This document shows, in pieces, positions 1 to 64,000 of a DNA stretch of 64,000 nucleotides. The first letter of the stretch is position 1. Every line of letters begins with the position of its first letter. Both the position numbers and the translations under genes were made by a program. Below the pieces are notes generated by a model that was not told where the DNA came from, searched no databases, and was given only the letters and a program-made list of their open reading frames with translations. The stretch comes from an uncultured Acidobacteriota bacterium (GTDB lineage: Bacteria; Acidobacteriota; Thermoanaerobaculia; UBA5066; Gp7-AA6): NCBI GenBank assembly GCA_963707935.1, contig CAVPRN010000005.1, forward strand, positions 1,426,837 through 1,490,836. Direction: 5' to 3'.

Positions 1-409
1 GGTGATCGCCGGCCAGCACGCCGAGACCGCCGGCGTAGATCGGCAGCACCTCGGTCAAGCCGAACTCCGCGGAGAAGTAGGCGACGCGGTCGCCCGAATC
101 CGAGAGAGCGCGGATCGAGGGGTGCGCCGGCTGGGCGTCGTCCTCGAGGCCGATCTCCGACTGGACGGCCGAGAGGAGAGTCAGGAACGATCGGTCTTCG
201 GCGAGCCGCCGCAGGCGCTCCTCCGGGCAGTCGGCCAGAAGCGCCACCGGGTTGCCCCCGGTTCTCTCCCAGCCGTCGGGGTCGAGAGACTGGAAGAGCG
301 CGCGAAGAGAGGGGCGCCAGGTCCAGCGCAAGTCGCGTGCCAGAGTGTCGAGAGACCGGAGGTTCTCGGGCAACGGCCGAGCCGGAGGATGGATCCCGAG
401 AAGTCGCAT
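1..409 (-). CDS. glgP: alpha-glucan phosphorylase (GlgP family), 5' part only; the gene runs off the left edge
   Basis: My own minus-strand translation from the ATG at 409 reads MRLLGIHPPARPLPENLRSLDTLARDLRWTWRP...RVAYFSAEFGLTEVLPIYAGGLGVLAGDH. This is paralogous to the N-terminus of the complete copy at 51758..53458 (AYFSMEVG..LPIYSGGLGVLAGD). It is absent from the ORF track because it is open at the window edge. Confidence 0.8.
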   Translation of the reverse strand, partial: MRLLGIHPPARPLPENLRSLDTLARDLRWTWRPSLRALFQSLDPDGWERTGGNPVALLADCPEERLRRLAEDRSFLTLLSAVQSEIGLEDDAQPAHPSIRALSDSGDRVAYFSAEFGLTEVLPIYAGGLGVLAGDH

Positions 410-477
410 GGGGCGGGAAACAAGGATAGCAGAACCGGCGGTGCGCCGCGGCTCCGACGACCCCTGGAAGCCGAATC

Positions 478-493
478 TGATGCAAGCGCCTCA
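478..493. promoter_or_regulatory. class A palindrome site (TGATGCAAGCGCCTCA), in the divergent glgP/hsp20 promoter region
   Basis: One mismatch to TGAT-N8-ATCA. Its centre is about 62 nt upstream of the hsp20 ATG and about 76 nt upstream of the glgP ATG. It belongs to the recurring motif family described in the findings. Confidence 0.45.
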
Positions 494-547
494 TGGAGAA
501 ATCCGCGGCGCGGGGGAAACTCACGTCGTGAAAGCAAGGAGGACGTC

Positions 548-1045
548 ATGAATTTCAACCTGATCCGTCGCGAACCGACGTATCCCGCGTATCCGTTCTT
601 TCGTCCGTTCGGGGAGCAGCCCTATTTCCGTGAAATGGAGGAGATGTCCGATCGCCTGAACCGCCTCTTCGCGTACCCGCGTCCTTACGAGAAGGAAGCT
701 TTGAAGCTGGCGGAGTGGTCGCCGGTAGTCGACATCCAGGAGACGGAAACCGAGTACCTGGTGAAGGCCGAGCTTCCGGAGGTCCTGAAGGAGAACGTCA
801 AGGTCACCGTCGAGAATGGCGTCCTGACGATTCAGGGAGAGAGGAAGCAGGAGAAGGAGGAGAAGGGCAAGAAGTTCCACCGCATCGAGCGCTCCTACGG
901 CACGTTCCTCCGGACCTTCACGGTCCCCGAGGAAGTGGAAGCGACGAAGGTGGCGGCGGACTTCAAGGACGGCGTGCTCCGGATCCGCCTGCCCAAGACG
1001 GAGAAGCCCCGGACCAAGGCCATCGAGGTGAAGGTGGCCTCGTAA
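548..1045 (+). CDS. Hsp20/alpha-crystallin family small heat-shock protein
   Basis: 165 aa. Alpha-crystallin domain: WSPVVDIQETETEYLVKAELPEV..GVLTIQGER..ERSYGTFLRTFTVPE..DGVLRIRLPK. AAGGAGG lies 7 nt upstream of the ATG. Confidence 0.93.
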   Translation: MNFNLIRREPTYPAYPFFRPFGEQPYFREMEEMSDRLNRLFAYPRPYEKEALKLAEWSPVVDIQETETEYLVKAELPEVLKENVKVTVENGVLTIQGERKQEKEEKGKKFHRIERSYGTFLRTFTVPEEVEATKVAADFKDGVLRIRLPKTEKPRTKAIEVKVAS

Positions 1046-1515
1046 CTCCCCTCTCGGGGAGTCGGCCGCCGCACGGCGGCCTCGAAGCGGCCGGGTTCGC
1101 CCGGCCGCTTCCCTTTTCCTGGGTCACGCCGACGACGACGTTCGCGCCGAGCAGCTCGCTCGCAGTAGCGCGCCAGGTCCTCGTTGGAGAACTCGTCCCA
1201 GCCGCGGCAGGCGCCGTGCCGGACGGTCTGCGCGTCGCAGGCGAGTCCCACCCGGCACCGGACCTGCTCGGCGAGCTGCCAGAGGTTGGCGAGCTCCTCC
1301 ATCTGCGGCCGGGACAGGTGGGTGCTGCGGCCAAGCGCGTTCTTCCAGCGCCGATCGAACTCGGAGTCGGGCCAGCGGCGGAAGCCGCGGCAGAAGATCC
1401 CCTGCTCGGCGGCGATCTGGCACATCGAGTGCTCGTCGTCGGTGAGCCGGCGCAGTGCGTCTCGAAGGCGGTCGATCGCGTCGCGCCTCGACCAGACCGG
1501 CACCTGCCCGCTCAT
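895..1515 (-). CDS. conserved 5-Cys hypothetical protein, paralog of 32872..33276
   Basis: MSGQVPVWSRRDAIDRLRDALRRLTDDEHSMCQIAAEQGIFCRGFRRW...ACDAQTVRHGACRGWDEFSNEDLARYCERA aligns without gaps to the protein at 32872..33276. The ATG at 1515 overlaps the upstream stop (ATGA). The ORF closes only at 895, antisense through the hsp20 3' end and its terminator hairpins, so the true C-terminus is doubtful. Confidence 0.55.
   Translation of the reverse strand: MSGQVPVWSRRDAIDRLRDALRRLTDDEHSMCQIAAEQGIFCRGFRRWPDSEFDRRWKNALGRSTHLSRPQMEELANLWQLAEQVRCRVGLACDAQTVRHGACRGWDEFSNEDLARYCERAARRERRRRRDPGKGKRPGEPGRFEAAVRRPTPREGSYEATFTSMALVRGFSVLGRRIRSTPSLKSAATFVASTSSGTVKVRRNVP
1087..1119 (+). terminator. putative intrinsic terminator of hsp20
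   Basis: GCGGCCGGG-TTCG-CCCGGCCGC stem-loop followed by TTCCCTTTTCC. Two shorter hairpins (1045..1062 and 1064..1081) sit directly after the TAA stop. Confidence 0.5.
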
Positions 1516-2079
1516 GCCGCGGGTTCCGAGGGGCGCGCCGCCGGGCGCAGCGGATCGTCCAGCACGAGGTCGGGGAAACGGGCCCGGAACGACAGGGCGA
1601 CGTGGCAGCTCCAGCAGATCCGGTGGTGCGTCTCGAGAAGAGCGGGGAGCGACTCGGCGGCGATCTCCTCCCACTCCAGGGTCCGGCGGTCCGGCCCCAT
1701 CAGAGCGGGCCTGTGCTCGGTCCATCGGATCTCGCCGATGTCGCGGCCGCAGAGCTCGCAGTGGGCTCCCTCGTACCATCGGGCGAGGCGGCTTGCGGAC
1801 GAGACAGTCCTCGGGAGCTTCGACTTGCGCCAGACACTCCTGCCCGCAGTCGGAGCGCTCGGGCCAGCGAGAGCAGGACTGGAGGCGCGGCTCCGGCGTC
1901 CCCGACGATGTCGGTCGCGGCCGGCGCATGGCGTCGAGCTCGACGGCGACGGGCCTTCCCGTCTCGGGGCACGTCAGAACTCCCTTGCCCCGGTACCTGC
2001 GGTAGGAGCGCAGCCCGATCCAGAGGAGCGGAATCAACGACAGGACGAAGGCCGCCGCGAAGAGAAGAACGATTCGCAT
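1512..2079 (-). pseudogene. membrane-anchored multi-Cys (zinc-ribbon-like) hypothetical protein; frame broken once near 1785-1795
   Basis: The N-terminal frame reads MRIVLLFAAAFVLSLIPLLWIG..VLTCPETGRPVAVELDA..CSRWPERSDCGQECLAQVEAPEDCLVR. It continues in another frame as ARWYEGAHCELCGRDIGEIRWTEHRPALMGPDRRTLEWEEIAAESLPALLETHHRICWSCHVALSF. AAGGAGG precedes the ATG at 2079. The length is 568 nt, which is not a multiple of 3. Confidence 0.6.
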
Positions 2080-2127
2080 GACCGCCTCCTTCACCCGCTA
2101 CTGTAGGGAGGCGGCCGGCCTCCGCCA

Positions 2128-2143
2128 TGATGCAAGCGAATCA
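2128..2143. promoter_or_regulatory. class A palindrome site (TGATGCAAGCGAATCA)
   Basis: Exact TGAT-N8-ATCA and identical to the site at 51430. Its centre is about 56 nt upstream of the ATG at 2079. It generates the spurious 'MMQAN' ORF at 2127..2327. Confidence 0.55.
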
Positions 2144-2167
2144 GTTCGAACGGCTCCGACGCGGTCC

Positions 2168-2819
2168 CTACCAGCCGAGTCCGGCGACCACGAGGCCGAC
2201 CGCGGCGATCACGCTCCCGGCCGCCGCGTCGCCGTACCGGTCGAGCCAGGCGGCGGAGAGGGTCTTCGCGCCGGCGCGCGCGGGGAGCACGAGCAGGACC
2301 ATCGTGCCGATCGTGGCGAGCTCATAGAGAAGCACGATCGCCGCCGTGGGAGCCGCGCCGAGCGGCGCCGCGGCAAAGAGGATCGGGATCACCGCCACGC
2401 ACGGGTCCGCCGAGAAGAGCAGGAAGAGGGTCCAGGCGGTGGTGCGAGGACGAGTCGTGGACGTGGTCGTAACGCGTGTGGGCGTGGCCATGCAGCTTCC
2501 GGCCGGCCGCCCGGCGAAGGCCCCAGATTCCGTACGCGAGGCCGAATCCGACCAGAAGGACGCCGGCCGCCGCCTCCATCCGCGCGCCGAGCGTCTTCAC
2601 CATCTCCAGCCCCAGCCAGAGCCCCGCCAGGCCGAGCAGGGCGGAGACCGTGACGTGCCCGACGCCGCAGGCGAGCGTGATGCGCGCGGTGCGGCCCGCA
2701 GACCATCCGCGCGCTCGAGCCAGCGCCGCGAAGGGGACCCAGTGGTCGGGAGCGAGCGTGTGGAGACTTCCGACCGTGACGGCCGCGACGGCCAGCGCCC
2801 CGAAGAGGCCACCGCTCAT
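2168..2819 (-). pseudogene. nickel/cobalt transporter-like membrane protein (NicO/RcnA- or HupE/UreJ-like); frame broken near 2440
   Basis: MSGGLFGALAVAAVTVGSLHTLAPDHWVPF..., then a His-rich loop HGHAHTRYDHVHD, then a second frame (TAWTLFLLFSADPCVAVIPILFAAAPLG...VVAGLGW). The ATG at 2819 overlaps the hypB stop (ATGA). The length is 652 nt. Confidence 0.55.
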
Positions 2820-3541
2820 GACGCCACCGGGACTCGTTCCATCGCCGCGGCCTCCCGGGAGGGGCGCCGCGCCTCGAGCCAGGCGCACCATCGGGCCAAC
2901 CCCTCTCCGGTCCGCGCGGAGACCGGCAGCAGGGCGGGCTTCGGATTCACGCGCGCGAGCGCGTCGCGGATCGCCTCGACGCGCACGTCGGGCAGATGCG
3001 GCAGCAGGTCGATCTTGGTCAGAAGCACGAGGTCCGCCTTGCGAAACATGACCGGATACTTCAATGGCTTGTCCTCTCCTTCCGTGACGGAGAGGGCGAC
3101 GACGTTGGCCGCCTGGCCGAGATCGTAGATTGCGGGGCAGACCAGGTTGCCGACATTCTCGATGAAGAGGTAGTCGAGGTCCTGCCACGGAAAGTCGTGC
3201 AGAGCGCGGTGGACGAGCTCCGCGTCCAGGTGACAGGCGGAGCCGGTCGTGATCGGCACCGACGGAATTCCCGCCGCCTCGAGCCGCTCGGCGTCCCGGG
3301 TGGTCTCGAGATCCCCCGCCAGAGCCCCCAGGCGCGCGCCTCGGGGCAGGCGGCGCGCGGTCGCCTCCAGGATCGCGGTCTTACCCGCGCCCGGCGAGCC
3401 CATCAGGTTGACGGCGACGACGCTCCACTTCTCGAAGTGCTCCCGGTTATGCGCCGCCGTGCGATCGTTGCCCGCCAGGATCCGGTCGTGCACGTCGATC
3501 GGAACCAGCTCCGGGTCTCCGCAGCCACAGGTGCCACACAT
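2816..3541 (-). CDS. hypB: hydrogenase nickel incorporation GTPase HypB
   Basis: 241 aa. N-terminal MCGTCGCG metal motif, P-loop GSPGAGKT, ENVGNLVCP and LTKIDL. The start overlaps the hypA stop (TGATG). Confidence 0.93.
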   Translation of the reverse strand: MCGTCGCGDPELVPIDVHDRILAGNDRTAAHNREHFEKWSVVAVNLMGSPGAGKTAILEATARRLPRGARLGALAGDLETTRDAERLEAAGIPSVPITTGSACHLDAELVHRALHDFPWQDLDYLFIENVGNLVCPAIYDLGQAANVVALSVTEGEDKPLKYPVMFRKADLVLLTKIDLLPHLPDVRVEAIRDALARVNPKPALLPVSARTGEGLARWCAWLEARRPSREAAAMERVPVAS

Positions 3542-3882
3542 CACGCCACCTCCATTTCGACTCGCTCCAGAACGATCTCGTCTCCCGCGGAAAGCCGCGC
3601 CCTCCCGCCGCAGCGCGGGCACTCGAGGATGGCCCCCCGGGGGATCGACTGGCGGCACTCGGCGCAGTCCCAGCGCGCCGCGACCGGCAGGATCGTCAGC
3701 TTCGCTCCGGCGCAAATCGTCCGCTCCCGAAAAGTCTCGTAGGCCGTCGCGAGCAGGTCGGGCTCCACTCCCGAGAGCTCGCCGATCGAAACGAGGACGC
3801 CGTGAACCGCCCTCGCCTGGCGCTCGCGCGCCAGTTCCTCGATCCTCTCGAGGAGCGCGCCGACGATCGAGTACTCGTGCAT
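3541..3882 (-). CDS. hypA: hydrogenase maturation nickel metallochaperone HypA
   Basis: 113 aa. MHEYSIV N-terminus and Zn motif CAECRQ...CPRCGG. Confidence 0.92.
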   Translation of the reverse strand: MHEYSIVGALLERIEELARERQARAVHGVLVSIGELSGVEPDLLATAYETFRERTICAGAKLTILPVAARWDCAECRQSIPRGAILECPRCGGRARLSAGDEIVLERVEMEVA

Positions 3883-3887
3883 CCGCC

Positions 3888-4719
3888 TCACCTCTCCCCG
3901 AAGCGCGCGGGCCGGCGCTCGAAGAAGCCCGCGAGCCCTTCGGCGAAGTCGGATCGGTCGGCGATTCGGGCGAGCTCCTCGAGCTCCCGGTCGAGATGCC
4001 AGTCGAGGCGGTCGACACCGGCCGCCTGATGGACGAGCCGCTTGGCGACCCCGTAGGCCTCCGTGGGACCCTCCGCCAGCTGCCGGGCGACGCCGAGCAC
4101 GTCCTCGCGAAAGGTCTCTTGCGGAAAGACCTCGTTGATCAGGCCGATCTCGAGCGCCTTCGAGGCGTCGAGACGGGGATTTCGAAGCACGAGCTCGAGC
4201 GCCCGGCGCAGTCCGAGCAGGCGCGGCAGGAAGAAGGTCGAGCTCTCGGCTCCGGTCAGCCCCGTCTTGCCGTAGGCCCATTCGAAGCTCGCCCGCGGCG
4301 ACGCGTAGACCAGATCGCAGGCCATGGCGATCCCGAAGCCTCCGGCCGCGGCCATCCCGTCCACGGCGGCGAGAAAGGGCTTGGGCGCCCGCTTGATCTC
4401 GGAGATCGTCGAATGGATGTACTCGAGGATCTGCCGGAAGACCTCGCCGTAGCCTCCCGGCGCGTCGCGGTGGGCCTGCAGGTAGGAGAGCTCGGTTCCC
4501 TCGCCCCCGGCGCGGATGTACTTCAAGTCGGCGCCGCTGCAGAAAACGCCCCCGGCTCCGGCGAGCACGACCGCAGCGCACCTCGGGATCGCGCGCGCAT
4601 TGGAGCCCCGCCTTCCGGAAGTCGCGCGCCGTCTCGACGTCGAGAGCGTTGTACCGCTCGCGCCGGTCGATCGTGATCGTCGCGACTCCGCCCTCGCGTT
4701 CGAGGCGGATGTGGCTCAC
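3888..4719 (-). pseudogene. enoyl-CoA hydratase/isomerase (crotonase) fold protein, candidate HypX C-terminal module; frame broken near 4570
   Basis: VSHIRLEREGGVATITIDRRERYNALDVETARDFRKAGLQCARDPEVRC | VVLAGAGGVFCSGADLKYI...AAVDGMAAAGGFGIAMACDLVYA...FEWAYGKTGL. The GTG at 4719 overlaps the upstream stop (GTGA). The length is 832 nt. Confidence 0.7.
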
Positions 4720-5427
4720 GAAGCGGCCTCCGAAACCCGTTCGAGGGCCGGCGCGCCGGCGATTTGGGCGATCGCGTCGGTGAGCAGCGGGCCCCAGGCC
4801 GTCGCGAGCATCCACTCCTGGTGCGCGTAGGCGTAGGCGTTCAGAGCGTGCTCCGCTCCCGCCGCCGAGAGCTCCACGGCGAGCGGCGCAACCGGATAGG
4901 GCCGCGAGCGCCGGAGGATCGGTCCCGCGTCGAGCTCGTCGGTGACCCGGTGCGAAGTCGCGCGGGTCTCTGGCTCCCCGGCGCGAATCGCGTCGCGCAC
5001 CGCGCGAAGACCCGGATAGAGCGGCCGCCCGTCCGGCCCGCGCCGCGAGAGGTCGCTCCCGTGGACGTTGACGAGGCGTCCGCGCGTAGGCCTCGAGGAG
5101 CGGCTCGGTGGCGATGTAAAGATAACTTGACATCAGCAGGAGGTCCGGCCGCAACGGCGCGAGCAGGCGCACCGTGCGGCGGTCGAAGGCGCGGCGGACC
5201 GCGAGGTCGGCGAGCCCCGCATGCTGCCAGGCGTAGAAGCGGCGGATGAGATTGGGAACGACCGGCACACCCGCCGCGTCCAGCCGCGGATCGAAGAATC
5301 CCTCTTCGGTCGAGAGCACGCCGACGAGCTCGAAGGAGCCGCCGTGCCCGTCGAGCAGCTCCGCGAGGCCCGGCGCCCGCCGCGACGTCAGAAGGGCGAC
5401 CCGCAGGGGGGCGCGTGCGTTCAGCAT
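4716..5427 (-). pseudogene. formyltransferase-like protein (PurN/Fmt fold), candidate HypX N-terminal module; frame broken near 5075-5085
   Basis: MLNARAPLRVALLTSRRAPGLAELL...DLLLMSSYLYIATEPLLEAY | LVNVHGSDL...TSHRVTDELDAGPIL. The N/H/D formyltransferase signature (VNVHGS ... DAGPIL) is present. The ATG at 5427 overlaps the hypE stop. The length is 712 nt. Confidence 0.65.
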
Positions 5428-6467
5428 ATGCGCGGAAGCGGCTCGCCCTCGGGCTCGGCGAGCAGACGCCGGCCGAAGCCGGTGTCCAGAATGACGTTGC
5501 CCGGCCTCTCGGCGAGACAGGTCCCCACGATCGCGGCCTCGCGCCCCTGCGGGTGGGAGCGCAGCGCCTCGAGCACGCTCTCGGCGGCCTCCGGCCGCAC
5601 GCCGAGCACGGCCTTCCCTTCGTTGGCGACGTGGATCGGATCGATGCCGGTCAGCTCCGCCGCCGCCCGCACCGCCTCGGTCACGGGGATGGCGGACTCT
5701 TCCAGCAGGATTCCGACGCCGCTCTTGCCCGCCATCTCGTGGAGCGCCGAGGAGAGGCCGCCGCGCGTCGGGTCCTTCATGGCGACGACGCCTCCGTCCC
5801 GGGCGCCGAGCGCCGCGCGGACCAGGCCGTTGATCGGAGCGACGTCGGAGGCGAGGTCCCCCTCGAGCTCGAGCCCGTGCCGCGCCGAGAGGATCGCGAA
5901 GCCGTGGTCCCCGATCGTGCCGGTGACCAGAATGCGGTCGCCCGGTCGCAAGTCCCGCGTCGGGGACGACGCGGTCGGTCAGGGCGACACCGGCCGTGTT
6001 CAGGACGATCCCGTCGATCTCGCCGCGCCCCATGACCTTCGTGTCGCCCGTGACGACCGGAGCGCCGGCCTCGCGGCAGGCGAGGCGCATCGACTCCGGA
6101 GAATCCGCTCGAGGTCGGGCCTGCGGGAAATCCGTCCTCGAGGATCACGGCGCAGGTCAGGCCCAGGACCTCGGTCGCGCCCATCATCGCGAGGTCGTTG
6201 ACCGTGCCCGAGACCGCGAGCCGCCCGATGTCTCCGCCCGGGAAGAAGATCGGGTGCACGACGTGGGAGTCGGTCGTCAGGACCAGCCATCGGTCGCCGA
6301 GACGCATCGCGGCGCCGTCGTCCATCGCGGCGAGGCCGATCCCGTCCGGAGGCGCCGGCGCGGCGAAGCCCCGGAGGAAGACCTCCTCGATCAGTCGGCG
6401 CATCGCCCGACCGCCGGCGCCCTGCTTCAGGGAGACGCGTTCGACCAGCGGTTCCTTCGCGAGGCAT
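5421..6467 (-). pseudogene. hypE: hydrogenase maturation carbamoyl dehydratase HypE; at least 3 frame breaks (about 6125, 6095 and 5950); start uncertain
   Basis: Segments lie in three frames: VSLKQGAGGRAMRRLIEEVFL..TDSHVVHPIFFPGGDIGRLAVSGTVNDLAMMGA..AVILEDGFP | PDLERILRS | MRLACREAGAPVVTGDTKVMGRGEIDGIVLNTAGVA | GDRILVTGTIGDHG...EGEPLPRIC. The last segment carries the C-terminal PRIC motif. Confidence 0.88.
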
Positions 6468-6469
6468 GC

Positions 6470-7618
6470 TCACGCGAGCGCCTCCAGATCCGGATGCCCG
6501 CCGTACTGGTGCCAGATCTTGCAGGTTCCCTCGGAGGACACCATGCAGGCGCCGACCGGGTTGTCCGGGACGCATTCCTTCCCGAAGAGCGTGCAGTCGG
6601 AGGGAGACGCGATGCCCGACATGATGTCGCCGCAGATGCAGCTCGCGACGAGCGTGGGCGGCCCGTAGTCCCACAGCCCCGCCAGGTCGATCGGGAAGCG
6701 CCGGCGCGCGTCGAGGTGCGCCCATTCCTCGCGCAGGCGCAGGTTGCCGTTGGGCACGTGAGCGATGCCGCGCCAGCGTCCTCCGACCGGCCGGAAGACG
6801 CTCCAGAGCTCCTCCTGCGCCCGACGGTTCCCCTCGCGTGTGACGCAGCGCGGGAACATGTTGACGACGCGCGGCGTGCGGTCGCGCACGAGCTCGAGCA
6901 GCCTCGCGAGTCCCGCCAGGATGTCGAGCGGCTCGAATCCGGCGACGACGACCGGGATCCCGTGGCGCGCGACGAACGGCTCGAAGATCCCCCAGCCCGT
7001 GATCGTGGCGGCGTGGCCGGCGGCGAGGAACCCCTCGACGCGCGTCTCGGGCATCTCCGCCACGATCTCCATGACCGGCGGGATGTACTTGTGCGCCGAG
7101 AGGACCGAGAAATTCTCCGGGACGGGGCCGCGCACGACGGCGGCGGTCGCGACGGCCGTCGTCTCGAAGCCGGTCGCGAAGAAGACGACGGGCTTCTCCG
7201 TCGCCGCGGGCGATCTCCACGGCCTGGGCGGCGCTGTAGACGACGCGCACGTCGGCCCCCTCGGCCTGCGCGTCGGCGAGCGACTGCACGGTGCCGCGCA
7301 CCTTCACCATGTCGCCGTAGGTCGCGATCGTCACTCCCTGGCGGGCGAGGACGACGCCTTCGTCGACTTCCGGCATGTCGGTGATGCAGACCGGGCAGCC
7401 CGGGGCCCATGATCACGTTCAGGTCCTTCGGAAACGACGCGCGCAGCCCGAACTTGGCGATCGCCTGCTCGTGGCTGCCGCAGACGTGCATCACCGAGAC
7501 CGGCGATCGGCCGATTTCTCCGGTCACCCGGGCGATCGTGCTCGGCGAGCCCGCGCGCCAGCCCCGGATCCCGGAAGCGCAGCTTCCCCAGAGAATCCCG
7601 CGAGAGAATCGGGCTCAC
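6470..7618 (-). pseudogene. hypD: hydrogenase maturation factor HypD; 3 frame breaks (about 7530, 7395 and 7190)
   Basis: Segments: MSPILSRDSLGKLRFRD | SPVSVMHVCGSHEQAIAKFGL..NVIMGPG | MPEVDEGVVLARQGVTIATYGDMVKVRG..VVYSAAQAVEIA | SVLSAHKYIPPVMEIV..GFEPLDIL..ACMVSSEGTCKIW. The GTG start overlaps a TGA (GTGA). Confidence 0.9.
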
Positions 7619-7908
7619 GACGGCTCCCTCCCGCGCCGTCGCCTTCGATCTCTCCCCGGACGTCCGCGGCCATCAAGTCGTCCTTCGACGCTTCGGCGAG
7701 CAGGGTCTCGTAGAGCGCCAGCGTCTCGCCGATCTCCTCCGGCGGGATCCGCCGGATCGCGAAGCCGACGTGGTTCAGGATGTAGTCGCCCGCCTCGACG
7801 GGCTGGTCCACCACGTCCAGGCGCACGCGGCGGGACACGCCGAAGAAGTCGACCGTCGCGATACAGTCCCTCGACCGACACGACGCGGCCCGGCACGCCG
7901 AGGCACAT
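7615..7908 (-). pseudogene. hypC: hydrogenase assembly chaperone HypC; frame break near 7865; 3' end ambiguous (stop at 7615 or 7524)
   Basis: MCLGVPGRVVSVEG | IATVDFFGVSRRVRLDVVDQPVEAGDYILNHVGFAIRRIPPEEIGETLALYETLL. The ATG at 7908 overlaps the hypF stop. Confidence 0.8.
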
Positions 7909-10196
7909 CAGAGACCTCCTCGCCTGCGCGCGAGTGCCGCCGCAACGAGCGCCTGACCGATCGCGAGGCCCCCGTCGCCGGGAGGCACTTCGCCGTGGAG
8001 GAGAACCCGGAAATCGGGAGACAGCTCGGAGGAGACCCGCTCGGCGAGCAGGGCGTTCTGAAAGCATCCGCCCGTCAGGACCACCGGGAGCGCTCCCTGC
8101 CGCTCGGCGCAGAGGCGGACGAGCCGCGCGGTCGCGTCGGCGACGGTGTTGTGAAAGCGGCCGGAGATCGCCGCGGGCGAGGCTCCGGACACGAACGCTT
8201 CGACGGCGGCGCGCAGAGCGGGGCGCAGGTCGAGCGTCGCGATGTCGCCGGTCTCGACTTCGAAGGGGAAGCGGCCCGCCTCCGTCTCGTCCGCCGCCGC
8301 GTTCCACTCGAGCGCGACCTGCCCCTCGTATCGCGACTCGGGCCGGTTCAGAAAGAGCGCCCCGAAAGCGTCGAAGTAGCGGCCGACCCCGCGGGCGAGA
8401 GGCGCCCCGACGCCGCTCGGAACGAGCCTTCGGACCGCCGCGACGCGGTCCGGGGCGATCGCGCGGAAGAGGGGAAAGGCCTCCAGAGGCGGAGCGCCTT
8501 CGTATGCGTCGTCGAGCAGCGAAAGCGCGATGCGCCAGACCTCCCGGATCGCCGTCTCTCCCCCCGGCAGCACGATCGGGCGCCACGTCGCGAGCCGCTC
8601 GAAGCCACTCCGGGCGCGCGAGCAGGATCTCGCCTCCCCAGGACGTGCCGTCGGTCCCGTAGCCGGTGCCGTCGTAGGCCACACCGAGCACCGGGCTCTC
8701 CAGGCCGTGCTCGGCCATCGCGCTCGCGACGTGGGCGTGGTGGTGCTGCACGCCGACAGCGGCGACCCCCGTCCGGCGGCGCGCGTACAGCGTCGAGGCG
8801 TACCGCGGATGGAGGTCGTGCGCCACGATCTCGGGGCGGATCCCGACGAAGCGCTCCAGCCTCGAGACGGCCTCCTCGAACGCCTCGACCGTCTCCAGAC
8901 TCTCGAGGTCCCCGATGTGCGGGCCCGGATAGAGAGCGTCGCCCGCCGCGAGGCAGAAGGTGTTCTTCAGGTGCCCGCCGCAGGCGAGAACCGGTCTCTC
9001 GAAGGGACTCGGCGCGGGGAGGGCGCGCGGCACGTAACCGCGCGATCGGCGAAGCACCGTCGGTCTTCCGGCGATCACGCGAGCGACCGAATCGTCGCAG
9101 GGCGACTCGATCTCCCGGTCGTGCGTCAGGAAGATGTCGGCGATGGCACCGAGCTTCTCGAGCGCCCGCGCGTTGTCGTGCGCGATCGGATCGCCGGCGA
9201 GGTTGCCGGAGGTCATGACCAACGGGCGGTCCGTCTCCGAAAGCAGCAGGTGGTGGAGCGGGGTGTACGGCAGCAGCAGGCCGATCCACGGGTTGCGCGG
9301 GGCGACCGGCTCGGCGATCCCGCCGCCCGTCGCGCCGAAGCGCGAGGACGATGGGGCGCTCGATCGAGGTCAGCAGGCGCTCCTCCTCCGGGGAGAGGCG
9401 AGCGACTCGACGAGCGGCCTCGAGGTCCTTCACCATGACGGCGAAGGGCTTCTCCTCCCGCCTCTTGCGGTCGCGAAGGCGCCGGACCGCGAGATCCGAG
9501 GCGGCATCGCAGGCCAGGTGGAAGCCGCCGAGCCCCTTGACGGCGACGAGGAGTCCGGCTTCCAGGGCGCGCGCCGCCTGCCGGATGGGGTCTTCCCAGC
9601 CGAGGTTCTGGCCGTCCGGTCCGACCGCGGAGAGAACCGGCCCGCAGGCCGGGCAGGCGTTGGGCTGCGCGTGAAAGCGCCGGTCGCCCGGGTCCTCGTA
9701 CTCGCGCCGGCAAGCGGCGCACATCCGGAACGGGGCCATCGTCGTCGCGGCCCGGTCGTACGGCACGTCGCGCGCGATCGTGAAGCGCGGGCCGCAGTTG
9801 GTGCAGTTGGTGAAGGGATAGCGGTAGCGCCGGTCTCGCGGGTCGAAGACCTCGGACAGGCAGTCGGCGCACGTCGGAAGGTCCGGCGGGAATCGAGACC
9901 CGCCGCTCTCCCGTCTCCCGGCTCTCGACGATCACGAATTCGGAGGCGGGCTCCGCCGGTATCGGCGTCCAGTCGAGCTCCCGGATCCGGGCCGCCGGAG
10001 GAGAATCCGCGGCGAGCGAGGCGAGGAAGGCTTCGATCGCCGACGCGTCGCCGAAGGCCTCGATGGTGACGCCGCGGCTGTGGTTGGACACGCGCCCGGC
10101 AAGGCCGCTCTCGCGCGCGAGCCGGTAGATCCAGGGACGGAAGCCGACTCCCTGCACCGTTCCCCGCACCTCGATGCGCCGCCCGGTCCGGGTCAT
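7908..10196 (-). pseudogene. hypF: carbamoyltransferase HypF; 3 frame breaks (about 9895, 9340 and 8615)
   Basis: Acylphosphatase-like domain: RIEVRGTVQGVGFRPWIYRLA. Zn fingers: CAACRREYEDPGDRRFHAQPNACPACGP. YrdC-like domain: LLVAVKGLGGFHLACDA. LVMTSGNLAGDPI follows. C-terminal Kae1-like domain: VGVQHHHAHVAS..VVLTGGCFQN. Confidence 0.9.
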
Positions 10197-10603
10197 TTGC
10201 CTTCCGGAGCCACCGACCGGAGATAGGCGACGAGATCCCAGGACTGCTCTTCGTCGAGCGCTTTCCAGGAAGCCATCGACGTGCCGCTCAGTCCTTCCCG
10301 GATCACGAAGAACATGCGCTGCGGCGAGCTCTTCTCCCGCGCGGTCGGGTCGGTGAAGTCGCGCGGTGGAGTCGAGAGCCCCTCTCGCCGCACGCCCCGG
10401 CCGTCCGCCCGGACTCCATGGCAGAGGGCGCAGTGCTCCAGGAAGAGGCGGTGCCCCCTCTCGCGCGCGCTCGCCGAGGCGAGCCTCTCCACGGGCACGC
10501 GCAGGCTGCGGTAGGGAGGGGGCAGATCCCCCTCGCCCCTACAGCCCGAGAGCCCGAGCGCCATCAGCAACGCGAATGCCGTCCGGACGTCGCGGTTTCT
10601 CAC
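10193..10603 (-). CDS. monoheme c-type cytochrome, probable lipoprotein
   Basis: 136 aa. Signal plus lipobox ALLMALGLSGC and a single CALCH heme motif. Its stop overlaps the hypF ATG (ATGA). Confidence 0.8.
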   Translation of the reverse strand: MRNRDVRTAFALLMALGLSGCRGEGDLPPPYRSLRVPVERLASASARERGHRLFLEHCALCHGVRADGRGVRREGLSTPPRDFTDPTAREKSSPQRMFFVIREGLSGTSMASWKALDEEQSWDLVAYLRSVAPEGK

Positions 10604-11084
10604 GGTGCGTGAACTCGAAGCCGAGTCGGGCGGCTTCGGCGACCACCCGCTCGACCAATCCCGTCAGGTTTGCTTCCACACTCGGCGAGCGCTCCAGGCC
10701 GAGCTCGATCGATCCGGGCACGAGGCCGAGGAGCACGACGCTCTTCGGGTAGCGCTCCAGCCAGTGGGCGGCGTCGAGCAGATCCGCCACACCGACCTGG
10801 TGCGGCGAGAGGCGGGCGGCCACGGCGGGCGCGACCTCGTGCCCCTCCAGGCGCACGAAGGAACCGACCGGGGCTTCGTCCCGGATGGCGTCCACCAGGA
10901 TCACCCGGTCGGCCACCTCCACTTCCGGCAGAAGCGCCAGGCCGAGAGTCCCGCCGTCGAGCACCCGCGCCCCTTCGGGCGTCTCGTAGAGCGCGCCGAG
11001 CAGCTCCACCGCGGCGACCCCGGTCCCGTCGTCTCCGCAGATCGGATTGCCGAGCCCGAGGACGAGAAGCGGAGTCCTACGCAT
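10539..11084 (-). CDS. hupD: [NiFe]-hydrogenase maturation endopeptidase (HyaD/HupD family)
   Basis: MRRTPLLVLGLGNPICGDDGTGV...VILVDA...LSPHQVGVADLL. The 3' end overlaps the cytochrome c start by about 65 nt, so the exact stop is uncertain. Confidence 0.88.
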   Translation of the reverse strand: MRRTPLLVLGLGNPICGDDGTGVAAVELLGALYETPEGARVLDGGTLGLALLPEVEVADRVILVDAIRDEAPVGSFVRLEGHEVAPAVAARLSPHQVGVADLLDAAHWLERYPKSVVLLGLVPGSIELGLERSPSVEANLTGLVERVVAEAARLGFEFTHREKPRRPDGIRVADGARALGL

Positions 11085-11820
11085 GGTGATGCTTTCGCGT
11101 GGCGTGATCGGCGTTCGACTCCCGGAGCAGGTCCGAGGGGATGAACTTGTAGCCGGAGAAGATCGACTCGACCGTCGCGTTCTGCTCGATCTGCGACATG
11201 AGCACGCCGCTGTAGACGTGGTGCACGGTGAAGCCGAGCAGCAGCCACATCACGACGTGGTGAATCCAGCGGGCGCTCTGCGCCCCCCCGAAGAGGGGCA
11301 GCAGAAAGGAGAAGAGGCGGAAGGGGGAATGGACGCTGGCGCTGACGGCGTAGAGGGCGAGCCCCGTGCCGATCATCACGAAGTAGAGGAAGAAGACGGC
11401 CGTGTACGCCATGCCGGCGAGCGGGTTGTGCGCGATGAATCCGGGCGGCTTTCGAAGCGCGAAGAGGTAGAAGCCGAGCGTTCGGCCGAGGCCGCGTCGG
11501 TGGCGGGGCGTGACGGGGATGAAGCTCTCCCAGCGCGCGTACTGGTTGCCGGCGAACATCCAGGCCACCCGCGCGCAGACGGAGAGCCCGAACACGATGG
11601 CGGCGTAGAAATGGACCACCTTCATCGTCCCCATGACGAAGTGGAATCGCGCCTCCCCCGGGACGATGAGGAACGGGCGCCCGATGTAGATGCCCGTCAC
11701 CGACAGGACGGCGATCGAGAGGGCGATCAGCCAGTGTGTGAGGCGCACCGGCACCTCCCAGACGTAGACGCGCGTGCGCCAGCCGCGGGCCGGCGTCACG
11801 GCGGATGCCGCGGCGCTCAT
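11077..11820 (-). CDS. hupC: Ni/Fe-hydrogenase b-type cytochrome subunit (HyaC/HupC-like)
   Basis: 247 aa. Four predicted TM helices with conserved His: VRLTHWLIALS, KVVHFYAAIVF, FIAHNPLAG, WIHHVVMWLLLGFTVHHVY. The ATG at 11820 overlaps the large-subunit stop. Confidence 0.88.
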   Translation of the reverse strand: MSAAASAVTPARGWRTRVYVWEVPVRLTHWLIALSIAVLSVTGIYIGRPFLIVPGEARFHFVMGTMKVVHFYAAIVFGLSVCARVAWMFAGNQYARWESFIPVTPRHRRGLGRTLGFYLFALRKPPGFIAHNPLAGMAYTAVFFLYFVMIGTGLALYAVSASVHSPFRLFSFLLPLFGGAQSARWIHHVVMWLLLGFTVHHVYSGVLMSQIEQNATVESIFSGYKFIPSDLLRESNADHATRKHHHA

Positions 11821-13524
11821 ACGGCCTGGACGCGCGCGAGCTCGCGCCGCTTCGCGTCCACCACGTGGACCCCGCAGGCCATGCAGGGGTCGAAGGAGTG
11901 CACGGTCCGCAGGATCTCGACCGGCTTCTCCGGGTCGGCCACCGGCGTGCCGAGCAGCGCCTGCTCGTACGGGCCCCGGTTGCCCTTCGCGTCGCGCGGC
12001 CCCGCGTTCCAGGTGCTCGGCACGACGCACTGGTAGTTGGCGATCGTGCCGTCCTTGATGTGGACCCAGTGGCCGAGCGCCCCGCGCGGCGCCTCGTGGA
12101 AGCCGGCCCCGGTCGCGTCCCGGGGCCAGGTGCTCGGCTCCCATTTGGAGTTGTCGTGGATCCGCAGCTCGCGGCGGCCCATGTTCTGGGCGAGCTCCGT
12201 GAGCCAGTCCCCCATCTTCTCCGCCAGGACCTGCGTCTCGATTCCCCGAGCCGCCACGCGGCCGAGCGTCGAGAAGAGCGCCTCGGCTCCGACGCCGAGC
12301 TTCCCGAGAACGGCTCCGACGAGCTCTTTCACCCGCTCGTGCCCGGAGGCGTAGGCGACGAGCATCCGCGAGAGCGGCCCGACTTCCATCGGCAGGCCGT
12401 CGTAGCGCGGGGACTTCAACCAGCTGTACTTGCCCGCCGTGTCCAGCCGCTCGTACGGGGGCTTGGGTCCCGTGTACTTCGGCTTCGTCTCCCCGTCGAA
12501 GGGGTGTAGGGCCTGCGCGTCGCCGCCGGCGTACTCGTACCAGGAGTGCGTCACCTGCTCGGTGATCTTCGTCGGGTCGAAGGGCTCGACCTTCGAGAGA
12601 TCGCGGCCGCGCAGCACGCCCGACGGAAGGAAGAGCTTCGGGTTGACCCGATCCTCCTCGGGGTACTCTCCATAGACGAGATAGTTGCCGACTCCCTGGC
12701 CATAGCCCGCCCAATCCTTGTAGAAGGAGGCGATCGCGAGCAGATCCGGAACGTAGACCTTCTCGACGAAGTCGCGCGCCTTCGCGATCTGCCCCTGCAT
12801 CTCGGCGATCGATCCGGCGTTCAAAGACGCCTGACGGTCGGGATCGATCGGGGTCGCCATGCCGCCCACGAGGAAGCTCTGCAGGTGCGGGTTCTTGCCC
12901 CCGAGCACCGCGTGGATCTTGATGAACTCGCGCTGCCACTCGAGCGCCTCGAGGTAGTGCGCCACCGCGAGCAGGTTCGCCTCGGGCGGCAGCTTGTAGG
13001 CCGGGTGGCCCCAGTAGGCGTTGGCGAAGGGGCCGAGCTGTCCCCGCGTCGACGAATCCCTTGACCCGGTCGCGCACGCCCGCGAAGTACTTCTCCGAGG
13101 AGAGCGGCCAGTCGGAGATCGACTGCGCCAGCGCCGAGGTCTTACCGGGGTCGGCCGACAGGGCGGAGACGATGTCCACCCAGTCGAGGGCGTGCAGATG
13201 GTAGAAGTGGATGACGTGATCCTGCACGCACTGCGAGGCGATGATCAGGTTGCGCAGCAGGCGCGCGTTCGGAGGGGGCGAGGCGCCGATCGCGTTCTCG
13301 ACCGCGCGGATGGACGCGATCGCGTGGACCGTCGTGCAGACGCCGCAGATGCGCTGCGTGAAGGCCCAGGCGTCGCGCGGATCTCTTCCCTTCAGGATCA
13401 GCTCGATGCCGCGGAACATCGTCGAGGAGGACCATGCGTCCTGGACCTTCCCCCCGTCGACCTCCGCCTCGATGCGCAGGTGACCTTCGATCCGGGTCAC
13501 GGGATCGACGACGACGTGCGTCAT
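11817..13524 (-). pseudogene. hupL: [NiFe]-hydrogenase large subunit (group 1, HupL/HyaB-like); one frame break near 13041
   Basis: N-terminal RIEGHLRIE and RICGVCTTVH, and C-terminal HSFDPCMACGVH, provide the Ni-Fe ligands. The junction reads VKGFVDAG | QLGPFANAYWGHPAYKLPPEANLLAVAHYLEALEW and looks like a single extra base. The length is 1708 nt. Confidence 0.92.
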
Positions 13525-14636
13525 GGCCGTTCTCCTTTCTCCGGCTCATCGCTCTTCGCGTCGTCCCCCTCCTTCGAGGCGAGGCGCTTCGCCATGGAAA
13601 TCAGGCCGTGCGCCGCGAAGGCAGCGCCCACGCCGACGGTGGCCCAGAGGCCCACCCGGTCGACGGGAGTGGCGACGTTGAAGCCGGGAATCCCCGAGAG
13701 GTGCCGGTAGAAGGGGGTCATCTTGTCCCAGAAGTCCGGCTCCGCGCACCCGATGCACGGGTGGCCGCAGCCGATCGGCCAGTTGGTTCCGCCGTTCCAC
13801 CGGACGTTGGGACAGTTCTGGAAGGTGACCGGACCCTTGCACCCCATCTTGTAGAGGCAGTAGCCGGTCCGGTGCCCTTCGTCGCCCCAGGCCTCCACGT
13901 ACTGTCCCGCGTCGTAGTGCGCGCGGCGCTCGCAGTTGTCGTGGATCGACTTGCCGTAGGCGAAGAGCGGCCGGCGGTAGTGGTCGAGCGGCGGCCAGCT
14001 CCCGAATGTCAGGAAGTAGACGATCAGAGCCGTCAGGTTCTCGACGTTGGCCGGGCAGGCCGAGAGGTTGATGAGGTTCTTGACGCCGGGCACGGCGTCC
14101 GCGACGCCGAGAGCGCCGGTGGGATTGGGGGACGCGGCGGGGATGCCGCCGAAGGCCGCGCAGGTCCCGATCGCGATCGTCGCCATCGCGTTGCCGCAGA
14201 CCTCGCGTGCGATCTCGAGCGCCGATCGTCCGCCGACCGTGCAGTAGGCGCCGTTCTCGCCCGTGGGGATCGATCCCTCGACGACGGCGAGGTACTTGCC
14301 CGAGCGCTCCCGGACCGTTTTCGCGAGGGCCTCCTCGGCCTGGTGCCCGGCGGCCGCCATGATCGTCTCGTGGTAGTCGACCGACAGCGTGTCGAGGATC
14401 ACCTCGGCCGCGGTCGGACGCGTCGCCCGCAGGAACGACTCGGTGTTTCCCGCGCAGTCCTGGAACTCCAGCCAGACGAGGACCGGTTTCTCGGTCGTCG
14501 CGATCGCCCTCGCGATCTTGACGCCGAAGCTGCGCGGCAACGCGAGGGCCGAGGCCATCACGCTGCAGAAGCCGACGAACTCGCGCCGCGACACGCCGCG
14601 ATCCTCGAGCTCGTCCAGGAAAGAGCGCTCGATCAT
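13521..14636 (-). CDS. hupS: [NiFe]-hydrogenase small subunit with Tat signal (group 1)
   Basis: 371 aa. Tat motif SRREFVGF. FeS ligand motifs GTCAAFGG, LSACP, HDNCERR, GYCLYKMGCKGP and CPNVRWN..GCGHPCIGC. A C-terminal TM anchor is present. The first motif reads DCAGNTES rather than the usual C-x-G-C. Confidence 0.93.
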   Translation of the reverse strand: MIERSFLDELEDRGVSRREFVGFCSVMASALALPRSFGVKIARAIATTEKPVLVWLEFQDCAGNTESFLRATRPTAAEVILDTLSVDYHETIMAAAGHQAEEALAKTVRERSGKYLAVVEGSIPTGENGAYCTVGGRSALEIAREVCGNAMATIAIGTCAAFGGIPAASPNPTGALGVADAVPGVKNLINLSACPANVENLTALIVYFLTFGSWPPLDHYRRPLFAYGKSIHDNCERRAHYDAGQYVEAWGDEGHRTGYCLYKMGCKGPVTFQNCPNVRWNGGTNWPIGCGHPCIGCAEPDFWDKMTPFYRHLSGIPGFNVATPVDRVGLWATVGVGAAFAAHGLISMAKRLASKEGDDAKSDEPEKGERP

Positions 14637-14690
14637 GGCCTCCTCCTCTCGCGAGAAGAAATGCTCGCCGACGTCGATCGGCGATTCCGC

Positions 14691-15173
14691 CTAGCGCGCC
14701 GCGAGCAAGTCGTTCTCATTCATCCCGCCGCATCCATCCCGAGAGAACTGGCGGCCGCAGCCGCCCGGTTGGTCGCACGCCTTGCCCGAGAAGCCCGCGG
14801 GGTTCACGAAAGCGAGCCAGCTCCGCACCGTCTTTTCCAGGACGGCCGCGTCCGCTCCCTCGCGCGCGATCAGGAAGTTGGAAAGCCCCCAGACCGTCTT
14901 GGCGAGATTGCAGGGGCAGCAGCAGGTTTTCGCCGAGAACTTCGCGCAGCAGGCGGCCGGAGTCCGCTCGAGCACGCGATCCCGCAGGCTCTGCTGCGCC
15001 GGATCGAGCGTGATCGAGTGCGTGTACCCGATGAACTCTGCCGACTGCCGGGGGACGTCGAAGAAGCGGCGGGCCGGAGACGAGCCCGACCGGTCCATCG
15101 GCAGCGCCGATCCGGCGAAGACGACGAGGAGCAGGGCGGCCAGGCGCGGCGCGGGGATCGGCGAGGCTCGCAT
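14691..15173 (-). CDS. secreted Cys-rich hypothetical protein (CCCPC motif), first gene of the hydrogenase operon
   Basis: Signal peptide MRASPIPAPRLAALLLVVFAGSALP. Cys clusters AACCAKFSAKTCCCPCN and KACDQPGGCGRQFSRDGCGG. An alternative GTG start lies at 15221. Confidence 0.6.
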   Translation of the reverse strand: MRASPIPAPRLAALLLVVFAGSALPMDRSGSSPARRFFDVPRQSAEFIGYTHSITLDPAQQSLRDRVLERTPAACCAKFSAKTCCCPCNLAKTVWGLSNFLIAREGADAAVLEKTVRSWLAFVNPAGFSGKACDQPGGCGRQFSRDGCGGMNENDLLAAR

Positions 15174-15247
15174 GGGACGGAGCGTAAGAGGCAGTCCTCG
15201 GGCGAGGCCTGATGCGAACACACCGGAAGGCGGCGAGCTCCAAAAAA

Positions 15248-15263
15248 TGATGCCAATTCATCA
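15248..15263. promoter_or_regulatory. class A palindrome site (TGATGCCAATTCATCA)
   Basis: Perfect TGATG-N6-CATCA. It sits in the gap between the hydrogenase operon (minus strand) and ORF 15309 (plus strand). Confidence 0.6.
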
Positions 15264-15308
15264 GACCCGCGCCGAAGACGGCCGGGAGAGAATTCGGGGC
15301 GGCGGAGA

Positions 15309-15554
15309 ATGGCCGATACCCTAGAACTGACGGCGGCGCTCCTCCACCGGAGGTGGCGGCGGGCGGTCGACCTGCTGTGGCGGGAGACCGTGCGGTGCCG
15401 CGATGCCGGCCTCGCGGAGTGGGAACGGATTCGGTCCGTGCGCCGGCGCCGCAGCCTCCAGAAGATCGTCCGGCGCGCTCTGTCGGACTACCATCGCATC
15501 GAGCTCGAGCGCCAGCGCCAACCGCCGCAGCGGTCCCTCCCCGGAGAGAGCTAG
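15309..15554 (+). CDS. small basic hypothetical protein (81 aa)
   Basis: Support is ORF-only. The third-position GC bias looks coding. There is no recognisable domain and the RBS spacing is weak. Confidence 0.3.
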   Translation: MADTLELTAALLHRRWRRAVDLLWRETVRCRDAGLAEWERIRSVRRRRSLQKIVRRALSDYHRIELERQRQPPQRSLPGES

Positions 15555-15574
15555 CCCTCTTTCCTCGATCCTCC

Positions 15575-15588
15575 ATGACGCCCGTCAT
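15575..15588. promoter_or_regulatory. class B box ATGACGCCCGTCAT (FNR/Dnr-geometry palindrome)
   Basis: Perfect 5-N4-5 inverted repeat with TGA-N6-TCA geometry. Its centre is about 34 nt upstream of the ATG at 15615 and about 43 nt upstream of the ATG at 15624. Confidence 0.55.
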
Positions 15589-15614
15589 GGAACCCCGCCC
15601 CGGCGCGCGTTCCA

Positions 15615-17402
15615 ATGGCGTCCATGGAAAGAAGAATCGACCCGAAGCTCCTGGTCCGGGAGCTCGTCTCCCGGCACGCCCACGCGGGAGCGGTCCTCGC
15701 CTTCCACGGCCTCGACTCCTGCTGCGGCGGCGACCACTCGCTGGAGGAGGCCTGCGCGGCGCGCCGAGTGCCGCTCGCAAAGGTGCTCCACGAACTCGAA
15801 TCGGCGGGCGGCGAAAAGCGCGGCGAAGCGCTCGTTGCGCCGAGCATCTCGATCCGCGATCTGCGGCGCCGTTTCCCCTCCACGATTCCGGTTCTCGAGC
15901 GCCACGGTGTCGGCGACTGCGGCGGAGAGGAAGGGCCGGACGAGCCTCTCGCCTGGTTCGCGACCATTCACCGTCTTCCCTTAGACGAGCTCCTGCGGGA
16001 GGTTCGAGAGGCCGCGGCGAAGAGCGGCCCGCCCGCGGGGCTGGCCTCCCCTCCGGCCTCGCGCGCCTCGCTTCCGTTTGCGCCGCACTTCCTGCTGGGC
16101 TCGCTGCTGCTCACGTTGACTCTGGGAGCCACGACCGGGATGGTGAACCTGCTTCGGATCGCGGCCGGCGCGGACGTGCCGATCTCCCATCGCCAGATCC
16201 ACGGCCACACGCAGGTTCTCGGGTTCGCCACGCTCTTCCTGATGGGAATCGCCTTTCACGCGCTGCCGCGAATCCTGGGGATCGGAGCCGAGCGCTCGCC
16301 CATGGCCCTGCCCGCCTTCTGGCTGATGTTCTCGGGAGTCCTCCTGCGAAATCTCGGACAGCCCTGGAACGTCTCGCCGGCCGGCCGGCTCGCGAGCCTG
16401 GCGTCGGCCGGACTCGAAGGCGCCGCAGCCCTGCTCTTCTCGCGATTCGTCTTCTCGGCGCTCGCGCGCGCCCGCATGGGCAAGTACGGTCCGCGCGACC
16501 CGATGCTTCGATTCATCCGTCTGGGAACGATCTGCCTGCTCGCGGCGATGGCCGTCAACGCCGCCCAGGGAATCTGGCTCGCCGGGCATCTGGAGACGGC
16601 GCTGCCGGTCGGGCTGACCGAGCCGTTCTATTTCGCGTCGCTCTACGGCTTTCTGCTCGCCTGGATCTACGGCTTCGGAAACCGCGTGGTCTCTCTCTTC
16701 CTCGGAGTGGGACCGGCCCGGCGCGGCTCCCCCGAGGCCGCCTTCGCCGCGCAGGCCGGCGGGGTCGTTCTTGCCCTCCTCTCCTACCTCCCCGGCCTCG
16801 ACCTGCCCGCCGCGCTCGCTCTGCGCGACGCGGGTCTGGCGCTCGCGGCGATCTCGGCCCTGGCGTTCCTCGCCGGCCACGGGTTCCTCTGGCGCCGATC
16901 GGAGCTCCCCGCTCTGAAGGCGGCGGGCTCCCCTTCGGCGGCGATCCGCGCGGCGTTTGCCTGCCTCGGCCTCTGGGCCCTCCTCGAGCTCGCCGCCGTC
17001 GCGCTCTCGCGCGCCACGAGGCTCCCGGCCCAAAACCTCTGGTGGTCCGACGCGGCCCGGCACGTCTTCTCCGTCGGGTTCCTGACGCTCCTGATCGTCG
17101 GGATGAGCTTCCGGATCCTGCCGGTGTTCTCGGGAAAGACCCTCTGGTCGCCGCGGCTTGCCCGCGCGACCTACGGCCTCCTGCTCGCCGGCACGGCGAT
17201 GAGACTGCTTCAGTACCCCGCCGCGTTTCAGCCGGTTTTCTACGCGATCGGCTCGTACATGGGCGTCCCGGTCGTCCTCGCCCTGCTTCTCTTCGTCTTC
17301 AATCTTCTGAAGACGATGCGAAGCGGCGGGGAGCGGAGGCCCTCGCCGGTGTTCGCGTCCCCGTCCCCCCCGCCCTTCGTCTCGACACTTCCGGTCCGTT
17401 AG
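15615..17402 (+). CDS. nnrS: fusion protein: two ScdA_N/DUF542-like domains plus an NnrS-family membrane protein
   Basis: N-terminal VLAFHGLDSCCGGDHSLEEACAARRVPLAKVLHELE and a second copy (VLERHGVGDCGGEE...LPLDELLREV). About 12 TM helices with NnrS-like His follow (HRQIHGHTQVLGF, FHALPRI). Confidence 0.75.
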   Translation: MASMERRIDPKLLVRELVSRHAHAGAVLAFHGLDSCCGGDHSLEEACAARRVPLAKVLHELESAGGEKRGEALVAPSISIRDLRRRFPSTIPVLERHGVGDCGGEEGPDEPLAWFATIHRLPLDELLREVREAAAKSGPPAGLASPPASRASLPFAPHFLLGSLLLTLTLGATTGMVNLLRIAAGADVPISHRQIHGHTQVLGFATLFLMGIAFHALPRILGIGAERSPMALPAFWLMFSGVLLRNLGQPWNVSPAGRLASLASAGLEGAAALLFSRFVFSALARARMGKYGPRDPMLRFIRLGTICLLAAMAVNAAQGIWLAGHLETALPVGLTEPFYFASLYGFLLAWIYGFGNRVVSLFLGVGPARRGSPEAAFAAQAGGVVLALLSYLPGLDLPAALALRDAGLALAAISALAFLAGHGFLWRRSELPALKAAGSPSAAIRAAFACLGLWALLELAAVALSRATRLPAQNLWWSDAARHVFSVGFLTLLIVGMSFRILPVFSGKTLWSPRLARATYGLLLAGTAMRLLQYPAAFQPVFYAIGSYMGVPVVLALLLFVFNLLKTMRSGGERRPSPVFASPSPPPFVSTLPVR

Positions 17403-17484
17403 GAGCTTTCCGAGGGCGGCACCTCGCGGCGCGGTCGGTTTCCGATTTACGGGGAGCGGGAAACCTCTTACGATCTCTACCCTG

Positions 17485-18678
17485 GTGGGCGATCCCCGGG
17501 ACGCAATCGAGATCGTCGGAGCGGGCCCGGCCGGGCTGACGGCGGCGCTGACGGCGGCGCGCGCCGGCCGACGGGCCGTCGTGCACGAGCAGCGCGCGGA
17601 CGTCGGGGCGCGGTTTCACGGCGACCTGCAGGGCATCGAGAACTGGACGACGCCGGGCGATGTCCTGGAAGAACTCGCCGGCCTCGGCGTGGATCTCGCC
17701 TTCGCAGCACAGCCCTGCCGGGAAGGCGCGTTCTTCGATCCCGAGGGGCGCGAGTACACCTACCGCTCGCCGGATCCCCTCTTCTACCTCGTGCGCCGAG
17801 GCCGCGAGCCGGGCACGCTCGACCAGCAGTTGAGAACGCAGGCCCTTGCGGCGGGCGTCGAGATCCGATTCCGCGATCCGGTCACGAGGCTACCCGAGGG
17901 AGGGATCGTCGCCGGAGGGCCGCGCGGCCCGGATGCGATCGCCGTCGGCTACGTCTTCCGGACCGAGCGGGCGGACGGCGTCTTCGCGACGCTCTCCGAC
18001 CGCCTCGCTCCGAAGGGATACGCTTACTTGCTCGTCTCGCGCGGCCGCGGGACGGTCGCGGCCTGCCTCTTCGACGACTTCCACCGCGAAAAGGAATACC
18101 TGGAGCGAACGCTCGAATTCTTCCGGGAGAAAGCGGGACTCCAGATGTCCAACCCGGTGCGCTTCGGCGGAACCGGGAACGTGCTCTATCCGTCGACCGC
18201 CTGCCACGGCGGCCTGCTCTTCGCCGGCGAGGCCGCCGGCTTCCAGGACGCGCTGTGGGGATTCGGGATGCGCCTGGCGATGCTCTCGGGCCATCTCGCG
18301 GCGCGCGTGCTCGTCGAGGGACGGCCCGGCGACTACGACCGGCTCTGGCGCAAGCGGTTCGGGGCTCAGCTCTGGGTCTCGATCGTGAACCGCTACGCGT
18401 TCGCGAAAATGGCCGATCGGGGCTATGTGGGGCTGATGCGCTCGATCGCGCGGTCGCCCGACGCGCGACAGTGGCTCCGGCGCCACTACGCCCCGTCGGT
18501 GTGCAAGGCGCTCGCGTTCCCGCTGGCGCGACGCCACACGCGGTCGCGCCGCGAGCCGCCCGGCTGCGCGCTCTCCGGCTGCGACTGCACGTGGTGCCGG
18601 ACCCATCCGCGCGCCCGTCCCGAGCCGATCGACCGTCATCGCCTCGCCTCGGGCGGCGCCCGGTTCTTCTCCCCCTGA
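17485..18678 (+). CDS. FAD-dependent oxidoreductase (geranylgeranyl-reductase-like fold)
   Basis: GTG start. Dinucleotide motif IEIVGAGPAGLTAALTAARAG..VVHE. GEAAGFQD. C-terminal Cys cluster CALSGCDCTWC. Confidence 0.7.
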   Translation: MGDPRDAIEIVGAGPAGLTAALTAARAGRRAVVHEQRADVGARFHGDLQGIENWTTPGDVLEELAGLGVDLAFAAQPCREGAFFDPEGREYTYRSPDPLFYLVRRGREPGTLDQQLRTQALAAGVEIRFRDPVTRLPEGGIVAGGPRGPDAIAVGYVFRTERADGVFATLSDRLAPKGYAYLLVSRGRGTVAACLFDDFHREKEYLERTLEFFREKAGLQMSNPVRFGGTGNVLYPSTACHGGLLFAGEAAGFQDALWGFGMRLAMLSGHLAARVLVEGRPGDYDRLWRKRFGAQLWVSIVNRYAFAKMADRGYVGLMRSIARSPDARQWLRRHYAPSVCKALAFPLARRHTRSRREPPGCALSGCDCTWCRTHPRARPEPIDRHRLASGGARFFSP

Positions 18679-18683
18679 CCCCC

Positions 18684-19370
18684 GTGCCGGAACGCCCCCC
18701 CATTCCGTTCGACGCCGTCCCGACCCTGGCCCCCCTCTCCGCGGGGGACCGCGCCGCGATTTCTCCTCTGTGCGAACTCGCCGCCTTCGCGAAAGGGGAA
18801 ACGATCTTTCAGGAGGGAGACCCGGCCGACCGGATCTATTTCCTCTTCCTCGGCCGCGTCAAGATCGTCAAGGCCGGACCGGAACGCGACCTGATCCTGG
18901 AGATCCTGGGGCCGGGTGAACCGGTGGGAGCCGTCGCGGCCTTCGAGCGGCGCCCCTTCCCGGCCACGGCCGTCGCGATCGAGCCCTCCGGCCTGATCAC
19001 GATTCCGGAGCGCGCCTTCTTCCAGGCGATCGAGAAGCGCCCCGAGATCACGCGGCGCCTGCTCGCGGGCCTGACGCTTCGCCTGATGTCTCTCAACCGG
19101 CGCATGGCCGACATGACAGGCTCGGTCGAGTACCGGGCGGCCCGCCTCTTCGAGACGCTCGCCTCCCGCATGGGGGAGCGGCGCGCCGAGGGCGTCTTCG
19201 TTCCGCTCCCCCTCTCCCGGCAGGAGATCGCCGATCTGGCCGGGACGACGATCGAGACGGCGATCCGCGTGATGAGCCGCTGGCAGAAGGAGGGGATCGT
19301 CGAGACGGACAAGAAGGGATTCCTGATCCGGAACGCGGAGCTGCTGCGGTCGATCGCCCCCGAGCCCTGA
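18684..19370 (+). CDS. Crp/Fnr-family transcriptional regulator (no N-terminal FNR Cys cluster; Dnr/NnrR-like)
   Basis: 228 aa from the GTG at 18684. cNMP-binding-like domain: GETIFQEGDPADRIYFLFLGRVKI. C-terminal HTH: LSRQEIADLAGTTIETAIRVMSRWQKEGIV. Confidence 0.88.
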   Translation: MPERPPIPFDAVPTLAPLSAGDRAAISPLCELAAFAKGETIFQEGDPADRIYFLFLGRVKIVKAGPERDLILEILGPGEPVGAVAAFERRPFPATAVAIEPSGLITIPERAFFQAIEKRPEITRRLLAGLTLRLMSLNRRMADMTGSVEYRAARLFETLASRMGERRAEGVFVPLPLSRQEIADLAGTTIETAIRVMSRWQKEGIVETDKKGFLIRNAELLRSIAPEP

Positions 19371-19391
19371 CCGGGGGCGCCGGGACGCCGC

Positions 19392-20648
19392 TCAAGCGGC
19401 CGGCGGGCGCGGCCGCTTCTTCCAGGCGGTGTAGGGGCGCGCGAGGCCTCGAAGCAGAGCGAGCTTCGACCGATAGAGGAAGTCGGCGGGTCCCGCATTT
19501 CCAAGCCCGGCGGCTTCCTCGGGCTGCACGACGAGCGAGACCTCGATCGGAAGGATCCCGACCGGAAGATTCGCGTCGCGGCACGCCTCCCAGAGGTAAG
19601 CGAAGACTTCCCGCATCGCTCCGGGATCGGGAGGCGGCTCGTGCTCGAGCTCGCTCCCGAGCGTCGGCCGGAAGATGCAGACGGTGGGAAAGGCGCCGGC
19701 CCCGACGATCCGATCGATCCCCCGCTTCGTCGATTCAATCGGCTCCAGACCCGCAATGATCTCGCCGGAGACGCGGCCCCGGCCGAGCTTTCCCGCCGTG
19801 TACTCCATCGCCTCGAAGAAGCCGGCCTGCCCGAGCGTCTGTGCCTTTCCGGGGCAGAGGCGCGCGAAGACTTCCGGGTCTTCGAATTCGTAGCAGAAGG
19901 AGAAGTGGTCGGCGCCCGCCTCGATCAGGGCGTCGTACTCGGAGAACTTCCGCCGGGGCACCGGCATGCACTGCACTCCGAGGAACCCTCCGACCCGCTC
20001 CCGGAGCGCCTTCACGAACGGCTCGCACTGGCGCAGGCCGTGGATCGCCTCGAGCTTGTCCACCTCCTCGAAGTGGTAGCCCGTGTTCAAGTGGGTGAAG
20101 ATCGCCCCCGACTCCTCGCGCGCGGCCCGCGCGACCTCGACGACGTCCTCGACGGACTTGCGCGCCTGCTCCGAGACGCCGACGTTCTTTCCGGTCGTGC
20201 AGAACTTGCAGGCGCGCGAGGGGGTCGAGGCCCAGTAGAGGCAGCGGTTCGAGACGTAGACGCCGAGATAGTTCCCCTGCAGCACGCCGACCCGGCTCAT
20301 CTCGATTCCCGAAGAGGTGAGCCGGGAATACCAGGCGGGCTCCTCCGGAACCCGGACCGGATACTCCTCTCCGTCCCGCTCGTCCACGACGCGGTATAGA
20401 CCCCGCTCCTTCACGAGGCGCAGGGGCGAGCGCGCGGCGAATTCCTCCACGACCGGAGCGTTGGCCCAGATCTCCTTGCCGCGGGCGGGGATCACGAGCT
20501 CGAGGCCCGATCCGAGCCCCGCGCGCGTACGCGAAATCCGCCGGCCATCCTCGCCGACCGCGCAGCTCGCGTCGATCCGGATTCCGCGGCAGAAGAGCTC
20601 GATCTCGAGCTCGACCGGTCGAAGCATCGACTCGGACGGTATCGGCAT
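19392..20648 (-). CDS. radical-SAM-like protein with a non-canonical Cys spacing; family unresolved
   Basis: 418 aa. The candidate cluster motif is NRCLYWASTPSRACKFCTTG (C-x10-C-x2-C). TIM-barrel-like alternation follows it. There is an N-terminal domain of about 130 aa with unknown function. Confidence 0.5.
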   Translation of the reverse strand: MPIPSESMLRPVELEIELFCRGIRIDASCAVGEDGRRISRTRAGLGSGLELVIPARGKEIWANAPVVEEFAARSPLRLVKERGLYRVVDERDGEEYPVRVPEEPAWYSRLTSSGIEMSRVGVLQGNYLGVYVSNRCLYWASTPSRACKFCTTGKNVGVSEQARKSVEDVVEVARAAREESGAIFTHLNTGYHFEEVDKLEAIHGLRQCEPFVKALRERVGGFLGVQCMPVPRRKFSEYDALIEAGADHFSFCYEFEDPEVFARLCPGKAQTLGQAGFFEAMEYTAGKLGRGRVSGEIIAGLEPIESTKRGIDRIVGAGAFPTVCIFRPTLGSELEHEPPPDPGAMREVFAYLWEACRDANLPVGILPIEVSLVVQPEEAAGLGNAGPADFLYRSKLALLRGLARPYTAWKKRPRPPAA

Positions 20649-20664
20649 TCTTCCCCGCTCGCCA

Positions 20665-20676
20665 TGATGCAGATCA
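20665..20676. promoter_or_regulatory. FNR-like box TGATGCAGATCA (TGAT-N4-ATCA)
   Basis: Core of the TTGAT-N4-ATCAA consensus. It lies about 20 nt upstream of the radical-SAM-like ATG at 20648. Confidence 0.4.
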
Positions 20677-20691
20677 CCCGGGCCCCCTTTC

Positions 20692-20707
20692 TGATGAGTT
20701 CGGCTCA
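20692..20707. promoter_or_regulatory. class A palindrome site, degenerate (TGATGAGTTCGGCTCA)
   Basis: One mismatch to TGAT-N8-ATCA. It sits in the divergent region between the radical-SAM-like gene and the nos super-operon. Confidence 0.35.
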
Positions 20708-20794
20708 GGCGGCCATTGCGCTCGCGGCGTCAGAGTGCGGCTCATGTGGCGCGAATCGACCAATCGGCGAAAAGAGCGAAATCCGATCAGAGGC

Positions 20795-20808
20795 ATGACC
20801 CGCGTCAT
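20795..20808. promoter_or_regulatory. class B box ATGACCCGCGTCAT
   Basis: Same half-sites as the box at 15575. Its centre is about 50 nt upstream of the ATG at 20851. Confidence 0.55.
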
Positions 20809-20850
20809 ACCGGAGGGCCCTCGAGGGGCGGGATCGTCGGCGTGCGAGCC

Positions 20851-21084
20851 ATGAACCGCCGCAAGAAAGGAGAAGCCTCGACGACCGTGAGCGGCCCCGT
20901 TTTCCTCTCCCGCGGGCAGGTGGCGCAGCTCTTCGGCGTCTCCCTCTCGACCGTGACGCGCTGGGCCCGGCTGGGGCTGCTCCCCGCCGTCCGCACACCG
21001 GGCGGCCACTACCGCTACCCGGCCGACGAAACGCGCCGCGCCGCCGGGCGCGCCGCCACGAGCGACCTCGCGAGGCTCGACTGA
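20851..21084 (+). CDS. small helix-turn-helix DNA-binding protein (excisionase/MerR-like HTH)
   Basis: 77 aa. FLSRGQVAQLFGVSLSTVTRWARLGLLPAVRTPGGHYRY. Its stop is 1 nt before the next ATG. Confidence 0.7.
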   Translation: MNRRKKGEASTTVSGPVFLSRGQVAQLFGVSLSTVTRWARLGLLPAVRTPGGHYRYPADETRRAAGRAATSDLARLD

Positions 21085-21085
21085 G

Positions 21086-23044
21086 ATGCCGATCGCCGTC
21101 CGCCTCCCCGATCTCTCGCACTGGAAGGCGCAGGTGGCGTGCCAGGCGGGCTGCCCCGTCCGGACCGACGCGGGTCGCTACGTGCAGCTCATCGCCGAGG
21201 GGCGCGACGAGGAAGCGTACCTGGTGGCCCGGGCGCCCAACCCGTTCGCCTCGGTCTGCGGGCGGGTCTGCGCCGCTCCATGCGAGGACGCGTGCCGCCG
21301 CGGGGCGATCGACGCGCCGATCGCGATCCGCGCGCTCAAGCGCTTCGTGACCGAGAGGTACGGCGTCGAATCGGTCCACCCCGACGCGCAGAACCGGCTG
21401 CGCGAGAGCCTGATCGCCGAAGGGAACCGATACCCGGGCCACCTCCCCGTCCACCCGATCGGCTCGACCCGGCCCCCGGCGGGCCCCGCGCGAAGGAAGG
21501 TCGCGGTCATCGGGGCGGGGCCCGCCGGTCTCTCTGCCGCGCACGATCTGGCGCTGCTCGGCTACTCCGTGACGGTCTTCGAGGCCGCCGAAGAGCCGGG
21601 GGGAATGATGCGCTTCGGGATCCCCGAGTACCGGCTCCCCCGCACGCTGATCCGCGCCGAGATCGACAAGATCGTCGCGCTCGGCGTCGAGCTCCGGCTC
21701 CGGTCCGGTCTCTCCCCCCGCTTGGGGCTCTCGGAGCTCCGGGCGCAGGGCTTCGAGGCGATCTTCCTCTCGATCGGCGTCACCCGGGGGCGCGATCTTC
21801 AGGTGCCGGGCGTCGAGCTCGACGGAGTCGTCAAGGCGGTCGATTACCTGCTGAACATCAACCGGGGATACCGGATGGATCTCGGGCAGCGGGTCGTCGT
21901 CATCGGCGGCGGGTTCGTCGCGTTCGACGCGGCGCGGACGGCGCTGCGGTCCGGTCGCAAGGATCTGGAGGTGGAGCTCGAGCGCCTCGACGAGGCGGAA
22001 GACCACCGGATGAAGGAGGCTCTCGACTCTGCCCGCGCGGCCCTGCGCGGGGGCGCGACCCGGGTGACGATCGTTTCACTCGAGAGCTTCGATGAGATGC
22101 CGGTCCTCAAGACGACGCAAGGCCACGAGGAGTTCGAGGAAGCGAAAAAAGAAGGGGTCGTCTTCCAGACGCGCCGCGGGCCGAAGCGCTTCCTGGGCGA
22201 CGGCAAGCTCGAAGGGATCGAGCTCCGGCGAGTTCTGTCGGTTTTCGACGAGAAAGGCCGCTTCGCGCCGACCTACGAGGACGCAGACATCACGCGTCTC
22301 GAGTGCGACGCCTGCATCCTCGCGATCGGCCAGCAGCCCGACCTCTCGTTCCTCAAGCCCGAGGATGGCGTCGCACTGACTCCCGGCGGAACGATCCGGG
22401 TGGACGCCGAGACGCTCGCGACCTCGGCGGCCGGAGTCTTCGCCGGCGGCGACGTCGCCTTCGGCCCGCGCAATCTGATCGAGGCCGTTGCCAACGGGAA
22501 GCGGGCCGCGCGGTCGATCCACGAGCACCTCTCCCGAGAGGCCGCGGCCACGCGCGCGACGATCGAGATCGAGACCCTGCCGACGGCGGCTTACCGCCAG
22601 ATCGCCGGGTTCGAGATCCTGGACCGGGTGGTGCCGCCGACCCTCGAGCTCTCGCGGCGCACCGGCATCGCCGAGGTCGAAACGGGCTACGACGAGGTCG
22701 AGGCCCGTCTCCAGGCCGCGCGCTGCCTCGTCTGCCACGTGCAGACGATCTACGACCCCGAAGCCTGCGTGCTCTGCAACCGCTGCGTGGACGTCTGTCC
22801 CGAGTTCTGCCTCGCGCTCGTCCCATTCGAAGCGCTCGACCTGCCCGAAGCGGAGCGCCGGGCGCTCGCCGAGAGGGCCGAGGCGGACGGGCTGCCGCTC
22901 TCCGCAATGGTCAAGGACGACGAGCGCTGCATCCGGTGCGGGCTGTGCGCCATCCGCTGCCCGACCGACGCGATGACGATGGAGCGGTTCTCGATCACGG
23001 AGCGGTTCTTCGCTCCCGCCGGAGAAGGAGGGGTTGCCGCATGA
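21086..23044 (+). CDS. GltD-family NAD(P)H-dependent flavoprotein with an N-terminal FeS domain and a C-terminal 2x[4Fe-4S] ferredoxin domain
   Basis: 652 aa. N-terminal domain: CQAGCPVRTD..NPFASVCGRVCAAPCEDACRR. Two dinucleotide folds: VAVIGAGPAGLSAAHDLA and VVVIGGGFVAFDAA. AGGDV. C-terminal domain: CLVCH..CVLCNRCVDVCP..CIRCGLCAIRCP. Confidence 0.85.
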   Translation: MPIAVRLPDLSHWKAQVACQAGCPVRTDAGRYVQLIAEGRDEEAYLVARAPNPFASVCGRVCAAPCEDACRRGAIDAPIAIRALKRFVTERYGVESVHPDAQNRLRESLIAEGNRYPGHLPVHPIGSTRPPAGPARRKVAVIGAGPAGLSAAHDLALLGYSVTVFEAAEEPGGMMRFGIPEYRLPRTLIRAEIDKIVALGVELRLRSGLSPRLGLSELRAQGFEAIFLSIGVTRGRDLQVPGVELDGVVKAVDYLLNINRGYRMDLGQRVVVIGGGFVAFDAARTALRSGRKDLEVELERLDEAEDHRMKEALDSARAALRGGATRVTIVSLESFDEMPVLKTTQGHEEFEEAKKEGVVFQTRRGPKRFLGDGKLEGIELRRVLSVFDEKGRFAPTYEDADITRLECDACILAIGQQPDLSFLKPEDGVALTPGGTIRVDAETLATSAAGVFAGGDVAFGPRNLIEAVANGKRAARSIHEHLSREAAATRATIEIETLPTAAYRQIAGFEILDRVVPPTLELSRRTGIAEVETGYDEVEARLQAARCLVCHVQTIYDPEACVLCNRCVDVCPEFCLALVPFEALDLPEAERRALAERAEADGLPLSAMVKDDERCIRCGLCAIRCPTDAMTMERFSITERFFAPAGEGGVAA

Positions 23045-23547
23045 AGGACGAGAAGGGGCGCCGCGAGTTTCTCTGGAAGCTCGGCATCGGGAGCGGGATC
23101 GCGGCGCTCGGCGCGCAGACGGTCGCCTCGATGCGCTCGCTCGTGCCCAACGTCTCCTACGACGCGCCCACGACGGTTCGACTCGGGATGCCGCAGGACT
23201 TCCCGGACGGCCTGAAGTTCCTGCCGGACCAGAGGCTCTTCGTGTTCCGCGACGGGAATACGTTCCACGCCATCTCGGCCGCGTGCACCCACCTCGGCTG
23301 CACGGTGCGCGCCGAAGCGCTCCCGCAGGTCGAGACGAAGGACATCGCGGGACAGCGGCTGCGCCTCACGCACCGTTTCCTCTGCCCCTGCCACGGTTCC
23401 CGATACTCGGGCGACGGCTCGAACGTCTCCGGCCCGGCCCCGCGGCCGCTCGCCTGGTACCACCTCTCGGTCTCGCCCGACGACGGACAGCTCGTCGTCG
23501 ATCTTGCGCGGCCGGTCGGCAGCGATTTCCGACTGACGGTTGCCTGA
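23041..23547 (+). CDS. Rieske [2Fe-2S] subunit of a Rieske/cytochrome b complex, with Tat signal
   Basis: 168 aa. GRREFLWKLG. CTHLGC ... CPCHGS. The ATG overlaps the upstream stop (ATGA). Confidence 0.9.
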   Translation: MKDEKGRREFLWKLGIGSGIAALGAQTVASMRSLVPNVSYDAPTTVRLGMPQDFPDGLKFLPDQRLFVFRDGNTFHAISAACTHLGCTVRAEALPQVETKDIAGQRLRLTHRFLCPCHGSRYSGDGSNVSGPAPRPLAWYHLSVSPDDGQLVVDLARPVGSDFRLTVA

Positions 23548-23557
23548 AGGAGTCCTC

Positions 23558-24910
23558 ATGAGCGCCGAACAGAAGACGAGAACCGCCACCCCGGTCCGGT
23601 CCGCCCCCGGAGTGCGCCCGAAGCGGCTCTGGACCTTCCGGCCCGCGTCCGACCGGGAGGCCGGCGACGCCGTCGTCTCGAATTTCCTCCTGCACTGGTT
23701 CCCCGCGAAGTGCTATCGGGCTTCGCTCGAGTGGAACTACTCTTTCTGGCTCGGAACGGTCTCGGCCGCGCTGCTCCTGCTCCTCATCGTCTCGGGTCTG
23801 CCGCTCCTCTTCCTCTACATCCCATCCGTCGAACGCGCCTACGCGTCGGTCAAGGACATCGAGTTCGTCGTCACGTTCGGCTCCTGGATTCGCGCGGTCC
23901 ACCGCATCTCCGCGCACCTGATGGTCGCGGCGGTGTTCCTCCATCTCGTCCGTGTCTTCCTGACCGGCGCCTACAAGAACGGCGCCGGGAGAAACCAGAA
24001 GCGGCAGTGGAACTGGGTGCTGGGAGTCGCGATGCTCCTCGCGACCCTGTTCCTCTCGTTCACGGGCTACCTGCTTCCGTGGGACCAGCTCGCCTACTGG
24101 GCCGTGACCGTCGGGACCAACATCGCCTCCTCGGTTCCGTGGGTCGGTCCGACGATCCGGGAGCTGCTGATCGGCGGGCGGACGATCGAACAGCCCACTC
24201 TGATCCGTTTCTACGTGCTCCACGTCTTCTTCCTGCCGATGATCGTGGGAGCCCTCTTCGCGTACCACATGTGGCGCGTCCGCAAGGACGGCGGGCTCGC
24301 GAGCGCCGACCGGGAGGCCGCCCGGGCGGAAAAGAAGAGTGCGGCGCCTTCGAAGACGAAAACCTACACGCTCCTCGGGATCGCCCGGGGCACGGCGCCG
24401 CAGGTCCGCGCCTCCGCGCTCGAGACGGCCGACGCGATGGTCAACTCCGTCTCGGACCTGACACGCCGCGCGGCGATCGTCGTCCTCGGCACGATCGCGG
24501 TCGTCGGCATCCTCTCGGTTTTCGTTCGCTCGCCCCTCGAAGAGCCGGCCAACCCGATCATCACGCCGAACCCGGCCAAGGCGCCCTGGTACTTCCTCTG
24601 GCTCCAGGAGATCGTCACCGACACGACCATCCGAATCGGATCCTTGACGATCAACGGCGCCTTCCTGGGGGGCGTGCTGCTGCCGGCGATCCTGCTCCTT
24701 CTGCTCACGGCCTGGCCATGGCTCGACAGGAGCCCTGCCGCCGCGGCCGGCCTTTGGTTTGCCGAGAGCCGCCGCCGCCAGAATCTGGTCTTCCTCCTCT
24801 TCGTCGCGGCCGTTCTCGTGCTGACCGTCGTCGGCACGTTCCTGCGCGGGCCTTACTGGCACTTCTACTGGCCGTGGCAGCCCTGGCCCGAGCTGCCCGC
24901 GAGGATCTGA
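23558..24910 (+). CDS. cytochrome b (b6-like N-terminal part fused to a subunit-IV-like part)
   Basis: AAGGAG lies 6 nt upstream of the ATG at 23558. His pairs: AVHRISAHLMVAAVFLHL and VLHVFFLPMIVGALFAYH. The Qo-region motif reads KAPWYFLW instead of PEWY. Confidence 0.9.
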   Translation: MSAEQKTRTATPVRSAPGVRPKRLWTFRPASDREAGDAVVSNFLLHWFPAKCYRASLEWNYSFWLGTVSAALLLLLIVSGLPLLFLYIPSVERAYASVKDIEFVVTFGSWIRAVHRISAHLMVAAVFLHLVRVFLTGAYKNGAGRNQKRQWNWVLGVAMLLATLFLSFTGYLLPWDQLAYWAVTVGTNIASSVPWVGPTIRELLIGGRTIEQPTLIRFYVLHVFFLPMIVGALFAYHMWRVRKDGGLASADREAARAEKKSAAPSKTKTYTLLGIARGTAPQVRASALETADAMVNSVSDLTRRAAIVVLGTIAVVGILSVFVRSPLEEPANPIITPNPAKAPWYFLWLQEIVTDTTIRIGSLTINGAFLGGVLLPAILLLLLTAWPWLDRSPAAAAGLWFAESRRRQNLVFLLFVAAVLVLTVVGTFLRGPYWHFYWPWQPWPELPARI

Positions 24911-24911
24911 C

Positions 24912-26156
24912 ATGGAAAAGCGCACCGATTCGCCGCTTCCCAAGACGGACCGGCCGATCCTGGCGGTCGTCGGCGTGCTGCTCGTCGTCTCGACCGCGCT
25001 CTTCGCCTGGAGCGACCGGCGGCACGACTGGCGCTACTACCAGTACGCCTTCCGCGGCCTCGTCGCCGAGAAGCTCGGTGCGGAGAGGGCGAAGACGATC
25101 CCGCGCGGCGTCCAGCAGATCTGGGCGCCGGAGCTGCGCCGGGCGGACCGCTGCATCACCTGCCACCAGGCGGTCCTCTGGAAGGGCTTCGAGAACGCCG
25201 AAGAGCCCTTCCGCACGCATCCGGCCGCTCCGCTCGCGAACCACCCGGTCGAGAAATTCGGCTGCACGTCCTGCCACGGCGGGCAGGGCTGGGCGATCGA
25301 CACGGCCGAGGCGCACGCGCCGACCGAGCACTGGGAGGAGCCGCTGCTCGGCCAGGAGCTCGGCGAGGCCTATTCCCTCGCCGACGACAAGAAGGCCCTC
25401 CTGCAGATGAACTGCAACACCTGCCACCGGTACGACCGCGAGACTCCGGGCGCCGTGGCGATCAACCTGGCGAAGAAGCTCGTCTCCGAGAAGGGCTGCC
25501 GGGCCTGCCACGTGATCAACGGCCGCGGCGGGACGATCGGGCCGGATCTCACCTGGGTCGGCGACAAGGCGCCGGAACAGTACGAGTACGGCCGGCTCTC
25601 GGGGCAGAAGACCGCCTTCGCCTGGCACGTCGCCCACTTCAAGGATCCGCGGGCGCTCGTGCCGGACACGGTCATGCCCAACTTCCACCTCTCGACCGGG
25701 CAGGCGCAGGCCCTGGCGATGCTCGCGCTCTCCTGGCGCAAGGCCCCGGTGCCGGCCGACTACCGGCCGGGCCTCCCGCGCACGGACCCGCAGACGCCGG
25801 CGGAGATCGCCGAGGAGCAGCGGATGAAGACGGGGCCCGGCGCCTGGTTCGTCCAGACGGGCTGCTTCGTCTGCCACTCGATCTCGTCGCTCGGCGTCAG
25901 GAGCCCGGCGCAGATCGGCCCCGACCTCTCGACCGCCGTCGAGGACACCCAGACGCGCTTCGGCCGCACGGTGGACGACTTCCTGCGCGAGCCGACCGGA
26001 ACGATGTCGGTCGTCCTTTCGCGCCAGATCGTGCTCACCCCCGAACAGAAGGCGACCGCGGTCGAGAAGCTGCGCGAGGCCTTCGCCGAGCACCAGCGCC
26101 AGAAGGCCGCGGCCGCCGCGACCGGAAAGTCCGGAACCGATCACGCAACGCCTTGA
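24912..26156 (+). CDS. membrane-anchored pentaheme c-type cytochrome
   Basis: N-terminal TM helix. Five CxxCH motifs: CITCH, CTSCH, CNTCH, CRACH and CFVCH. The last two sit in class-I-like contexts (..GPDL). Confidence 0.88.
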   Translation: MEKRTDSPLPKTDRPILAVVGVLLVVSTALFAWSDRRHDWRYYQYAFRGLVAEKLGAERAKTIPRGVQQIWAPELRRADRCITCHQAVLWKGFENAEEPFRTHPAAPLANHPVEKFGCTSCHGGQGWAIDTAEAHAPTEHWEEPLLGQELGEAYSLADDKKALLQMNCNTCHRYDRETPGAVAINLAKKLVSEKGCRACHVINGRGGTIGPDLTWVGDKAPEQYEYGRLSGQKTAFAWHVAHFKDPRALVPDTVMPNFHLSTGQAQALAMLALSWRKAPVPADYRPGLPRTDPQTPAEIAEEQRMKTGPGAWFVQTGCFVCHSISSLGVRSPAQIGPDLSTAVEDTQTRFGRTVDDFLREPTGTMSVVLSRQIVLTPEQKATAVEKLREAFAEHQRQKAAAAATGKSGTDHATP

Positions 26157-26172
26157 AGAAGGAGGAACCTCG

Positions 26173-28044
26173 ATGAAACGCAGAACGAGAATCGGATGGA
26201 CCTGGGCGGCCGCCGCGGCCGTCGTGGTCGCCGCGGCGCTCTCGGGGCGGTGCGCCCCCTCGGCCCCGAAAGCGGCGAAGAAGGCCGCGGCCGGCGCCTC
26301 GGACCTGGCCGTCGCGGCACAGAAGACCTACGTCGCGCCGGGAGACCTCGACGAGTTCTACATGTTCGCCTCGGGCGGGCACTCGGGACAGGTCTACGTC
26401 TACGGGATCCCGTCGATGCGACACCTCTCGACGATCCCCGTCTATACCCCCTACCCCGCCACCGGCTACGGCTTCGACGACGAGTCGAAAGCCATGCTCG
26501 GAAGCCTGACGTGGGGGGACGTGCATCATCCGTCGCTCTCGGAGACGGGCGGCGACTACGACGGCCGCTGGCTCTTCGTCAACGACATGAACGGCCGCGT
26601 CGCACGCGTGGATCTGCGCGATTTCAAGACGAAGCAGATCCTCGGCCCCCTGCCCAACGTCTCGGGCAACCACGGCTCGGCCTTCGTCACGCCGAACACG
26701 GAGTACTCCATGATGGCGTCCCGCTTCTCGATCCCGATCCCGAAAGGGACCTCCGTGCCGATCGAGAAGTACGCGACCGACTACAAGGGCGTCCTCGTGG
26801 GCGTGAAGATCGACCCGAAGAGCGGCCAGATGTCGCTCGGCTGGGAGATTCTGACGCCTCCGTTCGACTGGGACCTGGGCGACGCCGGCAAGAAGGTCTC
26901 CGACGGCTGGATGTTCTGGACCGCCTACAACACCGAGCGCGCCACCGGGAAGCTCGAGGTCACTTCGGCCCAGCGCGACCGCGACTACATCGCGGCCGTG
27001 GACTGGCGCGCCGCGGAGAAAGCGGCGGCCGAAGGGAAGGGCGACATGATCGGCGGCGTCAAGGTCATCGATCCCGGGAAAGTTCCCGGTGTCGTGTACC
27101 TGATGCCCTGCGGCAAGTCGCCGCACGGCGTCGACGTCTCCCCCGACGGCAAGTACATCGTCGGCTCGGGCAAGCTCCAGGGCGTCACGACCGTCTTCAA
27201 CTTCGAAAAGCTCCAGACCGCGATCCGCAACAAGGACTTCACCGGGGACGAGGATGGCATCCCGGTCATCAAATACGAGTCGATCAAGGACGCCGAAGTT
27301 CCGGTCGGACTCGGGCCCCTGCACACCCAGTTCGGCCCCGACGGCTTCGCCTACACCTCGCTCTTCGTCGATTCCGCCATCGCCAAGTGGAAGCTCGGCA
27401 CCTGGGAAGTCGTGGACAAAGTCCCGATGTCCTATTCGATCGGGCACCTCGCCGCGGCGGAAGGCGACACCTGCTCGCCCAAGGGCAAGTACCTGGTCGG
27501 CCTGAACAAGCTCTCCCACGGCCGGCACCTCTCGGTCGGGCCCTCGCAGCCCGAAAGCTCGCAGCTCGTGGACATCACGGAAGAGAAGATGAAGATCCTG
27601 ATGGACGCCTTCACGGAGCCGGAGCCGCACTACGCGCAGATCGTCTCGGCCTCCCGCTTGAAGCCGATCGAGGTCTATCCGAAGGAGGAGAACAAGCACC
27701 CGCTCGCGATCTGGGATGTCAAGGACGCGGGCGTCACCCGTCAGGGCAACGAAGTCACGGCCAGGGTCGTGCTCGTCCGCTCGACGATCTCTCCGACGGC
27801 GATCGAGGTCAACCAGGGAGACACGGTCAAAGTCGCGATGACGAATATCGAGCAGACGACCGACGAGCTCCACGGCTTCGGTCTGCTCGACTACAACATC
27901 AACATCGTCGTGGATCCCGGCGAAACCAAGACCGTCACCTTCAAGGCGGACAAGGCCGGGGTCTTCCCCTACTACTGCACGAATTTCTGCTCGGCGCTGC
28001 ATCAGGAGATGCAGGGGTACCTGATCGTGAAGGGCAAGTCGTAA
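26173..28044 (+). CDS. nosZ: nitrous-oxide reductase NosZ, clade II (atypical) type
   Basis: 623 aa. GAAGGAGG RBS. DLDEFYMFASGGHSGQVYVYGIPSMR, several His-containing propeller motifs, and a CuA site DELHGF..CTNFCSALHQEM. nosB lies immediately downstream, and no nosR or nosX is present in the window. Confidence 0.95.
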   Translation: MKRRTRIGWTWAAAAAVVVAAALSGRCAPSAPKAAKKAAAGASDLAVAAQKTYVAPGDLDEFYMFASGGHSGQVYVYGIPSMRHLSTIPVYTPYPATGYGFDDESKAMLGSLTWGDVHHPSLSETGGDYDGRWLFVNDMNGRVARVDLRDFKTKQILGPLPNVSGNHGSAFVTPNTEYSMMASRFSIPIPKGTSVPIEKYATDYKGVLVGVKIDPKSGQMSLGWEILTPPFDWDLGDAGKKVSDGWMFWTAYNTERATGKLEVTSAQRDRDYIAAVDWRAAEKAAAEGKGDMIGGVKVIDPGKVPGVVYLMPCGKSPHGVDVSPDGKYIVGSGKLQGVTTVFNFEKLQTAIRNKDFTGDEDGIPVIKYESIKDAEVPVGLGPLHTQFGPDGFAYTSLFVDSAIAKWKLGTWEVVDKVPMSYSIGHLAAAEGDTCSPKGKYLVGLNKLSHGRHLSVGPSQPESSQLVDITEEKMKILMDAFTEPEPHYAQIVSASRLKPIEVYPKEENKHPLAIWDVKDAGVTRQGNEVTARVVLVRSTISPTAIEVNQGDTVKVAMTNIEQTTDELHGFGLLDYNINIVVDPGETKTVTFKADKAGVFPYYCTNFCSALHQEMQGYLIVKGKS

Positions 28045-28054
28045 CCACGGGCAT

Positions 28055-28086
28055 CGGAGGGCGAGGCGCGATCGCTCCGCCCTCCG
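28055..28086 (+). other. stem-loop between nosZ and nosB
   Basis: CGGAGGGCG ... CGCCCTCCG forms a 9-bp stem. The 14-nt loop is itself partly palindromic (GCGATCGC). No T-tract follows. Confidence 0.35.
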
Positions 28087-28108
28087 GTTCCGATCCCCGG
28101 AGGATTCC

Positions 28109-28758
28109 ATGAAGGCCTACTTCGAGCGCAGCAGCCGGTTTCTCCAGACGCCGCTGGACGTGGCGCCGCGCGCCCTCCTGCTCGCGGCCGTGCTGCTCCT
28201 CGTGGCAGCGACGCTCTCCCCCTCTGGAAGCTGACGATGTTCGCCCCGCAGTACCCGGAGGGGCTGCGCATGGAGATCTACAGCTACAAGCTCGACGGCG
28301 GCAACGCGGGGCAGGACATCCGCGAGATCAACGTGCTCAACCACTACATCGGCATGAGGGAGCTCTCGACGGCGGAATTCACGGAATTCAAGTGGATCCC
28401 CTTCGTCGTCGGCGCGCTGGCGCTTCTCTGTCTGCGCACGACGGTGCTCGGGAGGATGGGAACCCTGGTCGATCTCTTCGTGCTCTACATCTACTTCGGG
28501 CTTTTCTCTCTCTGGTCGTTCGGCTACAAGCTCTACGTCTTCGGGCACAACCTCGACCCGAAGGCGTCCGTGAAGGTGCCGCCGTTCATGCCTCCCCTCT
28601 TCGGGTCGAAGAAGCTCGCGAACTTCGAGGTCTACTCCTACCCGGCGTTCGGCGCGTATGCCCTGGCCCTCGTCGCCGCGGTCCTCGGGTTGGCGCTTTG
28701 GGCGGCCTGGCGGCAGGGGCGCTCCGAGGAGGCCGCGGAAGCGCGTTCGGCGGGATGA
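28109..28758 (+). pseudogene. nosB: NosB-like integral membrane protein; frame break near 28220 (C-run)
   Basis: MKAYFERSSRFLQTPLDVAPRALLLAAVLLLVAATL | PLWKLTMFAPQYPEGLRMEIYSYKL...; the multi-TM rest of the protein is intact. It sits directly after clade II nosZ. The stop overlaps the nosD ATG. Confidence 0.7.
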
Positions 28759-30071
28759 ACCTCGCTCTGCTCCTTCTGCTCTTCGAGCTTTCGCGCACGA
28801 CCGCCGCCGGCGCCGTTTCGCCGCTCCAGGCACGCGTGGACGCCGTGCCGGCGGGCGCGCGCCTCGAGGTCGGGCCCGGCGTGTATGCCGGCGATCTCCG
28901 GATCGACCGGCCGCTCACGCTCGTCGGGCGCGGCCGGCCTCTTCTTCTCGGCTCGGGGACGGGCACGGTCGTCACGATCTCGGCCGACGCCGTTGCCTTC
29001 GAAGGCTTCGACATCGACGGCCGGGGCGGCGGGGATCTCGGCCGCGACTCCTCGGGCATCTTCGTCGCGGGCAAGCGGGCCGCGATCCGCTCCTGCCGCA
29101 TCCGCGGCTCCCTCTTCGGGATCTACCTCCGCGAGGCGGACGGCTCGACGGTCGAGGAGTGCCTTGTGCGCGGGGTCGAGGGCAAGGATCCGGGCGAGAA
29201 GGGGTCCGGGTTCCACGTCTGGAACACGCAGGGCTTCCGCCTCGCCGGCAACACGGCGGTCGGCGTGCGCGACGGCTTCTACATCCAATCCTCCTCGCAC
29301 GGCGAAATCGTCCGAAACACGGCGCGGGACCTGCGCTACGGCCTCCACTACATGTTCTCGGACGACAACGTCTTCGAGGACAACACCTTCGAGAACGGCG
29401 CCGCGGGCACCGCGCTCATGTACTCGAAGCGGATCGTGTTCCGGCGCAACCGCTTCCTGCACAACCGCGGCTTCGCCTCGGTCGGCCTCCTGCTGAAGGC
29501 CTGCGACGAGGTCACGGCGGAGTCGAATCTGATCGCCGACAACGCCCGCGGGATCTTCCTCGAGGGCTCCTACCGCAACGTTTTCCGCGGCAACGTCGTG
29601 GCCGAGTCCGACACGGCGATCGTCCTCTACGACTCGTGCGGGGAGAACCGGTTCGAGGGCAACTCCTTCTTCGCGAACCTGACGCCGCTGACCCTGATCG
29701 GCCGCCGGACCGACACGGTCTTCGACGGCAACTACTGGTCGGAGGCGGGCGAGCCCGATATGGATGGCGACGGACGCGCGGACCGGCCCTATCGGCTTTC
29801 CTCGGTCTTCGACCACTTTCGAGGGAATCTGACGGCCGCGGATCTCTTTACGCAGGGCTTCGCGGCCGAGGCCCTGGCGGCGGCCGAGCGCGCCTTCCCC
29901 GTGCTCGAGCCCGTGCCGGTCGAAGACCGCTCGCCGCTCGCCCGGCCGCCGCGGCTTCCGGCGGTTCCGCGAGCGCCCTCGCGGGCCGGGACCGCGCACG
30001 CGGCGGGCCTCGCCGGCTCCGTCGCGGCTTTCCTCGCGGGCGCCGCCGCACTCGTCCGGGGGATCCGGTGA
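28755..30071 (+). CDS. nosD: NosD, periplasmic right-handed beta-helix copper-insertion accessory protein
   Basis: 438 aa. Signal peptide, then repeated beta-helix units (GIFVAG..IRGSLFGIYL..GFHVWN..DGFYIQSS..YGLHYMFS..AGTALMYS..VGLLLKAC..GIFLEGS). Confidence 0.9.
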   Translation: MNLALLLLLFELSRTTAAGAVSPLQARVDAVPAGARLEVGPGVYAGDLRIDRPLTLVGRGRPLLLGSGTGTVVTISADAVAFEGFDIDGRGGGDLGRDSSGIFVAGKRAAIRSCRIRGSLFGIYLREADGSTVEECLVRGVEGKDPGEKGSGFHVWNTQGFRLAGNTAVGVRDGFYIQSSSHGEIVRNTARDLRYGLHYMFSDDNVFEDNTFENGAAGTALMYSKRIVFRRNRFLHNRGFASVGLLLKACDEVTAESNLIADNARGIFLEGSYRNVFRGNVVAESDTAIVLYDSCGENRFEGNSFFANLTPLTLIGRRTDTVFDGNYWSEAGEPDMDGDGRADRPYRLSSVFDHFRGNLTAADLFTQGFAAEALAAAERAFPVLEPVPVEDRSPLARPPRLPAVPRAPSRAGTAHAAGLAGSVAAFLAGAAALVRGIR

Positions 30072-30967
30072 TCCGCTTCGAGGAATTCTCCAAGTCCTTC
30101 GGCGGCAGACTCGCCGTGCGGGGCCTGACCCTCGGGGTCGAAGCGGGCGAAGCGGTGGCGCTCCTCGGACCGAACGGCTCGGGCAAGACGACGACGCTGA
30201 AGGCGGCGGCGGGGCTGCTGCGCCCGTCGGGCGGGACCGTCCGAATCGGCGATCCTCCCCGGCCGGCGCTCGAGCCCGAGGCGCGGCGAGCGATCTCCTA
30301 TCTTCCGCAGCGCGTCCGGTTCCCGGAGTCGCTGACCGCCTCCGAGACCCTCGAGTTCTACCGGCGGCTGCGAGGCGCCCGCCCCGAGCGAATTCCGGAA
30401 GTGCTCCGTTTCGCATCCTTGAACGGGGCCTCCCGCGAGCCGATCGCGACGTACTCGGGGGGCATGGTCCAACGCCTCGGGCTCGCGGTCGTGCTCCTCG
30501 CCGAGGCGCCGATCCTCCTTCTCGACGAGCCGACGGCGGCGCTCGATCCGGACGGCCTCTGCGCCTTCTACGGCCTGGTCGAGCGGCGGCGCCGCGAGGG
30601 ACACACGCTGCTCTTCACGTCGCATCAGCTGGGAGACGTCGAGCGACTCGCGGACCGTTTCGCGCTTCTGGTCGAAGGGAGGCTCGCCGCGGCGTTGACG
30701 CGGACGGAGCTTTCCGACCGGCTTTCCGCGCGGGGCGTCCTGCGGCTGCGCCTCGATCGCCGCCCGCCGGGTCTGCTCGAGCGCCTGCGGGCGCTCTCGC
30801 CCCGCGCCGTGTGGTCGGGCGACGAGCTCATCTGCCCCGGACCCGCGGCCGACCGCCCTCGCGCGCTCGACCTCGTCCGCGAGGCGGGGGCCGAGATCCG
30901 GGGCCTGACGGCGGAGGAGGGGCGGCTCGACGTTCTCTATCGGGAACTCGTCGAGGAGAAGTCATGA
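30068..30967 (+). CDS. nosF: NosF, ABC transporter ATP-binding protein
   Basis: The GTG overlaps the nosD stop (GTGA). Walker A GPNGSGKTT, signature YSGGMVQRL and Walker B ILLLDEP. Confidence 0.9.
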   Translation: MIRFEEFSKSFGGRLAVRGLTLGVEAGEAVALLGPNGSGKTTTLKAAAGLLRPSGGTVRIGDPPRPALEPEARRAISYLPQRVRFPESLTASETLEFYRRLRGARPERIPEVLRFASLNGASREPIATYSGGMVQRLGLAVVLLAEAPILLLDEPTAALDPDGLCAFYGLVERRRREGHTLLFTSHQLGDVERLADRFALLVEGRLAAALTRTELSDRLSARGVLRLRLDRRPPGLLERLRALSPRAVWSGDELICPGPAADRPRALDLVREAGAEIRGLTAEEGRLDVLYRELVEEKS

Positions 30968-31449
30968 GGGCGCGCGCGCGGGTCTCCGCCGCGATCTTCC
31001 TCGTCCTCCTCGCGTGCGGGCGGGGCGCGCCGCCTCCGGCCGAGCTCGACACGCGAAACGAGCTCTGCGCCTTTTGCCGGATGCCGGTCTCGGATCGGCG
31101 CCTGGCCGCCCAGATCCTGTCCCGCGGAGCGGACCCTCGCTTCTTCGACGACCTCGGTTGCCTCGCCGGCCTGCTCGCCCGCGACGGGCGGCCGGCCGGC
31201 TCGGCGATCTACGTGACGGACCACGCGACCGGACGATGGGTTCCGGCGGAGTCGGCCGTCTATACGCGGTCGGCCGTCCTCCAGACGCCGATGGGCTCGG
31301 GCCTGCTCGCGCATGCCGACGTCGTCTCGCGGGACGCCGACTCCGCGGCGCGGGGAGGAACATCTCTCCGATTCGAAGATACTCTCTCAGGCACCGGCCC
31401 GGTTTCCGGAGGCCCGCCGAAGGCGCCGGGCCAGGAGGTGACGCGATGA
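30964..31449 (+). CDS. nosL: NosL, copper chaperone lipoprotein
   Basis: Lipobox VLLACG. CAFCRM motif. ATGA overlap with nosF. Confidence 0.85.
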   Translation: MRARARVSAAIFLVLLACGRGAPPPAELDTRNELCAFCRMPVSDRRLAAQILSRGADPRFFDDLGCLAGLLARDGRPAGSAIYVTDHATGRWVPAESAVYTRSAVLQTPMGSGLLAHADVVSRDADSAARGGTSLRFEDTLSGTGPVSGGPPKAPGQEVTR

Positions 31450-31898
31450 ACAAGGACGTTCCCGAGTCCCTGAAGATCGAGCACGACGAACTGCGCGAGC
31501 AGCTCGACCGGGCCGCCGCCGCGGGCGGGCGCACGGGCGAGGCGGCGCGCCGCGTGCAGAAGGTACTGCGGCCCCACGTCCTCCTCGAGGAGGAGTTCGC
31601 CGTCCCGCCCCTGTCCCTCCTGCCGCGCCTCGCCCGCGGCGAAGTGACGCCCGACATGCGGCGCTTCCAGCACCTGGCCGAGACGCTCAAGGCGGAGCTG
31701 CCGCGGATGCTGGAGGAACACGGGTTGATCGTCGAGGCCCTCCGCGGGCTCATGCAGGCGGCGCAGGAGGAGGGACAGCCGGGGTACGCGCAGTTCGCGC
31801 GCAAGATGATCCTCCACGCACAGACCGAGGAGGAGATCCTCTACCCGGCCTCGATCCTCGTGGGCGAGATCCTCCGGGCGAGGCTCGGAAAACCGTGA
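31446..31898 (+). CDS. hemerythrin-like (HHE cation-binding) domain protein
   Basis: 150 aa. H/E motifs IEHDELRE, LRPHVLLEEE, LEEHG and ILHAQTEEE. It overlaps both nosL (ATGA) and nosY (GTGA). Confidence 0.75.
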   Translation: MNKDVPESLKIEHDELREQLDRAAAAGGRTGEAARRVQKVLRPHVLLEEEFAVPPLSLLPRLARGEVTPDMRRFQHLAETLKAELPRMLEEHGLIVEALRGLMQAAQEEGQPGYAQFARKMILHAQTEEEILYPASILVGEILRARLGKP

Positions 31899-32743
31899 GC
31901 CGGGCCGCGACGATTTCGTCGCCTCTGCTGCTCTGCGCGCGGCAGGAGCTGCGCCTGGCGGCGCGCTCCCGCTGGACCCAGGTGTTCGCGCTGCTTTTCG
32001 GTTTCCTCGCTCTTCTCGTCGCCGGTTCCGGCTACGTCCTCTCGGGAGGGACGGGGATGCAGGACTTCGCACGCACGTCCGCGTCGCTCCTGCAGCTCGT
32101 GCTCCTCCTCGTGCCTCTGACCGCGCTCGTGATCGGCGTCCTGTCGCTCGCACCGGAGCGGGGAGAGGCGGAGCTTCTCTACTCGCAGCCGGTGCCGCGC
32201 GGCACGATCCTGCTCGGGTCGCTCCTCGGGCTTTTCGGCGCGCTCGTCGCGGCGCAGGCCTGCGGGCTCGGTGCCGCGGGGCTGCTGCTCTTCGCCCGGT
32301 CGGGTCCGTTCGGTTTCGGCGCCTATGCCCTCCTCTTCGCCGCGTCGCTGCTCGTCACCGCCATCTTTCTCGGGATCGCCGCGCTCCTCGCCTCGGGCGG
32401 GCCCGGACGGCGGACCCGTTCTCTGGCGCTCGCCGTCGTGGTCTGGTTCACGGTCGAAGTGCTCTTCGACGTGGCGGCCCTGGGAGCCGCGACGCTCCTG
32501 CCGTCGGGAGCCGGCTCGCGGGCGCTGATCCTGGCGGCTCTCGTCAACCCGATCGGGGCGATCCGAACGGGAGCATTGCTCGGCATCCAGGGCACGACCG
32601 CCTTCGGAGCCGCCTCCCTCGCATTCCTGCGCTTCACCCGGGGGCCGGCCGGAGCCGGGGCGCTTCTCCTCGTCTCCGTCCTCCTCTGGGCCGCGCTGCC
32701 GGCGGCGCTCGCGGCGCGCCGGCTCTCCCGCGCCGACCTCTAG
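31895..32743 (+). CDS. nosY: NosY, ABC-2 type permease
   Basis: 282 aa. Six predicted TM helices. It is the last gene of the nos cluster. Confidence 0.85.
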   Translation: MSRAATISSPLLLCARQELRLAARSRWTQVFALLFGFLALLVAGSGYVLSGGTGMQDFARTSASLLQLVLLLVPLTALVIGVLSLAPERGEAELLYSQPVPRGTILLGSLLGLFGALVAAQACGLGAAGLLLFARSGPFGFGAYALLFAASLLVTAIFLGIAALLASGGPGRRTRSLALAVVVWFTVEVLFDVAALGAATLLPSGAGSRALILAALVNPIGAIRTGALLGIQGTTAFGAASLAFLRFTRGPAGAGALLLVSVLLWAALPAALAARRLSRADL

Positions 32744-32820
32744 TCGCGCGAACGCGCACGACGCGGCCGCGCAACCGCGAAATCCGTCGCTTCGCCGCCG
32801 CCGGAGCCTTCCCCTCCGGA

Positions 32821-32836
32821 TGATTCGAGTGCATCA
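32821..32836. promoter_or_regulatory. class A palindrome site (TGATTCGAGTGCATCA)
   Basis: Exact TGAT-N8-ATCA. Its centre is about 43 nt upstream of the ATG at 32872. Confidence 0.55.
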
Positions 32837-32871
32837 GGCACGGCGCCCCGGCGACCTGCCAGACTTGCCCC

Positions 32872-33276
32872 ATGATGGAGCCAGCAAAACCGGTCGTGTT
32901 CGAGTCCCTGTCCCGCCCGGAGGCGATCGACATGCTTCGCACGGCGCTCGAAGGGTTGACCGACCGCGAGCACTGTCTTTGCGAGGCGGCCGGGCGGCTC
33001 GGCGTCTTCTGCGGCGGCTTCCGGGGCCTCTCGGACGAGCAGTTTCGGCAGCGCTTCGACTGGATCGCGCGAAAGCGCCCCGAGGCTTCGCGAGCCGAGC
33101 TCGAGCAGCTTGTCAGCCTCTATCACGCCGGGCGGCAGGAAGTGGCCGGCGCGCGGCTCTGCTGCGACGTCGAGACCCGCGAGCACTGCGCCTGCGACGG
33201 CTGGAACGCCTTCGACAACCGGGCGCTCGAGCGGCTCTGCCGCGAGGTGACTGGCCGCGAGGTTCGGATCCTCTGA
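32872..33276 (+). CDS. conserved 5-Cys hypothetical protein, paralog of 895..1515
   Basis: 134 aa. SRPEAIDMLRTALEGLTDREHCLCEAAGRLGVFCGGFRGL...LCCDVETREHCACDGWNAFDNRALERLC. Confidence 0.7.
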   Translation: MMEPAKPVVFESLSRPEAIDMLRTALEGLTDREHCLCEAAGRLGVFCGGFRGLSDEQFRQRFDWIARKRPEASRAELEQLVSLYHAGRQEVAGARLCCDVETREHCACDGWNAFDNRALERLCREVTGREVRIL

Positions 33277-33295
33277 GACCGGCGGCGCCGGCGCT

Positions 33296-33952
33296 TCAGA
33301 TCAGTTGGTGCTGGTAGGCGAAGACGACCGCCGCGAGCTTGGTGTGCACGTCGAGCTTGTGCAGGATGTTCTGGATGTGGTTGCGGACCGTCACGGGAGC
33401 GATGAAGAGCTTCTTGGCGATCGCCGGCGTGGACAGCCCCTCGGACAGGTGGCGGAGGATCTCCTTCTCGCGCGAGGTCAGCGAGACCGGCTCCCCCTCC
33501 TTCGTCGTCATCGGCCAGAGGGGCTCGCGGACCCCGGCCTCTTCGGCCAGATGCCTCTCGAGAGTCGAAGGCTTCTCGTCTTCCTTGCGCAGGACGTGAA
33601 CGACGGTCGAGAGCGCCGGGTGGTAGCTCGGAATCGAGAAGAGCGAGACGTCGAACCACTGGACTCCCTTCTTTCCGACCTCGATCGCGAGGGGAAAGCG
33701 GTGAACCGGGTCCTTCGGGGCTTCGCGGGCCTGATGCGCGACCGGACAATTGCGGTAGCAGTAGACATTGCCGTGGGCGTCGCGGCCTCCCAGAACCTCG
33801 TAGCAGTGCTTGCCGAGGACGCTGCGGGCGGGCCGTTGGAGCAGCTCCTCGCAGCGGCGGTTCCAGAGAATGATCCGATCAGCCGCGTCGATCGCAAAAA
33901 CGGCGTCGCCGCTGCGAGCGATGCGATCGAGGGCTTCGGAGGCGAAAGGCAC
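33296..33952 (-). CDS. PAS-domain / LuxR(GerE)-type HTH one-component transcriptional regulator
   Basis: 218 aa. PAS domain with a Cys/His-rich segment: GKHCYEVLGGRDAHGNVYCYRNCPVAH. C-terminal LTSREKEILRHLSEGLSTPAIAKKLFIAPVTVRNHIQNILHKL. Confidence 0.88.
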   Translation of the reverse strand: MPFASEALDRIARSGDAVFAIDAADRIILWNRRCEELLQRPARSVLGKHCYEVLGGRDAHGNVYCYRNCPVAHQAREAPKDPVHRFPLAIEVGKKGVQWFDVSLFSIPSYHPALSTVVHVLRKEDEKPSTLERHLAEEAGVREPLWPMTTKEGEPVSLTSREKEILRHLSEGLSTPAIAKKLFIAPVTVRNHIQNILHKLDVHTKLAAVVFAYQHQLI

Positions 33953-34021
33953 CGGTTTCCCCGTCTACAGCCTAGCAGAGCCGACGGGAGTCGGACAATC
34001 GGGACTCGCGGGGCGACGGAC

Positions 34022-34450
34022 CTACGCGGTCTTTCGCCGTCGCGGGGGCCGAACGACGGTGACCGGCCGGCGCGAGACGTAGACGAGGCGGAGAGCCGTC
34101 CCGCCGAGGACCCATTCGTTCAGGGTGTCCCGCCCCTCGCTGCCGACGACCACCAGATCCACCTTGAGCCGATCGGCCTCCCGGGAGATCGTCTCCGGAA
34201 TCGGAGCTCCCGGGCGCGTCGCGACGAAGTGGAACCGCGCCCGAACCCGTTCCCGGTGGGCGCGTTTCGAGGCGTTCCGGAGAATCTTCTCAGCGCGACC
34301 CCGAAGGCCGTTCTCCGAAGAATCTCCGACCTTCCGTTCGACCGTCAGCACGATCAACTCGGAGTCGGAATGGCCCGCCGCCAGCCGGGCCGCGAATCGG
34401 ACGGCAGCCGTCCCTCCCCGGGAACCGTCGGTCGCCGCAAGAATCCGCAT
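34022..34450 (-). CDS. universal stress protein (UspA family)
   Basis: 142 aa. MRILAATDGS...DLVVVGSEGR..LGGTALRLVYVSRRPVTVV. Confidence 0.88.
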   Translation of the reverse strand: MRILAATDGSRGGTAAVRFAARLAAGHSDSELIVLTVERKVGDSSENGLRGRAEKILRNASKRAHRERVRARFHFVATRPGAPIPETISREADRLKVDLVVVGSEGRDTLNEWVLGGTALRLVYVSRRPVTVVRPPRRRKTA

Positions 34451-34485
34451 CGAGCCAAGGCTAGCCTGCGCGAGTCTCCCGGAGG

Positions 34486-34501
34486 TGATGTAATCGCATC
34501 A
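34486..34501. promoter_or_regulatory. class A palindrome site (TGATGTAATCGCATCA)
   Basis: Perfect TGATG-N6-CATCA. It lies in the divergent promoter between the USP-(PAS-LuxR) unit and the PNPOx-like operon, 43 and 53 nt from the two ATGs. Confidence 0.6.
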
Positions 34502-34546
34502 AACTTGGGGGCCGCGGGCGGCCCGCGGCCCGGCGAGGGCATCGTC

Positions 34547-34999
34547 ATGCTCGGAATGCTCTCTTCCGACGAGATCGATCGGCTCCTTCGAGCCGAGGTG
34601 ACCGGCCGCATCGGCTGCCACGCGGACGGTCGGACCTACGTCGTGCCGGTTACATTCGCCTACCAGGCCGGGATCATCTACGGACAGGCGACCGAGGGTC
34701 TGAAGATCCGGATGATGCGCAAGAATCCGCGGGTGTGCTTCGAAGTGGACCGGATCCGGGACCTCGCCCACTGGGAGAGCGTGATCGCCTGGGGGATGTT
34801 CGAGGAGCTGCGGGGCCGTCCGGCCGTCGAGGCGATGGATCTGCTGATCGATCGGCTCGCCTCGCTCGTGACGAGCCGGACGGGCCCGTCGGTGGAGCGG
34901 AAGGGGGATCGGCCTCCCGACGGTGACGCCGACGGCCGGAAGCTCGTCACGTACCGGATCGTGCTGACCGAGAAGACGGGCCGGTTCGAGAGGAGTTGA
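34547..34999 (+). CDS. pyridoxamine 5'-phosphate oxidase-family (FMN-binding split barrel) protein
   Basis: 150 aa. IDRLLRAEVTGRIGCHADGRTYVVPVTFAY..IYGQATEGLKIRMMRKNPRVCFEVD. Confidence 0.75.
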   Translation: MLGMLSSDEIDRLLRAEVTGRIGCHADGRTYVVPVTFAYQAGIIYGQATEGLKIRMMRKNPRVCFEVDRIRDLAHWESVIAWGMFEELRGRPAVEAMDLLIDRLASLVTSRTGPSVERKGDRPPDGDADGRKLVTYRIVLTEKTGRFERS

Positions 35000-35016
35000 A
35001 GGAGACCCGACTCCGG

Positions 35017-35454
35017 ATGACTCTCGACAGGCGGACCCTGCTCGCCGCTCTCGGTGTCTGGCTCATGCTTCTGGGCTTCGCCTTCATCAACGCCCTGTTT
35101 CGCGAGAGAGTTCTCGAGCCGAATCTCGGAGCCGAACCGGCTCACATCCTCGCGACGACGACCCTCGCCGGCGCGATCCTGGTGGCGGCCATCCTCTGGA
35201 TCGGAACGAGCCCGCGCAACTACGCGTGGCGGGAGCTCCTGACGATCGGACTCCTCTGGTTCTGCCTGACCGTCGTGTTCGAATTCTCCGTCGGAAGGTT
35301 CGTCCTCGGACGATCCTGGGCAGAGTTCCTCGCCGACTACGATCTCACGCGGGGCCGGCTCTTCCTCCTCGTCCTTCTGGCGGAGCTCGCCGGACCCCCG
35401 ATCGCCGGACTCGGCCGGCGGATGGCGCGCAAGAGCGAAGGTGGTTCTCGCTGA
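35017..35454 (+). CDS. hypothetical membrane protein (4 TM)
   Basis: GAAGGAG lies upstream of the ATG at 35017. It is hydrophobic throughout and I recognised no domain. Confidence 0.5.
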   Translation: MTLDRRTLLAALGVWLMLLGFAFINALFRERVLEPNLGAEPAHILATTTLAGAILVAAILWIGTSPRNYAWRELLTIGLLWFCLTVVFEFSVGRFVLGRSWAEFLADYDLTRGRLFLLVLLAELAGPPIAGLGRRMARKSEGGSR

Positions 35455-35509
35455 ATTGCGCCGAACGGCTCGCTCGAGTCGGCGATCCGGGAGAACCGTT
35501 TCCCCTGCG

Positions 35510-36160
35510 ATGAACCCACGCGACGGGAGATTCGGGCGGCCGCCGGCGTCCCGCCGAGAGCCACTCGTCCTGGTCCTGCTGCTCGCCGCGGCGGTCGTCG
35601 TCGCCGGCATCTCTCCGAAGGACCGTCGGACCTGGCTTCTGGAGATTGCGCCCGTCCTGCTCGGGGTCCCGATCCTGATCGCGACCTTCCGTCGCTTTCG
35701 CTTGACGCCGCTCGCGTATCGCCTGATCTTCCTGCACGCTCTCCTGCTCGTCGTGGGCGCCCACTACACCTTCTCGCAGGTGCCCGCCGGGATCTGGCTG
35801 CGAGACACTCTGGGCTTCGCCCGAAACCACTACGACCGGGTCGTGCACTTCGCCGGCGGTTTTTCCTCCGCCATCCTCGGTCGAGAGATCCTGCGACGTC
35901 GGACGCCGCTCCCCGAGGGAGGCTGGCTCTTCTTTCTCGTGGCCATCAGCTGCCTGGGCGGGAGCGCGTTCTACGAGCTTCTGGAGTGGAGCGCCGCCCG
36001 GGCGATCGGCGCGGAGGCGACGACTTTCCTCGCCACCCAGGGAGACGTCTGGGACACCCAGTGGGACATGTTCCTCGGCCTGGCCGGCTCCGTCCTCGCG
36101 CAGCTTCTGCTCGCCCGCCGACACGCTCGGGAGCTCGATGCGCTCACTTCCGGAGCTTGA
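35510..36160 (+). CDS. DUF2238/YjdF-like inner membrane protein
   Basis: 216 aa. YDRVVHFAGGFS..FYELLEWSAA..QGDVWDTQWDMFLGLAG. Confidence 0.6.
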   Translation: MNPRDGRFGRPPASRREPLVLVLLLAAAVVVAGISPKDRRTWLLEIAPVLLGVPILIATFRRFRLTPLAYRLIFLHALLLVVGAHYTFSQVPAGIWLRDTLGFARNHYDRVVHFAGGFSSAILGREILRRRTPLPEGGWLFFLVAISCLGGSAFYELLEWSAARAIGAEATTFLATQGDVWDTQWDMFLGLAGSVLAQLLLARRHARELDALTSGA

Positions 36161-36190
36161 CTCTTCCCGACGGAGAAGATTCCCCGGCAG

Positions 36191-37531
36191 TCAGACCCCG
36201 GAAGGGAACGTCTCCGGCACCTCTCCGCGCTCCCATTCGGCACTTCTCTCCAGCGGCTCGACGGCCCGCGTCCGGTCGATGTGGAGAAGGGCGTCGAACT
36301 GGTCGGGAAGGCAGGCATAGAAGTAGTGACTCGCGCGCTCCGTCTCCGGAGCGTAGATCACGCCGATCGCTCTTTCGAGAAGGGGCTCTCGCAGCTCCGG
36401 AATCGGATTCTGCGCGCCGAGGGGGAGAAAGAAACGTTGGATCCCCGCCGCGTGAAAGAGAGCCTCGTAGCTCCCCGGAAGCGAGGGACGTACGCGCTTG
36501 CGTTCGGCCGGTCCATGCCAGTCGGAGGCCGCGGTGACCGTCCCCTCGTGCGTCGTGAACCCGACGAGCACCGCCTGGGATCCGTGCTGCTCGCGGACGA
36601 GCTGGCCGACGTTCCACTCGCCGCCGTGCCCCATCTCGGTCGCGCGCGCGTCGCCCAGGTGCGAGTTGTGTTCCCAGAGGACGATCTTGGCCGGCGAGCC
36701 CCCGGCGGACAGGAAGCCGAGCAGCGCCTCGAGCGTCTCCGCCATGTGCCGGTCGCGGAGATTCCATGAGAGCGCCCGCGTGCGGAACATGGAGCGGTAG
36801 TACTCCTCGGCGTTCTTGACGAGGCGGGCATTCTGCTCCGCGAAGAAGAAGTCGTCGGGCGCCAGCCGCCCGTCGCGGCGCGCGTACTCCGCCGCCGAGC
36901 GCCGAAGCTCCAGGAGCTGTCCGACCGCCTCGTCCTCGCACGACCGGGCAATCCCCAGCTCGGCGGCGTATCCGTAGGTCTGCGGATCGCCTCCCACGTG
37001 ATCGAAGCAGGAGTAGCGGCGGCGCGCACGCCGCGCGCCCTCCGGGTCCACCTTGTCGAGGTAGGAGAGGACCGCCCCCATCGAGGCGTGGAGGCTGTAG
37101 AGATCGAGCCCGTAGAAGCCGACCTTGCGATCCCCGGCCGCCGCGCGATCGTTGTGCGCCCGCAACCACCCGATGAAGTCGAGGACGTCGGCGTTGCGCC
37201 ACATCCAGGCTGGAAACCGTTCGAAGCCGGAGAGGGCGTCCACGCTGTCGGGATCCCGGCCCTCGGCACGCACGTAGCGGTTGACGCGATAGGCATCCGG
37301 CCAGTCCGCCTCGACCGCGACGGCCGAAAAGCCCTTTTCGGCGATGAGGCGCTTGGTGATGACCGCCCGCTCCCGATAGAACTCGTGGGTTCCGTGAGAG
37401 GCTTCGCCGATCAGGACCAGTCGGCAGTCTCCAATCCGTTCCAGAAGCGGATCGTAGTCTTCCAGAGCGCCGGAGAGAGGGCGCGCGACCTCGCGGACCT
37501 TCCGGGCCGCCGCGCTTTCGGTGAGAGTCAT
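36191..37531 (-). CDS. erythromycin esterase-family protein
   Basis: 446 aa. LVLIGEASHGTHEFYRERAVITKRLI..FSAVAVEADWPDA..MWRN..FYGLDLYS..VLWEHNSHLGDAR. Confidence 0.85.
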   Translation of the reverse strand: MTLTESAAARKVREVARPLSGALEDYDPLLERIGDCRLVLIGEASHGTHEFYRERAVITKRLIAEKGFSAVAVEADWPDAYRVNRYVRAEGRDPDSVDALSGFERFPAWMWRNADVLDFIGWLRAHNDRAAAGDRKVGFYGLDLYSLHASMGAVLSYLDKVDPEGARRARRRYSCFDHVGGDPQTYGYAAELGIARSCEDEAVGQLLELRRSAAEYARRDGRLAPDDFFFAEQNARLVKNAEEYYRSMFRTRALSWNLRDRHMAETLEALLGFLSAGGSPAKIVLWEHNSHLGDARATEMGHGGEWNVGQLVREQHGSQAVLVGFTTHEGTVTAASDWHGPAERKRVRPSLPGSYEALFHAAGIQRFFLPLGAQNPIPELREPLLERAIGVIYAPETERASHYFYACLPDQFDALLHIDRTRAVEPLERSAEWERGEVPETFPSGV

Positions 37532-38931
37532 GCGCGACCTCCGTGTGGACGCGCCTCCGTCTCGCGGGCGGCAGCGCTTTCGAGCAGCTCCCGGACCTCT
37601 TCGTCCCTTGTCTGTTCGAAGTTCTCGTAGAAGCGGCCGACCGCGAGAAAGGGCTCCGGTGTCGCCGCGCAGATCACGTCGTCCACGAGCGGCCGGAGCT
37701 CCCGGCAGGTCCTCGCGGGGGCCACGGGAACGGCCACCACGACGGCACGAGGGCCGAGCCTCCGGACCGCCTCGACCGCGGCGCGCATGGAGGATCCGGT
37801 GGCCAGGCCGTCGTCGACGAGGATCACCGTCCGTCCTCGCAGATCGAGAGGCGCCCGGTCCCCCCGGTAGGAATGCTCGCGCCGGCGCAGTTCTCGCTCC
37901 TCTTCGCGCGTGATCGCGTCGATCCGTTCACGGGGAATCGCGAACTGCCGCACGAGATCCGCGTTGACGACCCGAACGCCGCCGGAAGCGATGGCGCCCA
38001 GGGCCAGCTCTTCCTGACCCGGCACGCCGAGCTTGCGCACCAGGAAGACGTCGAGCGGAGCACCCAGAGACCGGGCGACCTCGTCGGCGACCGGGACTCC
38101 CCCGCGCGGCAGCCCGAGGACCAGAACGTCCTCCCGCCCGCCATAGGCCCGAAGACTGTCGGCGAGCGCCCGGCCGGCGTCCCGGCGGTCGTGAAACGGG
38201 AGCCGGACCTCGTCACGGCCCGGCGTCTCCCAAGGCTGCCCGGTGGACGCCTTCTCCGGCCGCGTGAAGTGTCGCTCGAACCAGGCCGTCGCGAGACGCG
38301 AAACTTCCTCCAGCGCGCCCGACTCCTCGAAGAGATGGGTCGCTCCCGGCACGAGGATCAGCTGCTTCTCGCAGCGGAGCGCCTCGAGCGCCGCGCGGTT
38401 CAGCTGCAACACCTCCTCGTCGCGCCCCCCCACGATCAAGAGCGTCGCCGCGGCAACGTGCGACAGGGCCGAACCGGCCAGATCCGGCCGCCCGCCCCGT
38501 GAGACGACCGCCCGGATCGCGTCGCCGAAACCCGCCGCCGCGACGAGCGCGGCGGCCGCCCCCGTGCTCGCGCCGAAATACCCGATCGGCAGTCCCCGAA
38601 CGGCCGCCTGTTCCGACGCCCAGATCGTCGCCGCGATCAGACGCTCAGCGAGAAACTCGATGTCGAATCGAAGATGAGCGCGCTGCCGGTCCGCGGCCTC
38701 TTCCCCCGGAGTCAGCAGGTCGAAGAGAAGCGTTCCGAGCCCCGATCTCTGCAACGCTGCGGCCACTCGCCGGTTGCGCGGGCTCAGACGGCTGCTTCCG
38801 CTCCCATGCGCGAAGAGAACCAGACCCTGCGCGCCCGGCGGCAGGAAAAGCTCTCCGTCGAGGTAGACCGAGCCTGCCGGTATCGAAACGGCCTTGCTGA
38901 CGGACTCGCCGAACCGAAGGGATGTATCCAT
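37528..38931 (-). CDS. fusion protein: alpha/beta (dienelactone-type) hydrolase plus phosphoribosyltransferase
   Basis: N-terminal domain: LVLFAHGSGSSRLSPRN..GYFGASTGAAAAL..LIVGGRDE..PGATHLFEE. C-terminal domain: VLGLPRGGVPVA..VRKLGVPGQEELALGAI..VILVDDGLATGSSM. The stop overlaps the esterase ATG. An alternative ATG lies at 38967. Confidence 0.85.
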   Translation of the reverse strand: MDTSLRFGESVSKAVSIPAGSVYLDGELFLPPGAQGLVLFAHGSGSSRLSPRNRRVAAALQRSGLGTLLFDLLTPGEEAADRQRAHLRFDIEFLAERLIAATIWASEQAAVRGLPIGYFGASTGAAAALVAAAGFGDAIRAVVSRGGRPDLAGSALSHVAAATLLIVGGRDEEVLQLNRAALEALRCEKQLILVPGATHLFEESGALEEVSRLATAWFERHFTRPEKASTGQPWETPGRDEVRLPFHDRRDAGRALADSLRAYGGREDVLVLGLPRGGVPVADEVARSLGAPLDVFLVRKLGVPGQEELALGAIASGGVRVVNADLVRQFAIPRERIDAITREEERELRRREHSYRGDRAPLDLRGRTVILVDDGLATGSSMRAAVEAVRRLGPRAVVVAVPVAPARTCRELRPLVDDVICAATPEPFLAVGRFYENFEQTRDEEVRELLESAAARETEARPHGGRA

Positions 38932-38979
38932 GGCCAGCCCCCCCGGTAGCAGTCTTACGCTGCGCATCGGGTGCGGCCA

Positions 38980-38995
38980 TGATCCATTTTCATCA
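38980..38995. promoter_or_regulatory. class A palindrome site (TGATCCATTTTCATCA)
   Basis: Exact TGAT-N8-ATCA. Its centre is about 56 nt upstream of the ATG at 38931. Confidence 0.55.
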
Positions 38996-39021
38996 GGAGC
39001 GTGGCAGTCCGGCGCGCGGCC

Positions 39022-41596
39022 TCATCGAGGGGAGAGCGCACCAGAGGGCGCGGCCCGCGCCCTTGCGTGGATCACCTTGAAGGCCTCGAACCACAGGATG
39101 CTGAAGACTCCCGCCGCGAGACAGATCACGAGGTCGTCGCCGTGCAGTCTGGAAAAGCCGAAGAGGTCTCGAAGGACGGGGACCCGGAGGACCAGGGCGA
39201 GAAAGAACACCGCCCCTCCCAGGACCCAGGCGAGAGCGGTGTTTCGCGATCGGAAAGAATCGACGATCGTGCGCGTCCAGGAGCGATTCGCCAGAATCAG
39301 GGCGAGGTTCGCGATGATCAAGGTCGTGAAAGCGAGCGCCCGCGCGTCCTCCGCCCCCTGACCGCGCGTGACGGCAAACGCGAAAACCCCGAAGACGACG
39401 GCGAGAACCCCGGCTCCCTGAAGAAGGGCGATTCCCACCGCGCGCCGCGAGAAGAGGGGCTCGTCCGGCCGCCGAGGCGGCCGACGCATGAGGTCGACTT
39501 CCTCCCCCTCGGCCTCGAAGACCAGGGAGCAGGCGGGGTCGATGATCAGCTCGAGGAAGACGATGTGCACGGGAAGCAGGACGAGCGGCCATCCGAAGAG
39601 CACCGGCAGCAAAGTCATTCCCGCGATCGGAACATGGATGGCGAGAATGTAGGCGACGGCCTTGCGAAGATTGTCGAAGATCCGTCGACCCATGCGGACC
39701 GACTCGACGATCGAGGAGAAATCGTCGTCGAGGAGCACGAGGTCGGCGGCCTCGCGGGCGACGTCGGTCCCCCGCTCTCCCATGGCGATCCCCATGTCCG
39801 CGGCTTTCAGGGCGGGAGCGTCGTTGACGCCGTCTCCCGTCATCGCGACGATCTCGCCGTTCGCTTTCAAGGCGTTGACGAGGCGCAGCTTCTGCTGCGG
39901 GACGACCCGGGCGAAGACGTCTACGGACGCGACCCGGCGGCGCAGGGTCTCCTCGTCCATGCGTTCCAGCTCCGGGCCCGTCAGGACGCGGATCTCGCGG
40001 GAATCGTCGAGCCCGATCTGCCGGGCGATGCTCGCGGCGGTGGTCGGATAATCCCCCGTGATCATCACGATCCGGATCCCGGCGGCGTGACATTCCCGGA
40101 TCGCCGCGGGCACCGTCGGGCGCACCGGGTCGGCCAGGGCGATCAGACCCACGAAGCGAAAATCGAAGCCGCGCGGGTCGGCCGGCAGCGCCGAGGGCTC
40201 GTGCGTCGCGCGGGCGACTCCCAGCACCCGCAGACCGTCCCCGGCCAACCGACCCACGCGGTCGAGCAGCCGCGGAGGATTCCGACGGCGATAGGCGGCA
40301 AAGTGTGGCGATCGCCTCCGGGGCCCCCTTGGCCGCGACGACGCCGATTGTCTCCGCCGGAGGACGCCAGACATGCGTCGTGGCCAGCAACCGCGGCGAG
40401 ATCGGGTATTCCCGCACGGGCTCCCAGTCGTCGTGGATCCCGCCGAAGGGCCCGAGAGCTCGAGTGCCAAGGTCACGAATGGCGCGCTCCATCGGATCGA
40501 ACGCGTCCCTTCGGCTCGCGAGGACGCCGGACTCGACGAGCTCCCGGAGCTCCTCGCGAAGAGGCCCGTCCTCCAGCGGAATCTCGTCGAGGCCGGGTCC
40601 CGCCGAGAGCTTGCGCACCGACATGCGGTTCTGGGTGAGCGTGCCCGTCTTGTCGACACAGAGCACGGTCGCCGCGCCCAGGCTTTCGATCGCGGCGAGG
40701 CGACGGGTCAGGACGTTCTTGCGAGAGATCCGCCAGGCGCCGAGCGCCAGGAAGATGGTCAGGACGACGGGAAATTCTTCGGGCAGGATCGCCATGGCCA
40801 ACGCGAGACCTGCCAGAAAACCGTCGAGCCAGTTCCCCCGCATCAGCCCGTGCACAACGACCAGGGTCAGGCAGAGGGCAACCGCACCGACGGCGACCCG
40901 GCGCACGAGGCGGCCGGTCTCCCTCTGGAGACGCGTCTTCTCGGGAACGATCGTCTGGAGGGACTGCCCGATCCGGCCGATCTCGGTGCGCGCTCCGGTT
41001 GCGTCCGCGCGGGCGACGGCGCCTCCGGAGACCAGGAGAGTTCCCGAATAGACGAACGGCTGGTCGTCTCCCCCCGGCCTGCCCCGCGACGGCGCGCCGG
41101 GCCACACCCCTAACTTCCGCACCGGCACGGACTCTCCCGTCAGAAGCGATTCGTCGGCCGAGAGACCTGAGGCCTCCAGAAGCGTCGCGTCCGCAGGAAC
41201 TCGGTCTCCTTCCGAGAGCAGCAGGATGTCCCCACGGACGACCTCCCGCCCCGCGATCCGCCGGCGCCGGCCGCCGCGACGCACGAGCGCACGGGGGCTC
41301 GCGAGCTCCCGCAGAGCTGCGAGCGCCCGCTCGGTCTTGCGGTTCTGATAGAGGGAGATTCCGATCACCACGAGGACCGAGAAGAGAAGCACCAACGCCT
41401 CGCGCAAGTCGCCGAGCAGAAGGTAGACCGTCGACGCGGCGAGGAGCAGCAGGATCATCGGCTCGCGCACGATGTCCCAGGCGATCGCGAGGAGGCTCCC
41501 CCGGCGCGCCGCGGGAAGCTCGTTGTAGCCCTCCTGCCGCAGGCGAGCGGCGGCTTCCTCTTCGGATAACCCCTCGAGGCTCTTCGAGTCGATCAT
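39022..41596 (-). pseudogene. cation-translocating P-type ATPase (type II-like); one frame break near 40290
   Basis: TGES, CVDKTGTLT (the phosphorylation site), MITGDYP and TGDGVNDAPAL. There are about 10 TM segments. The length is 2575 nt. Confidence 0.9.
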
Positions 41597-41706
41597 TCGT
41601 CTCTCTCGACGGAGCCGGAATCCGCCCGGCGTCTCGACCGGCATTCTCACCAGTTCCCGAGGTCTCGATCGCGCTCGGACCAGCGGGGAAAACCGAGGAC
41701 CCGTCG

Positions 41707-42945
41707 CTACTTCGACGCCACGAGCGCTCCGGCCCAGGCTGCGAGGATCACGAGGAGGAGCCCGGGAATCGTCTCGAGCGCGAAGCGGCGTCCGCCTGCC
41801 GCTGCCGCCGCAACCGCCTTGGTCACTGTGTTGGTGGACAGCGCCGTCAGAATCGGCCACACGGCCTCCGACGCCGAAATCTTGCTCGCGGCCGTGAGGG
41901 ACGCCGCGGAGATGGCGGCCGCGTGCGCGTCCGCGAAGCCCGCCAGGCCGACCGCGACGAGCAGGCCCCGCTTGCCCAGCCACTGGTTTACGGCCGCCGA
42001 GAGAAGCAGGATGCCCGACACCGTCGCCGCAAAGAGAAACGAGGTCTTCAGATCGAAGGCGCGTCCGAGCGGCGCCGCTCCGTCGGAACGCCGCCGGGCC
42101 AGGCGGAAGGCGAAGAGGAGGCCGTAGCCCCCGGCCGCCAGGCCCGCGAAGAGTAGCGGCAGGCGCATCGCCCGAAGGGTCGGAGGACTCGTCGCGCCGA
42201 GAACGACGACCATCTGCACGACCGTCGCGACGGACGAGAGGACGGCCCCGGCGACGGCCGGAAGGCAGAGATTCGGCTCCTTCGCGGCGCGCTGGCCCAT
42301 CGCGCCGATCGTTGCGGCGCTCGAAACGAACCCGGAGGCGAGACCGGCGAGCGGCAACCCGAGACGCACGCCGAGGAGCCGAAGGGCGACGTAGCCGCCG
42401 GCGGAGATCGCCATGACCAGAACCGTGAGCTTCCAGAGAGTGCGGGGATTCAGGACTCCGAAGGGCCCGACCGGCCGGTCGGGCGTCAGGGGGAGCACGA
42501 CTAGAGCCGCGGCTGCGAAGAGGAGCGCGTCGTGGAGCTCCTGCTCCGTCAGGACCCGTCGCACGAATCGGTGCAGGCGGGTGCGCGCGGCGAGCAGGAT
42601 CGCGACGGTGGCGCCGAGCCCCGCGGCCAGCGCCGGCTGCCGCACGGCCAGGGCGCCCAGGAGAAACGTCGTCAGCAGGGCGACCTCGGTCGTCAGCCCC
42701 GGGTCGGCCGCGCGGCTGCGAAAGTACGCGATTGCGGCGAGCGCGCCGACGGCGAGCATCGAGACGACGAGAACCGCCTCTCCGCCGAAAGCGAGGCTGA
42801 CCCCCCCCGCCAGCGCCACGAGCCCGAAGGTCCGGATCCCCGCCGGCGCCCGGCCGGGTCCCTTCCCCTTGCGCCGTTCCCGCTCCGCCCCGATGAGCAG
42901 GCCGATGCCGAGGGAGACCGCCAGCCGAACGGCGAGCGCGTCCAT
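41707..42945 (-). CDS. MgtC/SapB-family plus DUF4010 membrane protein
   Basis: 412 aa. LGIGLLIGAERE..GIRTFGL at the N-terminus, then a polytopic region. Confidence 0.7.
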   Translation of the reverse strand: MDALAVRLAVSLGIGLLIGAERERRKGKGPGRAPAGIRTFGLVALAGGVSLAFGGEAVLVVSMLAVGALAAIAYFRSRAADPGLTTEVALLTTFLLGALAVRQPALAAGLGATVAILLAARTRLHRFVRRVLTEQELHDALLFAAAALVVLPLTPDRPVGPFGVLNPRTLWKLTVLVMAISAGGYVALRLLGVRLGLPLAGLASGFVSSAATIGAMGQRAAKEPNLCLPAVAGAVLSSVATVVQMVVVLGATSPPTLRAMRLPLLFAGLAAGGYGLLFAFRLARRRSDGAAPLGRAFDLKTSFLFAATVSGILLLSAAVNQWLGKRGLLVAVGLAGFADAHAAAISAASLTAASKISASEAVWPILTALSTNTVTKAVAAAAAGGRRFALETIPGLLLVILAAWAGALVASK

Positions 42946-42950
42946 CCAGC

Positions 42951-44720
42951 TCACGGGCGCTCTCGATCGCCGGTCGCGGCCCGAGCGGCGACGATCTGCC
43001 GCGCGCGCTCGAGCGCCCCGTCGAGATCCGATGTGAGGTTCTCGCGGCCGTAGTCGTCGAGCCTCCCCGCCCGCTCCAGCGCCGCCGCCGGCTGCGCCTG
43101 GAGTCCCGCGATCAGGAACGCGATGCCATGGCGGACCGCGTCGCGGCGGAGGTCGTCGAGCACCCGAATCCCGGTCGCGTCGATCGCGGGGACGTTGCGC
43201 ATGCGCAGGATGAAGACCTGCGGGCGCCGCGCCACGAAGGAGAGAACCTCCTTGAGCTTCTCCGCCGCGGCGAAGAAGAAGGGCCCGTTGATCTCGTAGA
43301 TCTCCACACCCGCCGGAATCGTCCGCCGCGCGACGCCGTCGGGATCTCCCAGCATCGTGCCGTCCGGGGTCTCGCGGAACTCGCGGGTGACCGCCTCGAC
43401 GTTGGTCACGTCGGCCATGCGGCGCATGAAAAGGAAGGCCGCGAGCACGATTCCGACCTGAACCGCGACGGTCAGATCGACCAGCACCGTGAGGAGGAAG
43501 GTCACGAGCAGGACCGCCACGTCGCTCTTGGGAGCCCGCAGGAGTGTCACGAAAGCGTGCCATTCGCTCATGTGATAGGCCACGACCGTCAGGATCGCCG
43601 CGAGGGTTGCGAGCGGGACGAGGCTGACCCACTTCCCGAGGAGCAGGAGGACCGCGAACACCGTCAGGGCGTGGACCATGCCGGCGACCGGCGTGCGGCC
43701 GCCGTTCTTCACGTTGGTCGCCGTGCGCGCGATCGCTCCGGTCGCCGGGATCCCGCCGAAGAGGGCGGACGCGATGTTGGCGATGCCCTGCCCGACCAGC
43801 TCGACGTTCGACTTGTGCCGGCTCCCGATCATCCCGTCGGCCACGACCGCCGAGAGGAGCGACTCGATGGCGGCGAGCAGGGCCACGGTGACCGCGGGCA
43901 GGAAGAGCTCCCGCAGAGCCTCCCCCGTCACCGAGGGAATTCGCGGCGCGGGGAACCCGGAGGGAAACGCGCCGAAGCGGGATCCGATCGTCTCGACGGG
44001 AAGCTCGAGCAGCGCCGCCGCCGCGCTCGAGGCGAGGATCGCCACGATCGGAGCCGGGACCTTTCGGGAAACGCGCGGCCAGAAGGCGAGGATCGCGAGG
44101 GAGCCGGCCGAGATCGCCGACGGCGGCCGGGGAGACCGTGCCGAGGGCGCGGCCGAGGGCCTGCCACTTCGCGAGGAAGGGGGCGGGCACCGACGCCCAT
44201 CGAGCAGGCCCATCAGGTCCTTGAACTGCGAGGAGAAGATCAGAACGGCGATTCCGGCGGTGAATCCCAGGACGACGGGATACGGGATGAACTTGATCGC
44301 ACCGCCGAAGCGGGCGAGGCCCATGCGCGACCAGAAGGACGCCCGCGATGAGCGTGCAGACGAGAAGACCGTCGATCCCGTACTGCGGCCACGATGCCGG
44401 CGACGATGACGACGAAGGCTCCGGTCGGCCCGCCGATCTGCACGCGGCTGCCTCCGAGCAGCGAGATCAGGAAGCCGGCGACGACCGCGGTGATCAGCCC
44501 CTTCTCGGGCGGGACGCCGGAGGCGATGGCGAAGGCGAGGGCGAGCGGCACCGCGACGATTCCGACGACGACGCCCGCCTGCAGCGTCGGCGGCGAGCTG
44601 TCCGGCCGTGTAGCCGCGCAGGACGGTAAACGTCTTCGGCAGGAAGGCGGAGCGGGCTGCAGCCGCCGCGGGAAGAGGGACGCGCGAACCGCCGGCTTCG
44701 TCGGATCAGGCGGCGGCCAT
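42951..44720 (-). pseudogene. SulP-family anion transporter with a C-terminal STAS domain; several frame breaks (about 44590, 44385, 44195 and 44120); start uncertain
   Basis: Segments: [20 protein letters not shown] | [49 protein letters not shown] | ..[20 protein letters not shown].. | VPAPFLAKWQAL.. | SAGSLAILAFW...; the STAS segment is EIYEINGPFFFAAAEKL..ILRMRNVPAIDATG. Confidence 0.8.
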
Positions 44721-44794
44721 TCTAACGGCTGCCGGCGCGGTCGCGCCGGACGCGCTCGCCCGACGGACGCTCCCGATCGCTCGGGACCGACCGG

Positions 44795-45994
44795 TCATTC
44801 CGCCCTCAGCGCTTCGAGCGGGTCGAGCGCTGCGGCGCGGCGGGCCGGCAGGACTCCGGCGGCGAGCCCGACGGCGACGCTGACCGCGAGCGCCAGTGCG
44901 ATCGCGCCCGGCCGCGTGTGAAACGGGAAGGAGGGGCGCAGGAGGACGACGGCTCTTCCCGCGCCGACACCGAAGGCCACGCCGAGAGCGCCGCCCGCGA
45001 GCGAGAGGAGGGCCGCCTCGACCAGGAAGATCTTGAGGATCTGCTCGGAGCCGGCGCCGATCGCCCGCGCGAGCCCGATCTCGGAAGTCCGCTCCCCGAC
45101 CGAGATCCACATCATGGTCAGGATGCCGATCGCGCCGACGAGAAGCGAGATCGCCCCGATTCCTCCGACCGCGACGGTGACGGCCCCGAGGACCCGGTCG
45201 AGCACGTCGAGCATCTCCTTCTGGCTCGTGATCGTGAAGTCTTCCTCGCCGTCGTGGCGCTCGATGAGGACGCGGCGAACGCCGGCCTCGATCTCCGCGA
45301 GAGGAACCCTCGGGGAAAACGAGACGTGAATCTCCGACAGCTCGTCCAGATGAAAGAGATCCTGGGCGGCCGCCACCGGGATGTAGGCGCGGTCGTCCAG
45401 GTCGAAGCCGAGGAATTGCCCTTTCGGCTCCAGGACGCCGATCACGACGAAGCGTCGCCCGCCGATTCGGACGTGCTTCCCGAGCGCGCTCGTCTCACCG
45501 AAGAGCTCGCGCTTGACCCGCGGGCCCAGCACGGCGACCGGGGCTCCCCGACGGGGATCGCCCCCCGGCAGGAACCTCCCCTGCCGCACCGGCATCCGGA
45601 ACATCTCGGGCATCTCCGCCGTGACGCCCGAGACGATCACGTCCCGGCCTCGCTCGCCGAACTGGACGCGCGCCGAGCCGTAGGCGCCGCAGAGCACGAG
45701 CGCGACGCCGCGAACGCGCCGCAGGGCCTCGGCGTCTCCGATCGTGAGCTTGCGCACCGTCGCGCCGAGGCCCGGCAGGCCGCTCGTGGTGCGTTTCCCC
45801 TTGTTGACCGCGAGGATGTTCGTCCCGAACTGCGAGAAGTCGGAGAGGATCGCGCGCCGGGTCCCTTCCCCGAGCGAAGTCAGGAGGATCACCGAGGCGA
45901 TCCCGATCACGATTCCGAGCACGGTCAGGCGGGACCGCAGACGGTGCGCCCGGACTGCGCCCCAGGCGAGCCGTAGCAGGTCCCGCGAATCCAT
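44795..45994 (-). CDS. ABC transporter permease (MacB/FtsX-type)
   Basis: 399 aa. An N-terminal TM helix, a periplasmic MacB_PCD-like domain and a C-terminal FtsX 3-TM bundle. It is a paralog of the next gene. Confidence 0.85.
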   Translation of the reverse strand: MDSRDLLRLAWGAVRAHRLRSRLTVLGIVIGIASVILLTSLGEGTRRAILSDFSQFGTNILAVNKGKRTTSGLPGLGATVRKLTIGDAEALRRVRGVALVLCGAYGSARVQFGERGRDVIVSGVTAEMPEMFRMPVRQGRFLPGGDPRRGAPVAVLGPRVKRELFGETSALGKHVRIGGRRFVVIGVLEPKGQFLGFDLDDRAYIPVAAAQDLFHLDELSEIHVSFSPRVPLAEIEAGVRRVLIERHDGEEDFTITSQKEMLDVLDRVLGAVTVAVGGIGAISLLVGAIGILTMMWISVGERTSEIGLARAIGAGSEQILKIFLVEAALLSLAGGALGVAFGVGAGRAVVLLRPSFPFHTRPGAIALALAVSVAVGLAAGVLPARRAAALDPLEALRAE

Positions 45995-46000
45995 GAGCGC

Positions 46001-47197
46001 CTACCGCCCCGCCAGGGCCTCGACGGGGTCGAGCCTCGCCGCCCGGCGCGCGGGGATCGCCCCGAAGACCAACCCGACGAGGAGAGAGACCGAGAGCGCG
46101 GAGGCGACCGCCCAGAGGGGCGGCTCGATCGGAAACGCGGGGAGAAGCGCGGCCGCGGCCCGCGTCACGAGCCAGGACCCGAGGAGCCCCACCGCGCCGC
46201 CGGCCGTCGAGAGGAGCGCCGCTTCGATCAGAAAAACTCCGACGATCTGGCGCGCCGAGACGCCGACCGCCTTGAGGAGGCCGATCTCCCGGGTCCGCTC
46301 CGAGACCGACACGAGGAGGACGTTCAGGATCCCCACGCCGGCCACGGAGAGCGAGATCGCGGCGATCCCCGCGAGCGCCGCGGTCAGAAGCGAGAGGATG
46401 TGGCCGAAGGTCGAGAGGACAGAGTCCTGCGTGAGGAGCGTGAAGTCCTCCTCCCCGTCGTGGCGCTCCCGGAGGAGCGCGGCCGCGGCCCGGCTCGCGG
46501 CCGGGATTTCGTCGTGGGAACGGACCTCGACCAGGATCCGGAGGAGGCTCGTCTGGTTGAACATCTTCAGGGCCCGGGCGACGGGCACGTGGACCGAGTC
46601 GTCCAGGTCGATCCCGAGCGAGGCGCCCCGCGGCGCGAGCACGCCGATGACGCGGAAGCGGTCCTCCCCGAGGCGAAGCACTTTTCCGAGCGGGTTCTCC
46701 CTTCCGAAGAGCTCACGCGCCGCCTTCGGACCGATCACGCAGAGCCGGGCGGCGTCTTCCCGGGGCAGATAGCTTCCCCTCGCGATCGAGAGCCGCCGGA
46801 TCGGCGCGAGGTCCGAGGTCGTCCCGACAACGTCCACATCCCGGCGGCGGTCGCCCCACCGGGCGGTCGCGACCCCGTAGGAGAACGGAGCCGCGCGCCG
46901 CACGGAGCCGAGCTCGCGGGCGAGGGCCTCCGCGTCGGAGAGGGTCAGGTCGTGCGGCGCTCCGAAGAGGAGCCCCGCGATCCCGGTGGTCTCGGTCTTT
47001 CCCCGGGCGACGATCAGGAGGTTTGAGCCCAAGGCGGCGAACTCGCGGGTGACGTAGCGGCGCGCCCCTTCGCCGAGGCTCGTCAAGAGGACCACGGAAG
47101 CCACGGCGATCGAGACGCCGAGGAGCGACAGGGAGGAGCGCAGACGGTGGCCACGGAGCGCCCCGGCCGCGAAGGCGAGGGCGTCGCGCGCCGTCAC
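46001..47197 (-). CDS. ABC transporter permease (MacB/FtsX-type)
   Basis: 398 aa with the same architecture as the gene at 44795..45994. Confidence 0.85.
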   Translation of the reverse strand: MTARDALAFAAGALRGHRLRSSLSLLGVSIAVASVVLLTSLGEGARRYVTREFAALGSNLLIVARGKTETTGIAGLLFGAPHDLTLSDAEALARELGSVRRAAPFSYGVATARWGDRRRDVDVVGTTSDLAPIRRLSIARGSYLPREDAARLCVIGPKAARELFGRENPLGKVLRLGEDRFRVIGVLAPRGASLGIDLDDSVHVPVARALKMFNQTSLLRILVEVRSHDEIPAASRAAAALLRERHDGEEDFTLLTQDSVLSTFGHILSLLTAALAGIAAISLSVAGVGILNVLLVSVSERTREIGLLKAVGVSARQIVGVFLIEAALLSTAGGAVGLLGSWLVTRAAAALLPAFPIEPPLWAVASALSVSLLVGLVFGAIPARRAARLDPVEALAGR

Positions 47198-47904
47198 CGT
47201 CCCGCTCCCGCCGCGGCGACGCCGGAGGACACCGAAGTCTCTTCCGCGGCGATTCGCCCGTCGACCAGGCGCAGGCGGTGGCGGGCCCGCCGGCCGATCG
47301 CCGGATCGTGTGTCACGACCACGAGCGTCAGGCCCCGGGTATTCCAGTCCTCGAGCAGCCCGATGATCTCGAGCCCGGTCGCGGTGTCCAGGTTCCCCGT
47401 CGGCTCGTCGGCGAGGAGAAGCGAGGGGCCGAGAACGATCGCGCGCGCGATCGCCACCCGCTGCCGCTCCCCTCCCGAGAGCTGCTCGGCGCCGTGATCG
47501 GCGCGCTCGGAGAGCCCGACGGCCTCGAGCGCCGCTCGGACGCGCTGCGCCCGCTCGGATCGCTCGATTCCCGCGAACACCATCGGGAGCTCCACGTTGC
47601 CCGCGGCCGTCAGCCGGGGCACGAGGTGGTAGGTCTGGAACACGAACCCGATCCGGTGCCTCCGAATCCGGGTCAGCTCCTCTTCGGGCAGGCTCGCCAC
47701 CTCGCGGCCGTCGAGCCGGTAGGAGCCCGCGGTGGGATGGTCTAGACAGCCGAGGATGTGAAGCAACGTCGACTTCCCGGAACCGGAGGGACCCATGATG
47801 GAGAGGTAGTCCCCGTCCGGAATCCCGAGATCGATCTGCGAGAGCGCATGGACCGGCCGCCCCCCGACCTCGTAGTCGCGGCCGATTCCCAGAAGCTCGA
47901 TCAC
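47194..47904 (-). CDS. ABC transporter ATP-binding protein (MacB/LolD-like)
   Basis: The GTG at 47904 overlaps the upstream stop (GTGA). GPSGSGKST, LSGGERQRVAIARA and LLLADEPTGNLD. Confidence 0.9.
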   Translation of the reverse strand: MIELLGIGRDYEVGGRPVHALSQIDLGIPDGDYLSIMGPSGSGKSTLLHILGCLDHPTAGSYRLDGREVASLPEEELTRIRRHRIGFVFQTYHLVPRLTAAGNVELPMVFAGIERSERAQRVRAALEAVGLSERADHGAEQLSGGERQRVAIARAIVLGPSLLLADEPTGNLDTATGLEIIGLLEDWNTRGLTLVVVTHDPAIGRRARHRLRLVDGRIAAEETSVSSGVAAAGAGR

Positions 47905-49097
47905 CTTCCCGTCTCGGACTCGATCGAGACCCTCGCCCCGTCGACGACGCCCGCGCGGTCGAGAGAGACCACGACGAGGTCGCCGGCTTCCAATCCTTCG
48001 TGGACCTCGACGAACTGCCAGTTCTTCAAGCCGGTCCGCACCGTCCGGGAGGTCAGGCGGCCACCCTGCGCCACGAGCACCCGCCCCCCTTCCATCAACG
48101 AATCGGTGGGGATGCGCAGGACGCCCCCTCGGGCGTTCTCGATGATTTCGACGTCGGCGGACGAGCCCGGCGGGAGGCGCCGCGCGAAGTCGGCGTCGTC
48201 GAACTCCACTTCGATCTCGAAGGTCCGATTCTGATCCTCGACGTCCTGGACGTACGGCGCAACGCGGGTCACTCGGCCGGGGAAGACGCGGCCCGGGTAG
48301 GCGTCCATCGTGACGCGGACCGGCAGCCCCACGCGGACCCGACCGACGTCCACCTCGTCCATCGGAGCGCTGACGTAGGTCGCCCGGTCGTCGAGCAGAA
48401 CGATGACCGGCGGGATCGGGAGGCCGGGCGGCGACGGCGTGATCCATTCCCCCACTTCGGTCGTGACGTCGGCGACGATCCCGTCGAAAGGGGCGCGCAG
48501 CGCCGTCTTCTCCAGGTTCACTCGGGCGGCCTCGAGCCCCGCCTCGGATTGGCGGACCCGGGCGCTCGCCGCCTGGCAAGCCGCGGCGGCGCCGTCGCGG
48601 CGGGTCTGGAGCTGGTCCAGGATCTCGACGGAGACCAGACGCTCGCGAGAGAGCTCCCGATTGCGGGCGAGCTCCCGCTCGGCGAGCTCGGCCGCGCGGC
48701 ACGCTTCGGCGTGCGCGGCCCGCGCCGCTTCCAGGGCGCCTTGCTGCAGGTCCACTTGCGCCCGGAAATCCGCCGAGGCCACGCGCATCAGGAGCTCCCC
48801 CCGGCGCACTCGGACACCCTTGCGCGCCGGCAGCTCGGCCACCCGTCCTCCGACCTCGGAGGAGAGCGTCGCCCGCCGTCGCGACCGGATCGTGCCCGCC
48901 TTGCTGTTGGTCACGGTTTCTTCGACGCGTCCCAGCTCCGCGCGGGCCACCGACACCGGGATCGCCGAGGGGCGGAGGACTGTCCACTTGAGCGCCACGA
49001 AGAGCAGCGCGAAAGCCGCAAGGACGAGCATCCTCCGGACCCACCGGGGACTGACGCGGGCGGCGAGCCTCACAGGGAGCGGGAAGGCGTTCTCCAT
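47901..49097 (-). CDS. efflux periplasmic adaptor (HlyD/MacA family)
   Basis: An N-terminal TM helix, a coiled-coil hairpin (QQGALEAARAAHAE...ELARNRELS) and lipoyl and beta-barrel domains. GGAAGGAA lies before the ATG at 49097. Confidence 0.85.
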   Translation of the reverse strand: MENAFPLPVRLAARVSPRWVRRMLVLAAFALLFVALKWTVLRPSAIPVSVARAELGRVEETVTNSKAGTIRSRRRATLSSEVGGRVAELPARKGVRVRRGELLMRVASADFRAQVDLQQGALEAARAAHAEACRAAELAERELARNRELSRERLVSVEILDQLQTRRDGAAAACQAASARVRQSEAGLEAARVNLEKTALRAPFDGIVADVTTEVGEWITPSPPGLPIPPVIVLLDDRATYVSAPMDEVDVGRVRVGLPVRVTMDAYPGRVFPGRVTRVAPYVQDVEDQNRTFEIEVEFDDADFARRLPPGSSADVEIIENARGGVLRIPTDSLMEGGRVLVAQGGRLTSRTVRTGLKNWQFVEVHEGLEAGDLVVVSLDRAGVVDGARVSIESETGR

Positions 49098-49119
49098 GGT
49101 TCCTTCCCGGGCGACGCGA

Positions 49120-49578
49120 TCAGGCTCCGCGCGTGGTTCGCTCAACGAACGGCTTGCGGCGGGGCCCGCGCGAGGACAGGATCCGCCGCTTCCCTCTCGA
49201 GACCGGTCTCTCGATGCCCCGCCCGATCAGCTCGAGCAGGTCCGTCGTCGTCACGATCCCGACGAGTTTCTCGTCCTCGAGGATCGGCAGGCACCCGATC
49301 GAGTGGCCGCGCAGCCGGTTCGCCGCCTCCCGCAGGGTCATCTCGGGGTGGCCCGAAACGACCGGCGAGGACATCACGTCTCCGACGGTTTCGACCTGCC
49401 GGAGCGAACCGGCCCCGGCCACGTCCCGGTCCGAGAGGATGCCGATCACCTCACCGGCGTTCATGACGACCAGGTGGCGGATGCGGCGGGTGCGCATTCG
49501 ACTCCAGGCCGCCTCGGCGGACTCGCGTGGCGAGATGCTCTCGACCTGCTCCTTCATGACGTCGCGCAAACGGATCAT
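49120..49578 (-). CDS. CBS-domain pair protein
   Basis: 152 aa. VMKEQVESISP..IRHLVVMNAGEVIGILSDRDV..VMSSPVVSGHP..IGCLPILEDEKLVGIVTTTDLL. ATGA overlap with the USP gene. Confidence 0.88.
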   Translation of the reverse strand: MIRLRDVMKEQVESISPRESAEAAWSRMRTRRIRHLVVMNAGEVIGILSDRDVAGAGSLRQVETVGDVMSSPVVSGHPEMTLREAANRLRGHSIGCLPILEDEKLVGIVTTTDLLELIGRGIERPVSRGKRRILSSRGPRRKPFVERTTRGA

Positions 49579-50042
49579 GACGACCTCCTCGACGGGTGCC
49601 CGGATGGAACGACCAGGACGGGACACGGGGCGACGGCCACGAGACGCGCCGCCACGCTCCCCAGAAAGAGGCGCGAGAAGCCGCGTCGCCCGTGTGTCCC
49701 GACGACGACCCGGCCGGCGCGATGCGCCCGCGCGGCGCGCGCGATCGCCTCGTGTGGCGCGCCGCGCAGAAGGATGCCCTTCGCTCGCACCCCTTTCCGG
49801 CGGGCGCGTTCGATCAGCCCTCGCATCCTCTTCTCCGCGTCGGCCCGCATGACCGCGTCGAGCTCGTCGTAGGTCTGGGGCAGCACGTAACCCTCGGGCA
49901 CGAAGGGAACCGCCGGCTCGAGGGCGTGGGCGATGATCAGCGGCGACCGAGCGGTCCGCGCGAGCTCGAGGGCTTCGGCGAACGCCGACTCGGAGGCGCC
50001 GGAGAAATCGGTCGCGAGGAGGATCCGGGCTCGTTTCGTCAC
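49575..50042 (-). CDS. universal stress protein
   Basis: 155 aa. ILLATDFSGASESAF...VVVGTHGRRGFSRLFLGSVAARLVAVAPCPVLVV. Confidence 0.9.
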   Translation of the reverse strand: MTKRARILLATDFSGASESAFAEALELARTARSPLIIAHALEPAVPFVPEGYVLPQTYDELDAVMRADAEKRMRGLIERARRKGVRAKGILLRGAPHEAIARAARAHRAGRVVVGTHGRRGFSRLFLGSVAARLVAVAPCPVLVVPSGHPSRRSS

Positions 50043-50109
50043 TTGCTACCTCCGTTCGGGACTCGAGCATCCCTCATCGCGAGCATTGCCCTGCCGCCGC
50101 GGCAGCACA

Positions 50110-50125
50110 TGATTCAACCGCATCA
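50110..50125. promoter_or_regulatory. class A palindrome site (TGATTCAACCGCATCA)
   Basis: Exact TGAT-N8-ATCA. Its centre is about 75 nt upstream of the USP ATG at 50042. Confidence 0.55.
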
Positions 50126-50310
50126 GGAGGGTGGCGAATTTGTTCCGTACCGGCCGGAAGAAGAGGCGGAAGTCCTCGGACTCGGGATGCCGTTCTTCAG
50201 CGGCGCGCCGGCAGGAGCCTGGATTCTGCGTCATCTCCTCGACGGGTTGCATGAAGACTGCTTTCGATCTCCTCTCGGTCCTCTCGCCGGCGCGAACGAC
50301 TCGGACCCGC

Positions 50311-51138
50311 TCATGGAACGGCGACACAGTACCTCGCCCCTCCTTCCCGTTTCCCATCGTAGAGGGCGCGGTCGGCCTGCTCGAAGAGCTCGTCCGGGCC
50401 GGAGAAAGGCGGCGCGCTCGCGATGCCGATCGTGACGGTGACGCGGGGGGAATTCGTCCCCTCCTCGGAGCCGGACGCGAGCGATTCGAGAAGACCTCGG
50501 GCCACCCGGCTGGCGGCTTCCGTGTCCGCGCGCGGCATCACGACCGCAAACTCGTCACCGCCCCAGCGACAGGCCAGGTCCCCGACGCGCTTGTTCCGCT
50601 CGAGGCTCCGGGCGACCGCAACCAGCGCAGCGCTTCCCACCGAATGACCCCAGCGATCGTTCACGAGCTTGAGGCGGTCGACGTCGATGAGCAGAAGCGA
50701 GAGCGGCTCACCGTCGCGCTCGACCTCTTCGAGCTGACGCCGAAAGTGCCTCTCGAAGGCGCGAGCGTTCAATAGGCGCGTGAGCTCGTCGTGGTCGGCG
50801 AGGATCTCGTATCGGTCCCGGCTGCGGCGAAGACGGTCGGCCCGCAAGCCGGTGAGTCCGCCGAAGATCCCGAAGACCAGACAGGCGCCCAGGAGCATGT
50901 AGAGGTAGAAAAAAGCGTTCGCCCGGAACTCCGCCACGAAGGAACCGCCGCGCAGGATGTGGCGCAGGAGGAGGGCACCGGCGGGGGCGCCGACGCCCAA
51001 CGAGGCTGCCAGAAGGGCATTGCGGAGAGACGCCCGGAGTGTCCCGCGCCGCAGGAGACGGCCGCCCGCGAGCGGACGCTCCGGCGCCCGCCCCTGCGCC
51101 AGATCTCTTCCGAGACTTCCTGTTCGAGCGGACGGCAT
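50311..51138 (-). CDS. diguanylate cyclase (GGDEF domain) with an N-terminal 2-TM region
   Basis: LLIDVDRLKLVNDRWGHSVGSAAL..RWGGDEFAVVM..ADRALYDGKREG. The ORF is open up to 51399 and the ATG at 51138 was chosen, so the start is uncertain. Confidence 0.85.
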   Translation of the reverse strand: MPSARTGSLGRDLAQGRAPERPLAGGRLLRRGTLRASLRNALLAASLGVGAPAGALLLRHILRGGSFVAEFRANAFFYLYMLLGACLVFGIFGGLTGLRADRLRRSRDRYEILADHDELTRLLNARAFERHFRRQLEEVERDGEPLSLLLIDVDRLKLVNDRWGHSVGSAALVAVARSLERNKRVGDLACRWGGDEFAVVMPRADTEAASRVARGLLESLASGSEEGTNSPRVTVTIGIASAPPFSGPDELFEQADRALYDGKREGGARYCVAVP

Positions 51139-51429
51139 TTCCCTGTCGTCCGGGCTTCTCAACGGCGGGCCGCCTTGCGCCCGAAGCGCGCGCGCCCGGC
51201 TCTCATCCTTTGACACAGGCCATCGGCCGCCGGAACGGCTCGGAGCCGCCCCCTCGAATCTCGACGCGGAAGTTCCCGAACACGAGGCCCCGCCTATCGG
51301 CGATCGAGATGAGTTCGTTCCGGAAGGCCACGAGCTGCTCTCCTTGAAGTCTCGTCGGCGAGCGGGACGGTCCGGCCTCGTTCCTTCGCAGCCGGTCACA
51401 CGAGTCTAGCGCCATGGCGCGCCTGCCTG

Positions 51430-51445
51430 TTGATGCAAGCGAATC
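51430..51445. promoter_or_regulatory. class A palindrome site (TGATGCAAGCGAATCA)
   Basis: Exact and identical to the site at 2128. It lies upstream of the GGDEF gene and generates the spurious 'MMQAN' ORF at 51430..51807. Confidence 0.55.
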
Positions 51446-51757
51446 ATCTCCTGCGCCGCTCCTCTCGTATCATCGCGGTCGAGCGCGCGGCGAAGACGCT
51501 GACCAACATCCGCTCGATTTCCATCGAGAACTTCGAAGCGAAGGTCGAGACGAGCAAGATCCCGCGCTATCGCGTCAACGCAAAGATCTCGTCTCTCCTG
51601 GAGTGGACGGAGACTCCGGCGACGCGCCGGCGATCCTCCGCGGCGAAGGAACGACCTTCGTTCATAGGTCTTCCCGAGGCCCTGGGAGACGACATTCCCG
51701 GGGCTCGGCCGGCAGTCGGCCGGAGGGTCACCGTCCCGAGGATTGGCGTGGACGGGG

Positions 51758-53458
51758 TCAGAGATAGGCGTTTGCCGCGTACTGCTCGACCATGCGGTGC
51801 GTGTTGAAGAAGGAGGCGTTGAAGGCGATGGTGCGCCGCATGACGTCGATCCAGGCCGGACGGTCGCCGTAGTAGAGAGGGAGGATCACTCGCTCGAGCT
51901 TGTCGTGCAGCTCGGCCGCGTCTCGAGCGTTCTCCTCTTCGGATTCGGCAACCTCGCTGCCTTTCTCGGCGCCGATGGACCATCCGGTGACTCCTTCCAG
52001 ATGCCCTTCCACCCACCAGCCATCCAGAATGCTCAGGCTCGGGACACCGTTGTGGGCCGCCTTCATTCCCGACGTTCCCGACGCTTCCAGGGGGCGCAGC
52101 GGCGTGTTGAGCACGAGGTCGACGCCCGAGAGGATCAGCCGCGCCAGATCGATGTCGTAGTCCTCGAGGTAGACGACGGCCAGGCCGTCTCCGAGCCGCC
52201 CGATGGAGCGGAAGAGGCGGCGGATGAGCTCCTTTCCTCCCGCGTCCCGGGGATGGGCCTTGCCGGCCAGGACGATTTGAACGCGGCCGGCAGTCCGGGC
52301 GATCCCTCGCAGCCGCTCCGGGTCGGACAGGACGAGGTCGGCCCGCTTCCAGACGGTGGCCCGCCGGGCGAATCCGATCGTGAACGCATCGGCGTCGAGG
52401 ACGCGGGAGGTCCGCCGGCGCACTTCCTCGATCAGTTGCGCCTTGGCCTCGGCGTGCGCCCGCCAGAGTTCGTCCTGAGGGATCTGAATCGCATAGCGCA
52501 GGGAGAAAGGGTCGCGCGCCCAGCCTGGAATGTGGCGGTCGTAGAGACGCCGGAAGGGTTCGCAGGTCCACCGAAAGGAGTGAACCCCGTTGGTGATCGA
52601 GTCGATCGAATAGCCGGGGAACATCCTCTGAGAGACTTCGCCGTGCCGCTTGGCCACGCCGTTGACGTAGTGGGAGAGATTCAGGGCGAGCAGCGTCATG
52701 TTGAGGCGGTCCCTCCCTCCCAGTTTGCGGAGCTCCTCGTGGGGGATCACCTCCCCGAGAACCTCCGTCACGAGCCCGTAGTCGAACTGATCGTGGCCCG
52801 CCGGAACCGGCGTGTGCGTCGTGAAGACGCATTTCTTCCGAACGTCCTGGATGCCCGGCGCGACGGCGGACGAGTCGGGCTCCTCCGCCAGAAGCTCGAG
52901 TGCGAGCAGGCTCGCATGCCCCTCGTTCATGTGGTAGCGCTCGATCTGGCCGTAGCCGAGGGCTCGGAGCATGCGGACCCCGCCGATCCCGAGGACGATC
53001 TCCTGGGAGAGGCGATACCGCTCGTCGCCCCCGTAGAGCACGGCGGTCAACTCCCGATCGGACGGGGAGTTTTCGGGGACGTTCGCGTCGAGCAGAATGA
53101 GCGGAACGACGTGCCCCGCGATTCCGGCGATGTCGTATTGCCAGGCGCGAAGGGCGACCGGGCGCCCTTCGATCCGGACATGGACGATCGGCTCGAGCGG
53201 ACGGACCACGTCCTCCGGCTTCCAAACGACGGGCTCCTCGCTCTGGTTGCCCAGCGCGTCGAGCTTCTGGCGGAAGTAACCCTTCACGTAGAGCAGACAG
53301 ACTCCCACCGCCGGGAACTTCAGGTCGGCGAAAGAGCGTAGCGTGTCGCCGGCGAGCACGCCGAGCCCGCCGCTGTAGATCGGCAGGCGCTCGTCGACGC
53401 CGACTTCCATCGAGAAATACGCGATCCTGGCGGACTGGATCTCCGGTGCGTCGCTCAC
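51758..53458 (-). CDS. glgP: alpha-glucan phosphorylase (GlgP family)
   Basis: 566 aa and intact. AYFSMEVG..LPIYSGGLGVLAGD..HMNEGHA..VFTTHTPVPAGHD..NGVAKRHG..TNGVH..EASGTSGMKAAHNG (PLP-Lys region). Confidence 0.93.
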   Translation of the reverse strand: MSDAPEIQSARIAYFSMEVGVDERLPIYSGGLGVLAGDTLRSFADLKFPAVGVCLLYVKGYFRQKLDALGNQSEEPVVWKPEDVVRPLEPIVHVRIEGRPVALRAWQYDIAGIAGHVVPLILLDANVPENSPSDRELTAVLYGGDERYRLSQEIVLGIGGVRMLRALGYGQIERYHMNEGHASLLALELLAEEPDSSAVAPGIQDVRKKCVFTTHTPVPAGHDQFDYGLVTEVLGEVIPHEELRKLGGRDRLNMTLLALNLSHYVNGVAKRHGEVSQRMFPGYSIDSITNGVHSFRWTCEPFRRLYDRHIPGWARDPFSLRYAIQIPQDELWRAHAEAKAQLIEEVRRRTSRVLDADAFTIGFARRATVWKRADLVLSDPERLRGIARTAGRVQIVLAGKAHPRDAGGKELIRRLFRSIGRLGDGLAVVYLEDYDIDLARLILSGVDLVLNTPLRPLEASGTSGMKAAHNGVPSLSILDGWWVEGHLEGVTGWSIGAEKGSEVAESEEENARDAAELHDKLERVILPLYYGDRPAWIDVMRRTIAFNASFFNTHRMVEQYAANAYL

Positions 53459-53511
53459 ACGGTTTCTCCTGATCGAGTGCGGCCGTCGGCGACTCGCGCG
53501 GGCGGTGACCC

Positions 53512-53527
53512 TAATGCGTTCGGATCA
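53512..53527. promoter_or_regulatory. class A palindrome site, degenerate (TAATGCGTTCGGATCA)
   Basis: One mismatch to TGAT-N8-ATCA. It lies in the divergent glgP / CBS promoter, about 60 nt from each start. Confidence 0.35.
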
Positions 53528-53579
53528 CGACGCGCAGCTCCGGCGCGTGTCATTGTGGCCATGTTCTGGGAGGCCGGCC

Positions 53580-54077
53580 ATGAAAGTCAACGCGATCATG
53601 ACTCACGAGGTGACCCCGTGTGCGCCCGAGACGAGCCTGTGCGAAGCCGCGCGGACGATGCGGGAGATCGATTCGGGAGTCCTTCCCGTGCTTCGGAACG
53701 GCAAGGTTGTGGGGGTCATCACGGACCGGGACATCTGCATGGCGTTGGGAGAGTGCGAGCAGGGCGCGCCACGGATGAGCGTCGGCGAGAAGATGAGTCG
53801 CAGCGTGTTCTCCTGCTCCGAGGAGGACAGCATAGAGGAGGCGTTTCAGACCATGAAGGCCAAGCGCGTGCGCCGGCTTCCGGTTCTGGACGCGAAGCAA
53901 AGGCTGCGGGGCATGCTCTCGATGAACGACGTCATTCTCCACGCCGAGGAATCGGGCAACGACCGGGCCGTCTCATACGAGGACGCCGTCCGCACCCTGC
54001 AAGCCATTTGCGAGCACCGTTATCCCCCCCGGCCGAAGAAGCCGGAGGACGTGACGGAGCTTGCGCGATACGTCTAG
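53580..54077 (+). CDS. CBS-domain pair protein
   Basis: 165 aa. GGGAGG RBS. IMTHEVTPCAP..SGVLPVLRNGKVVGVITDRDI..VRRLPVLDAKQRLRGMLSMNDV. Confidence 0.88.
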   Translation: MKVNAIMTHEVTPCAPETSLCEAARTMREIDSGVLPVLRNGKVVGVITDRDICMALGECEQGAPRMSVGEKMSRSVFSCSEEDSIEEAFQTMKAKRVRRLPVLDAKQRLRGMLSMNDVILHAEESGNDRAVSYEDAVRTLQAICEHRYPPRPKKPEDVTELARYV

Positions 54078-54086
54078 GAGGCAACC

Positions 54087-54551
54087 ATGATTCCGAGCAC
54101 GGCCAAGAGCGATCGGCAGATCGAGCCGGACGTCCATCGGGAGTCCCGGTGGGTGGGCCAGACCGAGACCGGGGTCGCGGCCGACGGGGGCGTGAACGCG
54201 GTCGAGCCGCCGGGAGGCATCGAGCGGAGCGACATCGAGATCGCCCGAGCCGTCCGCCGCGCCTTCGAGTGGGACGAGTTCGTGCCCCGAGCAACGATCC
54301 GCTCGACCGTGTCCCGCGGATGGGTCACGCTCGAGGGAACCGTTCCGGTCCTCCAGCAGAAGGAATATGCCGAGCGGGTCGTCCGGCTCCTGTCGGGCGT
54401 CAAAGGGATTCACAACCGACTCGGCATCGCCCCGTCGAACGTGGATTCCGACGGCTCGCGCACGCCGTCAGACAACGCTCCGGGAATCCCCGGGGTTCGC
54501 GGAGCGTCTATCGAACGGAACCGGTGGCGGACGGGAAAGGAGATCCGATGA
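54087..54551 (+). CDS. BON-domain protein (OsmY-like); the C-terminal third looks degenerate or frameshifted
   Basis: DIEIARAVRRAFEWDEFVPRATIRSTVSRGWVTLEGTVPVLQQKEYAERVVRLLSGVKGIHNRL. The tail after about 54430 has no BON-like sequence in this frame. Confidence 0.65.
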   Translation: MIPSTAKSDRQIEPDVHRESRWVGQTETGVAADGGVNAVEPPGGIERSDIEIARAVRRAFEWDEFVPRATIRSTVSRGWVTLEGTVPVLQQKEYAERVVRLLSGVKGIHNRLGIAPSNVDSDGSRTPSDNAPGIPGVRGASIERNRWRTGKEIR

Positions 54552-55018
54552 GAGTCAGCGACGTCATGTGCCGCCCGGTCGTCTCCTGCACGCCGGAGAC
54601 GAGCCTTTCCTCCGCTGCGCGGATGATGGGGGAGAACGACTGCGGAGCGCTTCCGGTCTTGCGCGGAAAGACCGTGGTGGGAATGGTGACCGACCGAGAT
54701 ATCTGCGTGGCGATCGGGAAACGGAAGAAAGCCGCGTCCGAGACGACAGTCCGGGAGATCTTCAGCCCCGGCGTCGTGACGTGCTCGACGAGCGACGACG
54801 TCCGCAGCGCGCTCGCGACGATGGCGAGCAGGCACGTTCGGCGTTTGCCGGTCCTCGATGCGGATGGGGCCCTTCAGGGAATTGTGTCGCTCGACGACCT
54901 CATGCTCCGGGCGGAAGAACCCAGGCCGACCGGGGCACCGCCCGACTTGTCCCACGGGGACGTGGTGACCGCCTTTCGAAGCATCTGCGGAAAGCGGCCT
55001 CTCCGCAAGCCGGCGTGA
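54548..55018 (+). CDS. CBS-domain pair protein
   Basis: 156 aa. VMCRPVVSCTP..CGALPVLRGKTVVGMVTDRDI..VRRLPVLDADGALQGIVSLDDL. ATGA overlap with the upstream gene. Confidence 0.88.
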   Translation: MRVSDVMCRPVVSCTPETSLSSAARMMGENDCGALPVLRGKTVVGMVTDRDICVAIGKRKKAASETTVREIFSPGVVTCSTSDDVRSALATMASRHVRRLPVLDADGALQGIVSLDDLMLRAEEPRPTGAPPDLSHGDVVTAFRSICGKRPLRKPA

Positions 55019-55094
55019 GCGGCGGCGGAGCGCGGAGGCCGGCATTTCCCGGTAGCTGCGACGCGCATTCGCCCGTCCCCGGGCGAGGGGTCCC

Positions 55095-55973
55095 ATGGCC
55101 GAACCGCTGAACGCCCGCATCGCTGCCCGGCTGGAAGAGGTCTCGACCCTCCTCGAGGAGCAGGGAGCCGACCGTTTCCGAGTCCAGGCCTTCCGGAGAG
55201 GTGCGGAGACGCTGCGGAATCTGCCCCGTCCCGTCTCGGAAATCGTGGCGCAAGAAGGAACCGAAGGGTTGGACCGCCTTCCCGGGATCGGGCCGGTCCT
55301 CGCCCGCTCGATCCGCCACGTGCTGGAAGGGGGTCGACTCCCGATGCTCGACCGCCTCCGGGGTCAGAGCGATCCCATCCGTCTGCTCTCGACCGTTCCG
55401 GGGATCGGGCCCGGACTCGCCGACCGGCTTCACCACGATCTGGGGCTCTCGACACTCGAAGATCTCGAGGCTGCGGCGTCCGACGGACGCCTGGAGGTCT
55501 TCGGAGGCATCGGCAGGAAGCGGCTGGCGGGAATTCGTGATTCGCTCGCGGCCCGCCTCGGGCGCACGCGTCGGCCGGTCTCCGGATACCGCGGCCAGCC
55601 TCCCGTCTCCGAGCTGCTTGACGTCGACTCCGAATACCGCGCCGGCGCGGCCGCGGGCAGCCTCCGACGTATCGCTCCCCGGCGGTTCAATCCGCGAGGC
55701 GAGGCCTGGCTGCCGGTGCTCCACACCCGGCGCGGCGGCCGGGACTACACGGCCCTCTTCTCGAACACCGCGCGCGCGCACCAACTCGGCCGCACGAACG
55801 ACTGGGTTGTCCTCTACGTAGACGGCGCCGACGGGGACCGCCAGTGGACGGTGGTCACCGAGCCCCAGGGCGAGCTTCGCGGGCGCCGGGTGGTGCGGGG
55901 ACGGGAAGCCGAGTGTGGCGACCATTACCTCCGCGCGGCCCGGACTCTCGAGCCGTCCCGTCGATCCGCCTGA
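55095..55973 (+). CDS. helix-hairpin-helix DNA-binding protein (PolX N-terminal-like)
   Basis: Three HhH motifs: LPGIGPVLARSI, VPGIGPGLADRL and GIGRKRLAGI. The C-terminal domain is unrecognised. Confidence 0.55.
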   Translation: MAEPLNARIAARLEEVSTLLEEQGADRFRVQAFRRGAETLRNLPRPVSEIVAQEGTEGLDRLPGIGPVLARSIRHVLEGGRLPMLDRLRGQSDPIRLLSTVPGIGPGLADRLHHDLGLSTLEDLEAAASDGRLEVFGGIGRKRLAGIRDSLAARLGRTRRPVSGYRGQPPVSELLDVDSEYRAGAAAGSLRRIAPRRFNPRGEAWLPVLHTRRGGRDYTALFSNTARAHQLGRTNDWVVLYVDGADGDRQWTVVTEPQGELRGRRVVRGREAECGDHYLRAARTLEPSRRSA

Positions 55974-56011
55974 CTCTCATTCGTCGGTCTCCGACGAGAC
56001 CGCACCCCGAA

Positions 56012-56028
56012 TGATTCTTCTTGAATCA
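56012..56028. promoter_or_regulatory. possible class A-like site with 9-nt spacer (TGATTCTTCTTGAATCA)
   Basis: TGAT-N9-ATCA, one nt longer than the other copies. It lies upstream of the nucleotidyltransferase gene. Confidence 0.25.
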
Positions 56029-56089
56029 CCTCCCGAGCGGCGGTATTCCGCCATCATCGTCCGGTCGGAAAGGAACGGGGCCACTTCCG

Positions 56090-57235
56090 ATGGAGACACA
56101 GGAGGCGCGAGCCGCGCGGGCGTTTGTGCGAGGGGCCCGGCTGCCTGCGAGGCGGCCCGTTGACCACGGCGCGGGAACGCCCGAGCAGAACGCGTCAGTC
56201 TCGGACATTCACCGCCGCCTTTGGGCGATCGTTCTGGCGGGTGGAGAGGGGAAGCGTCTGCGTCCGCTCGTGCGGCACGTGCACGGCGACGAGCGTCCGA
56301 AGCAGTTCGCGACGCTCATCGGGACGCGCTCCTTGCTCCGCCAAACGCTCGATCGGGCAGCCCTCGCCGTGCCGCGCGATCATCTGGTCGTGATCGCGTC
56401 TCGCTCGCATCGCAGGTATGTCGACGAGGAATTCGCGGGCTCCCCGGCGCCGCGCGTTCTGGTCCAGCCGGCCGATCGGGGAACGGCCGCCGGCATCCTC
56501 TACCCCGCCCACTGGATCCGGGCGCGTCACCCCGAAGCGATCGTCGCCGTGCTTCCCGCCGACCACTTCATCGCGCGGGAATCGGCTTTCATGAATCATG
56601 TCGCCGCAGTCGCCGAGTGGGCGAGTTCCCATGCGGATTCGATCGTGCTCCTCGCCGCCCGACCGACGCGCGCGGAGACCGAGTATGGCTGGATCGAGCC
56701 CGCCGAGACCATCGCATCCATTCCGTCCGGGACAATCCGAAGAGTCTGGAGCTTTCGAGAAAAACCGTCCCCCGAAGAGGCCCGGAGCTGCTTTCAGCGG
56801 GGTTGCCTCTGGAATACCTTCATCATGATCGCCAGCGTGTCCGCGCTCACCGACGCGTGTCGGGTCGCGCTTCCGCAACTGCATTCGGGACTGGGCTCCG
56901 CCGTGAGATTCGGACGCGACGACGCGGGCGCCATCGAGAGCGCTTATGCGGAGGCGCCCGCAGCCGACTTCTCGCGGTCGATCCTCACCCATTGCCCCTC
57001 GTCTCTGGCGGTTTCCGAGCTGCCCGCCGTCGGCTGGAGCGACTGGGGAACCTCCGAGCGCGTGATGCGGAGCTTGAAGGAGGCCGGGCTCGAGCCGTCG
57101 TGGCTGCGGCGCCCGCTTCCGACCGAACCCCCCGCAGGGAGGCACGAGGTTCGAGATGGAGGCCGGAGTCCGGACGGACGGTTCGCCTACTTGACGAGTA
57201 GCACCGGGCATCGCGCGAGCAGCCCCACCTTGTAG
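56090..57235 (+). CDS. sugar-phosphate nucleotidyltransferase (mannose-1-phosphate guanylyltransferase-like)
   Basis: LWAIVLAGGEGKRLRPL..ERPKQF..VLPADHFI..EYGWIE..FREKP. Both the start and the 3' end (which overlaps the convergent USP) are uncertain. Confidence 0.7.
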   Translation: METQEARAARAFVRGARLPARRPVDHGAGTPEQNASVSDIHRRLWAIVLAGGEGKRLRPLVRHVHGDERPKQFATLIGTRSLLRQTLDRAALAVPRDHLVVIASRSHRRYVDEEFAGSPAPRVLVQPADRGTAAGILYPAHWIRARHPEAIVAVLPADHFIARESAFMNHVAAVAEWASSHADSIVLLAARPTRAETEYGWIEPAETIASIPSGTIRRVWSFREKPSPEEARSCFQRGCLWNTFIMIASVSALTDACRVALPQLHSGLGSAVRFGRDDAGAIESAYAEAPAADFSRSILTHCPSSLAVSELPAVGWSDWGTSERVMRSLKEAGLEPSWLRRPLPTEPPAGRHEVRDGGRSPDGRFAYLTSSTGHRASSPTL

Positions 57236-57603
57236 CTGATCGTTCCCCAGGCCTCGCCGCGAAGACGCGGCAGCTTGTGCGAGCTCATCACGATCAGGTC
57301 GATCCGATTGCCCTCCGCGTAGCGCAGGATCTCGTCCACGCGGCGCCCGTAGACCAGTTCCGCGCGGGCCCGCGCTCCCTTCCTCCGGAGCTCGTCCACC
57401 GACCCTTCCAGCTTCTGCCGCGCGCTCTTCTCGAGCTTGCGGTAAAAGGCGGCGAAAGCGCCCGGCGCGCCGGCGTCGATCCGCTCGATGACGTGCAACA
57501 GCGTCGTTTCCCCCTTCGCGGAGGCGGCCAGACGCACGGCGACTCCCGCCGCGCGGCGGCTTCGGGGGGTGAAGTCCGTCGGAACGAGGACGCGGCGGAA
57601 CAT
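57187..57603 (-). CDS. universal stress protein
   Basis: 138 aa. MFRRVLVPTDFTPRS...DLIVMSSHKLPRLRGEAWGTISYKVGLLARCPVLLV. Confidence 0.9.
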   Translation of the reverse strand: MFRRVLVPTDFTPRSRRAAGVAVRLAASAKGETTLLHVIERIDAGAPGAFAAFYRKLEKSARQKLEGSVDELRRKGARARAELVYGRRVDEILRYAEGNRIDLIVMSSHKLPRLRGEAWGTISYKVGLLARCPVLLVK

Positions 57604-58125
57604 CACTTCTCCGCGCGGTGGGACCGGATGTACTCCTGCGCGAAGGCGAGCAGGTTCGGGCTCTTGAGCCCGATGCGCCGGGCTTCCTCCTCCGCCTTCT
57701 CCTCGGTCCAGCCGTCCACGAGAACGCGCCGGATCATCCAGAAGGCTCCGACGCGATTCCCGGAGGCGCAGTGGACGAAGAGGGGGAAGACCCCCGGATC
57801 GGCCGTGGCCGCGAGGAAGGCGTCCGCCTGCTCGACTTTCGGATCCGCGCCCGAGACCGGGATGCTCACGAATCGGAGCCCGAGCTTCCGGACCGCCGCG
57901 GACTCGGCCTCGAGATCCTGCTCCGAGGGCGGACGCAAGTCGATCACGGTCCGAATCCCCTCCTCGCGCAGGCTCGTGAGCTGCGCCTCCGTCGGCTGGC
58001 CCCCCGTGCAGACCCGCTCGTCGACACGCACGAAGTGATCGATCTCCTCGACCGGTCTCGCGATGCCGACCGAGGCCGCGAAGAGCGCCGCGACCGCGAC
58101 ACGCCGCGAACCGTGTGCGCGCCAT
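57603..58125 (-). pseudogene. secreted Cys-based phosphatase-like protein (DUF442/PTP-loop HCxxGxR); frame break just after the start codon
   Basis: MARTRFAA | VAVAALFAASVGIARPVEEIDHFVRVDERVCTGGQPT...FVHCASGNRVGAFW. The length is 523 nt. Confidence 0.6.
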
Positions 58126-58127
58126 CC

Positions 58128-58574
58128 CTAACCCCTCTCCAGGTAGTCGCGGACGAAATCCGCTTCCGTGAGGATCCCGACCAGGTGCATTCCCTCGACC
58201 ACCGGCAGGCACCCGATCTTGTTCTCGAGGAGGAGCGCGGCGGCTTCGGCGAGCCGCGCTTCCGGCTCGACGGTTTCCGGCTCGATCGTCATGATCTCCC
58301 GGACCTTGCGCCCGCGCAGCAGGTCCCGTTCGACGCTCATCGGCAACTCGTCCATCCGGCCGAGAACGGATCTCGCAAGGTCCCGATGGGAAACGAGCCC
58401 GACGAGGTCTCCCTCGCGATCCACGATCGGCACGTGGCGCACCCGCCGAGCGTCCATCAGATCCTCGAGAGCGACCAGGTTGTCCCCCGGCCCGAGCGTG
58501 AAGACCTTCTCGGTCATCAAGTCCCGCACCAGGCGTTCGCGTTGCCGGGCGAGCGGCCTCTCCTTGGCAGCCAT
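58128..58574 (-). CDS. CBS-domain pair protein
   Basis: 148 aa. LMTEKVFTLGP..VRHVPIVDREGDLVGLVSHRDL..IMTIEPETVEP..IGCLPVVEGMHLVGILTEADF. Confidence 0.88.
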   Translation of the reverse strand: MAAKERPLARQRERLVRDLMTEKVFTLGPGDNLVALEDLMDARRVRHVPIVDREGDLVGLVSHRDLARSVLGRMDELPMSVERDLLRGRKVREIMTIEPETVEPEARLAEAAALLLENKIGCLPVVEGMHLVGILTEADFVRDYLERG

Positions 58575-58629
58575 CTCGACCTCCTTTCTCCTCTCGACCC
58601 CATCTCAACGCGCCGGGTCTGCCCGAACA

Positions 58630-58645
58630 TGGTGCGTTCGCATCA
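58630..58645. promoter_or_regulatory. class A palindrome site, degenerate (TGGTGCGTTCGCATCA)
   Basis: One mismatch. Its centre is about 63 nt upstream of the CBS ATG at 58574. It is divergent from the BON gene. Confidence 0.4.
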
Positions 58646-58764
58646 AAACGATGCTCCTCGCGAGCGCCGCGGCCCGATGTCGCGTGTCGGGATCGTTGCT
58701 CCCGCACGATCGAAGCGGCGAGCTCCCATCGAGGCATCGCGATCGGACCGAAAATGGAGAGATA

Positions 58765-59265
58765 ATGCGAGCCTCAAGGCCCTTTCCGAATTCGATGAGG
58801 GGACTCATGGGCGAACGAAAGGGCGATCGGGAGACTCGGCAGAAGATCCTTCGCGAGCTCGAGCTCGGAGGCCTGAAGGGTCTTCGGGTCGGAGTTCACG
58901 CGGGCCATGTGACGCTGCGCGGCACGGTGGACAGCTACGCCAAGCAGCTCGCGGCGCGCGCCGCCGCGCTCCGGGGAGCGGGAACGCCGGAGCTCGACGA
59001 CAACGTGCAGGTGCGCCTGCCCGGGAGCTCGCGCCGCTCCGATCGGGAGCTCGCCGCGGCGGTCGGGCGCGCGCTCGAGTTCGACGAGTTCGTGCCGGAC
59101 CGGCGGATCCGACTGCGCGTCTTCCACGGAAAGGTCACACTCGAGGGGGAAGTCGATTCCTCCCGCGAGAGGGAGGACGCCGCGCGCGTCGCGCGGCACG
59201 TGGCGGGCGTCACCGCGGTCGCGAACCTCATCCGCGTGCGGACCGCCACGGAGCCGCCCCGCTAG
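58765..59265 (+). CDS. BON-domain protein (two BON repeats)
   Basis: LRVGVHAGHVTLRGTVDSYAKQLAA.. and RIRLRVFHGKVTLEGEVDSSREREDAARVARHVAGVTAVANLI. The start is ambiguous (58765, 58795 or 58807). Confidence 0.75.
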   Translation: MRASRPFPNSMRGLMGERKGDRETRQKILRELELGGLKGLRVGVHAGHVTLRGTVDSYAKQLAARAAALRGAGTPELDDNVQVRLPGSSRRSDRELAAAVGRALEFDEFVPDRRIRLRVFHGKVTLEGEVDSSREREDAARVARHVAGVTAVANLIRVRTATEPPR

Positions 59266-59290
59266 CGTTTCGAGGCCTCCCGCCGCCTCT

Positions 59291-60922
59291 CTACGAGCGG
59301 AAGGCGATCTCGCCGTCGTCGCCGAGGTCGAATCGCGAGGCGAGCGGGTCCTTCGGAAGCCCCGGCATCCGGAGGATCTCCCCGGTGATCGGGATCACGA
59401 AGCCGGCGCCCGCCGCGAGCTGGATCTCCCGCACCGTCACGAGAAAGTCCTTCGGGCGGCCGAGCAGCGACGGATTGTCCGAAAGGGACTGCTGCGTCTT
59501 CGCGATGCAGACGGGAAGGCCTCCGTAGCCGAGCTTCTCGAGTTGCGCCACGTCCCGCTTCGCGCGGGGCGCGTAGTCGACTTCCTCGGCGCCGTACATT
59601 TCCCTGGCGACCGTGCGGATCTTCTCCTCGATCGGCGCCGACCAGTCGTAGAGGGGCCGGAAGGTCCCGGGCCGGCGCGACGCCATCGCGCGCACGAGCT
59701 CCGCCAGAGCGACGCAGCCGGCGCCCCCCTTCCGAGAAGGGCTTGGCCACGACCGCCTCGATGCCGTGGGACGCGCACAGGCGCCGCACCGCCTCGACCT
59801 CCGCCGACGTGTCGGTCGGGAAATGGTTGATGGCCACGACGCAGGGCTGCTCGAACTTGCGGATGTTCTCGACGTGCTTCTCGAGGTTCTCGAGCCCCTT
59901 CTCGAGCGCCGGCACGTCGGGCTCCTGGATTCGCGCGAGCGGCTTGCCGCCGTGCATCTTGAGGGCGCGCAACGGTCGCGACGAGAACCGTCCCGCTCGG
60001 CGCGAAGCCGCCGTATCGGCAGTTGATGTCGAAGAACTTCTCGGCGCCGAGCTCGAAGGCGAAGCCCGCCTCGGTCACGACGACGTCGGCCGTCGCGAGA
60101 GCGGCTCGGGTGGCGGCGATCGAGTTGGTGCCGTGCGCGATGTTGGCGAACGGTCCGCCGTGGACGAAGGCGGGCACGCCCTCGGTCGTCTGCACGAGGT
60201 TCGGCTTGATCGCGTCGCGCAGGAGCGCCGCCATGGCGCCGACGGCCTGGAGGTCGGAGGCGGTCACCGGCGTTCCGTTCGAGCGATAGCCCGACGACGA
60301 TTCGCGCCAGGCGTTCCTTCAGGTCCCGGACGCCGGTGGCGAGGCAGAGGATGGCCATCACCTCGCTCGCCGCGGTGATGTCGAAGCCCGTCTCGCGCGG
60401 GACGCCTTCGCGGTGCCCGCCGAGGCCGATGACGATGTCGCGCAGCGCGCGGTCGTTCATGTCCATCACACGCCGCCACGGCACGCGGCGCGAGTCGATC
60501 CCGAGCGCGTTGCCGTGATGCAGGTGGTTGTCGACCAGCGCGGCCAGCAGGTTGTGGGCGCAGGAGACGGCGTGGATGTCGCCGGTGAAGTGGAGGTTGA
60601 TGTCGTCGGAGGGAACGACCTGGGAGGCGCCGCCGCCGGTGCCGCCGCCCTTCATGCCGAGGTACGGCCCGAGCGACGGCTCGCGCAGCGCCACGGCCGC
60701 GCGCACACCGATCTTCGTGAGCCCCTGCGCGAGGCCGATCGAGGTCGTGGTCTTGCCTTCGCCGGCCGGTGTGGGCGTGATCGCCGAGACGAGGACGAGC
60801 GAGCCGCGCGCCGGCTTCCCGTCGAGCGCTCCGTTTCGGAGCTTGGCCTTGTAGGGCCCGTAGAGCTCGAGCGTTTCCGGCGCGAGGTCGAGCGAGCGGG
60901 CGACTTCCTCGATCGGTTTCAT
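59291..60922 (-). pseudogene. fhs: formate--tetrahydrofolate ligase; 3 frame breaks (about 60290, 59985 and 59735)
   Basis: N-terminal: ITPTPAGEGKTTTSIGL..LREPSLGPYLGMKGGGTGGG. Middle, in two other frames: [15 protein letters not shown].. and ..[20 protein letters not shown]-terminal: [30 protein letters not shown]. Confidence 0.92.
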
Positions 60923-60979
60923 GCGTGCGGACTCTAGCAGGGCGCCGGAGAACGAGAGAGCGCGCCGGAGGCGCCCGGG

Positions 60980-61945
60980 TCACACGGCGACGGGCGTGAC
61001 GGCTTCCGCCAGGCGCAGGGCGTCTTCCCGGCGGCAGAGCTCTGTCCCCGGGTTCATGACGGCCGCGGCGGCGGCGGCCACGCCGAATCGGACCGCGTCG
61101 GGCACCGGGCGGCCCGAGGCGAGCGAGAGGACGATTCCGGCGACCAGGCTGTCGCCCGCGCCGACGCTCGACGCCACCGAAACGAGGGGAGCGGCCAGCC
61201 GCTCCTGGCCCTGGCGCGACGTCCAGAGGGCGCCGCCCGCGCCGAGCGAGAGCACGAGGATCTCGCAGCATCCCGACTCGACGGCCTGCCGCGCCCGCTC
61301 CCGCCACGCCGCTTCGTCGGCTCCCTTCTCGCCGGACCACTCCTGGAATTCCCGGAGGCTCGGCTTCCAGAGGAAGACCCTCTCTTCGAGTGCGCGCGCG
61401 AGGGACGGTCCCGAGGCATCGAGGACGAAGCGCGCGCCGCGCTCTCGCGCGAGCCGAGCGAGGCGCGCGTAGAAGTCCTCGGGTACCGCGGGCGGAAGGC
61501 TGCCGCTTCCGACGAGATAGGCGGGGAACGGATCCAGGCTCGCGAGGCGTTCGAAGCACTCCCTCGACTCGCCCGGGTCGAGCGCCGGCCCCGGCAGCAC
61601 GAAGCGGAACTGCCGTCCGGTCTCCTCCTCGAGCACGTTCCAGTTCTCGCGCGTGAAACCGCGAATGGGGACGGCGATCCTCTCGATCCCCTCCGCGTCG
61701 AGCAGGTCCTCCAGGAGCCGGCCCGCCGGTCCCCCGGAGGGAAAGAGCGCGGTGGCCCGACCGCCCAGCCGTCGGATCGCACGGGCGACGTTGATGCCGC
61801 CTCCGCCCGGCTCATAGCGAGCCGCCCGGCAGCGCAGCTTCCGCTCCGAGACGACGTGGCCGACTCCGGTCGAGACGTCGATCGCCGGGTTCAGCGTGAC
61901 CGTGACGACGGGCGCCGGCGTCGCGGGGCTCCCGTCGAGGGTCAC
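60980..61945 (-). CDS. pfkB: PfkB-family carbohydrate kinase (1-phosphofructokinase / PfkB-like)
   Basis: 321 aa from a GTG that overlaps the upstream stop (GTGA). VVTVTLNPAIDV..PGGGGINVAR..GSGSLP..LGAGGAL..VGAGDSLVAG. Confidence 0.85.
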   Translation of the reverse strand: MTLDGSPATPAPVVTVTLNPAIDVSTGVGHVVSERKLRCRAARYEPGGGGINVARAIRRLGGRATALFPSGGPAGRLLEDLLDAEGIERIAVPIRGFTRENWNVLEEETGRQFRFVLPGPALDPGESRECFERLASLDPFPAYLVGSGSLPPAVPEDFYARLARLARERGARFVLDASGPSLARALEERVFLWKPSLREFQEWSGEKGADEAAWRERARQAVESGCCEILVLSLGAGGALWTSRQGQERLAAPLVSVASSVGAGDSLVAGIVLSLASGRPVPDAVRFGVAAAAAAVMNPGTELCRREDALRLAEAVTPVAV

Positions 61946-62328
61946 GGGCCGGAGGCGCCGCTGTCGAGTCCGTCCACCGTCTCCGGCAGAGCGGCCACGC
62001 GGAACTCCAGGATCGTCTTGCGGCCGCCGCCCGACACGATCTCGAGGGCCGCCTCGGCGCCGGATTCCGTCATCTCGACCCAGACTTGCTGCGGATCCTC
62101 GACGGGATGCTCGAGGTTCGAGTCCGGCCCGCGGCCGAGCAGGATCGAGATGGGACCGCGCGCCGCCGGATCGACGACGATACCCTCGAGCGGCAGGTCT
62201 CTCGCCTCGACCTGCGCGCCGATCCGGGGATCGACGATGCGCACGGTCGAGAGCCAACGGACATGCCGGCGCCCGAAGCCCTCGAAGAACGGCGCCCATT
62301 CCGCTCGCGGGATCTGGCGATTTCGCAT
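61942..62328 (-). CDS. hypothetical protein (128 aa)
   Basis: GGAAGGAGG lies upstream of the ATG at 62328. MRNRQIPRAEWAPFFEGFGRRHVRWLSTVRIVD... I recognised no domain with confidence. Confidence 0.55.
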   Translation of the reverse strand: MRNRQIPRAEWAPFFEGFGRRHVRWLSTVRIVDPRIGAQVEARDLPLEGIVVDPAARGPISILLGRGPDSNLEHPVEDPQQVWVEMTESGAEAALEIVSGGGRKTILEFRVAALPETVDGLDSGASGP

Positions 62329-62356
62329 ACGGACCTCCTTCCGAGACGAGTGCATC

Positions 62357-63082
62357 TCAGGTCGCCGGGGCTGTCTCGATGCTCTGGGATTCGGACCGGG
62401 CGCGCGCGAGCAGCTCGCGCACTTCGGCGTCGCACGTCGGAGTGAAGTCCTCGTAGAACTCGCCGACGGCGCCGAAGGACTCGGGCCGGCTCACGCACAT
62501 GGTCTCGTCGGCGAGCCGCGAGAGCTCTCTGGCGGTCGAAGCCGGCGCCACCGGCACCGCCACGACGATCGCCTCGGGCCGTCGCCCGCGCAGCGCCAGG
62601 ATGGCCGCTTTCAGGGAGGCTCCCGTGGCGGCTCCGTCGTCCACGAGCAGCACGGTCCGCCCGAAGACCTCCGGGGCGGGGCGGTCGCCCCGATAGGCGC
62701 GCTCCCGCCGCTCGAGCTCGCACCGCTCGCGCGCTTCGACCTCGTCGATCTCCTGCGGCGAAACGCCCATCCGCGCGATCAGGTTCCGATCCAGAACGCG
62801 CGCGCCGCCCGCCGTGATGGCGCCCATTGCGAGCTCTTCCCGGCCCGGGACGCCGAGCTTTCGCACGACGAGGACGTCGAGCGGCGCACCGAGCGCGCGG
62901 GCCACTTCGAAGGCCACCGGGACGCCTCCCCGAGGGAGCGCCAGGACGATCCGGCCTTTGCGTCCCGCGTGGTGGGCGAGCTTCTGCGCGAGCAGGCGCC
63001 CGGCGTGACGACGGTCTCGAAACCGCACGGCGGCCTCCTCTTCCAAACGATGCCTCGCGGAGGTCGATGCGCGTTGCGCCAT
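62357..63082 (-). CDS. phosphoribosyltransferase
   Basis: 241 aa. VLALPRGGVPVA..VRKLGVPGREELAMGAI..VLLVDDGAATGASL. It is a paralog of the C-terminal half of the gene at 37528..38931. Confidence 0.88.
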   Translation of the reverse strand: MAQRASTSARHRLEEEAAVRFRDRRHAGRLLAQKLAHHAGRKGRIVLALPRGGVPVAFEVARALGAPLDVLVVRKLGVPGREELAMGAITAGGARVLDRNLIARMGVSPQEIDEVEARERCELERRERAYRGDRPAPEVFGRTVLLVDDGAATGASLKAAILALRGRRPEAIVVAVPVAPASTARELSRLADETMCVSRPESFGAVGEFYEDFTPTCDAEVRELLARARSESQSIETAPAT

Positions 63083-63098
63083 TTCTCCTCCCGGCCGC

Positions 63099-64000
63099 CT
63101 ACTTTCTCCGCCGCAACGTGGAGACGACGAGCACCGGACGCCGGCTGACCGCGAGCAGACGCCGCGTCACGCTGCCCAGCGCCCACTCTTCCATGGCACC
63201 CCTTCCCTGCCGTCCGACGGCGAGCAGGTCCGCCCGACGGCGGGCGGCCCGCGCGGCGAGCGAGACGGCGACAGGCTCGGTCCTCCTCGGCTCGACGAGC
63301 TGCAGGCTCGCCCGCATCCCCCCGGCGCGGGCGGCGCGCTCCGCGACGGCGAGGGCCTTGCGAAGAGACCGTCGCTCGCCCGCCGCGAGTGCGTCGTAGG
63401 GCATGAGAGCGAGGATCGCCGACGAGAAGCCGAGCGCCAGGTCGCGCCGCAGCGTGCCGACGGTCGCGACCTCGAGCTCTCCGCGAGAGCGGCGGGCCAG
63501 ACGCGCGGCCACGCGGATCGCGGCGGCGGAAGCCCTCGAGCCGTCCGTGGCCGCCAGGATGCGAAGCGGGCCTCCGGCGGGGCGCGTGAAGGCCGGGACG
63601 ACGAGCACGGGTCGCCTCGCCGTGTGAATCAATCGCCGGGCCACGCTGCCAAGCAGCGCCCGGCCCGCCGCCCCCCGCCCGTGGGTGCCGACGACGATCA
63701 GGTCGGCTCCGAGCGAGGCGGCGGCGCGCTCGATCGCGCGCGCGACGGGCTCGACCCGGTGGGCCTCGACGTAACGGCGCCGGGCCGTCACGCCGAAGCG
63801 CGCCGCCTCCTTCGCGCCGCCGTCGAGGGCCTGGTCGGCCCAACGTCGATACTCCTCGGCCATGGTACGCCGGGCGAGGGGCGAGAGCCGCGGCGCTTCA
63901 AGGAGAGACGCCGGCGCATCGCCGACGACGAGAAGGTCGAGCCGCGCGCGGGAGACAGAAGCCAGCCAGGCGGCGCACCGCACGGCCACTTCGGCCTGGC
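63099..64000 (-). CDS. tandem universal stress protein; the 5' end lies beyond the right edge
   Basis: Two USP repeats: ..LIVVGTHGRGAAGRALLGSVARRLIHTARRPVLVV and LRILAATDGS..LLAVGRQGRGAMEEWALGSVTRRLLAVSRRPVLVV. The reading frame is open to the window end. Confidence 0.85.
   Translation of the reverse strand, partial: QAEVAVRCAAWLASVSRARLDLLVVGDAPASLLEAPRLSPLARRTMAEEYRRWADQALDGGAKEAARFGVTARRRYVEAHRVEPVARAIERAAASLGADLIVVGTHGRGAAGRALLGSVARRLIHTARRPVLVVPAFTRPAGGPLRILAATDGSRASAAAIRVAARLARRSRGELEVATVGTLRRDLALGFSSAILALMPYDALAAGERRSLRKALAVAERAARAGGMRASLQLVEPRRTEPVAVSLAARAARRRADLLAVGRQGRGAMEEWALGSVTRRLLAVSRRPVLVVSTLRRRK

Follow-up and report, generated by a model that had tools for sequence, protein, structure and literature searches.

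In M. tuberculosis, the DosR (DevR) dormancy regulon comprises several USPs (a tandem one included), Hsp20, a CBS-pair protein, PfkB, a type II P-type ATPase, and a PRT domain with an erythromycin esterase. Its regulator, which has a GerE/NarL-type HTH and a receiver domain phosphorylated by haem-GAF kinases, is encoded behind a USP gene (dosR after Rv3134c) in an apparently autoregulated operon, and its palindromic sites (TTSGGGACTWWAGTCCCSAA), often in tandem, lie over the -35 region. The DosR regulon of M. smegmatis also includes a hydrogenase. A DosR-like regulon outside the actinobacteria already has a precedent in the lxa locus of Burkholderia cenocepacia, a low-oxygen regulon that overlaps DosR content and that its authors explicitly compared with DosR (PMC3721108). 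Several USPs are clustered in this locus with genes for an alpha-crystallin, a sulphate transporter, PfkB and a cation ATPase, and a single palindrome is repeated at many intergenic points; its sequence is of the FNR/Anr type (TGA-N6-TCA), with a CRP/FNR protein as the presumed regulator, and USPs of Pseudomonas are under Anr control (PMC3721108). One-component PAS/LOV-LuxR proteins act by signal-dependent dimerisation on palindromic DNA, and those compared here serve light response, quorum sensing or antibiotic clusters. In staphylococci, an anaerobic response depends on NreB, a Cys-rich PAS [4Fe-4S] O2 sensor, and on the NarL-type regulator NreC, which supplies a GerE-type HTH as output.

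The window analysed here is a stretch of 64,000 nucleotides from an uncultured soil bacterium placed in the Acidobacteriota, class Thermoanaerobaculia. An earlier note had seen in it the gene content of the DosR regulon, in a non-actinobacterial, N2O- and H2-respiring organism, linked by a TGATG-N6-CATCA palindrome. The taxonomic placement agrees with the host proposed, NosZ (26173-28044) and a NiFe hydrogenase (11077-14636) provide the N2O/H2 context, and Pfam and tblastn recovered all of the families listed (Hsp20, USPs, CBS, erythromycin esterase, PRT, PfkB, P-type ATPase, PNPOx, BON and phosphorylases). Their overlap with the M. tuberculosis regulon extends to a PRT and erythromycin-esterase pairing of the Rv2030c type and to a USP/PRT/PfkB operon like Rv2028c-Rv2030c (PMC4410610). 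The programme is functionally analogous to the DosR and Anr/FNR-type lxa regulons, not orthologous. Where the proteins were compared with DosR members, the likeness stayed at family level: the tandem USP matches Rv2623 with E = 1.7e-8, the CBS comparison with Rv2626c ranked 18th, and Hsp20 is 35% identical to an unverified HspX sequence.

The palindrome and its promoters

The palindrome proposed to link these genes is real and differs from the DosR box, although its literal form was not the best one. TGATG-N6-CATCA occurs in two exact copies in the window (15248 and 34486; 0.01 expected) and in nine with up to one mismatch, and the element is better described as TGATGC-N4-GCATCA, of 16 bp. A weight matrix (PWM) from relatives finds 11 window sites against 0.2 expected; ten lie inside the ~8% of the window judged non-coding by a codon-usage model, and the remaining one (53512) falls between two genes. 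The GGGAC-type DosR box, which the note had not seen, gives three loose matches against 4.6 expected, all within genes. The window together with 61 loci taken from genome assemblies (1.04 Mb in all) contains 56 exact sites, 121 with one mismatch and 84 with two, the expected numbers being 0, 1.0 and 20.8. The exact and one-mismatch sites (177, about one expected) come nearly all from 47 related Thermoanaerobaculia loci; these were fetched via their PAS-LuxR gene, whose presence is thus by construction, so that they are informative solely about where the sites lie.

Of 127 site-to-gene pairs, 72 have a NANNNT hexamer that begins 22-23 nt past the motif, over a background of about 3 per offset. 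The motif is thereby centred near -42, as for a class II activator; no -35 consensus was seen between the motif and the -10 in the promoters inspected. At the left edge, TGATGCAAGCGCCTCA (478-493) separates an alpha-glucan phosphorylase-like gene (2-409, -) from the Hsp20 gene (548-1045, +), and the same divergent pair with a site occurs in two related loci (L001 and L004). The site TGATGCAAGCGAATCA (2128-2143) has a -10 (TACAGT) 22 nt off, toward a small membrane-protein gene starting at ~2079 and followed by a Cys-rich paralogue (~1162-1491). A distal site at 15248 (TGATGCCAATTCATCA) and a degenerate proximal one at 15210 (15210-15263 together) precede the gene for a Cys-rich secreted protein (14691-15221, -), with the hydrogenase genes (also -) downstream, an arrangement repeated in L001. 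The weak site TGATGAGTTCGGCTCA (20692-20707, PWM 12.9) lies between a radical-SAM-like gene (19392-20648, -) and the MerR/HTH_17 gene that heads the NosZ cluster (20851-21084, +), and TGATTCGAGTGCATCA (32821-32836) is upstream of an apparently leaderless Cys-rich protein (32872-33276, +).

The sole perfect TGATG-N6-CATCA in the region 33296-64000, TGATGTAATCGCATCA (34486-34501, PWM 26.3), stands upstream of the operon formed by a USP gene (34022-34450, -; Pfam Usp 1.6e-19) and the PAS-LuxR gene, with a -10-like TAGCCT 22 nt off toward the USP; divergent from it, genes for a Pyridox_ox_2 protein (PNPOx fold, 34505-34999, +), an unknown 152-aa protein and a DUF2238 membrane protein extend over 34505-36160 (+). 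The site TGATCCATTTTCATCA (38980-38995) has a -10 (TAAGAC) 22 nt off, toward a PRT domain fused to an alpha/beta hydrolase (37528-38967, -) and then the erythromycin esterase (36191-37531, -). TGATTCAACCGCATCA (50110-50125) is upstream of a USP (49575-50042, -) and a CBS pair (49120-49578, -, one of four in the window), after which the same strand continues down to 38993 with genes for efflux, SulP, MgtC and a P-type ATPase, the last of them split by a frame change (38993-41983, -). A further TGATGCAAGCGAATCA site (51431-51446) is common to divergent promoters, with TAGACT 22 nt toward a GGDEF gene (50311-51399, -) and TATCAT 21 nt toward a dodecin gene (51430-51807, +). TAATGCGTTCGGATCA (53512-53527) lies between a second phosphorylase-like gene (51758-53458, -) and a CBS-BON-CBS operon (53505-55018, +; CBS 53505-54077, BON 54087-54551, CBS ~54548-55018). 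TGGTGCGTTCGCATCA (58630-58645) has a -10-like TGAGAT 22 nt toward the fourth CBS pair (58128-58574), a DSP phosphatase (57603-58031) and a USP (57187-57603), all on the minus strand, with a BON gene (58807-59265, +) on its opposite side. Among the window promoters inspected, no clear -10 at the canonical spacing was found for PNPOx, the phosphorylases and BON 58807. The last cluster (59291-63998, -), which holds the tandem USP (63099-63998), a PRT domain (62357-63082), DUF5335, PfkB (60980-61945) and FTHFS, has no site within the window, its promoter being probably located beyond 64000.

Targets are conserved in the related loci, where sites were counted at the USP->PAS-LuxR operon (36), a second PAS-LuxR paralogue (30), genes like USP 49575 (21), orthologues of the Cys-rich protein 32872 (20), DUF5335 (13, the motif directly upstream) and BON (13), and also at Hsp20, phosphorylase, ABhyd-PRT (kept in L024 and L027), ScdA-NnrS, PNPOx (divergent from the site also in L008, L041 and L039), CBS and GGDEF genes. 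Further targets, with counts of site flanks, are PFOR (14), GNAT plus ADP-forming acyl-CoA synthetase (10), ECH (9), the radical-SAM-like family (a 420-aa protein, 8), a hemerythrin-like protein (5, with a weak Pfam match) and FeoB (4). With PFOR, the ADP-forming acyl-CoA synthetase, FeoB and the hemerythrin-like protein added from the related loci, the regulon fits an anaerobic or redox survival programme.

The PAS-LuxR regulator

The second gene of the USP-led operon (33296-33952, -) codes for a one-component regulator of 218 aa with a PAS and a LuxR/GerE domain (Pfam GerE 4e-17). The proposal of a convergent or rewired programme had overlooked this GerE/NarL-type protein, a member of the DosR HTH superfamily, while the absence of a receiver domain in the window is supported at BLAST sensitivity. 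As a DosR-type HTH is present with a PAS sensor in the receiver's place, the system looks rewired at its input, not devoid of a DosR-like output domain. Against the PDB, the HTH matches LiaR/VraR (4e-11) and the DosR C-terminal domain (1.4e-7), and the top Foldseek matches are EL222 and VqmA. These two, the Streptomyces PimM-type PAS-LuxR proteins and the haem protein FG214 (bioRxiv 10.64898/2026.03.15.711900) have the same two-domain architecture of ~220 aa, but the acidobacterial protein contains neither a LOV flavin motif nor a bis-His haem pocket. Instead, its PAS domain carries C50, C65, C69 and H119, the cysteines (Cys-x14-Cys-x3-Cys) being invariant and the histidine at least 90% conserved among 80 diverse representatives (31-58% identity). 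NreBC differs in being a two-component system with a C-x2-C-x11-C-x2-C motif, whereas a single polypeptide with only three invariant cysteines is found here. Confidence in the AF2 model is low (pLDDT 64) and lowest near the Cys loop. The role of the Cys3His set could also be purely structural, as a zinc site.

The recognition helix, (T/V)(T/A/V)RNHIQNILHKL, is kept down to 33% identity. The second PAS-LuxR paralogue is preceded by tandem sites 20 bp apart; in a sub-clade (L040, L042, L043) with regulators ~60% identical, a strong site directly upstream of the regulator was not seen. The co-localisation of motif and regulator gene spans two phyla: four Chloroflexota loci (L048, L049, L052, L055) encode divergent homologues with the same recognition helix and have related tandem sites, which in three of these loci are no more than 150 bp from the homologue; a direct reading of L049 and L055 gives the same 22-nt spacing, to TATATT or TATAGT. 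Of 21 high-GC loci in a metagenome sample anchored on the motif, 5 encode a PAS-LuxR homologue within ~1 kb of the site.

Other readings of the element and the cluster

Binding of the palindrome by an activator of the CRP/FNR family, whether the one encoded in the window or one from elsewhere, with the PAS-LuxR genes merely further targets, is unlikely. The window does encode a cNMP-binding and HTH_Crp_2 protein (18684-19370) beside NnrS/ScdA and the nos genes, TGATG-N6-CATCA shares the 5-N6-5 layout of the CRP box (TGTGA-N6-TCACA), class II promoters of CRP/FNR proteins classically have their site centred near -42, and the USP/low-oxygen regulons of Pseudomonas and Burkholderia are of the Anr/FNR type (PMC3721108). 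However, the motif reads TGA-N10-TCA and not the TGA-N6-TCA of the family, TTGA-N6-TCAA is absent from the window, and the CRP gene itself lacks a site; just 5 of the 47 related loci have it inside 10 kb. No CRP/FNR homologue occurs near the related sites in the Chloroflexota and metagenome loci (0 of 21 high-GC loci), where PAS-LuxR homologues are present. A role of PAS-LuxR as repressor or dual regulator seems very improbable: LuxR-type proteins can repress, some sites are very near start codons and some promoters have no recognisable -10 at the standard spacing, but a repressor site would be expected at variable positions over the -10 or the transcription start, while the sharp -10-like peak without an intervening -35 is the signature of activator-dependent class II promoters.

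The perfect inverted repeat could also fold as a 6-bp stem with a 4-nt loop in 5' leaders, or be a dispersed REP/MITE-like repeat without regulatory role, and ten two-mismatch sites are compensatory at one pair where ~2-3 were estimated by chance; yet 105 of 121 single mismatches disrupt the would-be base pair, pointing to a DNA site and not an RNA hairpin. The motif lies upstream of the -10 and hence is not transcribed from these promoters, its flanks are not conserved, and sites precede orthologous genes across genera and phyla, all of which makes this reading scarcely credible. It is also quite improbable, on balance, that the cluster and the DosR regulon of actinobacteria are truly homologous, by shared ancestry or gene transfer, and the cluster not a convergent assembly of common stress families. 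The PRT and erythromycin-esterase genes are adjacent where Rv2030c has the two fused, USP-PRT-PfkB has its counterpart in Rv2028c-Rv2030c (PMC4410610), the USP-first operon resembles Rv3134c-dosR and the GerE HTH is common to both; against this stand the missing receiver domain and DosR box, an HTH nearer LiaR/VraR than DosR, family-level matches of USP, CBS and Hsp20, and the assembly of the same families under FNR-like control in Burkholderia (PMC3721108).

A proposed PAS-LuxR programme

From the sequence evidence, we think it fairly probable that TGATGC-N4-GCATCA is the operator of a dimeric activator, most likely PAS-LuxR 33296-33952, sensing via its PAS Cys3/His. The Cys triad may hold a metal or Fe-S-type cofactor reporting O2, NO or redox state; the active protein would form dimers that occupy the palindrome, ~42 bp ahead of the transcription start and in place of a -35 element, and recruit RNA polymerase. 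The motif, its conservation, its constant distance to the -10, the target families and the co-localisation with the regulator gene are observed, whereas we infer which protein binds, in which sense it regulates, and its cofactor and signal. The palindrome stands before a dozen operons for stress and anaerobic metabolism; at least ten promoters in the window would be driven by it, that of the regulator's own USP-led operon included, and the predicted regulon would comprise the four USPs, four CBS-pair proteins, two BON proteins, Hsp20, two alpha-glucan phosphorylases, the PRT/erythromycin-esterase pair, the GGDEF protein, dodecin, Cys-rich small proteins, the NiFe-hydrogenase leader gene and the radical-SAM-like protein, a stress and anaerobic-metabolism content that suggests a role in hypoxia or dormancy. 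This would be a third independent way of controlling a gene set that resembles the tuberculosis dormancy regulon, through a regulator that probably switches the genes on.

The palindrome and its promoter geometry

The palindrome TGATG-N6-CATCA, which the earlier note had proposed as the element linking the stress genes of this region, is real: it has two exact copies in the window (at 15248 and 34486; 0.01 expected), nine when up to one mismatch is allowed, and reading of the sites gives a longer consensus, TGATGC-N4-GCATCA, that is its better form. In the window and 61 loci fetched from genome assemblies (1.04 Mb), this consensus is found 56 times with no mismatch, 121 times with one and 84 times with two, against 0, 1.0 and 20.8 expected from shuffles, respectively. 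A weight matrix built from the relatives only, with the window left out, identifies 11 window sites against 0.2 expected; ten of them lie in the ~8% that a codon model calls non-coding, and the eleventh is located between two genes. The absence of a GGGAC-type DosR box was also confirmed, as the core GGGACT-N2-AGTCCC has three window matches with two mismatches (4.6 expected), all of them intragenic. The palindrome is unlikely to act as an RNA hairpin or to be a dispersed repeat, because the would-be base pair is broken in 105 of the 121 single mismatches and the -10 is located downstream of the motif.

The position of the motif is equally regular. In 72 of 127 oriented site-to-gene pairs a NANNNT hexamer begins exactly 22 or 23 nt past the motif (background of ~3 per offset), and the stricter TANNNT is present in 26 pairs at these two offsets and almost never at others. 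If a standard -10 at -12 to -7 is assumed, the motif extends from ~-50 to -35 with its centre at ~-42, and the stretch where a -35 hexamer would be shows no conservation. The fixed distance to a -10-like hexamer, together with the unconserved -35 stretch, suggests the layout of a class II activator-dependent promoter, in which the operator (~-41.5) would abut or replace the -35.

The window has a G+C content of ~70%, and simple gene calls based on GC3 and longest ORFs were discarded, since many genes switch frame mid-way and mislead such calls; genes were therefore defined by Viterbi segmentation with a codon-usage model and by Pfam scans. The frame splits affect conserved genes, such as those for the NiFe hydrogenase large subunit (11077-13524), a P-type ATPase (38993-41983), SulP (42951-44600), formate-THF ligase (FTHFS, 59291-60922) and HypF (7615-9766), and are probably assembly indels rather than pseudogenes, because the related genomes are long-read MAGs. 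A protein search with the regulator described below retrieved 47 close relatives (58-88% identity), all from MAGs of the Acidobacteriota class Thermoanaerobaculia and many from long-read 'MFD' assemblies, in agreement with the non-actinobacterial host that had been proposed.

Site-bearing genes and the DosR families

In the related loci, sites just upstream of genes were counted for the USP-PAS-LuxR operon (36 sites), a second PAS-LuxR paralogue (30, often two, 20 bp apart), another USP (21), a Cys-rich small protein (20, the fourth by site count among motif targets), and DUF5335, which precedes PfkB in the window, and BON proteins (13 each). The divergent Hsp20 and phosphorylase pair also bears sites in related loci, as do alpha/beta hydrolase-PRT, ScdA-NnrS, PNPOx, tandem USP, CBS, GGDEF and DSP phosphatase genes. 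A count of flanks, directed at site-adjoining genes without a match to window proteins, adds pyruvate:ferredoxin oxidoreductase (PFOR, 14 flanks), GNAT plus ADP-forming acyl-CoA synthetase (10), enoyl-CoA hydratase (9), a radical-SAM-like protein (8), a hemerythrin-like protein (5, with a weak Pfam match) and FeoB (4), and further ferritin-like, OsmC and multihaem cytochrome genes. The radical-SAM-like protein is homologous to that at 19392-20648 and, since its homologues flank sites in related loci, the weak window site at 20692 is supported. The programme thus comprises fermentative ATP generation (PFOR and acyl-CoA synthetase), glycogen breakdown, hydrogenase, ferrous-iron uptake, repair of NO damage (ScdA-NnrS, and Hcp in Chloroflexota), chaperones and USPs, a content that would fit electron-acceptor limitation or nitrosative stress and is suggestive, though only that, of induction by hypoxia, NO or CO.

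Two of the target proteins have no Pfam match. The Cys-rich protein (~130 aa) has two paralogues, at 32872-33276(+) and ~1162-1491(-), with the motifs GVFCGGFRG and CCDVETREHCACDGW, and appears to be leaderless, because the -10 is just ~7 nt ahead of the ATG. The other, at 14691-15221(-), contains a CCAKFSAKTCCCPC cluster, is secreted or anchored in the membrane, and is encoded directly upstream of the hydrogenase small subunit as the motif-proximal gene of that operon.

Every family that had been named in support of a DosR-like content was found in the window by Pfam and codon segmentation: Hsp20 (548-1045), USP (34022, 49575 and 57187, with a tandem USP at 63099), CBS pairs (49120, 53505, ~54548 and 58128), BON (54087 and 58807), erythromycin esterase (36191-37531) directly preceded by an alpha/beta hydrolase with a PRT domain (37528-38967), a second PRT (62357), PfkB (60980), a type II P-type ATPase (38993-41983), a Pyridox_ox_2 protein of the PNPOx fold (34505) and alpha-glucan phosphorylase-like proteins (2-409 and 51758-53458). 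The N2O and H2 context is also borne out by NosZ (26173-28044) and a membrane-bound NiFe hydrogenase (11077-14636). In M. tuberculosis, Rv2030c joins a PRT domain to an erythromycin-esterase domain and belongs to the operon Rv2028c (USP)-Rv2029c (PfkB)-Rv2030c-hspX (PMC4410610); the PRT/erythromycin-esterase and PfkB parallels are based on domain content (Pfam; PMC4410610). The matches to Rv2623 (E 1.7e-8) and, for CBS, to Rv2626c (7e-9, rank 18) are at the family level, the window Hsp20 is 35% identical to an HspX query sequence, and no M. tuberculosis Hsp20 is listed among its PDB matches.

Two other arrangements concern nitrogen oxides. ScdA_N (iron-sulfur repair, RIC family) and an NnrS haem-copper membrane domain are fused in one protein of 595 aa (15615-17402(+)), which adjoins an FAD oxidoreductase and a CRP/FNR regulator (17485-19370). 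A small MerR/HTH_17 regulator is the first gene of a cluster (20851-28044(+)) that codes for an FeS flavoprotein, a Rieske protein, cytochrome b, cytochrome c and NosZ, and that may supply the N2O reductase with electrons by a dedicated route.

A PAS-LuxR protein as candidate binder

The earlier note had seen no DosR-like receiver in the window, and tblastn searches with CheY, NarL and DosR sequences agree (best E 0.1-0.9), but it missed a GerE/LuxR regulator at 33296-33952(-), which is encoded by the first gene of the region that it describes. In this 218-aa protein an N-terminal PAS domain precedes a C-terminal HTH of the GerE/LuxR family (Pfam GerE 4e-17) and NarL/FixJ type, which is closer to LiaR/VraR (4e-11) than to the DosR C-terminal domain (1ZLK, 1.4e-7) and whose recognition helix, (T/V)(T/A/V)RNHIQNILHKL, is retained down to 33% identity. 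An AF2 model from a shallow alignment (pLDDT 64), used for architecture only, has a PAS-like sheet followed by four helices, and Foldseek matches it best to EL222 and VqmA, one-component regulators of the PAS/LOV-LuxR type, and also retrieves 3CLO.

Several observations connect this family with the palindrome. The gene follows a USP (34022-34450(-)) whose promoter contains one of the two perfect TGATG-N6-CATCA sites of the window (34486, the other being 15248), so that the pair has the appearance of an autoregulated operon. In nearly all Thermoanaerobaculia loci, which were picked via the regulator gene, the PAS-LuxR promoters themselves bear sites, often in tandem. Related sites are found 60-145 bp from a PAS-LuxR homologue in three Chloroflexota loci (L048, L049 and L052). 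In two Anaerolineae loci (L049 10726-10830 and L055 10305-10420) a MerR/HTH_17-HMA gene and Hcp (Prismane) lie downstream of related tandem sites, and direct reading gives TGATGCAAATGCACTA or TAATGCATTTGCATCA, 7 nt, a second site, 22 nt and then TATATT or TATAGT; the 5' leader of both contains a repeated AAAACGCGCA motif, kept between them. When metagenome contigs were scanned for the exact 16-mer, most matches were chance ones in low-GC contigs; the informative ones were 21 loci with GC >= 0.6, of which five have a PAS-LuxR homologue (29-74% identity) within ~1 kb of the site and none a CRP/FNR homologue. One sub-clade has no obvious autoregulatory site, and a third, more distant Thermoanaerobaculia group (L050, L051, L053, L054 and L056; 38-40% identity) has no consistent site nearby and carries the same Cys triad and recognition helix.

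The CRP/FNR protein encoded at 18684-19370 could be considered as the binder, since the 5-N6-5 overall length of the palindrome and its -42 position resemble those of CRP sites. However, its gene is found within 10 kb in just five of the 47 related loci, the spacing of the motif (TGA-N10-TCA) differs from the TGA-N6-TCA core of that family (TTGAT-N4-ATCAA or TGTGA-N6-TCACA), and TTGA-N6-TCAA does not occur in the window. The small MerR/HTH_17 regulator was ruled out because MerR operators sit between -35 and -10 and because its gene is itself a target. Given the sites in their own promoters, the Chloroflexota homologues, the five metagenome loci and both the scarcity and the spacing mismatch of CRP/FNR, the PAS-LuxR proteins are most likely the family that would bind the palindrome. 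For the 218-aa protein, TGATGCAAACGCATCA is the probe named for a binding assay, paired with a half-site mutant. In many Thermoanaerobaculia (L010-L028, ~10650-10810) the second paralogue (52-61% identity) directly follows the first and is preceded by two sites whose centres are 20 bp apart; the occurrence of symmetric variants (TGATCC...GGATCA, for example) hints that each paralogue might favour a slightly different half-site.

The Cys3His domain and its relation to known systems

The PAS domain has three invariant cysteines (C50, C65 and C69) and a histidine (H119) at least 90% conserved among 80 diverse representatives with 31-58% identity, in the pattern C50-x14-C65-x3-C69 plus H119 (contexts KHCYEV and VYCYRNCPV). 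The triad and the histidine are also kept in Chloroflexota homologues, and a fourth cysteine (C34) is restricted to Thermoanaerobaculia orthologues. The regulator has no LOV flavin motif (GXNCRFLQ, with the adduct-forming Cys), its PAS does not match the four-Cys NreB-type pattern (C-x2-C-x11-C-x2-C), and the Cys and His pattern does not match a CXXCH haem-c site. These residues could hold a metal or Fe-S-type cofactor that would report O2, NO or redox state, the alternative being that they form a structural zinc site. Among representatives at 50% identity the family counts 75 clusters at E <= 1e-30 and 1537 at E <= 1e-10, and it is annotated in its sources just as 'LuxR/CsgD family regulator'. 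A wider proposal, possible rather than probable, is that the Cys3His PAS-LuxR proteins are an unrecognised class of direct one-component sensors of O2, NO or redox state (through a metal or Fe-S centre), which in uncultured Acidobacteriota would act as master activators of a regulon for anaerobic survival or dormancy and in Chloroflexota would control nitrosative-stress genes (Hcp).

The combination of PAS and LuxR domains is common (> 6000 proteins; FG214 preprint, bioRxiv 10.64898/2026.03.15.711900). EL222 and VqmA, which sense light and a quorum signal, respectively, have the same domain order, with PAS at the N-terminus and a LuxR-type HTH at the C-terminus of a single ~220-aa polypeptide, and Streptomyces members control antibiotic clusters. 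FG214, a haem redox sensor (bioRxiv 10.64898/2026.03.15.711900), was ruled out as a relative by its reverse domain order and bis-His ligation, and is an analogue only. Literature searches found no account of this operator or of the Cys3His subtype, and none of a stress regulon or of USPs in Thermoanaerobaculia.

The system resembles that of DosR in having a putative GerE-type activator, an apparently autoregulated USP-led operon (cf. Rv3134c-dosR), overlapping target families and palindromic, often tandem sites at -35. It differs in that the regulator combines PAS and GerE without a receiver, in the lack of a DosR box in the window, and in the USP, CBS and Hsp20 proteins, similar to Rv2623, Rv2626c and HspX at the family level only. 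The earlier note was therefore partly right: the DosR analogy and the distinct cis-element hold, but a LuxR-type regulator is present in the region and the idea has a precedent. A DosR-like gene set outside actinobacteria, under a different regulator, is already published for the lxa locus of Burkholderia cenocepacia, in which 17 intergenic points carry an FNR-like motif and whose overlaps with DosR were enumerated by its authors (PMC3721108).

The DosR-like gene set would be controlled by no fewer than three unrelated kinds of input module (receiver/kinase, FNR-type and PAS-Cys3His), which supports treating it as a general bacterial low-energy survival kit and not as a mycobacterial speciality; if the sensor proposal is true, DosRST and FNR/Anr would be joined by the Cys3His PAS-LuxR proteins as a third regulatory solution, independent of both. 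The invariant Cys triad is the mark of an uncharacterised family of putative PAS sensors, with at least 75 clusters at 50% identity. For this regulon there is an unusually clean, sharply defined operator, a testable candidate sensor-regulator of expressible size, and a list of targets (USPs, Hsp20, glycogen phosphorylase, PFOR, acyl-CoA synthetase, hydrogenase and FeoB). The finding bears on how fluctuating oxygen is survived by Thermoanaerobaculia, which are uncultured, abundant in soil and sediment, and equipped with N2O reductase and hydrogenases.
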